Source: Phoronis australis (Eukaryota; Animalia; Phoronida). From it: a DNA stretch of 64,000 bases. The position numbers and the translations under genes were made by a program. A model generated the notes under the pieces. It worked only from the letters and a program-made list of their open reading frames with translations. It did not search any database and was not told the origin of the DNA. The stretch covers positions 72,441 to 136,440 of the forward strand of contig NMRA01000558.1 of the NCBI GenBank assembly GCA_002633005.1, read 5' to 3'. Shown here piece by piece: positions 1 through 64,000 of the stretch; position 1 is the stretch's first letter; every line of letters starts with the position of its first letter.

Positions 1-570
1 AATTATTTTTTATAATATGGAGCTAACGTAATCCGATACAGATTTTGCAGATTCGTTTTGAAATTGAAAGTCATCTGCGCCGACTGCTATATTAGATGAC
101 TTTCTGAATATTTTCTTTTTTATTTCGCTTTTAAGTCATGCATATTCTTGTATAACAACCACCGAGTGAGATATTTTGTCAGCTGGTGTAATTATGTCCT
201 CTTTGTTTTTAAGGACATCTGTGGGGACATCTTTCTCGTGTTTTGTAGTATACTTGTAAGCCATTAATAAATCGTTAGTAATAGCTTCAAGGTATCTTTC
301 GAGTGGATGGGTTTGACTTTTGGTTGAATCCTAGTTGCTTTTCTCTTGAAAAGGTTATTTTCTAGGAGGATTTCTCATTTTCATCTTTGGTGGGATTGTC
401 AAAATATTCTGCCAATCTAAGACGTCAAATTATAGTATAAATGTTATGAGTACCGGTAATTCGTCTTTATCGATATTTGGTTTGGTAGGACAGAAGTTAA
501 GTCTTTAGGAGTAGGCTATTCTCATTATCTGTTAACTTACGGTTTGGTAACTTAACTACGTTGTTAGGAT
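1..570 (-). mobile_element. Degenerate Penelope-like retroelement fragment (region N-terminal to the RT)
   Basis: Minus-strand translation gives PNNVVKLPNRKLTDNENSLL / (frameshift) LNFCPTKPNIDKDEL (~460-570) and DVLKNKEDIITPADKISHSVVV (~150-220). These match the Penelope-like motifs VVNLS..LT..E..LLSKGLNFCPT and L....DI.I.PADKG...VV. Stops and frameshifts are present, and the element runs off the window edge. Confidence 0.7.
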
Positions 571-904
571 CGCAGGCCATTATTTTGTTAGTGGTTTGTC
601 TGTGGAAACTTTAGTTACGCCTAACGTTTTTCATGGTCTTGTTGATATTGTCTTTTGACCGTAGAAGGTGGTTGTAGGCATTGGCTGTGATGAAATTGTT
701 TTAGCGGCCTTAGAGGATCAGTACTGTCTTTTGGCCTTGTGGGGTAATACTTTTTTCAAATTAATGTGGTTTTTCTTGGGTGCTTTCACTTTGGGACTTG
801 TTGAAGCTCGAACTTTTTGGTTGTGTAGAATGTTCCATGCGATGTAAACCACGTGTTTTTGTTATAGGTTTGTTTTTGCTCTTTGATCTTCAAAATGATT
901 TCAA

Positions 905-1335
905 TCCATTTGTCTGTTTAAAAGTCAATTTTTTCTTGAATATCTAGGCTTGCATTTTCTCGTGGAAGAGGTAGTGAACACGTGTCTTCTATTGTTTGAA
1001 TGAGACAACTAATAGTGTGCTTGCTTTCCAACAGGTTAAAATGCTGGTCGCGGTGCAGAAGTCGTATGGACTTATCTTTGCTCTTGGCTTTCTTTGAGGT
1101 ATATTTAATCCAGCATATGTAAATGGCGTTGTTGTAGGTTGTTGCTCTTCGATCTTCCAGTTACTTTAGTTCATTTGTCTGTTTTAAAGTCACCTTCATC
1201 TTGAATAACTGTCATCCCTTTTTCTTTAGGAAGAGGTGCCAAACACATGTCCTCTATTTGAAGAATGCCAATGTTTGGCTTTCTTTCAGGTTAAAATGCT
1301 GGTTGCGGTACAGTAGTATTATGGACTTCTTATCA
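905..1335. repeat. Diverged tandem duplication (~265-bp period) next to the Penelope-like relic
   Basis: The blocks catttgtctgttt.aaagtca, ggaagagg, caggttaaaatgctggt.gcggt.cag and tatggactt occur in the same order at ~907-1073 and ~1172-1328. Confidence 0.6.
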
Positions 1336-2439
1336 TTACTGTTGGTATTTCTTAGTTATATTTTACCCAGCATATTTTGCCACCAACTGTAATATTAACA
1401 TAGATGTCTAAATGGAAAACTGCACCTCTTGCCAGGATTTCAGCAATCTTGGGGACTGCCCATCATGTCAGCTCTAAGGTGGTACGATGATAAACATTCA
1501 GCGGTCTGTCTGAGGTACACAAAAGTGACGTGCGCCGTGGACGGCATTGATGTCGTGTGCTGTACAGGTACAGTACTGATCGAAAGTCTCTTCCTATCGA
1601 ACGCGGCTAGGCCGCGTCCGGACACGGGTTCCAAACCGCGGTTGAACCGAGGCTAGCCGCAGTCCGGACTTCGTCTGACCGCGGTTAATCCAAAGTTAAG
1701 TCGCGTCCGTGCTATGCCTTGGCTTTGTTTTTATTTCGCTCCGAAAGCTGGAAATACTGGGGGGTTACTGTAAGTAAGCGTATGATGAGGCGATTAAATG
1801 TTCTATGGCACATTGTACAACAGTTCATTATCAGATTTCGGTCGGGGTTTTAGACGTACATGTACGTGTGGGATATGTAAAGTTACTAATTCGTTACGTT
1901 TAATCTGACGTATAGCCAGTATCATCGACGTTGTACCTTTCCTGATCTCCGGGCCTGATCGCGATTTCATAATTGAACTTTCAGTTAACAGATTGAGTCA
2001 GTAGTTATAACGGCGTGTGGCTGAGTTGTGTGTGAGAGGCATACATGTACAATGTGTAGTGGTTAATAAAATAATTATTATAACTCACTTCTTTGGCACA
2101 TGGCATCTATTGTGCAGTAGTTTGTTGTCCAGATAGATGATTTTGAAAGTGTTTTGCGTAAACGGCATCCCCGTCACAGTTTACTTATTAGTTTCATCTC
2201 CAGTAATGTTTCTGCCTTGTAAAAGTTTAACACAGATCAATGGCGAGAAGAAAAAGAGACGTGGTGTAAATTAAAAAAAATGTCTACTCTTGTACCACGG
2301 ACTATCTAGTGCAATAGGCGAATCTCACAATTTTTATTTTCAATTTTGATATTTTCCTTTTCTTTAAATCGCGACACATGGATACTGTTTACTATCAGCA
2401 GGATGGAGCAACTAGTTTCTCCTTCTTTGCAATCGTGGA

Positions 2440-2708
2440 ACAGGAACATCAAAGGGATGTGAAGGTTGTTTTTTATAAAATTAAAAGATAGATTTAAGTA
2501 GTACCAGAGCTTCTTAGAAACATGCATCATCAAAATGTCTTGAACAAATGAATCAGAGTTCTTGTTTCAAAGAACTGCCCTTCACAATCACGCAGGAAAT
2601 GAGCTTTTCCTCCCAAAGCAGGTTGTGTATTCAGCGGTGGTTGTGGAAACTTATCCCTTTGCATTTTGCCTTTGTGGCCGAACACACGACCACACAGCAG
2701 CCGATCAT
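2440..2708 (-). pseudogene. THAP zinc-finger domain relic (DNA-transposon derived)
   Basis: Minus-strand reading MIGCCVVVCSATKAKCKGISFHNHR*...LLWEEKL...*FICSRHFDDACF*, then HIPLMF in another frame. This fits the THAP pattern M..C.V..C...G.SFH.FP...W...CS.HF...F...AVPTIF, with in-frame stops. Confidence 0.65.
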
Positions 2709-5436
2709 GTTTAGTAGACGACGTACTTGCCGGAAGTAAAACTTGTTAATTTTGACCTGTATCTCTAGTGAATATCTGGAATTGTCTTTAAGTTAAATGA
2801 ATGTCGTGAGATACTGTATCTAGTGGAGTCATATTAATCAAGAAGTCTTTGCACGCAGGCTGGGTTATTACTATTTAAAAATTCATTGTTTTCCTTTAAT
2901 TCTTCGCTCAAAGGAGAATTCCGTTATATTTTGAATTCAGAATTTCCATACATATGCACTGTCGTTCTTCATTAAAACAAGCAGTTAATGTAGAATGAAG
3001 ACATTCTTGATTTAACCCTGTTGCATCTTGGAATGTTTCAGTGGTGCCTGGTTAGCATCACTTGTTTCATACAAGATAATGTGCAACTTGTTTTAGGATT
3101 GCCTGGGGGTGTACTCCGTGGTGCTTTCCAGCAACTTCTTTGAATCTAACTCGATTCTATTTTTCCACGTGTTGTTTTCCTGATCACACTGTTCAACAAA
3201 ACTTGCAAGCAGGACCGAGCGTTTTAACGATGTTTTATTGTACGAATGAGTTAATTATGCTAATTTCACAACAATGCGTCGTTTTGCCTTAGTAAGAACA
3301 GTAGTGTTCAATAATCTAACCAGGCTAGTATCTTTGAGTTTCAATTGCGTATTTGGTCTGTCGTTTATGTGAACTGCACAATGCATTATATGTCTACTGG
3401 TGCAAACGGCGGACGAATTTGAAGCTTTTTGCTCACTGAAATTTAAGATGAGTTTGTATTTTGGTTATGGATAACCATCATGAAAATTGGAGCACCAGCT
3501 GACCCATAAATGATCTTCATGAAAGTCTTAGCGGACATTACTGAAGAGCTCCCGATTAGATCGTTGTTTTCTTAACTTCTAGAACTTTTATGTGAGCAGT
3601 ATTTAATGTGCTGTTATGTGTGTGCGATTTTTTGCCAAACTTCCATGATTAGTCAAAGTTGTTCGTCGTATGACTGTTGCCTGACGACTAAAACCAATAG
3701 GCTAATTTAATAACGTGTACGTGCAGATCATTGGGTGGAGAAAGGTTGCATTTTGCTGAAGAAGAACAGTGTTCAATGTATAAGGTTCCTGTGCCTCTAG
3801 GTAAAACGTTTGCACATAAATCTATGTGTGAAGGAGTTGCACTAAAACAGTGTCGTAAAAACAATGATTTTGGTTGAGCATACGCCTATGGGACCTTAAT
3901 ACCTGCACGTATACAGTACGACAGAACACACTATCATGTCTGTTAATGCTTTGTGGTGTTGCATAATAAACTAATTTGGTACTTTTTGTGATGTTTGCAG
4001 AATATGCGTACGCTTTTGTTGATTTTGAGCTTGAAACACCAGGTCGATGCGCTCCACAGGATGTACAAAACCTGAACATGTGAACAGTATACTGGTCCAG
4101 AGACTTAAAAAACCTGGCACATAGTCTATTGAAACTAATTACAAAGTTAATTTCCCATCTTTTACGGCTACCGGAAGTTCAGCCGGCTATTTCAGTAAAA
4201 CGAGCAAAGAATGTACCAGATCAGCATTTTTCGCCACTAAGTCGCCCTTTGCAGGGCTTTGCGATTACTTAGAACTGAGAGACAATACCTTGACACTGCT
4301 AAAACTCTCCACGTTACATATATCGGGTGAAACATGTGTGTCGACGAGAAGGATTTTTCATAAATCCAAAGTGTCTTAATGGTATCTAAATTTATTGCTC
4401 AATTTCAACTTCCCATTTTCAATCATTTTAAAAAGGTTAAAGAAAATCCAGGACTGAGCAAAACGTCGGTCAAAGGATCACCAATTGGCAATCTTTCACT
4501 TTCTTGGTAGCCTCCATATGAAAGTACAGAACTGAAAATGCCCAGCCAACCTAGCAGGCACCAATTTTTAGTGAAATTGGAAGCAAATTCAACAGTGGCT
4601 CAAAAACATATTGAGTGCCACCGAGGGTCGCCCTACGAGTAGTGGACGCTTCAACAGCTAAAGACAAATTAACGTTTTTATTGTAAGACGAAAATTTGCT
4701 GAATGCATTTGCCACCAACTGTTAACTTCATCTCGGACATCACGTATATATAACGTTCTGATTGTGCAAGAAATACCTGTTTGTCGTGTTAGACTGGCAG
4801 CCCAGAGCACATAGCAGAGATGAACGAGGTACATGTACCAACATCTGGCCATAGGAGCACTTAGAGTCCAACTCGGTATATACGGAAATGGACGTTTGCC
4901 GTTGTCTGCACTCTGGGTGCGACCCCTGGGGACCTTACAATGGGGTCAAAAATGCGGTAGACTAGGTATTCGAGGTACCGGCCAAAACTCATTTAAAACG
5001 AACAATAGTACCGTTCTGAATACTGAATAACCTATGACAGACAAATTGCACTCTGGACTGGGTCTGGCTGAAACCAAAAAAGACCCCCCCCCCCTTTTTT
5101 AAAAGAATCCTGGATGAGCCCCCGCTACATTTGATCGTGCATGGGCGCACCCATTTGGCGACTTGGCAAAAAGTGAAATAAAAAGCCTGAGTAAACGAGA
5201 CAAAAGATCCATACATTCAACAGGAATTCGGCACGGATGCACAATTCGTTGGCCTGAACCTAGTGGCCCCGTTTTCTTGTTTTTTTTTTTTAATTCCCTC
5301 GTTAAGTTTTTTCAGTACAAGGACGGCATATCGAAAAATTCGAGTCCATTCCCGTTCTAAAACTGCATCGTAAATGCACACCGCGGCGTCATTCAGTTGC
5401 ACCTATAACCTGCAAGTCTGACATTTTTAATAATAT

Positions 5437-5684
5437 TAAACCTGGGTCTGGCCAGGTCTTAAGTTAAACCTGGTTTAAGATCTTAATTCAGGTCTAAGAA
5501 ACAGATCTCTTTCGTGAAATGAAAACAGACTTTGATTATGTCTAAACTTGAGTTAAACCAGGTTTTACTAGACCGATGGTCTAAAAGTTAAACCACCTTT
5601 ATGAAACGCAGATTATCTTTAAACCTGGTCTAAGTCCAATTTAAACCAGGTGTAATTTTGAACCACCTTTATGAAATCGGCTGC
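5437..5684. repeat. MITE-like element with internal ttaaaccagg/cctggtttaa palindromic repeats
   Basis: Repeated aaacctgg/ccaggttt motifs and two copies of aaccacctttatgaaa. Similar in style to the element at 28586-28801. Confidence 0.45.
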
Positions 5685-7383
5685 AAATGTCCCAATAGGG
5701 TTAAGTTAAAGACCCACTACGGTCCAAAATGACTGTTTTTATATATGGAATACACATATTAATGAAAAAAAAACATCAACATACGGTGTCATAGCATACC
5801 CCAAACGTTACTTAACTAGGTCTATTAGCAGCCTATCACGAACCCCATTTAGCGCCAAAAAATGAGATGGCGCTCGCACCAGCCGAAACCTACGCACCAA
5901 AGTCAGTAAACGGGGAAATATAAAGTCGTGAAGTCATCTCATTTTTGACACTGAGTACATATTCGGTTTAAGTGGTTGCAACGAAATCTCATATTCCGTG
6001 ACCTTCACATGTTCGTGAACTTCAAAATGTGAGTGTTATCAAAGATATAATCGATAAATTAAAAGCGTGTCGAACCCCCTGATAAATATAGGTTGTTCTT
6101 GCCTTGGATATGCTTCAATTGTCAATGTCATCAACTTCAGAATTTTAAAGATGCATGGGAATTCCATCATGGTCATTCCGCACGTACTTGCAATAACATC
6201 AACTTAAAAAGGAACAAAGCGCATCGTCAGAATGTGAAAGTGTTACACCTGATTTCTCGAGTACACCGAACGGATCAATGTGTACGTTCCCAAGTTTATC
6301 GGAAGTGTCATCAGATTCGTGGGTGCTGCACAGACGTTCGTGAAATCCCAAGTACTTGGATGACCTCAATGGCAGTTGGGTAAAAGTAGGGACTGACAGG
6401 TTCTCGAATGCTAAAAAGCCCACTCATCGATGAAATTTGAAAGTTAAGACGACGCCTACCACACGATTGGTCAATTTATGACTTGAGTAATTGTAAGGGA
6501 TTTTTCTTGTTATCTCTGGTGTTAATTTGGTCAAATCATCCAGGAATGTAATACCATTACTTCAGTTGACTTTTATGTTATGTGCGCCTGAAGATGTCGG
6601 AGATATCGGCCGCATGTCAACTTTAAACATTAAAATTTAAATACCTTAAATGGGAGCGCTACAGGCATTTAACGTATTTCTGTCAATTCAGCATTATATT
6701 TAATTTGTTATGAAAGTATTCTAAATCTTTTCAATTTAATTTTAATCAAAACCAATTAAACAAATGCTGCGTCAAATGTGACGTACTCACTCTATGTCTG
6801 AGTGTTGACCATATCAATAAAGCTACTTTCGTTCTTATCTTGCCATGTCACCAAGTAAATGGAGCCCGTTTCAAGTGGCTACCTGTCTTTAATTTTAACC
6901 AAAATCGGGCTAACAGAAAAAATCCATCTCGGCCCCATTTCATGTAACCAACATCGTTCTGAGTTAGTATGGTCGATTTAGCCTACTTCGGATAAGATCT
7001 GGTGTGATTCTGTTGGTATTTTTATTATATTCTACAATCTAATACCCCGAGCCAATGAATGTAAATTTGAAGGTCGTCCGCTGTCAATTTGGGATCCGAA
7101 AAAACGCGAACACAACTGAAATGACATTTTCCAGCTATGCTGGTACCTTGTGAAGTACACGGGGTCGCAATCCTGCTTCTGGCTGCCCCATGTTTTACGT
7201 ACATGTATATACATGTATACACGTGTATCCCCATCTAAAATTTAGCATGACCACAAATACATGTATTCGTCACTTGTCGCCTCGCTTAGTTTTGTGAATC
7301 CGCAATCGTTGAGGAAAAACGTTGCCATTGTATGCTCCCCGAAAGTTCAAAAGAACTGGGATTGACTACAGTATGTCCATAGC

Positions 7384-7500
7384 CAGGTAACAATTTTCGA
7401 AGTGCTTAGTAAGTTACAAAGGTACATAAATGTGGCCTAACTAATGTCAATGTTTTAAATTTTGGCAGTTTTATTTTATGTGACTAGGTCCACAACGTCA
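7384..7500 (+). repeat. Dispersed repeat, copy 1 (copy 2 at 16732-16856)
   Basis: caggtaa.aattttcgaagtgctta...ggtac.taaat.tggcctaa...aattttg.ca.ttt.atttt...ggtcca.aacgtc is shared by both loci. Confidence 0.6.
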
Positions 7501-8419
7501 AATAAGCGCTTTGTGAGAACACTGTCTTAATACAACACTACTGTTTGTACATGTACAATATATATATACAAAGAACAGACGTTCGCTACTTTGCCGCTCG
7601 GAACATCGTCAGTGGAAGACAGTACACCTAAAAGGTGAACAGTGCAGAACGACCAAGCAGAAGAATGACAGTCGTCGCAAAACAAAAAGCGGACAGGAAA
7701 CTGAAATTCGTTCGCTATAAAGCACTATTCATTCGTTTCCTTGACTGTATTAATTTGGCTTAAAGTGGTAACTATACAAAGGCGAGTTTTACACTGCACT
7801 CTATGGAGACCCGCAAAAAATGTAAATATTTCTTAAAATAATGGCGAAAAGTGCGTTTGATATAACATTCTCGTCACCTGTGGAGTTTCTTGGACACAGA
7901 AGTATTCATATTATTGATGAAGTTAACTTTTGTTCTCGAAAATCTCGGTTTCGCTGGTCAACCGAGACAGGACTAATCGGTTGTAGCAACAATTTGAAGA
8001 CGTGTTTTCTTGGTATCGAGGGCTAACTAGCGGTATAAATGCTTATCCTCGGTTGTAGTTCGTGAAAATGGGCCCAACCTTAAATTCTGGATTCACCGAA
8101 AACTTCGGCCTCTCAGTGCAGTGTGCTCCAAAATCAATCAAAGGTGTTTCCGAGAGGATGGTGAATATGTTGGAAATATAGAGGCAAAGTTTGGCAATCC
8201 ATACATGTATTTCTACGAACATCGGTTTAAACATGTCTCACTCTCTCGCCCATGTACATCAGAGATGTGCATGAGTGGTTTTTTAATCTACTAAATGATA
8301 GGGATACTAAACCCTGTTTTGGTGATTTCAGCCAGTCCTCGTTCTGTCATCTGCTAACGTACAACTGGTGTCTCACGTGAGTGATAAAAGCAGGTTTTAA
8401 ATGAGAACTGAGATTTTTT

Positions 8420-8620
8420 TGTCACAGATATGATATTACGGTTCTTGGTGGGGGTCCTTCCCTGCAGTTTTCGCGGAGCTCGCCTAAAGCGTAGATCACG
8501 CTTGACCATTTAGCAGACTTTGCAAGGAGTTTTATTTTTTTCGAAACATTTGGGGGTTGTCAAGCCAGGGTTACAGAGCATTGTTTTGTTTTTTCAGAGA
8601 ACTAAGTAAGATGGAAACGA
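8420..8620 (+). other. Non-coding block homologous to 31990-32180; both copies lie 1.6-1.8 kb upstream of an astacin start codon
   Basis: The shared runs gatatta.ggttctt.gtg, taaagcgtag.tcac.cttg.cc.tttagcagactt...aaggagtttt, tttg.gggttgtc and catt.ttttgtt are collinear. Confidence 0.6.
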
Positions 8621-9759
8621 CGCGTTTAATATCGGGCCGATTTATGTCTGACTTAAATTAATCGATGTCTGACATAATTCTCGAATAATATAGTACATGA
8701 TTCATTAACGTCAGCAATAATTCTATTGATATCAGGATATAAATAATAATATCCGCCATTAATCTGTTTATGTGTGACATAAGTCAGCCAATTAGAATCG
8801 TTGATACACTCTCCACGCTTACTAAGCAAACATGGCGCGTCTCATGGACCAGACGGTTTTTGCAAAAGTTCAAACGAGTGTACTATAAGTTTAGCCATTG
8901 ATGAAAGCATCAACATCGAAAATGTCAGCAGGGTACTGGATCGGCTGGAAACATTGCGGGTTGGATCAATGACTGTATCGACGAATCTCAGTGACTGAAT
9001 TACACCTGTGTGACAGACACGAATACAAGATACGTCAAACATAAATAGAATAATGTTGGACATTGAATTTGGCATTAATGAATTATTAACGATAGTATTC
9101 GAGAATTATAAAGTGTTTTGTATCACAGATTATTATTTACATCTTACAAATCCGATAAGTACGTGCTGGTGGAAAATATCACACTTCATAAAATTCATGC
9201 GAAAATACACAACGATGTCCATCAATCAACTGCCTTATCGCCATTTGGCGACATATTCGAGTCGTGTTTCTTCATGTCATCGGAAATGGTTACTGGTAAA
9301 GATTTTGTTGTCGTAAGGTACATGTATATGGTGACCGCATTACTGGAGACATCTAATAGGACGGTCCCAAATTACATGGCGATATAAATCTCCTTTGTCC
9401 CGGAGATAAGAAAGCGCGTGACTTCGTTTTGTAAATCAGACACATTTTCGTGTCTCTCATTGATGTCTTGAAGGCAAAGAATTTCACGTCACGTATCCAC
9501 GGGTATTGGTCCAGTTTATTTACTTTCTCATCCCAGATTTGCAACTCACAGCATAGCAGTGATGCTTTAATTAGCATTAGAAGCACAAATAGAGCAGTGC
9601 AACCAAGAAAAACTTATACGGAATCGGACAACAATAAATAAGTTGTGAAACTCAAATGGCTTGAAAACGAAGCAGCAAATGTGCCTGTCGGATGTTTACG
9701 ACATTGTAGGTAAATACAGCGAGAACAGAATCGTAACGCTTGTTCCTAGTTACATGTAC

Positions 9760-10028
9760 CAGGGGCGGATCCAGGATTTTGAGTTAGGGGGGAAAGGCAC
9801 AGGAATAACCAGAATTTTGTCACATGCGCGCGCCCAGCCTAAAATGTAGGAATGCAGGGGTCTCGTTGTTTGTTCAAGGCCTATGCGTTGTGCATTCGCC
9901 TCCGAGCCCCCTGGGTGCGCACATATGCTGGTCAGCAATTCGCACCCCGGACTGTATAATGGTATCTTGGATAGTTTTAGGTGGGCCATGGCCCCTTGCC
10001 CCTTCTCCCCGCCTAAATCCGCCTCTGT
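9760..10028. mobile_element. MITE with CAGGGGCGGAT...ATCCGCCTCTG termini and 5-bp TSD (tgtac); contains a nested CATGCGCGC-family MITE (~9823-9925)
   Basis: tgtac|caggggcggatccagg ... cctaaatccgcctctg|tgtac, with internal catgcgcgcgcccagcctaaaa...ccctgggtgcgcacat. Confidence 0.7.
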
Positions 10029-10255
10029 GTACTACATCGCTTCCGACTTACTACTTGCTGTAGTTTAAAATTCGTCTTTATATTTTTAGTAATACCCTTT
10101 TTGCCTTGTCAAATATGCCGATTTGATCAAAGCGCGTTCAAATCTGGAAAGAACCCCCATTTTAATTTCCTGATAACACCCCCGACTGACCGAATTTTCT
10201 TTAAATAAATCCTTCACAACAGATTTGGGTCTATACATGTAGGTAACAGACAGAC

Positions 10256-13200
10256 ATGTTCCGTGCACACTTGGTTGCCGGGTTTTTGTTGGTAGTTTTG
10301 GATGTATCTCTTGCAGTGCCCTTAGAGCAGGTAAGAACGTAGAATTATTATTTGTGCATTAAAACTATTAATTGGGCCGCCACTTTCAGAGTAAAAACCG
10401 AGCAGTTCATTACGTCGTATGCCACTAATGGCTTAGTTGCTGATCCATTGGCATAATCGGAGCGGTTACATTGTACTATAGTTTCGGAACCTTGTGACAT
10501 TGGTCGTCAAGTTGCAAACGTATGCTTTGTACATTTCATGTTAATAAAATGAATATGAGCTATAGTTTACTGGTTGTAAGTGCTGAATTCATTTACTTCT
10601 TTATACATATGTTTATATTCTGTTGGCACGACATTTTTTTTCATTAAGAGTGAAAAATAAGGAGATACGCATTCAAAATTTGGAAACCCTTGTAATTTTA
10701 TTTGCCATTTTATTCGGAACGCCAGTTACCTGCCTATGCCTTATTGTATAAGAGTTTTAATAAGCATTACAACAAAAGTTAGGCGATAATAATTTGCATA
10801 CTGTGCCTTTGTTACAATGTCAAGACTTATTAGTCGGTATGTATTTTAGGCAGAGTTTAGTGACAAGAACATAGCCCTCAACTGTAAGTATTACAAGGGA
10901 ATAGCTTCAGTTCTAGGCAAATTAACTTGATACAGTGTATGTATACATTGCAATATTTCTTTTTTAATTCCTCGTACAGTCGCTGCAATCGTTGAAATCT
11001 TTGCTTTTGTACACGTAATGAACGAATGTAATTAAATAATCTTGATTAAAAGAATAGTGAACATTGTTCTGGTGAGTTTATCCAAAGCCGTCACCGTTGC
11101 CAATGGTGGGCGACAAAAGCATCCAGTAGGTAACGCTCTTTCGAGCTCTGCCACAAAGTGGATCTTGTGTTTGCAGGTGATGGCCTTCTCCTGGTGTCAA
11201 TTAAGTTGACACAAGCGCAAGTCGGTCACGCTGTCCGATTCCGCAAATGTTTAGCTGTAACATTGATTGAAATGATCCTGTTGAAGGGAGATACTTGTTT
11301 ATGTGTTATAACATTGATTAATATCCTTCTGAGGTTACATGTAATTAAATGGCGAAACATGATTATTTTACATTTTTGCCATTGTTACTGGGGAGTAAAC
11401 GCTACACAATGTAGTTTCAAGACATGCTAGAATGTCGAAGAACGATCCGTTCATTACTTCGTAAGAACACGCGGGGAAAAACAAAATGGCGGCCACTGTA
11501 ATGATTGGTGAGCCATGTTCAAATGTTTTGTTATGGACTGAATTCAGTGTTTGTGTTCCATAAGTCTAGATTTTTCCGCCGCGATTGCAAGCGACTTGCG
11601 TTCTACGGACTTTAGCCCATGTGCTATCCCACAGTGCGCGTGCTTTACATGGCTTGTTGGCGCCTACCGTATACAAATGGTTGAGGATGCGGTAGAAATT
11701 ATAGTGTGCAAAACTACATGCTCTTGTTATCCTCGACTTTTTGTTATCTTGTTTACTATTGCAACACGTACATGAGTTGCCCCCACCTTGTAAACAATCA
11801 GATCATAACGGGGTGTTCCTTTTAATGTCCAAGAAGCCAAGTAACCGCCAATGGACAGTGTCACACCCCTCTCACTGTAAAAGAGTGCGGTACAGGTACA
11901 CTTGATCTGCTGTGCATGTATTTTTTTCATTGCAGTGGACGATGTAGTTATCCCTCGGAACGTAAGTACAAAAACGCTTCACCAATGGCATCCTGTCCCA
12001 ACTTCTAACGTTTCAGCAGAGCTACACACTCCTCTCGGGCAACCGAACGATTTTAAAATAACACATTGCCATTAACAGACTGTTTCATGTCATACCAAGC
12101 ACTGGGATTTGACAGTCGTGTGTACTGCCAGAATTAAACGGGCACTATTTTGATTGGAAAGTTGTATGAAGGCGAACTTTACGGTGCTGCAGCTGACAAG
12201 CAACGAGATATCTAATGCACCCGTGGCCCATCCATATTTGGGGTGAATTCTAGATAACCAATTAAGGGTAGGTGCTATAAGCTGACGTGTGTGTGTGCGT
12301 GCGTGCGTGCGTGCGTGCGTGTGTGTGTAACCATCTACTTGTTTAGTCCACGACTTTGAAGACTAGAGTGGTGAACATACACCTGTATCAGTAGGTTTAG
12401 TGTAACACATTCTGAAACTTTCATAACGTGGATTTTGAAAAGAACCACCACCAAAAAAGCCACAGCTGTGACTTTTTCGCGAATTGACAAATATTCTCGG
12501 ACAATCCTACAACTAAGTTGAGTGGAATTTAGTCATTCCTCCATCCCCAGTGGACGAAAGCACGAATCAACAGCTGGCCTTGGACTCTGTTCACACGTAC
12601 AGGTGATCCCAACTTTGTGGCGTCCTGTCACTACCGTGGCTGCAGCTCACGATGCTTCGGCGATATGACACCTTTTTAGAGCATATTTAGCAGGTAGCTT
12701 CGTTATCTCTGCGTACACGTCCCTTTTGTTACCCGACGTTAAGGATTTTTTGTCACATACATTGTATACGATAGTGTGCAAGCACCGCTTTAGCCATGGC
12801 GTGAATGGACAACGCTGCATTCTTGACACAAACAAGCCAATCCGACAGCTTTTGTCTTCAACTGGAAATCGTTGAAAAGAAACTCCAATGCTATTCGAAA
12901 GGTCATGGTGCTTGCGTCCCGGAATGCAGTAACTTCCAGGCATACGGGGAAAAGAAATGCAAGCATGAGCCATATTTGAATCCACAAATTCAAGTTGAAT
13001 TGGCCAACCCCATTAAATTCTGAAGCGTTTTTTTTTTGAGTCGTTGATGGTTTCGATGTTCTTTTTAAAGAGTAACAGAAAAATAACTTTATTACGGTGG
13101 TCATTATGGAGATGCTGGTTTTATGCGAGCAAAGAGCCCAATTCGAGTTTCATTTTAGCTAGTTTTAAGAATGCTTTTTTCCACTTTATTTCAGTTTAAA

Positions 13201-16200
13201 TTTTAATCAGAAGGATTAGCTTTTTCGAAACTGAATGCTCGTCCAACACAACTACAAAAACATGTAGCATCAAACTGAATTTGATATGAGTTTTTTAATT
13301 TAATTTATTCTTGGTGGTCCAACAACGTCTAAAATAGCCACCCTAGTGAGTGCTAGCTGCATTTTGGGTACTCACTCAACAGCCACCGTATGCAAGGAGG
13401 TTTCCACGAAAACCCCTCCCACTTTTAAAGAATTGAAAAATTAATAGTATAATAAGTTGAACACAAAAGGGTTGACTGTTACGGAAAGTTTGTATTTAAA
13501 TAATGTCTCTCTACTGACAAAACTAATCCTGTGCTCTAAATTGGTAAATGTGAAGGATTGAGCCACCGGAAAAGTGAAACATTCCACTTATAACATACAA
13601 ATGTACCTGTACCATTAAACCTCATGCGTGAATGAGGGCGCTGCGATCGGCAATACAGGTTGTAGAAAAAGTCTCACTACCTCTTTTGCGAAAGACCACC
13701 TGGGGCTATTTTTGGACGCTGACTTCTGTAAAATGAAGTTCGTCCGAACAAGCCCTCTGAAACTCCTTTGGAAATTTCCAATAACCCTTTCTCTGGGTGT
13801 GTTGTCGGCATTCGATCTCATAGTTGCTTAAAGTTTTGCCATTGTGAGTTGGTGGACGGAATCCGTTTACTTCCTGTTCGAGGCTTTATACACTTTTAAA
13901 GACATGCAATGTTAGTGCGATAATACATTTCAAACGGTTTTAGAATTTAACTGACGTAATAGCTCCTCGTATATTTATGTTTTCTAGTCGCGACTTCGTA
14001 GCGGTACTCCTCTCATCTCCAATGACTGGCCAGCCGGTATTATTCCATACGTTCTTGACAACGCCTTTAGTAAGTGTAACGCGAAGTGAACTGTAGTCGG
14101 TCATACGTTGACGATTAGTGTTAGCTGATATTTCATCAGTATTGTCGATTTACAAAACGAAAGGGCTTCAAGCAAGAGGAGTCCTGCGAATACAGTAGTA
14201 ATAACGGGTAGTTTTATGTCAACGTAAAGTTAATGAATACTATTGTAATCTTGGCATCCCCTGTACTTAACCACAGTCGTCCATTTTAGTTGTTTAATTG
14301 TGCCCCTTGACGGTTTGGCTTCATTGTCGAAGTCGGATAGCTTCCATACAATCACTAAGGCATTTAGGTGTGCTCTCCATTAAACAGGGCGAAAATTGCA
14401 TTGGACTTTTCTAATGGGCTAAAAAATCACACTCGCATGACCAGAATTTTGTCGAAAATTAAGAACTTTTGGTAAGTAATGCAAAAAGTTCATATAATTC
14501 CATCCGACGTAGCGTTAGTGTTTTCTCAGCGGCAAGAGGACTGACGTAACAATTCGCGAGACTGAAGTTTTGACATACGAAGAGTGGGCCAAAATGTGTT
14601 GCAGGTCCGTTAGAAAAATATATCTGAGCATTTATGCGCAAATACTGTACGTTACGTTACCTGTCTATTTTCCAAATCTGACGCTAACGTTTCTGTTCAC
14701 AGAAAGAAAGTTAGGTATCTCTCAATTGTAAAAGGAGTCAGTCGGTGTGTTCAATGTCTGGAAAACTGAATGAATATTCCCTGCTGGAACTACATGTATT
14801 TTATCTATCAGTGAGCAGCTCCACATGTTTTAACCTGATCACAAAACAAACCCTTAGTTGCAACACACTTAAACAACTAAAATTAAATTCACCTTCAATA
14901 CATCAATTTCTCAGTGGTTTAGTACTACGTGCACAAGTGCTTGTACAGTGTAAGCCTACTTTTGACGGTTTCAGATGCTAAGGATAGAGCTACTCTGCAG
15001 AGGGCCTTTGACCATTACCGAAGAGTCACATGTATCAACTGGGTCCCACGGACCAATCAGAGGGATTATGTTGAGTTTGTGAAACCTCCGGGTGGTGGGT
15101 ATGTATGTATTTGACATCCTGATAACAAGGGCGGATATACGCTTTCAGCCCTGGGGGTTCACTGCTCCATAGGTACATGTACCGCTTTTTTGTGCCTGGG
15201 TTGCTTATTGTTGCTTCTTCCGACTCCTCGGAAAAACATGTACCAGTAGATCCACCCCTGGAAAAATGTCGCAAAAGACGCCCACCGACTGCCCCAAAAA
15301 CTGGACGATTTAGGGAAGCATGTTTCCCTTATGCTTTACTGACAGCTGGCAAAACATTACCGTTTGCTTTGTACAGAGCGAATTTGGACGTATACAATGA
15401 CGTTACCAAGAAAATTCTGGGCGGATTAGGGGAACCATATGACTGCGTAATGTAATACGCTAAGGTTTGCTTAGATTATTACTAGGTGTCCAGGGAACGC
15501 TTTGATACTGTGATAGCTACGTACATTGATCCAAGGTTTCCTACCGTTTAGTGGTCAGATGTCCGTGTAGTTTGGAACTCAATCCGATCATTGAAGCTCT
15601 CATACCATCATTGCAGATGTAACAGTGTTCTGGGCCGAGTGGGATCTCGACAAGTAATAAATTTGCATCAGTGGTGCGTTGACTCTTATCCTGTCGTACT
15701 GCACGAGATGATGCACGCGATTGGGTTTGACCATGAGCAGACCAGACCCGACCGTGACAATTACGTGAACATCTATTGGCAGAACATTAAGGAAAGTATG
15801 TATCACCCACTAAAGCAAATATCTACTTATTCTACGCAATACCTACATGTACTAGTAGCCGATCTGGTGTTTGGTCACGGACCCTTTTACTTTTTGTGGA
15901 AAAATTTGTGAACGTTCGGTATTTCCGGATCATTGCCGGATTTCTATGGTAAAATCTTGACAATTGAAAATGGATGTGCGTCGGCGCGATCTCGCTCGCC
16001 AGATAGGCCATGTATGGTGGCTGCCCTCATATACATATACATCATGCAGGCACCCAGGGGGGACTCGGGGAGGGCTCAAACGAGCCCCCATTTGGCGGAG
16101 AGAAACAAAATCACCGGAAAAAGGAAGTACCAAACTTAGGTGAATGCACAAGTCATACACTGTAGCTCTGAAAGTACCTCGTGAATCTTAGTAAAAGGTC

Positions 16201-19200
16201 CAGATTCTCAAAAATTCGAGCACCCCCCCCCATTTTTAGACTGAGCGAGCGCGTACATGTATACATGTAAGTAGCCACCATACGCTGCCCAACTTCCTCG
16301 CATACCAGAAAATTATCTACCGTGTCAAAGCTATTCCCGCAAGAAGCACTTTTCAGCTTTGACATTCCTCACAATGTGAGTATTTACCTGAGACAGATTA
16401 CACGCTGCAATCTGTCTTTACTCATGGTCTGGGGTGGAATTTATTACCCGCTTGTATTTGTGCGATACCACATCAGTTGTCAGGTGTACGTGAGCGTTGT
16501 TTTTAGGCTAAACGGCAGTATTCGGGTGTTTTGTGTTGGCGTATCTGTCGCTATTACGACTAGATTTGGATCCTTAGAATTGAATACAAATGTGCAGTCA
16601 CACCAAATTTTCAAAAACTGCAGGGGCAAGTTAGCACTTGAAATGCTTACAAAATTATATGTTTTGGTGGGCTCGAACAACGGTTGCACCCACGGAATGC
16701 TAAGAAGAATTATTATTGATCAGGTGCTAAGTCAGGTAATAATTTTCGAAGTGCTTACATGTAGTACCTTACAACGGTACGTAAATCTGGCCTAATTATT
16801 ATTACTATATCTAATTTTGACATTTTCATTTTGTTTTCACTGGGTCCAAAACGTCCGCATGACGTTATACTAAAGCGAATTATGCTTTGCGTGACTATTA
16901 AAACTTTCGAGTTAAAGGCGTATTTGCATACCCCTAACTACTAATGTATAACAGGAAATAAACGACAATGCTATTAGAGCATCATCTATGCTAAACAAAG
17001 TGAAGTTGTATTCATTGATAACAAGTAAAAGTGAAAACAAAAAATCCACATGGGTGACCTTTGCACTATTGACGTTCCTTAGGGGCTCACATAGCCCGCA
17101 TCAGGCAGTGTTATTCCCAACGCCATGTCACGATACTTACTGGACACGGTTGAGTAGCTTACGTCGGATCATTTTCGACTCAAATCTTGTTTTTAAAAAC
17201 ATAATAAGGCAGAATGGAACAAAGTGTCATAACAGAGTGCTCAATTCACATCACAGTGCATGACACAAGATCTATCAAGTAAAAGCTACCACTTACTTCA
17301 GCCTGTATGCTTCATCCTTCCTATTGAGTGACATTATATTTTAGCATTGATGGCCTGCCCGAGAATAGTCTCGAACAGTGAATGTCATGATCAAGAGCCA
17401 GCTTGAAATACATGTACATCTATAGCGTTCGCAATCCAACCGTTCTTATAGTTCAGTACCACTCACCACAATAGAAACCATTGCACTCGACCTTTTACTA
17501 AGATGCCATCGGTCACGCGAGCATGCCTTGTTACTAAAATTTAACGAAAAAGAATACGTTAATACGATACGTTAATAGCAAAACAACGTCATCATTAAGG
17601 TTATCAAATTTTATTTCGAGTAATCGGTCAAGACGAGTTCTCAAAAATGTTGTTGCAGTTTTCTAAAATATTTTTGTTTTCGTTTAGTGGAAGATTAGAA
17701 TTTTTCATGGAACTTATTAACCCTAATCTTTTAAAAACAACCTCTTATAGATTCCTTATAGCAATTTGGGGAACAGTGGTGCACAAAGCATAGTATCTGA
17801 AAGTTTCATATCACCCCCACTAAACAATTTCTGAGATATGATGTTCTGAAGTTATCCAAATTTGGATATTTTTCTAGGATCCCACATAACCTTAAATACA
17901 GCCGTCTTTGTCCTAATTGTTCAGATTGTCAACTGGAAATGTCTCCTGGGCTCTGTTTACAGGCGATAAGGGTTTGTTCAATATAAATCAAAGATCGTGG
18001 ACGTATGGCACTCGGTATGATTACTACAGCATCATGCATTATACGGCCTATGCAGGCAGTAAGAATAAGCAGATGACTATGACGCCGAAAGATGGTACCG
18101 ATCCTAACGTGCTAGGCAACGCGAAGGATTTGTCTGCCATCGATATTTACCGAATCAAAGCCATGTACAACTGTGATGGAAATAACGACATGCGTCCAAG
18201 ATACAAAGCAGGTACGGCATGTTAGCTCGTCCATTACATTCATTGTTGGTATTAAGTTGTGGACCGGTGCCAATCATTCTAATGAGAATTAATACAGCCG
18301 GCACCCATCAGTGCTGGCAGTCTTATCGCCCATTTAACATTGAACTCTCCTCTTTTGCAGAGGTAGAAGAATACAATACATGACTGTCATAATTTTCAAA
18401 CTATCAATAAATTGACGAGGGAAGCACAATCAGCCCTAAAATTTGCCGCTTTTGCCAATTCCTTGGTGTCATAATTGTAACTGAAAGGCACATATTTAAG
18501 GTTGCCTGCATTAGAATGTAAATCCAATTTCATAGACTAATATGGAAGTGCAACAGTGATTAGTCCATTGGAAGAAGCAGCAAATATGGTTGCCTCAAGT
18601 GTCGCATTGTAAGTTAAGCCTTTTAATGTGAGTGATGCTAAGTTGTTTTAGGACAGATCTATTACACGATCTTGTTTCCGTCAGCGACTGGTTTTTCAAC
18701 AATGCTTATTAATAAGAGGAAATGATTTTTCTGAAACTTTCATCCCACCAAGTTGGATTCAGGTTACTGAAGTCACTTCGGTTTTGGTTTCACAGAATGA
18801 TTTTTCATACCTACTGATATACAAGCACAACATAGGCCTATCTTCTCTTTATTCATCGCGTTTGCAACCATAATTGAGTTTCGTGACAGATCTACTATTG
18901 TACTGCAGTCCAAGATCAATGTGAAGATGTTGGAATTTGCTGACGGTGTAGCTGTTGACTTCTTCAGATCCAAGTTGTGTTGACAAAGACCCAAACTGCA
19001 ATAAACTGGCACGCTACACGTATCCATCCCAGTGTGAGACTAGCACTAGCTACATGGTGCATAACTGTGGACGATCTTGTCAAGTGTGTGGTACGTACAA
19101 GTAGAAGGCATTATTCTTGCTAAATGCATGCACAAAGAAGAGTCCTGCTTCTTGCAGAGTTCTTGCCAGTTGTTCGGTTTAAAGACGAGGAGAACTTTCG

Positions 19201-19584
19201 TTGCTTCATTACTAGCTCCAAGTGTAAGTCTGATGGAGTTAAACCAGTTTGTCCAAATCAAGCAACAAATGTTTTAGAATTCAAAATATCTATCTAATTT
19301 CCATTGAAATTACTGTAATGTGCCGGGATTTTGCAATCGGTTTGCTGGTTTCAGTTCATTGGTAAACACTTTTTTTCTTTAAAGGTCCAAAAGTTGGATG
19401 TTACCGCGATATGCCAGGAGCGTATTTCGTTCCCAAGCCGACGGCAAAGCACTGTAAGAGATACTGCTATCTGAAAGGCTACAAGTACGCCGGCTTTAAG
19501 GGTGGCAACTCCTGCGGCTGTTCGTCCAAGCTTGGCAGCAAATCATGGTTATGCCGCAACGGCATCGATGTGTATTACGCATAG
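10256..19584 (+). CDS. Astacin-like metalloendopeptidase 1 (signal-pro-astacin-ShK-WSC-like), 363 aa; exons 10256-10330, 10850-10883, 11936-11961, 13988-14069, 14975-15098, 15617-15795, 17963-18211, 18968-19090, 19385-19584
   Basis: All introns are GT-AG and the exons sum to 1092 nt with an open frame. Motifs: signal MFRAHLVAGFLLVVLDVSLA, zinc motif HEMMHAIGFDHEQTRPDRD, Met-turn SIMHY, four astacin Cys, ShK CVDKDPNC...C...CGRSCQVC, and WSC-like GCY...CKRYC..GYKYAG...CGC...C...VY. AATAAA at 19667. Confidence 0.93.
12286..12328. repeat. (GT)n/(GTGC)n microsatellite
   Basis: gtgtgtgtgtgcgtgcgtgcgtgcgtgcgtgcgtgtgtgtgt seen directly. Confidence 0.9.
12660..12943 (-). pseudogene. Probable THAP-domain relic in intron 3 of astacin 1
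   Basis: MPGSYCIPGRKHHDLSNSIGVSFQRFPVEDK resembles the THAP N-terminus (C..PGC...GVSFHRFP.D). The second Cys and the CS.HF motif are degraded. Confidence 0.45.
16043..16253. mobile_element. CATGCGCGCACCCAG-family MITE, 5-bp TSD (tacat)
   Basis: tacat|catgcaggcacccaggg...gggctcaaacgagccc...ctcaaaaattcgagc.ccc...tttttagactgagcgagcgcg|tacat. Collinear with 44728-45014. Confidence 0.65.
16732..16856 (+). repeat. Dispersed repeat, copy 2 (see 7384-7500)
   Basis: Collinear similarity to 7384-7500. Confidence 0.6.
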
Positions 19585-19666
19585 ACACCAGATATCAGGT
19601 GGCACAGTTTTACAACATCCAGATTGTCTACATTCTTGTGTAATATAGAATCGTATGAATTACAAA

Positions 19667-19672
19667 AATAAA
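19667..19672 (+). terminator. Putative polyadenylation signal, astacin 1
   Basis: AATAAA about 83 nt after the stop codon. Confidence 0.6.
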
Positions 19673-21245
19673 GCAAATTATAGACAACCATAGGCATACT
19701 GTTAATTTCTCAGTGCTGCATTTCTTTGGTACATTTTGAAAGAAACTTCAGCCGAGCCAACGGGTAATTATAGTAGGGTTCTGTTTTCGAACGTGGAATG
19801 ATGGCGTAGTACACGTAGTTTAGCTATTCCAGGATTTTCAACCTGCACGATCGAAACAAAAAGGATTATTTTCGTGTTCAAATACATTTGACCAGTAGTG
19901 AGGTAGTATCTCACCATTGACACGAAAGCCTTTTGCCGCACACTGGCCGATTTGTTCCACCGATGAAGCTTTGGAATTGTCATGAAAGTTTCATAGCACA
20001 AAACAATTTGTTTTAATAAGGCCGAACCGTCTGGTGAGCTGTTTGGTAAATCACGCTCTTATCGTTATTTGTATGTTCATTGTAAGCCTGTGGCAACTAA
20101 CGCTATCAGAGTTTTGGCCGCGTTGGTGTTTTCGTGAAAGTGGACAATTTGATGCGAAGACAGTGTTATACGTGTGGACGGAAAGCTTATGTGAGAACGT
20201 TTATTTAAATTGGAGTGTTCAGAGCCTAAAGCTGGTGAAAGTTCTATAATTGCTCTGACTTCCTTTACATTATCTTAGCGACTACTTTCCAGAAATTAGC
20301 AGATACACGATTCCGTAAGTTTTTCCCCAGTGCCGGTTGAGATGAATAAACTGCAACAGCGGACCTGTGCAAAACAAATACTTTCAATTGTAGAAACGGG
20401 GACATATTTTGTTCTTTCATTTGTTTGTTTTAAGTATATACATAATATATGCATGTACTTGTGCTAAAAATATCAGCGAGAGTAAAACTCCCTACATTGT
20501 AGTAGCAAAAAACAATTCATGTGTACATGTATTTTGAGGGAACCTTGGTGTCGCTATAAATTGAAACTGTAATCTACGGAATCTGTAAATCGTTAGCCTA
20601 GTGTGACATGAGTTTAATGCCGAGTGTGATCTGTCTCATACCTCGCACAAAACCTCCCGCAAGTGGTTCGCTGCCGACTGCTGGATTTATCTCGTGAATA
20701 TCCTCGCGCCTTGTCCTGGTCATTAGTGAGAGAGATACTGAAGTTCAAGAATTGAAGACCAGTCTCTGTTACAACGCGAACCTAAACCAGCATGGGGTCG
20801 TTTTGTGGGGTTCAAAATTTGCCGCATTAATTAGACACAGATAAAAACGACCAGGGTTATTTTTGACGTTGTAATGACCGATAAGATCGTATATTTTTTC
20901 GTGGTGTTTAATTTTTTTTGCTACACTAGATATGGCACAATGTTTTTTGTGAAAATGTTCACACATGCAGTGGTCTCTATTATATGCTGTACAGTAGTTT
21001 CATCAACGTTTTCACTGTGCTGCAGGTTTAGTTCTACCAGTCCGTGTACACGGATGTACGCGAAGGAGTCTTATATACAGTGTATGCAAAGATGTGCGAA
21101 TTCACGCAGCTGCATGGGCAGGCGACAGTAATGGGGGTTTAATCCCAGGTAAATACAGTGAGATTGCAATTCCGTGTATTCCAATATCAGGTTGATTATC
21201 GTGAATAGTTGGGGGGCGGGAATCGAGAGGCAGGTCCCCCCCCCC

Positions 21246-21272
21246 NNNNNNNNNNNNNNNNNNNNNNNNNNN
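21246..21272. other. Assembly gap (N run) inside a poly-C tract
   Basis: Run of n flanked by C homopolymers. Confidence 0.95.
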
Positions 21273-21848
21273 GGCCCCCCCCCCCCCCCCCCAATATATT
21301 TCGGTCGCCCGGGTGAAACAGTGACGACCGACATGGACATATGGCCGGGGACAAGGGGCAGTCCAGAGAAGAAAGACGGAACCAATCGTATTGAGGAGAG
21401 AAGTTTTAAGAGAACTAATGTCAACTTCCAATTGCAGATTTCCACATTGGGAGCCCTGGCCAGGACACTTTATTAAAGGAGCCCAGTTTGTTTGTAACAT
21501 AAATCGTGTAAAGCCATTTGGAAACGTGCTTTTTCATAAAAAGCACCAGAAACTATAATGGTTATGCGAATATTTTCAAAGCGAATTGATATTTATTTTC
21601 AGTTCGAAAACATAATTCTTGATAGCATTGAGCAAACTGCATTTCTCCCGGGACCCCTCGCGGGCAAAGTAAGCATATAATGTAATCGCCTGAAGCTCGC
21701 CTTTCCAGGATTCTTTTACCTAAAAGATCGGCAATTATCGAGGGTGTGACACCCCCGTAATTGTTCGGGACTACGATTTCCCGAATATTGCATGCCCTTA
21801 AAATTGATCGCCGTTGGCTAGTGTCATTTGGTGAATTGATAACGCACC

Positions 21849-24800
21849 ATGGTTAACATGCCAATACATTTATACATTGGGTTCTTGTTGATCTCTGCCA
21901 AGATTTGCCTGGCAGTTCCTTTCGATCAGGTATTATTTCTGTTTTGTTCTATTCTGTTTTGTTCATTATTTGGACAGGAATTTGTTCATTTTGCTATATT
22001 AATATACAACAACGTTGTATGAGAATTTAAATTCTCATACAACGTTGTTATTTTAAAAATATAATATTCACACATTGTATCTAATGATATCTTTATTACG
22101 TAAATCAGGTTTACAAGAAAGTGGCAAAAACGCAAATTAGTTAAGGTAAAATGCCACGCGCAGTTTAAACTGGAGTTTTATAATGTTGAATAAAACGAAA
22201 ACAAAAGAAATCAGCAAACATTGTTCTCGTGTCAAGCAATTTGTCAAACGATATTTCTGCGGCTTACTTAGAAGGATTTGAGACGCTTGTGACATGAAAT
22301 ACTACCCCCGGTGAAGAAAATCTTGGAACAGTTTTGGAATTACGCGCAAAAGTTCATCCACCAAAATGTGACCTGGAATTTCCACACCATCACCGATGCA
22401 TGTGTTAACCACTTTCCTATTAGGGGAACTTCGGTATACCGAAGCTTCGCCGAAACTTCGTTTACCTTAACGGAGATATGGAAGTTATCGCTATGACAAC
22501 ACTGGGACGAAGCAGTTCATTCGCACTCTCAAACGGGGGTTCGAGGCTAACTGAAAACTGTTCGCCTGCCTGTTTATTAAAATGATCAGTGTCATTCTTT
22601 ATCAGATATGCTTTTGTAGGCACGTCCATCTATTAAAAGCACTTCGTTTACGCTAACGTAACAAAGAACACGTTTTGCGAGTCTCACGTGGTCGTATACA
22701 GCTGTACATGTATCATTGCAGTGACCTCTACCGATAACTTCGACGAAGCTTCGTTTTTAGTGTTCCCACTACACTGATGCTTCGGTGAGTGCCGAAGCTT
22801 CGCCTTTAAATCCTGCTATTTTAACAGAAGTTTCGCTTGCACATTAGGTGCCGGAGTCAACCTTTCCCACTTACTGAAACTTTGGTAAATGCAAAGTTTC
22901 GCTTCTAAAGGGAAAGCGACTTTGGAAAGCGTGGTTGATCACTTAACATCAATACGTATTTAAGTAATTATTTCATAATAATATTCCAATTTCCATAGCC
23001 CGTCGGTAAGTATTAAATGAATCATCTCATTACAACTGTTTGTGGATAACCTCCATGCAGGTTTCTAACCCACTGTGCAACTCCATGTAAGATACCAGCT
23101 TGTTTCCACAGTCTTCGACAGTCTATGTGACATGTGTGTCACGGTCTTGTAAGAAGTTGAAGAACAATTTCACATGTGACGACCTCAGGGACCGGGATCT
23201 AATCTTTCTATTCGAAATCATATTCAAAATTATTTTGGCATTTTTGTCCTCTACATTTGTGCGAACTCTGTGTCTGTCACTCTTTGCTTGAGTACAATAT
23301 AATTAATGCAAATGCGTTTCTAGTCCAAGTTAACTTGGCATTTGATTATCCCTAGATTCGTGCTAAAAACTCGAGATTTCGATTAGAAATCGAAATTTCA
23401 GGTTCAGTTTCTAACGTAGCTGTATACTAGGACTGCAAAGTTATCTACATTTGAAGAAGAATGCCATCCGAATTAATTAGTCTTTAATTGGTCTAAATCA
23501 ACATCACCTCGTATACTATTGATCTTACCTCGCCGAAAGGTGTCGTGTTAATCCGTGAGGAAGGTGAGTAAACGACGCAGCGGCGTCAGTAGTTCATCTG
23601 CCGAGTGAGTGCCGCTATGGTGTGGTGTGTCGTTCCCGCTAGTGCGAACTATGAAGCTGCGAGGAAAGCGGGCGTCTCGTTTTTTCGGTTTCCTCGAGAG
23701 CCCGAAATGCAGTGAAGAATAAAAAGTGCGCAGTTAATACTATCTCCATGTCTGCGGCCGGCATTTCGTCGACACATTTTACTGACGAATGCCGGCTTAC
23801 CAAACAGCTCATGCCAAGGCAGAAAAAGAGACCAATGAGCAGTCGTCTAAGTCGGGATTGCAAATGGCTATATTGTCGTTTATTTTTGTGCCTTGTGTTT
23901 CAAAATGAATTGTTCTCACCCTAACCAATGCTTATCTAAAACTGAAACGAAGTGTCATAGTCTGTCTCATTAGATAGAATTTTTAATGCCTTTGGAATTA
24001 TCGTGAGTTCAATTGTTTTAATAAACCTGCAATGAACAAATCACAGCGTTACCGGCTTTAGATGCAATAAAGTTAATTGACCGAGCACTGAGGCCGTACT
24101 TTTGTCAGTGAGGGCATGCTAATTCAGTGTTTGCTGACAGAAACCTGTTGTGAAACAATAACATGTATGGTCGGGTTAACGCCCTGGGCGGTTAAATTGG
24201 CGAACCCAAAAAATCGGGGGTGGGTCAGATGTTAGGGGAATCTTTATTTAGATATACATATACATTATTCGAATCATTGTTACTGTACAACTTTTGGCCC
24301 CAACCAGTAAGTCGATTTGCAGTTTCGCAGCTAATTCACCAAAATAATCACGTGCCCGTTATTTTTTGGCCCAGTTGCATATTAGTGTTTTCGTGACTGG
24401 AAGTTTAGTTTCCAACTTTGACTGCTTTATGTTCGTGATGCCTTCAGTCCGGCCGCGACGCCACTAACCGAGATAAAAAGCGTTTTTTGTTTGTTTAGAA
24501 CTGAAAAAGTCACAAGTCTAAAATTACAACACAGCTATGTTCTCCTGTCTGTATTTCACGGAAAAATAATTCTAATTTATCACCGAACAGACCCCAAACT
24601 CCCTCGACCTTGATAAGTTGGGCTACCGAACTTTATAGGCTACGGTACGTTCAAATTCCTATAAATCCGTAAGATCGAAATAAATCTAGTTTTTAACACG
24701 TTTCTTGAAGAACTCAGTGTGTTTGTAAGGGTTTTACATCGAATTTTATTTTGATGATTAATTGGTGTGAAACGGTGAATTCAAGCGATAAGGTGACAGC

Positions 24801-27800
24801 AGTAAGCGTGTTGTGAACTGCTTAATAGACTGCGTTCGCACCTGTGACGTCATTGGTTAATTTCAACACTTCCGCCTGCCGTCAGGTGTCAGGTAAAAGA
24901 ACTGAACTTGTTATCGAGTGGAACTACTCGATCTAAATTGATACAAAATAGATTGTTTTGGGGTGTCATTCTCCTTTAAGTCATCATGCACTCAAGCACA
25001 CACTCATCTTGAGTTCACACAAAAGTAGAAAAAATTATCAAAATAATTTAAAGTTTGATGTCGAGTGAAAACATTAGACCCCCGGGCCTAAAATGTCAGA
25101 AAAATTTAAAATTTCGCCTTTGAATCCCCCAATTGGCCTGGTAGACTAAACAATCTATTTTATTATCACTAAAATTTGTTTGGTGTTCTGACTAGGTATA
25201 TTGTAATAGAGAAAAGGTTTAAGCGGCGAACTTTCACTTTGAAATTTGTATTCATTATTTGAAAATGTTGAAATTCAGAATAAATGTAAAAGAAAATCAT
25301 TGTCTGCTGTAATGCCTGTTTAATATGGGATACCATGAAATTGTAAGTCACCAAATTATGTGCGGTATAACCCGTGTGTGCAATCCAACGTGTTCCTTCA
25401 ACTCGAACGAGCCACACTGAGTCTTATCTTGACATCTACGTCTGCCTTTGGCGCAACAATCGATCACACAGTCCATCACGTGACAATGTACCCCATTCCA
25501 AGAAAGCCAATGTCGTATGTTCGAATCCGTCTTGGGTCTATTCTTAAATACACATCACTGTCGCCGATATTGTAACTTCAAATGAAAATAAAGCATAAGA
25601 ATGTGTTCTTATTTGTCTGACGTTGTGTATTTGATTTCACAATTGAAACTCGTCGGCTTGTTCCAGAGTCTATCACGGGAAGACGACAGGCGCACTCTAG
25701 ATTGTAAGTACTTTGACACCAAAAGCTGGTTCTGGTTTGTTTTGTTTTTTTTTTTTGAAATCGAACCATAGGTTCCTATATTTCAGTTGCTCAATTTTTC
25801 AAAAGGCAACCGACCTGAGACGAGCAAACATTTTAGTCTGTCAGCCCAGGTCTCGAAATGTGTCGGCGTACCAACCAGAACCTCTAATAGATTAAGTGAA
25901 AAGCTTAACTTGAGTGAGCGTCTAACAAAATGAACAACAACTGACAGTTCCTACAACAGATTAACTGAAAACGTCACATATTTCTGTCTGCTCAACTGTG
26001 AACCCATGTGCTCACCAGTGATCAAAAGATTCTGAGTTTGTTTTACTATTAAAGATGTTTTTCCTTTAATTTTACAGTGGATGATATAGTTATTCCCAAT
26101 GTAAGTATTTCAAACATAACATTTAACGTTGCCGGAACGGAGTTTGTCATGTGAGATGAATGAATTTCATATTAAACCGCATTTTTCGTATTTTATACAC
26201 CAGAACGCGATCTTTGATCCGAGTGCAAACAGACTCAAAGCCTCTTTTGCCAAACTCGGCTCTAGCAATGTTTCTTGATTAGCCTGGACTTAGATTAAAC
26301 GCCAGGACGCACCCTTAACATTAGAAAATACAAGTGTAGCACAATTCAGATAAATAGTAACATAGAATCAATACATGATATGCACAAGTATAAACATAAT
26401 TCACTGACATGATGATGACTTGTTTACATGATTCAGAACGTCATGTTGTTTGGTTACGAACAGAGTACCGTGCAAAAATGTTGATGAGCTTCTTTTCGGG
26501 TTACAGTCACGCCTGCGCAGTGGCACTCCAAATTACGCAAATGATTGGCCAAGTGGCGTCATTCCCTACGTGTACGATGCCAGTCTCAGTAAGTAAAACT
26601 CGTCAGACTATGGGGTGTTCTTACAATTTGAGGCCAAAATCTTGGAGAATGTATTGGTCCTGATGGCTGCACTTTATGCGTCCGTTGACTCAGCCGTGCC
26701 AAGGGGCTATGAAGTTGATGAGTTCCGGTTTACTAACCAATCAGAGTGAATCAAGTGCAGCTACTTTGTCGCAAGGATACTTACATTGCAGTCATTGCCT
26801 GTATTATTAGGACTTGTTGGTTGATTCTACATTTATCTTCGTTCTTTTATGATTTAAGAATCTATCTTTTACCCTTTCTTTAGCATCGCTTTAAGTGTAA
26901 CCCGCTAGTCATTCTTCTTCGCTCGTTTTCTTGTCTCTTCTTCCTCACAATCTCTTTTCTTTAGTCAGTACTAACGCCATCAGAAATATCCTTCGTTGTT
27001 CACTTACCGACCCGCTCATGCATGTACATTTGTGTACATGTAGCTCACGTCTGCGGCAAAGTGAATTGTGAGGATTTTGTCTCGCGAGACGGTGAGGCAA
27101 ATGTCTCACTGGAGCTCATTTCCGTGGAAGACTAAGCGTAAATCCTCTCAGCATGCAGACATGTGCACTGAGCTATTTCACCGGAGGAGGACGGCTCAAC
27201 TGCAGCTTCTTGTGTGCGCACGAACTACTCAAGTAACACCAGTGATGTTAACGTATCACAGTGAATTGAAATGCAATCTTGTTGTTCACGGCTCAGCCTC
27301 AGCCTACTATATGAGACTGAAAAGATTTCAAAATAATCATTCGACGTACCCGCATAGGTAATGAAACGTGTTGTGTCATCAGGCTAATTCTGATCATCAT
27401 ATTGGAAAACATTCGACTTTATACATGTACCGTCGAAGTTGCAGCCTCACATAGTTTCACTGCGCTGGCGTAGGGAGGTCCAATGCATTAAGAGAAACGT
27501 GGAAAAAATAAGACACATTAAATAGCATGACAAATTCTAATAGAACGAAAACGAGATTATAAGAGTGGCACTGTGTGTGAAAAGCGCGAAATTCAATGGA
27601 TATCTATGACATCTATAATTTACTGCTTCCTCAGTTTCTGAGGATATATTTTTTTGGTTATTGCTTCATTGTTGGATATTGAACTCTATGCATGAACCAT
27701 TTAGAAATAAGCACTTCAATAGAACCCTAGTTTGTTTGTGATAATTTGAAAGTCTAGAAAATACACGAAGGAACGTCACATTGTTTTGAAGAATTTTAGC

Positions 27801-30800
27801 ATCGTTTCCGCATAGTGCGTCAACTCATGGGATGGTTCGGAATTTTATTAGATCGAACTAATGTACAGTGTAAATCACTATTCTGCAGACGGTAATGATC
27901 GTGCGAAACTGCAAAGCGCTTTCGACCATTACCGACGGATCACGTGCATCAACTGGGTTCCAAGAAATGGTCAGAGCAGCTATGTGTTGATCAAGAAACC
28001 ACCAAACGGACTGTAAGTCAGAATGTTGGGTAAATTCGATTATCTTATTACTTCCTTTCACTTTCCTTGGGAGCAGTTCCTTTCACTGTTGACGCGTTTG
28101 AAGTGTTTAATTTTCTCATTCATTTGACAATCGTTTATCATGACCAAATAAACCGATTCTTGACTCACCAACAGCCTCCCAGTCCGCATTTGCGAGCATT
28201 GTTTCTTGAAATATTCTTCGATTACCTAACATAGATTTTTATTACCTGCAGATGTAACAGTTCCGTTGGTCGTGTTGGGAGTATGCAGGTTATGAACGTG
28301 GCCCAGTGGTGTCTCGACTCATTTCCGGCAATGTTGCACGAGATGATGCATGCTATCGGCTTTCACCACGAGCAGACCAGACCTGATCGAGATAGTCATT
28401 TGAATATTTACTGGGAAAACATTGATCCGAGTATGTGGATAGAATATGAGATGCGATTTTGGTATTGCTAAAAACTGACAGTCCGTTGTCATGGGGACCA
28501 TGTTGGTTGATTAAGATGACGTGTCGCAACAGGTTAAATTGTAGGGACTTATTTCAAGCACTAACGAACTATCTGAGCATTCTGTGCCTGTTCCAGAGAC
28601 GGAGTTAAGTTCATTTTTGACTCAACTTCCAAACTCTGAAACTTCCACATCCGTAAAAATTAAGATAAAACTGAAGTCAAAAACTTAAGTCAAACTTAAG
28701 ATCTCTTTCTTGAAACAGACTTTATACACATTTAAGTTTCATATTAAAACTGACTGAAATTTAAGATTTGTCTTAGTTAAGTCAGTTTTCTTGGAACAGG
28801 CCCCCGATTTTACTCCTATTTTGACCAAAGAAAATTTGCAAACCAATGTCATAACGGTGCGTTGTTTAAATCAATGCGTTGTCACAGAAGGTGGGTTTAT
28901 GGCCACTTCAAATACTGTACGTCATTAGAACGCTCGTATACAAGTAGTATTCGTGGGATTTTCATTTGTAAAATCTGGGTGTGGACCCTGCTTTAATTTT
29001 CTGTCAATGGGCGCGCATTGGATCTGACAATATCATCATTTCTCATGACCATGCTTCAAAAGTTTTTCTCAATTTCACGTACAGAGTAGACAGTATGGAG
29101 TTTTTAAAACATGCACACGGGTAAATCTATTTGCACTCCCTGTAAACTTTTCAAGTGAAATCTTGTAGGTATTAGACGTTTATTGTTTATGTTTATGTTT
29201 ACTTTTGTACGCATTCGATACAACTCTGTATTTTTTCCAGAACATAAAGGTTATTTCAGCATATTCAAGGGATCTTGGACCTATGGTACGAAATACGATT
29301 ACACCAGCGTCATGCACTATAACGCGTATGCTGGAAGTAAGAATCAGCGTATGACCATGACACCTAAAGATGGTACTGATCCCAATATACTGGGAAACGC
29401 AAAAGATTTGTCTGTTACGGACATATACCGAATCAAAGTCATGTATAATTGTGAAGGACTTAAACAATATGAACTGAGGATGGGATACAACCCAGGTAAA
29501 TGAAATGTGAAATTCTTACTTTCGAGCGGATGAATTTTTGATCGTATCAGGAACGCTTTTATTACAAGTGGTAGACCAAACAACTATTCATACTGTCAAA
29601 AAACTCATGGCATTCTGATGAGAAGCTTGGTCCAGGAATGACCATATGACGTCACCAAAGTGTCATTTTTCATTTATGTGTTGTTATTTCTGTCACAATC
29701 CGTTGTTGCTCTCCTTTACTGCCAGAGATGCATCGTAAATGTATTCTTCTATTCTTCAATTAGAACTGTTCAATTCTTCTAAGCCATTTTCACTGCATTT
29801 CATGAGTACCTCGTAGTTCTCCTGTTGAGTTACGGTTTTATTTGTGATGAATGCAAACATGTTCAATGATGTTTCCTGTTACGTGGCATAGCCGCACCAC
29901 AATCAGAAATGAACGTAGACGCGTCTGGCAAATGATATAAAAGTCTTATAATGTCTTACCGTACAGGACACATATTTTGGTACAGCTGGAAATTTCTGAC
30001 TCAGTTCTTTATTTTCCTTCAGATCCAAATTGTGTTGACAAAGATCCAAACTGTAATAAAATGGCACGCTACACGTATCCATCCCAGTGTGATACCAACA
30101 CTAGCTACATGGTGCATAACTGTGGACGGTCTTGTCAAGTGTGCGGTAAGTTGAATCCATTCCTTGCAAAATACATGTAAATGTGCCGTCCTGTTTTCGT
30201 CTACAGTTGTTGCAGACTCGAAGAAAGTTGTGTAACGAGGTTAAAATAATTCTTCTGGGTTGCTAGCAGTGAATTCAAGCTATATGGAAAGTTACGTGTT
30301 GGTTTATCGAATTTGAGAGAGACTCTTTTCAACCATAGGAACATGTAAACACAACGACTGTCCATCCTCCATTTTGTCCCACAAAAATGGTTTGGAACGA
30401 AAGTTTTAAGATGGTTTTACGATGTAATTCGGACAGTTGCAATACAAATCAACGATAATATAGATAACTAAAGAGGAATTGCTGGTCGCTGAAAAAAAGC
30501 GTGTAGTAGACCGAATTCACAAAAGTGTAGACGGGATAAACAATAATTTATTGTCCAGTATGTATGGACAAAAAAGCTAAACGTGAAATAAACTCGCCCT
30601 CATGACAGTTCACAATTATATTTCGTTTTGCTTTTATAACATCTAGTGTGAATAAAGCATATCTTTGGTATTGATATACTTAGTTTTGGGCTAGCATACA
30701 AGTGATAATATCCATTGGTAATGTTATCTCTCAAGTTCAGCACTTGGGCCGTGTAGTCGCCAGCATGCTAGAATCATCCGGAGCCATGTTTACCGATATT

Positions 30801-31318
30801 TCTTGAATTTTTCCGATTTTGGAAATGAACTATAGATTTTCTCACTATCCAACACCGCTCGCATTTTACGTCACGCGACTACAGCACTCTGTCCGATTAG
30901 TCGGTGACGATACTTCGATTGACACCTGGCGACTGCTTAGTTGTATCTTGAAACAAATGTCAAAATAGAACGGTGAATGGAAAATTCGGAGCTATCCCTG
31001 TCTTCCTATTTATTTGCTTAGTTGTACCCGGGTAATAACAGTGTATGTGAAAGCACTTGCGTTGCATCACATACACGGTTGCATACAGTTTACTAATAAT
31101 TTCATTTCCTTCCATAAGGGCCTAAGGTTGGATGCTACCGCGATATGCCAGGAGCGCACTTTGTCCCCAAGCCTTCCGCTAAGCACTGTAAGAGGTACTG
31201 TTACCTAAGAGGAGACCAGTATGCCGGCTTCAAGGGAGGCAACTCATGCGGCTGTTCCTCCAAACTTGGCAGTAAAGCGTGGTTTTGTCGCAACAATATC
31301 GAAGTATACTATGTCTAG
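21849..31318 (+). CDS. Astacin-like metalloendopeptidase 2 (signal-pro-astacin-ShK-WSC-like), 367 aa; exons 21849-21929, 25667-25703, 26078-26100, 26507-26588, 27889-28012, 28252-28430, 29241-29495, 30023-30145, 31119-31318
   Basis: GT-AG introns and a 1104-nt open frame. Motifs: signal MVNMPIHLYIGFLLISAKICLA, HEMMHAIGFHHEQTRPDRD, SVMHY, ShK and WSC-like exons. Exon 2 (SLSREDDRRTLD) is homologous to exon 2 of gene 3. AATAAA at 31407. The start could be the second ATG at 21858. Confidence 0.92.
22008..22049. repeat. Perfect 42-bp palindrome
   Basis: AACAACGTTGTATGAGAATTT|AAATTCTCATACAACGTTGTT is its own reverse complement. Confidence 0.9.
22408..22935. mobile_element. Non-autonomous element rich in cgaagcttcg/cgaaacttcg motifs (intron 1 of gene 2)
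   Basis: Approximate inverted termini ccactttcc...ggaaagcg(tgg) and many gaagcttcg/gaaacttcg repeats. A related inverted copy lies at 42645-43570. Confidence 0.55.
23617..23865 (+). pseudogene. THAP zinc-finger domain relic (intron 1 of gene 2)
   Basis: MVWCVVPASANYEAARKAGVSFFRFPREPEMQ*, then after a frameshift ...ISSTHFTDEC.... This matches THAP M..C.VP.C.N...GVSFFRFP.D and CS.HF..EC. Confidence 0.65.
28586..28801. mobile_element. MITE with gcctgttcca...tggaacaggc terminal inverted repeats
   Basis: Left gcctgttccagaga, right ttcttggaacaggc, with internal aaacttaag repeats. Confidence 0.6.
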
Positions 31319-31406
31319 GAATAGACGTTTACGTCAAATATCACAATTCTTTAACATAGTAGTCTGCGTATCCGTGCATTGAATGGAATGTTTATCGGAA
31401 AGAAAA

Positions 31407-31412
31407 AATAAA
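31407..31412 (+). terminator. Putative polyadenylation signal, astacin 2
   Basis: AATAAA about 89 nt after the stop codon. Confidence 0.6.
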
Positions 31413-31989
31413 ACAGAAATTTAAACCATCACGTTTAGAATTTTCAGTTGTGTAGCTTTTTGCAAGTGGATCAGAAAACCTTCATTGTGTATTTGAATGT
31501 AGTGCCAGCCATGTTATCAACTCAAGTGAAAGCGGGTTCAGTAAATAACGATAGGACCTACGCTAAGCCTCGCCAAATTCTAGCCAAAATGACGTTTTCA
31601 TTTAAAATAAACGGCGATATCTCACGTAATGGCGAAGTCTTATTGCTTTTTAGCGAGGTCCTATTCTTACTGATCTCTACCGTATTATTACCTGTGCTCC
31701 GTTCTGGGAGCATGACGTGTAGACCACTTATCACCATGGTGGAGAATGATTTCAGGCGATTAGCTGCGAGCTCTGTTGACAAATCCAAACAAAAAATAGT
31801 TCCTCTTCGTTACGGAAATGTCAGAACACTAATTCAGGTATTGAGCGACCTCAGCTTTGTCAATTGCTTAAAAGGATACCTGGCTTGATGATTAAAACCA
31901 GTCATCGTTCTGTCACCTGGTGTTGCAGCAATTGCCGTCAATTTTGGAAGATAAAAGCAGGAATCAACTAAAAACTCATACTCCCTATG

Positions 31990-32180
31990 ACACAGAATAG
32001 ATATTATGGTTCTTAGTGTGAGTGGTCTTTCCCACAGTTGTCGTGCATTTCGGTAAAAGCGTAGGTCACTCTTGCCCGTTTAGCAGACTTCCGAAGGAGT
32101 TTTCAAAATTTCCTCCAAAACTTTGAGGGTTGTCGAGGGTAACGGGACATTATTTTGTTTCATAGAATTGGATGGGAACG
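31990..32180 (+). other. Non-coding block homologous to 8420-8620 (upstream of astacin 3)
   Basis: Collinear similarity, see the 8420-8620 entry. Confidence 0.6.
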
Positions 32181-33589
32181 TTGTTATTAATACCTAGATT
32201 TACACTGTATTAATAGGCCGAAACTGGGTGTGGTATACGTTTCAACAAACTAAGTTCGATAACATTTATTCACAAGAAACACAGCGATCCTGATTGCAAT
32301 GATTAAAAGAAACGTGTATGTGGCAGTCCCGTAATTTCGAGTCATGACATTAACCGCAGTAAAGGTACTGCCATCCACGTCACTTTTGGGTTTTTATCCT
32401 TCTTCAGTCCAGAGCGCTGTTGTGAACATGCAGAATAAAACTTCATTCTACTCCGTCTGTATACTTTCTAAACGAAGGACGTTTGCACAAAATACATGAC
32501 GGTGAAGCTCAATTCCGTGAATACCGGCCACTTTTTTGCTGAGTCACACAACAAATTCTCGTAATCTGCCATTCAGTTTCAAAGAGCAGTAATTTCTAGA
32601 AGTTTGAACTAACACTATATTTGATAAATCTGTTATTTGATCATTCTTCCACATTTGCTCAACATTGCATCGTTTGAGCAGTAATTACACGTAGCTACAC
32701 CTAAAACACGTTTAAAAAATACATGTATATACACTCTTCGAGAGCCAATTAAATTCTTGAAAGCCCATAGTTCGGCTCCATAACACTGTCAGGGAAACTT
32801 ATTTTATCAAATATCTCGAAGGCCACACGTGGTCGAAACATTGATAACATTCCTTGTGCTTCATCCACAGTAATGGCAACTTTTAATCATAGCTGGGCTG
32901 ACAAGTTGTGAGTAACCGTGGTGCGCAATTATTTGGAGTGAACACGAAACCAACATATTTATAGTTGGAAACACTTCGATTTTTCCACTTTCAAAATAGC
33001 ACCACTCTTAATTTCTCGTATTTCAGCAGCAGCCATGCTCGTGTAGGGGTCTAGAGTATGGTGTCAGTAAGTGTACGCACACGTAGGTGATAAGTAAGTG
33101 TTGTGTGAACCGCACTGTAGTTTTGCAGGTGGAGATAACAGTATGTATGGCAGTGCCCCAAAAGGGGATTAGTTCACGAGAGCCTCTCTACCCCGGGGTA
33201 ATCTCGATCAATTGAAAAAAGACAAAATCAACCCGCGGGTCGCACTAAGCCAAACCTTAAGCCAGTGAGAGCCATCTCCAAAAAAACTCGCTTACGCAGA
33301 GTTGATTGAGCTCAAAATTATGAGAACACTCAATAGACTTGTCCTGCAGACTCAACATTACCTCTCTGTCCTTACTTACTTCAATCGCACAAATAAATTG
33401 CATTGCCGTTAAATTCACTCATTTTCGCTTCGACTTTTATCTACCTTGCAATTCCACATTCAATAGAGTTGCGTGGCACCCCCACACCCCCGTTTCGTCG
33501 GTACACGGGCCATTGGGAACGGAAAGGCGTGTTCCTTCAATTCGGTCGCCTAGCGTCGTATTGTAAAGAGATCACAGCCTGGAGTTAGT

Positions 33590-36500
33590 ATGCTCGTATA
33601 TATTGGCTTCTTGTCGATCGCTGCCCAGGTCAGCCTGGCTGTTCCTTTGCATCAGGTAATTGTTGACGATGTTCTGTCAGTGCTATAATACTCTTTAGAT
33701 TTTGCTTGAATTAACTTTGACTTAAAAAGTTGCGAATATAAAAATAATAAATCCTTTGTTGTTGTAATGAGTATTTTTGTTCTTTATGACCATAAAGTTT
33801 GTTTCAAAATTTATATTAATTATTTTTGGATTTACTTTCCAGGCTCTAACATTTGAAGTCGACAGGCACACTTTAAGTTGTAAGTATGCTAAAATGGTTT
33901 TATTTCTAAGTTGAGCTTGCATCGAGACAAATTTAAAATAACTCGCAAAGCACAATACATGTAGTTGAATGTTTTATACAATCCACTTGGATCATGTGCA
34001 ACTCCTAAGCTTAAGAATAGGTTCAAGGTGTGTACTACATGTAAATAAATTTAATTGTTATTTGTTAATGGTCTTTATTTATTTTTTACAGTGGACGATG
34101 TAGTTATTCCGAAAGTAAGTATGTCATCATTGTTTTAACTAGTTAGCCTAGTAAATTTAGGGCGTACCACAGTTGGTTATGAAAAATAATAGTATAAAGT
34201 GTTAAAACGCAGTGCAGTCAGTAACAAGTTGCAATCATGTACATGTACCAAAACATTTAAATAATACCGGAGCGGTCTGGAGACATCCCTCTAGATGTCT
34301 TGTGGGTGCTAACAAAATATTTGGTATACGGTGTTTTACTGTCGTTTGGTTACAAAGGTTTACTGGGCAAATGTACATGCACGCAGACACCGAACTTCTT
34401 TATTCCATTTCGATAGACACGCCTGCGCAGTGGTACTCCAAACTACGCAAATGATTGGCCAGGGGCCGTCATTCCGTACGTGTACGATGGCAGTCTCAGT
34501 AAGTAGAAAATGGGTCACAGGCGCATTCTCACAAGTTGTACAGTCTATTCTGCAACTTGCAGCAAAGAAAAACATATCTGTGTCTGCACATCTCCCCACT
34601 CTGATCTCCCTAGCCCTCTTTTCGCCGTTTCTGTTTTTTTTACGTCGTTTTGTTTCTTCTTCTTGCTCGTTTGCTTGTCTCTTCTTTCCCCAATCTTTTT
34701 GAACGGTTTGAAATGCGCAAATCCTAATACATTATGCATATTACGCCGTGGGTTGATGCATGTGTCCTGTTGGCAAGCACCCTCTAGTCAATGGTTTAAA
34801 CTAGACAGTATGCTTGTACCGTTGAACGCCTTAATGTTAATAACTCAATTCTACCCTCGATAATACTGGTAATTTTTAAATTAATCGAAATCGAATTGTA
34901 GGTCGTTAATTACTAATTTGATACTAGACGTGTACGCAGATACCTTGCTCTGTATTGGAAGTACGTGTCACCTCTTTAAAAAACCGATTTGCTTCATTTC
35001 TATCTAGCGTAGTGTATCCAGGCATGGAATGCTTTAGAGGTCGCTAAGCATTTGTTCTCTTCTCTTCTGCAGACGGTAATGATCGGGCAAAACTACAAAG
35101 GGCTTTTGACCATTACCGACGAATCACGTGCATCAACTGGGTTCCTAGGGCCAACCAAAGGAGTTATGTGTTGATCAAGAAACCGTCAAATGGAGCGTAC
35201 GTTTTAGTTCGAAAACTGGTTGTAAGTCAGAAAATCTTACGAGATGTCATTGCTCATTGAATGGTCTTCATTGCTACACATTCTCACTGTGAACAGTTGC
35301 GTTCGCATGGATGATTCAGTGATGGTGTCCCACCCAATCTTTCAAAGTTATATTATTCACCAAGTTCTACGTGGCCCAAACAGTGCCCCTTCAAAAATGG
35401 CATCAAGCTAGTCAAGAATTGTTCTTCTGTTGCTGCGTGTCTGTGGTTATAATAACAAATCGATGGACAGGCACACCAATTGGCATCAGGTCCTCAACAC
35501 CGACTCTTTTTGGCAGGAGGCAGGTTTAAGGTAGTTAAAACTGCTATGAACCAAAATAGTTTTCGGTTTAGGTCACTTACTGGCCTCATTTAGTTCCTTA
35601 CACAGGTTATTGATTTTTGGCCTCGATGAAAACTGACAGATTTTTGTTGTTTGTACTGAGATTCACCCTGCTAATCATTTAATGGGCTCACCATGACGTC
35701 ATGCAACAGTGGAGTCCTTCTCAAAGTCAGAAATCATTTTGAGTAAGGAACAAGTTCAGACCGGTTTTACGAAGGTTAGCAGCTAAAATCAAAAGTTGAA
35801 TTTTTGACAGCTTTAATGTACAAAGCCTGTTACCCATGATTCCTGATGACACCCATAGGCCATCTACAGGTCGTCGCAGATCTGCAGCCTCTTTAATAAG
35901 GAAGTTGACAAAAATGCTTTTTTCTGATTGAGTTTATTTAAGCATTGCTTGGTAACGATTTATTTGATCTGCAGGTGCAACATTGCAGTTGGTCGCGTTG
36001 GGGGTATGCAAATTTTGAACGTGGCTCAGTGGTGCCTCGATTCATTTCCGGCAATGTTGCACGAGATGATGCATGTTATCGGCTTTCACCACGAGCAGAC
36101 CAGACCTGACCGAGATAGCCATTTGAACATTTACTGGGAAAATGTTGATCCGAGTAGGTGGGCTTAATTGTGCATCTTGTGGAGTGCATATTTTAATAAA
36201 GATGCGTTTTACAACTGCTTAGATGGTAAATTTTGATTTTTTAATCAAAGTGCTTTGGGTTTAAGAACATTACCTACACTCGTGTGTTTATTGAAGTACT
36301 CATATCATTGATTTCTTATTTGGGTTTTACAATCGTATTTCTAATGTATGAATTGTAAATAACAATTATCGTCTCATATTGTCAATTCCTTTCGTGTTTT
36401 ATGTTGTATTCTAATGTACGGTGGTCTTCAGTGAAGCGTCTTTAGCCTTTAAGGTTTTCCGGCTTTTATAGACATGTACATATACATATACCTATACATA

Positions 36501-38439
36501 TGTACATGTATATGATGCCAGACACCTTAAAACATGCACAGGACTGACCCTCGCAATCTCCAGTGGATTATTGAGCTGAATCCATAGAACGGAATTTTGT
36601 TGAACCGGATTTGCCCAGTAAGTGTCTAGGTTTCTTTGGCTCTACCTTAACTGGACGTATCAGATGCTCCCTCTATTGCTTTCCAGAATATAAAGGCTAT
36701 TTTGACATCTTCAAAGGATCTTGGACCTATGGTACAAAATACGATTACACCAGTGTTATGCATTATACTGCTTACGCCGGAAGTAAGAACAGGCGGATGA
36801 CCATGACACCCAAAGATGGCACTGATCCTAATGTAATGGGAAACGCAAAAGATCTGTCAATTGCCGACATATATAGAATCAAAGTGATGTATAATTGTGA
36901 TGGGCTCAAACAGTATGAACTACGACTAAAATACAATCCAGGTAAAGTCAATTTCTTGCTCGGAAGGACCATTAATTTAATCACCTCAGAAACATCTGGA
37001 ACTGATATACTGGGACCGAGAATCTTTGTCTCAAGCTGTTGACGATTTGATATAATTTCGTGAACGGTGATTACACACGTACTCTCATGTTACATCGAGC
37101 GTTTGAAGTTTTTAAATGTTGCCTTAGTTGACGGCAGTCAACAGGATTATTTACTGGCCCGTTATTTTGACTTTTCAGGCTAGCAAGTGATAATACTATT
37201 ACATATACACAATAATAATTCCTTCATAACTACAGGCGTACTTGGATTTGGTTGTCATGTCAATCATTGGGTTAACTTAACACCAAAAGACCAGCTCCAA
37301 ATGACATCTTGCAATTCTGATGATTTAAACTGTAGATCCTAAATGCGTTGATAAGGATGCCAACTGCCACATGTGGGCTCGCCAACGATACCCTTCCGAA
37401 TGTGAAAAAAGTCCTGGTTACATGATGAGATATTGCGAAAGAGCGTGTCGGGTTTGTGGTAGGTGCAATTTTTAAATTAAAATTCCTCTTCCGTGAAGTA
37501 AAACACTAATTGATTATATTGTTTACTTGCTACTAATACACTGTACTTGTATAATTAGATGATTGCTAACGCTTCTGTCTTCTGATTGGCTGTGACGCCG
37601 TGCGATACAGTGTATAGAGCGTTATATTTGATCAACCTGGCAGTGGAATGTAGCTTTTCATTAATATCGCTCGGCATCATATGTCGGTGTACCTGAACGG
37701 CCCACGAAGTGAGATGGCAACGTCAGTACATCAACAAGCGAAACAAATCATCATTGGTTGTGTATTAAGTACAGATATGAACAGATCATGAAATTATTGT
37801 TTGCCCAAATTAGAATTTGCAAACATAGAATAGACCGATCCCTCGTGTGCATCAGATTTGGACCTTACGGTGATGAGAGCAGCGTTTCCTCGGTCCATGT
37901 GACCTGATGTCACCCTCGTGATCAGTCCACATCTGTATATTATTTCGAAAACTTTCGAGAATAGTGTCAAATATTTCAGCCTCCTAAACTGGTCATTCTG
38001 AAATATAGATTTTACAATAGGAAGCGTATTTTTTACTATATACATTAGCTCGTCGTCCAACGTTTAATTTTTGTTCTTATTTTTATTTTCATCTGATTCA
38101 AAGCTGCTTTGTACAATTCTAGGTATATTCTGCATCAGTAAAATTGGTATGTATCTCAGGGCTATTGGCTTCGACGCAAAGCAAGATGATTTGATTATAT
38201 ATCGTATAAAAAGATAGTTAACTCAACTTTTTGCAGGTCCCAAGCTCGGTTGTTACACTGTGATTTATTATGCGTCTCCCACCGTATCCAAGGATTCGGC
38301 CAATGCTTGCAAGAGGCACTGCTATATGGAAGGGTACAAATATGCCGGTTTCAAGAATGGCAATTTGTGTTCTTGCTCCGACATGCTTGGACCAAAAACA
38401 AACTCTTGTCGGAACAACCTTGAAGTATTCTTAGTTTAG
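33590..38439 (+). CDS. Astacin-like metalloendopeptidase 3 (signal-pro-astacin-ShK-WSC-like), 363 aa; exons 33590-33655, 33843-33879, 34092-34114, 34417-34498, 35073-35196, 35975-36153, 36687-36941, 37336-37458, 38237-38439
   Basis: GT-AG introns and a 1092-nt open frame. Motifs: signal MLVYIGFLSIAAQVSLA, HEMMHVIGFHHEQTRPDRD, SVMHY, ShK CVDKDANC...CERACRVC, and WSC-like GCY...CKRHC..GYKYAG...CSC. AATAAA at 38544. Confidence 0.93.
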
Positions 38440-38543
38440 ACGTGGTTGCACGTACACAGGGAGCGCTCTGCGACAGATGTTGTCATTATGGTTTGTGTTG
38501 TATTATCGAATGTAGGCTACTGCCTAGTTGTTACGTGAACCCA

Positions 38544-38549
38544 AATAAA
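38544..38549 (+). terminator. Putative polyadenylation signal, astacin 3
   Basis: AATAAA about 105 nt after the stop codon. Confidence 0.6.
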
Positions 38550-41348
38550 GTGTATGAAATTTTGTTTTGTATTTCAACTGAAATTTTATTTCATCTTGAC
38601 AGACAATACATGTACAAGTATGTGAAGTAAGGCTGGGATACATAAACAGATTCATAAAAATCGACAACGCCTTAGGAAAGAAGGGTTTCGGGAGTGGATC
38701 ATTTTGACTGAAAGTTTTTATTGAATCTCAGACTTTATGAAGCTCCAGTTTTTGTATCTCAGCTTGCATGCACACGTATTACAGACGTTTACATGTAGGT
38801 GGAAAGTCGATGGATAGTACTTTACCAATAAAATAAGAAAGTAAAACGCATTATAAACAAATTTAGCTTCTCGTCTGTCCACGTAAAAGCAAACAAAAGA
38901 TTAGCTTATGATTGGACAAAATTTTGAACTGACTAGAGAAGACAGTGAGGACACCTGTGGCTGGCTTCAAGAAACAAGGCCAAACATATTCATTTAATTT
39001 CCTTAACTTTTCTGTACGTGTGCGTTTGTTTGTGTGCTATCACTTTATATTTTATGAGCTTCTCGAAGACTACTGACAGATATATCTGAAAACTGAGCCC
39101 TGGTTTCAGTGAAAATAAATAAGCTTAATCCTTAAATTTTAAATGAAGGGCGTTAAATGAAAATGTGTCTTTTCATTTTGAATAATATTATCATACATGT
39201 AGAGTTTACTTTAGCTGTGTATCCAAGCTAACATTTGATTCACTAATGAACATGAAACAGCATTAGAAATGGCAATAGTTTGCGGAAATCCATCAACAGA
39301 TTGAAATGTTGAGGAACATACATGTAGTTTAGCCCCAATTTGGGACAGTTTCATGCAAACTATCACTGAAGGATCGACCAGTTTAACCACAAAATTTACA
39401 TAACCGTTAACGGTTTAAACAATTATGCGCATTTCGTCAAACATATCGACTTATCGCCACTCAGTATTAAGTGATTGTTGGCCTTACGAAAAACTCTCAG
39501 TTTGCTAGTGTTTGACATTAGGCCCTATAGGTTACCGGGCTTTTAACATGGTCACTACCGAAATGACAAATTGAGCCTTTCTCATAGTTACAGTTTTTTT
39601 TTGCCATGAGCCACGAGTAAGGAAAACGGTGAGGCCAAAGTCGCTTACGTTTGAGAGATCTAAGCAAAAGAAATTCGTTTTGACGAATGGTTTACAACAG
39701 CTAGGCCCTACATCATTTGGTGGCTTGCTGACTGGACCTAATTCTACTGTACAGGCTTCATAACGGAGTGGTGGGGAAGCCGGTGAACCACGCAAAAGAA
39801 CACGAGTTTGAGTAAACGAAACATGTATGTATGTATATGTTGCAGTGCACTCCACAAGATTCGTTATTTTTTTATTTTTTGCTTTCTTGAGTTGTCCGGG
39901 GATGCCAGTGATAGTCCCGATTAAATTTTAGTGACTCTACATGAACTAATTCTCAACCGTGACACACAGCCATTGGCCGGGTCCATGGTGTAGTAAATAC
40001 GTGTACATGTACACATCTCTCTATACATGTACAGTGTAGCTAAAGAAAAAACTCAGGATTTGACAGCATCAACTGGCGTATAAAAGAATTTAAAATGCAT
40101 CTGTCAAAACCAAGCTCTTATGTGTGCAAAAGCGCTCCATGCTAAATGACGTGGTATGGAGGTTGTAAGGCATTGTTTAACTTGCAACATCCTTGCGGCG
40201 GGCGCTATGATTACCTGTGGGGCACTGTCATTGTTTTCCTTTGTAGCGTCTTTGTTGGATATAACAATGCCGGTCGAATGGATATCGTACCTTGGCCGCA
40301 CATCAGCCGATATGCGACCAGCTTACGATCTAGTTTCCCCTGGCCCCCGAGCGGCACCTACGTGTATTGAAAAATGCCGTAAGCTATATCGTGACTGGCG
40401 ACAGCGTGATGAGAGGTCGTAGTGCGAGCCGACGTAAATCAATGGCAATAATGTCAACTACATACAGTGTATAAACGTGCAAAGGACAATGATTGATGCT
40501 TTGTTGACTTCAGCTAACATCAAAACCCGCAAACACAGTAAATAAAATAAGGCCTATCTGACTGATACTCCGGCAGACAGACGGGTCGCCGGAGATTAAA
40601 AGCACTTATTTTTCAACTTACATGTAAGTTAGTCCTCAATATAACCTGTAATGGTTTGAAAAGGTTGTATCTCTCGGGTGTTAATTTGTTACAATAGCTT
40701 CCGACTGCTGTCAAAGCATCGATTTGTATTTTTCGAAAAATCAGCGATCACCGTGCGCAGCAAATATACATGTAAGGGAGGCAACTGGCAAAAAACAATT
40801 AGATATAACCCACATATCAGTAGTGCGGCTACGGTTTATGCGGTTTCAGATCTTGAATTACTTCGTAGAACTGTGACTAACATGTCTTCGTGATGCCCTT
40901 TGGTCTTAAACTAAAGAATTATTTGATGTGACCATCTCACCAACGCACCAGTTTTGCTTTACAGTGAGCCAAAAAAACACAAAAATTAGCTTGGCATGAT
41001 CAGCTTGTATTGTGTTAAAATGGCCCGGCACGTGCAAAAAAATTTGGATGATCAGATTTCGATATGTGCTTCACCCTGGTCTTAATGGACTCACAAGGTG
41101 CCTTTGTTATCGCGCCAAGCTGCCTGCAGACATCATCCTTACGCATTATGCAAGTTTCATGAGAAACGCAATTTGTCGACTTCAGTGGGCGACGAGAAAA
41201 GATAAGACGGATAACAAACACTGTCAGTGTTATACGGTGCGTATGTGCATCAATAGAACACGTTCCAAATTTCATCCCGGTAATTCATCGCCTTTTCACA
41301 TCATGTGCATTTTAAAAAGATATTGATACACTGGTAATTTTCAACTTC

Positions 41349-41432
41349 ATGCACGTGCTTGTATAATGCAGAAAATATGCACGCGCTTGCATAATACAAA
41401 AATCATGCAAGCGCTTGTATAATGCAGAAATT
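41349..41432. repeat. Minisatellite, 3 x 28 bp
   Basis: atgcacgtgcttgtataatgcagaaaat / atgcacgcgcttgcataatacaaaaatc / atgcaagcgcttgtataatgcagaaatt. Confidence 0.8.
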
Positions 41433-41819
41433 ACGCATATGTGTTACCAAGTACTTGGCTAGATTAAAACTTATGCATTTCGGTCTGCCATTTTTATAAA
41501 TACATGTAAGTTCACATTTCAAGTGGCAAATTATCTAGAACTTGGTCTTCAAGTCGCTATAAAGCGGATGTTCAAATAAAAAAAGAATTTCTTGTATAAC
41601 GTATGGATCACAAGCAGTACATAATCAACTGAACAACGTTCATTTAACCCAATCCATCTAATTTCTATCATTTTAAAACCTTCCACTAGGGCCGCATGTG
41701 TCTCTAAGTATGACTATCGTCAAGTGGGGAGTGAACCCCCTTTTCGGTGTCTACGATTCTTTTAAAAGCGCCAATGTTTAGTTAGTTAACGAGTGCTCAG
41801 TCAACAGGAAGCAGAGAGC

Positions 41820-44800
41820 ATGGGGCCTCGTATCAAGCAGATCTGCATGACTTTGGTCATAACTGTACTCCAGCTTTGCCTGGCGGTGCAGGCATCTCAG
41901 GTAATTGTTTTTATTTCTCGTTCTTTCTCTTCCCTGTCATAGGTCATCCAGCGTCAAACTCCGCCAAGCACTGTCATATTTGAACCCTTGTCATTTCCAT
42001 TCTAAATGCTAACTGGTTTTGATGTACATTTGTACGTTGGCCTGTAATGTGTCATATGATGACCAGTTAGAGTAAAACAAAACTGCTATAACACAGGCAG
42101 CCAGCTGCTCAAGGGCGTGTTGAAAGGGACGCCTGATGTCAGCTACTAAATCTTAAATATCTTCAGTTTGAAAGCATAATGAATTCACTTGGCTGTTTCT
42201 ATGACAATGCTTAGTTACAAACACAGTTTTTGCCCGGCCACGAATAGAAATATTGGTCCGTTTTTTGTTTGAAATCACTCAGCTTCATCCCGACAGTTCT
42301 CATCCAGAATTCTTTGGTGGCAACGTAATAGAGGACACTAATTGCAAGACTCATGTTTAATTTTCATGTTCGAATGTTGTAACTAACCTTCTGAATAAAG
42401 AAATGTTGATTCTTGCTAATTAAAATATGAACGTTTACGTCACAACGCACTGGGCTACTGAGAAGTCGGAACATTTTAATAAAAAACATGAAAGCACGTT
42501 TGTTTCCAAAAGGTTGATATTAACAAAAGTGGTCTACCAGTGCAGCAATGAATGAATCCAATCCCTACATAAGACCAACAGCAACAGGCCGACCGACTCC
42601 TGGCTACTCATTTACACTCAGTGTACCACGGATGCTCATCAGTGCTTTCCCACTAGAGATAAAGCTTTGCTTTTAGCGTAGTCTCGGTGTGTGGGAAAGG
42701 TTAATTCCTGCATTTTAAAATGTTTAAGCGAAACTTCGTTGAAAATAGTAAGCTTTGAAAGCGAAGTTTCGGTTCTAACCGAAACTTCGGTGTCATTGAC
42801 GAGAAAGCTTAGAGCGAAGCTTGTGTGGGGTTATCGGTAGAGGTCGCACCAACAATATACGATCACGCCAGACACGGTGAGACATACTGCCAGCATTGTC
42901 CCCAAGTCTCAATATGGCGCTGATCGGTTTAGCCATTTGAGAATTGGCTACTGGGAATTGAAATGTGTCAGAATTCTAATTCATTTTTACGGAAATCGGC
43001 GGAATACCATGAGTTTTGAAATTTTCTGCAGTTTTATATAAAATGAAAACAACGGTATATTGTTGCAAAAAATGATGTATTTTGGTTCCATTATACAATT
43101 AATGAAAAGAAGTGAAAATGAGTACGCAAACAACCTTTATTTCAAGCAATAATCAAAACAATGCCTTCTGCTTCATGAACAACGCCTGCGAAAATAATTA
43201 AAATCTGCCTATGCTTTAATGACGTCAAGGCTGCGACCAATCATTGCGCAGAAGATACATATGTACATGTAATTCGCATCCATAACTAAGCCTCAAAAGG
43301 CCTAAACTGGTCAGCGCCATCTTGAGGTTTCAGGACGAGGCTCATATACGTCAAGCTAGAGTATTATTTTAATAAACATTGGTAAGTGGCGGGATAACAA
43401 TTTACAGGTAGCTTTGAACCCACAACTCAATATTCGTTTGAGAGTACGAATGAACTGCTTGGCGTTTAGTACGGTGTCTAGCGATAACTTCGATATCGCT
43501 GTCTATTGGGAAAGGTAAGCGAAGTGTCGGCGAAGCTTCCCGTAAACCGAAGTTTCCGTAAGGAGAAATCAATATATGACAGTGAAATCTCAAATGTGAG
43601 GGTAAACTTATCTCTCTGTAATTTTCATATGTAATCTACCACAAACAAAATCACCCAAGGCTAGAAGTTTTATGACTTGTTTTTTTATTACAGTTTATAA
43701 GCTAAAGTGCCGTTTGGCCACGCACCGACATTAATGTAGTCGTCCTAACCAGTTCGTGATCACTATCAACAACCATGGTGATGAAAGCCTGTGATGCGGC
43801 TCCTTGCCAATGAGCTTCTGGCGCAATACACTGGCCATTCCTCATACATGTATTTCAGACGTTTTCAACAACCGTTTTGTGTAATAGAAAAGGATGTTAT
43901 CGACAATGATAATTCCGTTGGACGGAGTCATTTATTCACATCTCGTGCTGTTTATTTCAGAAACTTCCGGACGTAAAAGACCAAGCGAGGACACCAGACT
44001 GTGAGTGCAGATGTCAACAAATTTTATTAATATGGTCATAAACCTTGCACATTTGATATTTAAGTACTGGTGAATGTTTTACATGTATTTATTTTCATCT
44101 CGTCATTTTGGAATGGAACCCTAGCTACTAATCATCGATTTTAAGCATGTTTAACACTTCCCGAGTTTGAAGCTCAAACGCAATTCATTCCAGTGAAAAT
44201 TTTCTGTTACTTCGGTTTGATAAGCTTGATACTTTTTGATGTTCAGTCTGTTTCTTTAAATTCCTTTGAAATTTGCATTGGTCATGAAATGAAATATGTT
44301 AATTGATTCTTTACAGTGCTGGATGACATAGTCAGGCCAAAGGTAAGTTGCGCTCACAAATTTCAATTTAGCTGTGGCTTGGACTATCCGAGGTTCTACT
44401 AGATTAATGCAATTCCACTAAAACTTACGTAGCACAATTTTTTGTCTTGTTCAATCAGGACATCTAATCTCAAATTGAACCAAGGATGCGCTCCATAGAA
44501 GCAATAATTCTGCGAGTAAAGCTAGGATGAACACGTGATTTTCTTGTGTTACATAACGATACATACTCTGTAGCTGTGACTTGCGTGATCTCGCTTTTGC
44601 GACAAGAAACTGTTCTACGGAAAACAGCTCTGTCACGTCGTATAACGTGGGCGACTCGTAACTGAACAAAACTTAGTAATGCAAACTAGATAAGCCTCAA
44701 TGAATTTTCTTTTCTGACATCACGATACATGCGCGTGCTCTCAGGGGAGGGGTTCTTGGGAGGGGCTCCAACGAGCCCCTCCCCCGGGCTCCAACGAGCC

Positions 44801-47800
44801 CCTCCCCCCTCCTATTTGGCGAAATGGGCAAAAAGGTCCTCCTCCGAAAATCAAAAAAAGAATAAAACGGGACAAAAGTCCATTAAAAAAGACCGGAAGT
44901 ACCTAAATTTGGCGAATGCACAATTCATCGCTGTGAACTTTCACACGTTTTAAGTAAATGGTCCACATTCTCAAAAATTCGAGCCCCCTATTTTTTAGGC
45001 TGGGTGCGCGCATGCGATATCTGATCATTGAGGCATGGAAACAGAACACGCCTTTGTCATATTTGAAATATGCGAGCGCAGTGCAAGTTTTTGTTTTCGT
45101 GTTTTACAAAGAGACTTCTTAAATATTTATCCATTTTATAACTTGTGTGTTATGAACGACCGCTGGACTGGTTGCAAAAAGAAAATATTAATGAACATTT
45201 CAAGGACGAAAGATGAATTGCCAATCGGCTGATGCACTTCCACAGGCCTATTTATTTTGCCTAATATTCCTCGAGCGCATTAAAAATGAATGACAGCCCA
45301 CCTGTGAGGTTGGAGACAAGTCGTATTGAATGCGTACAAGATTTGCGACAGCGTTGTTGGTTGCTTGGCGGAGTTACGGAAGCTCTTTCTGTTCCGGTCT
45401 GTGCATGCGCGAAATCAGCAGTCATAACCGATTAGGCCTACTTGAGTGATAGGTTTATGCTTCGCAAAGTTTCCACAAGGTCATCACTTGAATCATAAAT
45501 TTGGGACTTCCTGGTTGCCGCAGCATAGTAATGGTATCGATTGAAGTCACATACCAGTAATCGCGGTTTTTGTTTCAACAACGTAGTTTCAGAATTCGAT
45601 TATAATTTTTTTGGTGTGTGATTACTGATGTAAACACAGATGGCTTGGCCAGGTTACTTTTTGGTTTGGTGATTTTGAACTCAGGCTTCAAAGACAACAA
45701 AGAACTTTAGGAAAGTGAGCCAAAAAACAGATTTGCCGCGGGATGAAGTTTTAAGCATACCTTTTACAATTACTCTTAGGGATGATGCATATCCGGTGAA
45801 ACCGTGATATAAAAAGCATTGAAAGCTTTACCTAGCAGCAAAAAGCATCAGAAGCAACAGCAGCGGCAGCAGCAGCAACAGCAGTAGCAGCAGCATTTCA
45901 ATAAAAGATCATACCAAACCACAGATGACTATAGATGATCTTTTGGACGTTTAAAGGGAAGTGTTGTTGCTTTAAGAAGAGACGAGATCACAGTAATGGC
46001 TCTTCAGGTGGAGTGATCTTGTTTTTACAAACACGCGTCACATGCGCCAGGTGTATATTTGCACGAGTGTAAATTTTCATTTGCCCAACCTCTGAAGTTG
46101 GTGCAATTATGCACACGAGTGTAGCATTACATCTAGGTGTACTTGCGTTAATGTGTCAAACATACACACCGTACGTAAATATGCACTCGGGTGTAAATGC
46201 CATCATGTGAACGGGGTTTTAAATACATGTACATGAGTAGGCAGGCGAAAACTTGTGAAAATATTATTTTAAAGAAATCTTGGCGAATCCATTTCTTGGA
46301 GATGCTAACGTGAGAGTTATTCATTTTGAATATTGCAAGAACCTTCAGTAAAAATCGTCGGATTCATTACTTTTGAATTACAGACGAAATAAGAACTTTC
46401 ATTCCAATACAGTTTTCAAATGCTCCGCTCATATTAATATGTAAGCGCGCATGCGCTCAAAAAAGTCGGGCTGCAGCATGAAAACAACCATTGTTTAGTT
46501 TCTAACGATGGTCAAAGGAGGCGTGGTTTGCTGTGTGGCGGAGCTGACACATCGTTTTTTTGAAATGTCCAACTAAAGGAAAAATGCTTCGACATCAACA
46601 GAAATTCAAAACTTTGCAAAGAAACCGTAAAATTACTTGGTGAACAGTTTGACTTCTGTTTCAGTGGCAGACAATCACTTTGAATAATGCAGTTCAGTCT
46701 GTCTTGCACGTCTTATTCCACTTTAATGTGTAGCAGAAGCTCTCCAGTGTATCACATTTCTAATTATCAACTCTTTGATTGCAGCCGTCACGTCTGCGCA
46801 GTGGCCTTGCGGATTTCAACAAAGACTGGCCTGGCGGCTATATTCCTTTCGTGTTTGATGGCAGCTTAAGTAGGTGTACCCATTGGATACACTTGATTGA
46901 CTTCGCCGGGTCCACCGGGTCAGTCGGCTTAGACATCTTATTGGTTCGTGGTGACTTCTGGCAAACTGGCCAATCAGAAGTCTAAGTCGTTTGACACGCT
47001 GAAACCGGCGAAGTCAATCAAGTGCATCCGGTTATGTAATGACCTAAGCTTGTGACAATGCCTCTCTCTCCCTAAATAGCTGGAAGTTAACCTAACAATA
47101 TTCTAAATTCGCTGCCCATGTATCGTGTACATAGAATTGTACTAACAACAAATCATCATATGCTTGGATTTTGACTTTGTCGTGATCAGATGACGGCATA
47201 CAGTATATGACCCATCTCACCAAGTATCATTTTACTGACTATTAATCACGTGCTGCTTACGATCCATAGTCACTGCGAATTTCCAGCTACGTTTATGTTA
47301 TATCGTGAAAGTCATTATACTCTCGTTAAGGTTGTGTTCATTTTCATAATATGCTGTAGGGAGTATTCAGCAGTTCCCTCGTTGTAATTCCAGATGCTCA
47401 CGATCGCGCTAAGGTACAGCGGGCGATGGACCACTATCGAAGAATCACATGTATAAACTGGGTCCAAAGAACCAACCAAAGGCATTACGTTTTGATAAAG
47501 AAACCACCGGATCAAACGTACGTCTGTTAATTCTTATGTGGAATAAAATGTTTCTCACCTAAAATAGTAAGACGTGCATTTATATGGAACGTATTGGTGG
47601 CAGGGTAGATGTCGCTCACCCTAAACGGGTTTGTCTTTACTTATACGACACCTCAAAATATATTTTGAGTCCTCAGCCATGGCAGCACAGCAGGATCAGT
47701 TAAAGGGGCGGCCCCCTAGTATAACTACTCACGTGCAGATGTAGGTGCTTCAATATGCAATGTTTCGGGTACACGTGCATCAGCATGAACCTCAATGAAA

Positions 47801-50800
47801 CCCACAATATCTCACAACGTTTTTTTTCGCGGCTAAGGAAAAACGTTGAGTCATGTCCAATCTCCCGTTCGCGTTACCTGGAATAGCAATGTGCAATTGT
47901 TTTATTCAAAAGTCGTTACTTGTAAGGCCATGTACACGCCGCCGGGACAAAACATTCCGATGGCATCAACAGACCAATATGTAGCAACTGGAAAGCTTAC
48001 GTGATAACTCTAACGCTGTTTTTAAAATTTGAAAAGTACATATTTGCCGCCTTTTTAAATCAGGGCAATTAGGGAAATTAGAGAACAGGGTTTCTTCAGC
48101 AGCGCAGCTGAGCAACACGCATTTACTTAGTCACAGTCTGGCGTAGGCACGCTTAAAGCGTAGGATTGACAAAAAGCCAAATGTTACCTCATGATTTGCG
48201 AGAACTTGCCAAATTTGTGAACCTCTCAGCATAATGTTTTACTTAAAAAGATACCAAGATAGCAACTTACAGATGTAAACTACGACATTAGACTACCTAA
48301 ATCTTTGAAACAAGGCAACGCCTTGCCAATCCTCAAACGTGAGAGCACGTTCCAATAGTGACAAAGTCGGTTCAGTAAGAGTGGTGAACTCCTGCTATTT
48401 ATGGCGATGGCGGAGGAGAAAGGATATTGCTCTACCACAAGATCCAGCTTGAGAAAGTGTTTAACTGTGTAATCCCCCCTTTTGACTATATACATGTAGA
48501 TGTATAATGGGATGGACTAATACTACAAAACAAATTGTAAGTGAAATCACTAGAAGAGGATATAGTATCCTTTATACGAAGTAATAAGAAATTGTCGTTG
48601 AAAGCTAAATCGGCTTTGTCGAAAGCCCAGATATCAAATTGAAATAACTGAAGTGGAAGTCGACAATTGAAGCTGTGTAGTCTAAGATACAAACAGCTGC
48701 CATTGAACATCTCACGGCAATAGCCCTATTTTAGAGTAAACTTAGAGAATAAAGACACAAGTGTGCAGTGTTTAAAAAGACTTCAAGATTGGTTTCAACC
48801 AAAAACACGAACCAAATCTAAGGTCTTTTGGTGACGCTGCAAAATATTACTTCTCTTATCTTCAAACGCGGTTTACAAAACTCTGTTAAATGTATATAGC
48901 CTTTAAACAATTCCCTGATTTTCAAATAGTTACCGCTCTTCCACATATCAATTCTAAGTCAACATTTTCTATTTCAGATGTAACAGCTACGTTGGTAAAC
49001 TTGGTATTGGTAAGCAGGATCTTAATCTCGCCCAATGGTGTCTGGACTCGTTCCCAGCGATATTGCACGAGATGATGCATTGCATCGGATTCGAGCACGA
49101 GCAGTCTAGGCCAGACAGAGATAACCACATCAACATTTACTGGGAGAACATCGGTGAAAGTGAGTGGATCAAGTCTGCTTTTCATTATAATTATAATAGT
49201 TCCAGTTAACTGGATGTTTACGATATTTGTAAGTGAGAGAGGGAAGAAAACCCAATGGTCCGAAGTCATACATGGGGTCGGATGTCTGAATACACTGGTA
49301 AGACTGTGGGGCGTAGGGCAATGAGTCTGATATAACATGCCCGCATTTTGAGAACCAGTTTGATGCCCGTTATTTAGTGGGGGAAACTGGTTCTCAAAAT
49401 TCGGGCGCATTATATCAGACCATTAAGGGGCGTAGGATTATACAGCATTCACATGCTGTTAGATCGAATGCAAATACCCGATTTCAGATCGGTCTTTTTT
49501 ATCATACATGTATTCCCCCAAATTATATGCCATATCTACCCTCGTAACTCCTGGTCACACGAGAGACGAAATAAAGTGGAATGCCGTTGGGATGAAAATT
49601 CTTCGCGAATTCCTGGATATTTAAAGTTTGTTCTAAAATCGTGACTGGACTCTGAAACATTCAAGTCTGTTCTTTGCGGTTGTCCCGATAGTTAGGCACA
49701 TGCTCAAAGACATTCGAAATGTATTCTGACTGCAGTCTCAATATTCTTAACAACTGTATTCGAAATATTGTGATTTGAGAGAAAAATCGAACGACAAGTC
49801 CCTTCAAATCGTGTAAGAATATTCCCAGGAGCACCTCGAATGTGCCGAAATAGGCCTACATCTCGAGTGTATTTCGTTTGATGCTAGAACGTAGTGAGGT
49901 ATTAAAATTGTTCAACTAGATTGCGTCCGAATGCCTTTAGTGTACCTCGACTATCCCTGAAATGAATTTCGAATGCTCCGATTGACCTTCGAATGAGACC
50001 AAGATCTAATTCCCGGCGAAGACCGCAGTCGCTGAAGTGGGGAGTAGAGGCGATAGCCTCGTCCTTGTATCGGTCAACAATAGCTAGGCAAACTCCAGGG
50101 ATGATGAGACTGAAGCTTCCAGGTGTCAGCACAGGTTCTTTCTTCCTTATTTGCCTGACGTATGGTCAAGTCTGGTACTCTGTTTTCCTTGTTTCTGCTC
50201 TTTCACACCTCTTTCAAAGAAGTCTGGCTTGGGAGTTGCAGTGAGTAGAAAAGAAGTATAGTCCGGGGGTCCATACTCTAAAACTGGTGAAAATGATATA
50301 TTCTACATCTACCTCATTATTTGGCTATTCCTGTGAAATTCTTGATACACAGTACAGGGCATTCTGGTTACATTCTAAACGCGTTGATACGCCGTAAAAT
50401 GTAACTATTTCGTAAAATGTAACAATGACGTAAAATGTAACACGTTGATAGGCTTCTCCTAAAATGTAACAAGTTGTTACATTTTAAGAGAGGCCTAGCA
50501 ACATAAAATGTAACAATGACATAAAATGCAACAGTTGTTACATTTTACGAAATTGTTACGTTTTACGGCGTATCAACGCATACAAGAATATTCTTAGCAT
50601 TCGAGCTGTAGTCTCTCAGAAAATTTTTAGACGTTCGAAAATATGTTTGGAAGTTATCCGGGAGCTTCCGTCCAGGAGCATTCTGAATACATGTACATCT
50701 TAGACGAATTTATGCAGCCGTTAGAGGCACATTGCAACTAGACATCGGTTGTTATTCGGACAACAGTCGACCTGCTCTCGCTAGACATTCGAAGCGAAAT

Positions 50801-53231
50801 CTGAGTATTCCAGTCCTCCAGCATTATACGTATACCCGAAACGTTTCAAATGCATACATGGCATGCGCATAAATACATTATCAAGGGCACTAAAAATAAT
50901 TGAACAGCATTCCTACAAAGTTCTTCAAATTTTGATCTCTATGAAATGTCCGAAAGATAATTGCTCGACTTCGAAACACTGTGACTGGTACTGGTATACC
51001 GTCGGTAAACTTGCCTCAGAGAGAGATATAAAAAGACATTTTAACACAGTTTAAAAGTCTTCTGTTTCGAAGGTAAAGAAATCTATGTTGATTAAACCTA
51101 AAGCACAGTCCCCTTTGTCATAAGACTTTAAAATAAGTGCACAGAATGTCCTGTGAAACTACCGGCCAAGTGCAGAAGGAAATAGAGTTCAAAATTGCTA
51201 AGAACGTCACCGAAAGACGTGGAAAGTACCTCAAATATTTAGGTTTGCCACGTTTGCCATTGTTTCGATGTCATACCTTAGCAAACTGCGTAACTTAGTA
51301 CGCGAAGCAGCATGCGTTTCGCGTTCTACAATATGTTGCCATCCCTATCTCGTTTTTTCTATCGAGTCTTTTATCCTTCATCTCTGTTAGACAAAGCATG
51401 GTACAATTTCTAGAAAATAATGTTGGTAACGGGCTCAGGTAAAATATCTGACGTGCTCATCCAAACAGGTTTATCCTTTTGACGCCAGATAATGCAGTTC
51501 CACGAGACTGTCTAGCTCAAGCGATTTTCAAAGCCTTCAAGGTGTCTGACAGAACTGTCTGCCGATTAAAGGGCAGACTCTTAAAATCTGCAAGTTTTTC
51601 CTGTATTTCAATAATTTCAGAAAGCAGGTGGTTATTTCAAAAAGTGGCTGGTTCCTGGACGTACGGTACTACATATGACTACAGAAGCGTTATGCACTAC
51701 ACTGCGTATGCCGGGAGTAAGAATGGTAGGATGACCATGACACCAAAAGATGGCACTGATCCAAATATACTGGGTCAAGCAAAAGATTTGTCCGTTACTG
51801 ACTACTACCGCATCAAGCTAATGTACAACTGTGATGGAAACTATGACGGAAGAAATCGTTACACCCCAGGTGAGCAAACATTTCTTACCTTAGAGCTACA
51901 GCTAGTAGACTAGACACGTTTGTTTTAACGTCGACAAACACATTTTTGTTGTCCTCTTAGATGTGTAGGCCCACCGTGATTCATGTACAGTTCCCTTTAG
52001 TTCTTGACAATTGGGAGGTTAATTATGACCATTCTCATTGCTGTGACCCTTAGCTTTTGCATCACTAAAAATGGAATTTCGACGGACGTTTCAGTTGTAC
52101 CCGCATTTTGATTTTCTCAACGGCACAATCAGCGCCACCACTGCTTTCTGAGCTATCACCTGGAAAAGTCCTTCCTTGCTCTAAAATGGTTTCAAGGTAC
52201 ATGCAACCGAAGGTTTAGCAGAGTATGATCGGATAGTTTATTAAGGCAAATGTCGAGCCAACATACGACGTTCCTTCACATACATGTGTTTAAGCTTAGA
52301 TTACAGGGTGGAGTATACATTGTGACGGCGGATTCATGATAAAAGATGAGAGTGCCGAGACTTTCCAGTATACCGCGCGCAGGTCTTTGGCTTGACTACT
52401 GGCATGCTTACATGGATCTATTACCATGCCATGGTTTTGCCAGTGTCAGTTATTTATTCCAGATCCCAACTGTAAGGACAAGCATGCCAACTGTAACACG
52501 TGGGCCCGCAAACATTACCCGTCTGAATGTGAGAAGAGTGCTGCATACATGATGACCAACTGTGAAAGATCTTGTCGAGTTTGTGGTAAGTCGAAATCCG
52601 CACGCTCTTTTACTCCAACTTATGAACATCACAAAGCATATTCGAACAGTAGCCTTTCACGAGAGTACACGGTTGTTTAATATGTGAACCAATGAGTTCT
52701 CGGCCCAGACTGTTCGACTCGGCGGAACACTTAATTTAAAGCGTCCATATACAACATGTACAAACTCCTCTTCGGCATCACAAAGACCGTTTTTGTGGTT
52801 TGGACGACTTACCACATGACATCGGTCTCAAATTGTTCCATAGCCAAGTTGTAGGTGCTTTCAGAGGTTCGAAAGGACTGGCAGTTTACCGTTGCTTGTG
52901 AGACAACTTTGAAGGCTTAATTACAACACGGCTTGTCATGACGTGTTATTCTATGACCCAGCATGGTCCCGAACAATAGCAAATTTTCAGTAACTGTACG
53001 GTCGCCAATGGTTAGTTTTTCTTTGTAGGCCCTAAACTCGGATGCTACACCGCTATGTATTACGCATCTACAGCAGTGTATAAGAACTCAGCCAACGAGT
53101 GCAAGAGACACTGTTATTTGGACGGATACAAATACGCAGGCTACAAGACAAATCGCTACTGCACATGCTCCGATCACATAGGAGGTCGGACGAACAGCTG
53201 TAGGAATAGCTATGAAGTCTATAACTCGTAG
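41820..53231 (+). CDS. Astacin-like metalloendopeptidase 4 (signal-pro-astacin-ShK-WSC-like), 370 aa; exons 41820-41900, 43961-44000, 44317-44342, 46785-46869, 47394-47517, 48978-49159, 51621-51869, 52463-52585, 53029-53231
   Basis: GT-AG introns and a 1113-nt open frame. Motifs: signal MGPRIKQICMTLVITVLQLCLAVQA, HEMMHCIGFEHEQSRPDRD, SVMHY, ShK CKDKHANC...CERSCRVC, and WSC-like GCY...CKRHC..GYKYAG...CTC. Intron phases match genes 1-3. Confidence 0.92.
42645..43570. mobile_element. Inverted copy of the cgaagcttcg-family element, interrupted by a second TIR element (~42892-43342)
   Basis: ttatcggtagaggtc (42831-42845) is the reverse complement of gacctctaccgataa at ~22723. The inner element ends are agcattgtccccaagtctcaatatggcgctgatcggtttag ... 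ctaaactggtcagcgccatcttgaggtttcaggacgaggct. Confidence 0.55.
44728..45014. mobile_element. CATGCGCGCACCCAG-family MITE, 5-bp TSD (cgata)
   Basis: cgata|catgcgcgtgctctcaggg ... ttttaggctgggtgcgcgcatg|cgata. Confidence 0.75.
45834..45895. repeat. Imperfect (CAG/AGC)n microsatellite
   Basis: agcaacagcagcggcagcagcagcaacagcagtagcagcagca, intronic. Confidence 0.8.
46885..47029. mobile_element. Short fold-back element / hairpin MITE
   Basis: ggatacacttgattgacttcgccgg ... ccggcgaagtcaatcaagtgcatcc, plus inner arms cttagac.tct.attgg / ccaatcagaagtctaag. Confidence 0.75.
50381..50579. mobile_element. Fold-back MITE built from taaaatgtaac repeats
   Basis: TIRs gcgttgatacgccgtaaaa / ttttacggcgtatcaacgc, with about 9 direct and inverted copies of taaaatgtaac. 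Confidence 0.8.
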
Positions 53232-53232
53232 T

Positions 53233-54051
53233 CAATTTAAATTGTGAGAACTCGTGGTCTACATCAGTTGTAAATGGTTTGAAGCGTATTAGTGAAAGTT
53301 CATGAACATTCTATTGCTATTCGGAAATCAAACCGTTGAGAATTAATTGAAACATGTACATGCCAACAGCGACGTCCGGACCGGAAACCGTAGCTTCAAT
53401 GGGCTTTCATTAGTATCACGTGCTTAACATGTAAAATAACGTACAGCAGCCAGCATTAGGCAAGTGCGTCTAAAACAAGTACTGTCTTCTGCTTGATAGG
53501 TACTTATTTGCCAAATTTCGTGAGCATCCATCACGGAACTTGGTTTGCCATCCCTGAGTCGTCGAAATCGTTCAAACAACGTCAGGCTTACTCTCTCTCT
53601 AGCCCTAGTCACACTTTTTTTCTAATCTGTTATTTACTTCNCAATTTAAATTGTGAGAGCTCGTGGTCTACATCAGTTGTAAATGGTTTGAAGCATATTA
53701 GTGAAAGTTCATGAACATTCTATTGCTATTCAGAAATCAAACCGTTGAGAATTAATTGAAACATGTACATGCCAACAGCGACGTCCGGACCGGAAACCGT
53801 AGCTTCAATGGGCTTTCATTAGTATCACGTGCTTAACATGTAAAATAACGTACAGCAGCCAGCATTAGGCAAGTGCGTCTGAAACAATTAAGTACTGTCT
53901 TCTGCTTGATAGGTACTTATTTGCCAAATTTCGTGAGCATCCATCACGGAACTTGGTTTGCCATCCCTGAGTCGTCGAAATCGTTCAAACAACGTCAGGC
54001 TTACTCTCTCTAGCCCTAGTCACACTTTTTTTCTAATCTGTTATTTACTTC
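53233..54051. repeat. ~410-bp near-identical tandem duplication across a single N (likely haplotype/assembly artefact)
   Basis: 53233-53640 and 53642-54051 differ by a few SNPs and small indels and are separated exactly by the n at 53641. Confidence 0.85.
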
Positions 54052-54469
54052 CTTTCTCACTCGCGCACAAAGGCCCCAACGGTGCAATCAGTGGACTCTT
54101 CTCCCAAATTTTGTGAAATCCTATATCAAAAAACCGTTACGGCTAGTCACCCCCTGGAGGTTCACCCGCACATGGATTTCAGTCATTATTTTCCAGTTGT
54201 TTCATGGTATACCTTTTCAATCACATCAAGGTGACCCGCCATTTCAGACGTAGTCCAGCTCTCTTGGAGGGGCGGTCCGGTTAAGTACATGTCTGCCTCG
54301 GAAAATGCTATGCAGTTATTAGTTTCGCAGGTCTAATTCACAACCTGCAGATTTATCAGGTGTGCTCCCTGTGCCTTGAAAGTCTTTTTAGTTTTGCCAC
54401 GTGTCGGACCAACCACGCGTCAAAGTTATTTTCTCATGTCTACTAACCCGTTAGGATTCATTGGTTATG

Positions 54470-54600
54470 CATGCGCGCACCCAGCCTAAAATATAAGGGG
54501 AGTCGATTTTTTCGGTATGGGACCTTTTACTGAAAAAAATCATCGAGGATTAAAAAAACTTGGTTCATGCCTAGGCAGATTGTGCATCCGCGCCAAATTC
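54470..54600 (-). mobile_element. End of a CATGCGCGCACCCAG-family MITE (reverse orientation); another terminus at ~55144
   Basis: catgcgcgcacccagcctaaaa is the reverse complement of the right end at 44990-45014. Confidence 0.55.
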
Positions 54601-55740
54601 CTGTCTGTGGGCTTTGCGGACTTTTGTCTCGTTTACTCTGACTTTTTGTTTCGCTGAGACGCACCTTTTTGCCCGATCCGCCAAATTGGGGGGCAGTGAA
54701 CTGGTTGTCGGTCTGAAATCTCGAATTGGCGTTTTCGTGAATTTTGACTTAATTTTGTGAAATTTGTTCACTTCTCTATCATTTGGTCACCCCCCACCAC
54801 GTGGGAGGCAGCCACCCCAAAATCGGCCACTACCCTACCTGTGCTTCAACAAGATGATTTTGAAAAAGCCCTCAAGATAGTGCAGCTGAGGGGTAACAAA
54901 ACGGCACCATTTCAAACACAAGTGTGCCTTCAAAGCACTTTACCACAGCCCATGTTTTCAGTTATTCTAGTGGCAGATTTTGAGAGGAACAGAGGGTCCC
55001 TTATAGTATTTAGATTTCATTTAAAACTTGATGCTCTAGTTCAAGCAAAGACATCAATGTAGTTTGTTTTAGGACATAATGTGCATATCCATGACGTAAC
55101 CACAAATATTAGATCGTGTCCGCAGCTCAACCAGACACTATACCATGCGCGCACCCAGGAGCGGGCCCTGGAACATCCACAACAACTCAGATTTTGACAA
55201 TTTCTCTGCCTCTTTGAAACGTTGACTACACATGGCAGCATGACAAAATATAAAACAATTTAATTGTGGTTAATCACAGCCACAAGAATTTATTGCCGGA
55301 ATGACAATGGATGAAATGACAAGCTTAATCCATTTCCTTGAATCGCTCAAAAGCAAACAATTTTTATTGTCTGTAGGAGATGACAAATGTGTGTTCACCA
55401 ACAGTCTTTGATTGGCTTAATCTGCTTCCGCATGGAAAATCCTGACTTGATATTAACTGAAGTCATCTCTCAAGCCATTTGTGGCCAATTCCTTCCATTG
55501 GATTCTGAAAGAGTAGAAATGAATACTTACAGGTTCGTTACAGCTAATGATTGTCATAAAATTACCCAAGAACATTGACCACATCCGGGACCTACACGTG
55601 CTAACAGCCTGGACCTCACAAACAACAAGCTCATAAACATGACGCACAACTACAAGTGTCCTCTTATTATGCTGAAATTGAATGTCATTTGCCAGACATT
55701 CCAACAGAGGGTAAATACTAAGAACATGCAATCTAACGAT

Positions 55741-58700
55741 TCACTCACAGTTTCCATATTTCCCCAACAGCTCGTTGACCAGAGTGACGTATTCCTGCTC
55801 AGCAACTGACTTTTCCATTCCTGAAAACACAATGAGCCGCGACCTTTCAAAGTGACCTTTCTACGCATAAATCATCCACTCTAAGAGCTACCATGATGAT
55901 AGAACTACTTGTGCAGGAGCACCTCATCCCAATTATCCAAACCTTCACAACATTCACCATACACCTTGTGACAGAGTTGACGCAAACAACATTACTCTTC
56001 AGCATGTAAAATGTCGTCAAAATTACAAGTTAATCAAACAAATTACTCCTGGAACGAGTTCTCACTAGGTTTAGCAGTACCATAGATGGTACTTGCACTG
56101 GGGGAATTTGACACACATGTGGCAACTTACCCCACATCATAGAGGTAGGGTAGCATAATAGTTCTGGGGTAATTTATCTAAGTGCAAGTCGTAGTGTGGC
56201 CGCAAACCTACAGACAAGGTGTAGTTACATGTACCAGCTGCACTCTTGCTCAGTTTATACACAGGGGAGTCCAATCATTTTTGCAATACATTTGCCACAC
56301 GGTGTACGGTGTGTAGTGTGGATGCTCACCAGAATTGGAGCAAGTTGTTCTAGGTAACTCCTAGTGAGGGTACAGATAAACTGCGCTAGGCTACAACTGG
56401 TAATTACTTCTGCCTGAAGCGTCTGCAAGTTTGCATCAACACTACGACTTGTACAATGGCAAGCTATCCCAGAACACATTACCCTGCCTCAATAAGTTGT
56501 CACGCTACTGTTACACCGAGTCAATTCGTTCCAGGATTAAATTGTTCCAAAGTAATTTGCAGTGTGGACGGCACTATACATTGTAGACAGACATGTCACA
56601 ATATGATGCATTGCGAGACATCAGTCCTCCAAAGCAGAGCAAAACCAACCAAAAGAAACAAAGAACACTCGCCTACATTTTCAGCCAACAGGTGGCCTGG
56701 ATGACAGATATTTCACAAATCACATTTGGCATATTAAAAAGATGGATTCTAAACCCAGTTGAATGGCTAACATAATTATGATTCATTTCTGGTTTCATAT
56801 CACTACTGCAAAAGCAATACTAGGCACAGCATTTTTTTCAAAAATGAATTGACACTATTTCTTCTCCACAAAATTGCAAAGACAAACTTTCACATAAATT
56901 TTCATATGAAAAGTAATGTCAGTTTCCGTCCATTTTTCCTCTGACTTTTTGCCGAAGCTTTGTCTAAGATAAAAATATTTTGTGCCCTTGCAACTCAACT
57001 ACTTGTTGGAAAATGATATTTTTCGAAAATTGGTTTTTGCCATACTCCAATACATTTTAAAATATGTCTTAAGAACATTACATTAGACTGTCCCCTTTTC
57101 AAGAACATCTAAAAGGGTGGCTTTTAAGCCAGTGCTTTGTCTAAACAAAGGGCTTTCAGGAACAGGAAAGACAAAATGTGTGTGTGTGTGTGTACGTGCG
57201 TGTGCGTGTGTGTGAGCATGGGCAACTCTTGTTCTACTATCCAAAGTCAGATTGGAGTGTAACTGAAGAAACTCTCAATTAAAGTCATCAAGCACAAGCT
57301 ATAGTACCATGTGCTTTGTTTGAGCATTAAAACAAATCATACTGTTCTGAATAGATCCATCAATACCTTTTTTGCCGTTCCATGCATCCCACTTGGCTTT
57401 CCCAGCGAAGTCTATCATCCCTGGTCGGTCTGAAGAATACATTAAAGGACTATAGCCATCCAGCTTTGCTATTATGCAATGAGATGCCAATTATAACTAT
57501 GTCGAATTGGCCATTATATCTTCTCGCACTGCTAATCTAGACAAAATGGAAACTAATTGGAACAAGCGTGCGTTCCAAAGGCAAGTACTGTTTATTTTTG
57601 GACCAAAAATAAATCAAGTTGTACATCAAAGGCAACCACATCATGATAGGGTTGGGACAGTGGAACCATATCTGCAGTAACTTTTTACGTTATTGAAGTC
57701 GACTAGTTTTAAGCTTCTGAAAGAGGTAAAATGTACACTATACCTTCACAAGGACTGCGACATTGGCTCAAGTCACACCAATTTCGGACAAAATTAATTT
57801 CCCAAAATGTCCCTTTCTTCATTTTTCAAGGGCTTTCAACTCTGAGAATGCCTAGTTTTTTCAAAATTTGATGTTGTGGTGTATATTAAGTTGAACACAA
57901 TTATCACATAATTGAGTGGCGTATACGTTCCACCCAAAAAATGATAAAATGAAAATTTGTCAGCCATAGTATGTCCTAATTTGGAGAGATTTCACCACAA
58001 GAATTAATGTAGATGAGACAGGTTTATCATTACTGTACATTCATTAAGTACACACAACTATTCAACACTAACAGTGACTCCAAGATAATATTAAAGGTCA
58101 AATGAGCTGATAATCACTACAAACAAACTGAGATTAAAGTTCAGAGCAAAAGTCTAACGAGGAGTCTAGACTCCCAGAGCCAAAATTACCTGTAGTGAAC
58201 AAACACTCACTACAGAAATGTACTTCAAACCCCACTTTTTATGTTAAGAGCAACCAACGCCAAGGGTTGAAATTACCCCATGACCACATTGTAAACGTAA
58301 TGTTTCTAGGGGTGTTCATTGTGTTGATGCAAGGGCTTATAACAGGAACAGCAAAAGTCAAATCCATCAAAAACAAGGCAACATTTCCTTGATAAAGCAG
58401 TGCCAAGTTTTCTGCCCAGACAAGTTACCTGTTTTTTTCACAATAAACCCGGTGAGGTTCATTTTCAGGGGGCATAAGAATTCCAGTTGTACAGTCCAGT
58501 TCTCAGTAGGATAGCAGCTAAGATAGGTCGTAGGTTTGCCACAAGGTTATGTCTTTACTGGGGAAACTTGACACCCGTACTTTGCTAATAGGAGGCATAA
58601 AATCATGACTCATGACATAGGTTGCATTGGAACTGAAAGTGGCTCCTATGGCATCAGGAGAAAATTTGGCTGTGGACTTATTCGCTAAATTCCATCAACA

Positions 58701-61700
58701 AGAAGCAAACTCCAAAATATGAAAATTGTCGCAAGGGGTCAGCACAGGATGGGTCTGTCCTTAAATGGGCGGGGTGGAGTCCTATCCATGATATAAACTT
58801 ACATGACAAATTGCGTGAAAACGAGTAACTTTGCAGCAACTAAGGCAGTCACAAAAATGAGACTAAGGAGACATTGGTAGTCAGATTTGCTAAACAAATG
58901 AGTGTTCGTCATCCCGTCCATGATAAAAAATGTGTCTACAAAATTTCATGATGATTCATCAAGGGGTTTGAGAGATAGAGAGGCAGAGAGACACAAGGAC
59001 AGAGATGACAATAATATGCATCTAAGATAAGATTTTTCCAGTTTTAGACACAATATGGTGTTAAGGTACTTATTTTGTTTTCATTTCATCAGAAACATTG
59101 CTGCTTTGAATAACTATTAGTCTCATTACCATCCTTCACATAAAGCAGTTCAACAATGCGTTCTACCTGTGTTGCAATCCCCAACTGTGACCTGCTTGTA
59201 CAGAGCATAAACCTTCAGTTTTTCATCATCTGTTGGGCTCTTTGTAAGCTTCTTGACTTCCGCGGCCGCTTCCTCAAATGACTTACAACAGAAAGAGAGT
59301 CAAGTAATGAAAGTCTTCACAACCATTGATACGGGAACACATAACCATGTATTTTCCCAGAACACACATTCAAGAATTTGTTCCAATTAATCAATGTCCA
59401 ATGCTTTTGCTCAGACACATGGCGAGGGGGTCACTTTTTGAGGCTTAAATACCTAGTACCCTATTCTTGTGGTTACAACTCCAACATTGCCCCATGTTAA
59501 TTCTGGGAGTTTTGACTTCATTGTAGATTTTGAGATTGAAGCATTTTTTTCAAAAAATGTTAAGTCATGTGAAGCATAATAAAGAATAACCTGGCTAACA
59601 CAAGACACTTTTATCTTATGACAGTGTAAATTGCACAGGTAATATATTTCGATTTTAATTGAATTTTAGATCTAAAGGATCAAATGGGCAAATTTTAATG
59701 AAAGGTAATTCCAAAGTCATGGTATTTTCTGGTTTTCATTATATTTTCACTCATTAAAAGTTATCAGCAGCTCCCAATGATCACTATCATTTGGAATATG
59801 TTACCCATGAGGACTGCCAACCTGGCCCCAAGGGTTGGCGGCTCAAATACAGTCACTATGTCAGTTCTGGATGATGTCACTTTTAGATCACTTCACAGAT
59901 AACTCAACAGTGTATACACTAGAAAAACTTGAAGGAATGAATACGTTATCTCACAGCCAAAGCGTTTTTATAAATTTATCTTTGATCCAATTTTTAAAGT
60001 TGTGAAGCAGCTGGTTGTCATCTATGTGACCAAAACATTTTTGGTGGTGCTTCACCCTTATCTATTAAGTGATCTAAATACATCATGAAGGTTAAAGTTG
60101 CATCCCTCCCTGACTGGCTGGCTAAAAAAAATAAAAAAATCAAAGTAAGCCTTTTAAGCAAACAATGTTCCGAGATAGGATTCTATTTCCGTAACCAACT
60201 CATCAATGACTCAAGAACACGAATTTATTGACAAAATGACAAATTTTGAAATTGCCTCAATGAAAATAGGATCTGCAAGAAATTTTGAATTTTGTGACAC
60301 TTATTTACATTGGCCTTGAATTTTGTTTTTAGGAAATAAATTAATTTCTAATCAAAACGTTACATCGAGAATTTGGTAGAGTTTGAGAGCATTTTGCACA
60401 CTCTTTTTGACTAGAAAGTAGTTTGGGACGTAACACCAAGATTTTTTATGTAAATGGTAAACAATGTTTCAATGACTATGTTTCCAGTTCTGGATCACTC
60501 GGACCAGTCTGCACCACAAGACAGTTATTGTTTACAATCCAACTCCATTAACGTACATACTTGATATTAATATTTTCTGAATCCTTTCACCATGGTGATC
60601 GTGGTAATTCCAAAAATGTATTACACATACTGATTAGCTCTTCTTATTCATGCATTCACTGTTTTAAGAGGTGTTAATTTGCGGCAGCTGATCTCGAGTG
60701 ACCGCTATTACTACACTGCTTAACACCTCTTGGCAGGAATGATAACTACAATGATCATGCGTGTCATGTCAGAAGACACCGAAATTGTCTAGTATATTGA
60801 AGATACCGCTTGGCACATTGGGGAAACTATGAGTAAAAAACAGTAATAGTTATTTATAAAAGACTGACTCTTCAAAGCTTCTTCAGAAAAAACACGAGAG
60901 TGTATGTTCTCACAGACAAATGTCATACTCAAAAACACTTGACATCTCATGATTTCGGCATGTGTTATGACAGATATGCGTCGTCTCAGAGACAAGAATT
61001 GTTCCAAACAAGTGGACTTAGGTAATAATATAACTGGCAGCCTAAAGTACGTGAACATAGAAACACATTCTGCATTGAACCAACTTCACTCTAGGTTAAC
61101 CCTTCAGTTATCAATTCTGCCGAAAGGTGTCGCACTTTTAAAATGGCTGCCTTACTAAATCCGAATTGCAAATGAACGCCTTGGAAAAACTTGGAGATTA
61201 CACATAAGAAGCGACCAATTAGTACTGAGTAATACATTTTTGGAATCATCACGACTAGAGGATTCAGAAAATAGTAGCATCAAGTATATACGTTAATACA
61301 GTTGGATTGTAAACAATAACCCTCAAGGCAAACACAAAGTGTTAGCCTTATGATCATATGATAATTTCACAAAAATAAATTTGGAACAATATTAATACAA
61401 GAATTTACTGCAGTGAGATGCCCATAATTGAACATAATTATAAGAATCTGGGGAAAATAACAGTATCGCCAGACTAGTAACTCTAGACTAGGGTCTAGTC
61501 TAGGGACACACCCACTTTGGAATGAAGCCCTTAGATAACACCTGTATCCAAACTGGGTAAACGTCTTCGTGGTACAAGTTCACGTCACACTTGAAATTCA
61601 GTGAATGTATTATTTCACGAGTATTACTCTAAAACAACGACGTACGATTACGAACGCTGAACGATCGATTTAATCGAAATCCTCGGCCCTCGTGACGGGG

Positions 61701-61857
61701 CGATTGTGTTTCTTTGTTCGTTTACCGTGTGCAGAACTGAAAAGCGTTTTATGTCAACGGAAAATGTAAAGCACATACGGTAACCCAATCATGTAAACTG
61801 ACATTACACACATATTCTACGAAGACAGGCAATGCTTACCGTTACAGTTTTAGACAT
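55741..61857 (-). CDS. DBI: Acyl-CoA-binding protein (ACBP / diazepam-binding inhibitor), 91 aa; exons 61857-61840, 59281-59167, 57429-57367, 55820-55741
   Basis: Spliced protein [91 protein letters not shown]. It has the ACBP signatures YALYKQ.T.GD and KAKWDAW and the typical 4-exon layout. Candidate AATAAA on the minus strand at 55363-55368 or 55289-55294. Exon 1 is the least certain. Confidence 0.92.
57177..57214. repeat. (TG)n/(GTGC) microsatellite
   Basis: tgtgtgtgtgtgtgtgtacgtgcgtgtgcgtgtgtgtg seen directly. Confidence 0.85.
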
Positions 61858-64000
61858 ACTGATGACACTGAATGACTGATCGAAATGGTTGCGAAGATGC
61901 CGGTGATCACGCTATCTCGTAAACGACTCTCCAAACCAGGAAACTTCCACAAACTCCACAGGGGACTTTATCAGTCACAAGGTGGCGATGCCGTGCTTGA
62001 ACTTGGAATCCTGCTTCAATCTCAACTTAGAGATCGCCGCGTGCCACTTGGAATTGAACATGTATTTGGGCAATCAGGTGGAATTTTTGTTCAGAGTAAA
62101 GAATTTTTGTAGTTATTGGCCTTATAATCACTCACTTTCTCCTTTACCGTAACTTGTGTCAAAGAATCAATTATTGTAATGGATCGCCAATAGCTGAAAA
62201 AAGGATAAGTTGAACTTTTTTACGTTATTTTATTAAAATATACTTTGATTTAGTGCAGTGCAATTTTTATCCACGTGAACGTGATTATTTGAGCGAAATT
62301 GTCAAGTTTCCTCGTGTATTCCTAGTTCACGCACAGCAGCGAGACTTCTCATTCATCCACATTACAGTGTTCTGTCCGACAGGGCTTTTCCAGCCCCCGT
62401 GAGGCCGGTGCTGAACGTGCAATAACATCTGGCTCTTTTGTTAACTGCCCAGCTCAGTCTTTTGTCCTGTATGATAACAAGCAGGCCAATTATCTTCCAG
62501 GCTTCAAAGGAAACGTATGGTGATTGCACGCTATTTCCAAACGCGTATCAGTGACGGAAGTCAAACCCATATGTTGCGGCCTTGGTTAATCCCTTGGACA
62601 GAATAGATTCTCTAAACTTCAGTTGTGAGTTGGGCGATTTTGGTGATTCAAAAACGGAACATGATCAGCATTTGACGAGAAATTCAGAAATGCTATTGGT
62701 TTAAGCTCAAATATGTTATAACTTAACTTTCGTTTTTATCAGCCCAGCCCAGTCGAGGCTAGATACGATCTGATCGGAGATTAGAGCAATAATCGAACAA
62801 AAGAGCGTAGGCCCTCCAAACATAAATGCCAGAATGGAGTTATCAGTCGTGTAAGATATTGGTTACGAGGGTAAACATCCCAACTTGTTGATGGGCTTTA
62901 GAATCGAACAAGTTGGGAGCAATGTGTCGGGATGTCGCCGTCTTTATGGGTAGTATAAAGACTGTCTGCACCAAACAGAGTAACGCTCTACAGTAACAGC
63001 TCATGCAGCCCATGCGACCAAAAAAGTGAAATTGCATTAGAAAAAGCATTGGCCGACTGCCGACAGGGCGGCCTCTAGCTATAGTTGCACCCGCGGCCGG
63101 CGCACTCACCTAGCATGCCACATGAGCGGCTTCATCGTATTTCGCTAAAATTTCCTAATCCACCGACGAATGGTATTTCGTTTGTAAAATCTTCTTGGGG
63201 AATCGTTATAGTGAGGAATGAATTGTTCGCAGGAAACTTGTTAAATGTGGATCAAACTGACGCAGTGTACCGCCATGCGGCCGCATCATAACGCTTAATC
63301 GTCGTGAGAAACGGTCCGGAGTTGGTATGTGGTGCAACTCGGGACGGTCTGGGGTCTACAGAAAACAACAGTTCAACTGTGAGTCTACACCAATGTGATA
63401 AACGAGAGTAGTTCTACTTGCTGCGTCAGCTGCTGGTATGCTTATCTCTTTTATGACACACAATGTGCGACTGGGCAAAGCGTTTTCAAAATAATGTGGA
63501 TAAATCAGTGGAGTGTGAGACCCCTGAGGTCCCTGTCAAGTCCTCACGGCAATTTTACGTTATGTGGAAGCCAGCGCACGTCAGTGGAGCCGTGCCGACC
63601 GGGCAACGATCGAGTTAAATTGGGTCGGCGTCATCACTTCCGTCCGCCGGGCCTTCAACGCGAACCAAATTTGTTCTTACAAATTAACTTTCCAAACTGG
63701 ACGCTAATCAGCTGAATCACAATATCCGTCATCCTTCATTTTCTGTCTCCGAAACTAAACCAAACGGCCGGTGGGCGATCGAATTGGCCGTCGTCCACTC
63801 AATTACCTACACAGGAGGATTGTATTTTATTCAGTTTACTTTTACTAAAAGTAAAAACAACAGTACCAGGTGTAATGCGATCGAGTTACATTTTTATGCC
63901 AACTCAAAAGCGACCTTGACCATGATTTATACGTGGGCGGAGCACCACGGGGGGCTGAGGGCTCATAGCCACTTTTTTGAGGCTACGCCGCCGGCACATG

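What the first reader, a model, noticed from the sequence alone, without database searches (positions are those of the whole stretch)
10256..53231. Four-gene tandem cluster of secreted astacin-ShK-mini-WSC proteases: a possible glycan-targeted protease system
Seen: four intact paralogs share the same 9-exon structure (intron phases 0,1,0,1,2,1,1,1). Each ends in one ShK exon followed by a ~66-aa Cys/Tyr/Lys-rich exon. Established: astacin+ShK is common in cnidarians, nematodes and lophotrochozoans, and WSC domains are extracellular modules that bind carbohydrate (beta-glucan) in several fungal proteins. I do not recall astacin-ShK-WSC as a described architecture. Inference: these are secreted proteases whose tail anchors them to a polysaccharide-containing substrate (microbial or prey surface, mucus, egg coat, cuticle) for defence, venom/mucus or digestion.
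Basis: partly seen in the sequence, partly recalled or inferred. Interest (0 to 1): 0.8.

Follow-up and report, generated by a model that had tools for sequence, protein, structure and literature searches.

The report
Astacin proteases with swappable mini-WSC tails
Four neighbouring animal genes, two of them seen spliced in RNA as modelled, encode zinc proteases predicted to be secreted that end in a shortened WSC module which likely anchors them to sugar-rich surfaces, and one gene is a hybrid carrying one neighbour's enzyme half and the other neighbour's tail.

Summary
Four intact 9-exon genes (363-370 aa; all GT-AG; phases 0,1,0,1,2,1,1,1) encode signal peptide, short pro-segment, astacin, ShK and a 65-66 aa WSC-type module. 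RNA reads confirm all 8 junctions of G4 and the 6 of G1 that were covered; G2 and G3 are nearly silent in these runs. Exon 9 scores below Pfam's WSC cut-off, but both tail types are predicted to fold like Wsc1/Kremen (Z 8.1-8.8) without the fourth disulfide loop. I found no astacin-WSC protein or paper, but my searches were shallow for animals; WSC on other proteases and PAN-fold modules on astacins are known. Glycan binding is untested, and beta-glucan specificity is doubtful. Verdict: new variant of ShKT-astacins, moderate interest.

The parts
10256..19584 (+). G1, astacin-ShK-miniWSC, 363 aa, type-A tail. Exons 10256-10330, 10850-10883, 11936-11961, 13988-14069, 14975-15098, 15617-15795, 17963-18211, 18968-19090, 19385-19584
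   Evidence: junctions of exons 3-9 read in X1 and X2
21849..31318 (+). G2, 367 aa, hybrid (G3-type exons 1-7, G1-type exons 8-9). Exons 21849-21929, 25667-25703, 26078-26100, 26507-26588, 27889-28012, 28252-28430, 29241-29495, 30023-30145, 31119-31318
   Evidence: low RNA depth and no junction shown
33590..38439 (+). G3, 363 aa, type-B tail. Exons 33590-33655, 33843-33879, 34092-34114, 34417-34498, 35073-35196, 35975-36153, 36687-36941, 37336-37458, 38237-38439
   Evidence: exon 8-9 junction in 3 reads
41820..53231 (+). G4, 370 aa, type-B tail, the most expressed copy. Exons 41820-41900, 43961-44000, 44317-44342, 46785-46869, 47394-47517, 48978-49159, 51621-51869, 52463-52585, 53029-53231
   Evidence: 8 of 8 junctions read in X1 and X2
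15617..15795 (+). Exon 6 of G1 (equivalents 28252-28430, 35975-36153, 48978-49159): zinc motif HExxHxxGxxH followed by ExxRxDRD
17963..18211 (+). Exon 7 of G1 (equivalents 29241-29495, 36687-36941, 51621-51869): Met-turn S[IV]MHY, end of catalytic domain, short linker
18968..19090 (+). Exon 8 of G1 (equivalents 30023-30145, 37336-37458, 52463-52585): ShK domain, 6 Cys, phase 1-1 exon, dyad Lys absent
19385..19584 (+). Exon 9 of G1 (equivalents 31119-31318, 38237-38439, 53029-53231): six-cysteine WSC module with stop codon
29470..30022 (+). Crossover zone of G2: last codons of exon 7 through intron 7 (29496-30022)
   Evidence: max chi-square between exon 7 codons 76 and 77 of the alignment, 0-based

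Best explanation
These are four intact tandem astacin zinc-protease genes whose products are predicted to be secreted as zymogens and likely use a basic ShK plus six-cysteine WSC tail to cling to sugar-rich, acidic extracellular material (mucus, food or microbial surface) in a gut or surface epithelium, while the catalytic domain cuts nearby protein. Shown: gene structure, catalytic motifs, splicing of G4 and G1, presence in two RNA runs and absence from a third, and the G2 mosaic. Predicted: WSC/PAN fold with three disulfides. Inferred: signal cleavage; a 29-32 residue pro-segment whose Asp (exon 3, DD[IV]) blocks the zinc; activation by cleavage after the invariant SRLR/TRLR to give an N-terminal Ser; the anchor role; the tissue. 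G2 most likely arose by one unequal crossover between G3 and G1 at intron 7, giving G1-[G3 head/G1 tail]-G3, and has been kept under purifying selection since.
For: All astacin motifs intact in 4 of 4 (definitions in PMC9848320). Tail fold: top matches Wsc1 7pz2 Z 8.8, rmsd 1.7 A over 65-66 residues; Kremen1 Z 8.1-8.7; next come PAN/apple domains, including the glycan-binding MIC4 and SML-2 (Z 6.6-8.3). Exon 9 pI 8.8-9.5 with 6-11 Tyr; catalytic part pI about 9. A single WSC domain attaches a fungal oxidase to xylan and chitin/beta-glucan without changing its catalysis (PMC11611005 passages). ShKT-astacins are mostly expressed in barrier epithelia or gut (PMC9848320 passage). Among the 89 proteins hit by the exon-9 profile, WSC rides on GH16, GH71, LPMO AA14 and on three other protease classes, one of them (P0083, subtilase) with six-Cys-type repeats. 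Mosaic: informative sites 43 vs 9 for G2+G3 in exons 1-7 and 49 vs 6 for G1+G2 in exons 8-9 (Fisher p 1e-14; 0 of 2000 permutations reached the max chi-square); dN/dS 0.10 and 0.07 on the two halves. Non-coding flanks agree.
Against: No binding or activity data. Single WSC domains lack an obvious glycan pocket, Wsc1 has not been shown to bind glycan, SiWsc3 needs three domains, and Kremen1's WSC contacts a protein (PMC9024836 Discussion). By a cysteine-anchored register (my inference) only one of the 11 Wsc1 cluster aromatics (Y107) has an aromatic counterpart in all four tails, and three lie in the deleted loop. Foldseek alone gave E only 1.2e-2, and Z near 8 is at the edge of what the tool calls common. 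Tissues of X1-X3 are not given. The signal peptide was judged by hydrophobicity only.
Confidence: 0.5

Rival explanations
1. The tail is a protein-binding exosite (as in Kremen1, factor XI apple or HGF N domains) that selects a protein substrate, partner or inhibitor in the animal's own matrix, so the enzymes remodel tissue, egg coat or shell matrix rather than follow a glycan.
For: Kremen1 ties with Wsc1 as top fold match; its WSC contacts Dkk1. CUB/EGF tails of other astacins are exosites. The fungal aromatic clusters are mostly not kept.
Against: The basic, Tyr-rich surface and the many WSC fusions to carbohydrate-active enzymes fit polysaccharide or polyanion binding at least as well.
Confidence: 0.3
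2. The genes are venom or defensive-secretion enzymes in which ShK acts on ion channels and the WSC tail holds the enzyme on prey or predator tissue.
For: ShK-astacins are duplicated in salivary glands of the vampire snail (PMC6409789 passages); the nearest solved ShK domains are MMP23 and BmK1 (E 0.06-0.09); expression is restricted to 2 of 3 raw-read runs.
Against: The position of the dyad Lys (Lys23/Tyr24 in BmK1, PMC9699480) holds Ser, Ser, Gly or Ala, with only the Tyr kept; the same paper on Cumia warns that the dyad is neither necessary nor sufficient. Strong purifying selection on the pairs that can be measured. Moderate expression: median 11 and 7 junction reads per million for G4.
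Confidence: 0.1
3. The mini-WSC has no specific ligand and only stabilises the enzyme or adds positive charge.
For: It has lost a loop and disulfide described as strictly conserved in Wsc-like domains.
Against: 27 of 66 columns are invariant across four paralogs whose synonymous sites are mostly saturated; both tail types model at pLDDT above 90.
Confidence: 0.1

Closest known systems
ShKT-astacins, MEROPS M12A (e.g. Hydra HAS-7/HMP1, mollusc M12-ShK such as Cumia CreM12-ShK and pearl oyster Pf-ALMP, nematode NAS)
   Same: Signal peptide, pro-segment, catalytic domain with all family motifs, C-terminal ShK; lineage-specific duplication.
   Different: An added WSC-type last exon; pro-segment about 29-32 residues (review range 34-486) without FxGDI; catalytic domain only 35-41% identical to the best of 74 database astacins and on a long branch of its own.
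WSC domain, Pfam PF01822 (yeast Wsc1 7PZ2, Kremen1 5FWS, Fusarium glyoxal oxidase 9N3U)
   Same: GCY start, helix CxxxC, YAG strand, CxC, sixth Cys and final VY-type strand; predicted PAN/apple-type fold, rmsd 1.7-2.2 A.
   Different: Six instead of eight Cys; the loop holding Wsc1 C90-C98 and the CGG motif (about 14 residues) is missing; basic where Wsc1 is acidic; single copy.
Other protease-WSC fusions: Nematostella trypsin-WSC NVJ_105271 (10.1101/645952); unnamed P0082 (trypsin), P0003 (aspartyl protease), P0083 (subtilase, six-Cys-type WSC)
   Same: A WSC module carried by a protease.
   Different: Different catalytic classes; none is an astacin and no ShK was reported in them at the thresholds used.
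Anti-Lepore-type hybrid genes of tandem clusters (recalled, not looked up)
   Same: A hybrid copy lying between its two intact parents, downstream parent's 5' half joined to the upstream parent's 3' half.
   Different: Here the break falls at a domain boundary and the hybrid is old (dS about 0.7-0.85) and conserved.

Membership tests
Astacin (M12A) | HExxHxxGxxH zinc motif | tested here: met
   4 of 4, exon 6
Astacin (M12A) | Family-specific Glu then xxRxDRD | tested here: met
   EQ[TS]RPDRD in 4 of 4
Astacin (M12A) | SxMHY Met-turn with Tyr ligand | tested here: met
   SIMHY or SVMHY in 4 of 4
Astacin (M12A) | Signal peptide | tested here: inconclusive
   Hydrophobic core (mean 2.3-2.7 over 11 residues) in exon 1 of 4 of 4; no signal-peptide predictor run
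Astacin (M12A) | Pro-segment with FxGDI aspartate switch (shared by animal members, not needed for catalysis) | tested here: inconclusive
   Literal FxGDI is absent; exon 3 keeps DD[IV] in 4 of 4 about 9-10 residues before the likely cleavage site, which may supply the Asp
Astacin (M12A) | Zinc-dependent proteolysis | not testable with these tools
   needs an assay
ShK domain (PF01549) | Six-Cys pattern above Pfam cut-off | tested here: met
   4 of 4
Kv-blocking ShK toxins | Lys-Tyr dyad | tested here: not met
   Tyr kept, Lys replaced in 4 of 4 by alignment to BmK1
WSC domain (PF01822) | Pfam gathering score 27.8 | tested here: not met
   19.5-26 bits; WSC is nevertheless the best family in 4 of 4, and 88 of 89 proteins found with the exon-9 profile carry WSC
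WSC domain (PF01822) | PAN/apple-type fold most like Wsc1/Kremen | tested here: met
   Predicted models of G1 and G4 tails, ranks 1-3 of 48161 chains
WSC domain (PF01822) | WSC-specific Cys1-Cys6 pair (Wsc1 C27-C86) | tested here: met
WSC domain (PF01822) | Cys7-Cys8 pair and CGG motif | tested here: not met
   Absent in 4 of 4 (against PMC9024836); so a shortened variant, not a canonical WSC
WSC domain (PF01822) | Carbohydrate binding (shown for a few members only) | not testable with these tools
   needs a glycan array

The most novel reading that the evidence does not exclude
The cluster is a family of pattern-seeking proteases: a minimal three-disulfide WSC module recognises foreign polysaccharide (algal, fungal or bacterial wall), the two tail types read different glycans, and unequal crossover at the domain boundary re-pairs enzyme and targeting halves, so that the array works as a small combinatorial toolkit for gut or mucosal defence.
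Probability: 0.15. Interest if true: 0.65.

Novelty: new variant of a known kind. Interest (0 to 1): 0.36.

Why it matters
It adds a domain combination that I could not find described to a family already known for shuffling tails, and supplies two handy objects: a 65-residue WSC module that is predicted to fold without its fourth disulfide, and a natural head/tail swap (G1, G2, G3) that lets one test directly whether the tail sets where or what an astacin cuts. What animal WSC domains bind is largely open; a small, single, soluble one with two natural variants is a good test case. It does not change how astacins are understood unless glycan targeting is shown.

Tried and rejected
No whole genome is held, so family size and other copies outside the window are unknown. 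Run search: no RNA holder listed; the raw-read runs offered by species label were laid instead. Exon-9 profile against longer proteins: 0 of 261 candidates passed; G4 exon 7: 0 of 8; both weak evidence by the tool's own note. Exon-9 patterns in metagenome contigs: 0 of 278 stretches confirmed. Exon-6 profile gave 74 astacins and 21 loci; none carries PF01822 in the precomputed list, and my WSC profile (305 repeats) found no domain in them, best independent E-value 0.34. None of the 89 exon-9 hits has an astacin motif or family. The ESM Atlas gave no answer. Defensin reading of exon 9 (phmmer-type hit 2e3e, E 0.2) rejected: defensins align over only about 40 residues at Z about 3. Assembly artefact for the G2 hybrid rejected: both halves differ from their parents at many synonymous sites. 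Homology of whole intergenic regions, which the crossover model predicts, was not detectable beyond the 3' UTR (z 2.0). Faster evolution of the type-A tail: 20 vs 6 lineage-specific changes (p 0.009), but not significantly different from the catalytic part's 23 vs 15 (Fisher p 0.19), so tail-specific acceleration is not shown. The tree is the quick version, 33 of 74 hits as outgroups; it cannot place the lineage. Literature searches for the architecture: astacin+WSC+ShK (3 listed of 4), astacin+'WSC domain' (2 listed of 4), 'WSC domain'+metalloprotease+ShK (1 listed of 2), astacin/helminths/WSC; none that I opened describes it (the Alternaria preprint seen as listing only). The helminth survey with over 100 astacin add-on domains (Martin-Galiano and Sotillo 2022, cited in PMC9848320) was not seen and InterPro could not be queried; either may list astacin-WSC.
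Full report
1. Observation. Six-frame translation and all-against-all comparison show four + strand paralogs. I fixed the exons by hand and checked them: nine exons each, 32 of 32 introns GT..AG, phases 0,1,0,1,2,1,1,1 in all four, no stops; products of 363, 367, 363 and 370 aa. No other paralog exon was seen in the window, and a WSC profile of my own hits only the four exon-9 frames (E 4e-10 to 1e-8; next best 0.37). No whole genome is held. Earlier notes on this genome suggest a mollusc (e1-10581269, unchecked); my data show only a spliced animal gene family.

2. Expression. Runs offered under the same species label were laid on 33500-53400 and 11500-31450. G4: 8 of 8 junctions in X1 (115-188 reads) and X2 (53-119), sense strand, and in contigs of X4; 3' ends near 53284. 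G1: 6 of 6 junctions within the stretch (8-37 and 7-24 reads); exons 1-2 were outside it. G3: one junction listed, exon 8-9, 3 reads. G2: low depth, no junction among those shown. X3 has no junction reads for any gene and covers mainly repeats, which suggests tissue- or stage-restricted expression; tissue labels are not given. Median junction reads per million: G4 11.0 and 6.8, G1 1.9 and 1.6.

3. Anatomy. Exon 1 has a hydrophobic core. Exons 2-3 and the first residues of exon 4 give a pro-segment of about 29-32 residues (24-27 after exon 1, plus about 5 in exon 1 if cleavage follows the last Ala of the LA motif; inferred), shorter than the 34-486 range in PMC9848320 (section 2.1 read) and without FxGDI; DD[IV] in exon 3 may carry the aspartate switch. 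An invariant RLR-SG follows. Exons 4-7 hold HExxHxxGxxH, ExxRxDRD and S[IV]MHY; exon 6 matches tolloid, BMP1, meprin and astacin structures. The four catalytic domains form one clade on a long branch (SH-aLRT 99, quick tree) and are 35-41% identical to their best matches among 74 database astacins: no ortholog was found. Exon 8 is an ShK domain that keeps the Tyr but not the Lys of the channel-blocking dyad (dyad positions from PMC9699480 passages).

4. Exon 9. Best Pfam family WSC in 4 of 4, below the cut-off. Its profile finds 89 proteins among 1.84 billion representatives, 88 of which carry WSC, mostly as repeats, none closely related and none an astacin. Models of G1 and G4 tails (pLDDT 90.6 and 92.7) match Wsc1 (Z 8.8, rmsd 1.7 A, all residues) and Kremen1 (Z 8.1-8.7) first, then PAN/apple domains; Foldseek ranks the same entries first at E about 0.01. 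Against the Wsc1 description (PMC9024836 passages and Discussion) the six cysteines line up with C27, C49, C53, C69, C71 and C86; the last Cys lies 7 residues before the final-strand Tyr instead of 21, so the C90-C98 loop and CGG motif are gone. Shortened WSC repeats are not unique: 17 of 384 repeats in the hit set have at most one Cys after CxC, some merely cut off, others complete, as in Siedleckia and Diplonema proteins and an unnamed subtilase.

5. The hybrid. G2 is 85-88% identical to G3 in exons 4-7 but 52-55% in exons 8-9; to G1 it is 67-71% and 85-90%. Informative sites switch sharply at the end of exon 7 (43:9 before, 6:49 after; Fisher p 1e-14; 0 of 2000 permutations). Non-coding traces agree: G2-G3 flanks of introns 3-6 reach z 2.7-6.6 on at least one side, G1-G2 intron 8 start z 8.5 and 3' UTR z 4.9; the one discordant value above 3 or near it is G1-G2 intron 4 end, z 3.0 (96 flank comparisons). 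Both halves have a similar age (dS 0.69 and 0.85) and dN/dS 0.10 and 0.07. The order G1, G3-head/G1-tail, G3 is what one unequal crossover would leave; a long gene conversion cannot be excluded.

6. Mechanism. Most likely a secreted zymogen, activated after RLR, whose basic Tyr-rich tail holds it on glycan-rich acidic material in gut or surface mucus (0.5). Support is by analogy: a single WSC anchors a fungal oxidase to xylan and chitin/beta-glucan (PMC11611005 passages), and ShKT-astacins are mostly epithelial or digestive. Against: single WSC domains lack an evident glycan pocket, Kremen1 binds protein, and the Wsc1 aromatic clusters are mostly not kept by my register. A protein exosite (0.3), venom (0.1) and a passive tail (0.1) remain.

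7. Known and new. The astacin review's text and its two held supplements do not mention WSC but list PAN, the same fold, and lectin-type modules among astacin add-ons, and cite over 100 add-on domains in helminths. About 900 of over 10,000 animal M12 proteins have ShKT (PMC6409789 passages). Trypsin-WSC is described in Nematostella (10.1101/645952 passages; its supplements are closed and might list more). PMC4877951 and PMC7150852 (passages) and 10.1101/2023.01.19.524809 (passages) do not describe the fusion. So the combination is undescribed as far as my searches reach, but it is one more case of a very common process. Earlier scan notes report no such architecture and two related, unchecked cases.

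8. Verdict. Observation confirmed; interpretation partly supported; new variant of a known kind; interest 0.36.

Noticed in passing
window 11500-13987 (G1 introns 2-3): Continuous sense-strand RNA depth of about 7-11 in X1 and X2, against about 1-3 in the purely intronic bins further on; the exon 3-4 junction has only 8 and 7 reads against 25 and 21 for exon 4-5. Intron retention or an internal start would cut the signal/pro part off from the catalytic exons in many G1 transcripts.
   Followed up: no
window 53233-53640 and 53642-54051: A 408-base direct duplication (97.6%) on either side of a single N just after the G4 stop; likely an assembly overlap.
   Followed up: partly
window 46885-47029, 49325-49420, 50381-50579: Long inverted repeats in G4 introns, MITE-like; 49324-49425 is covered by many reads with unlike flanks in all runs, so it is a common repeat.
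   Followed up: no
window 8313-8591 and 31879-32160: A 70% identical 280-base stretch lies 1.4-1.9 kb upstream of both G1 and G3 but not G2 or G4; repeat or shared regulatory piece.
   Followed up: no
P0083 (unnamed, JGI/IMG, 997 aa): Subtilase S8 with two six-cysteine-type WSC repeats: an independent protease carrying a shortened WSC.
   Followed up: partly
P0022, P0045, P0048 (Siedleckia nematoides): WSC-repeat proteins of this protist include several repeats with reduced cysteine sets.
   Followed up: no
exons 2-4 of all four genes: Very short pro-segment split over two micro-exons (34-40 and 23-26 bases) and lacking FxGDI; possibly among the shortest astacin pro-segments.
   Followed up: partly
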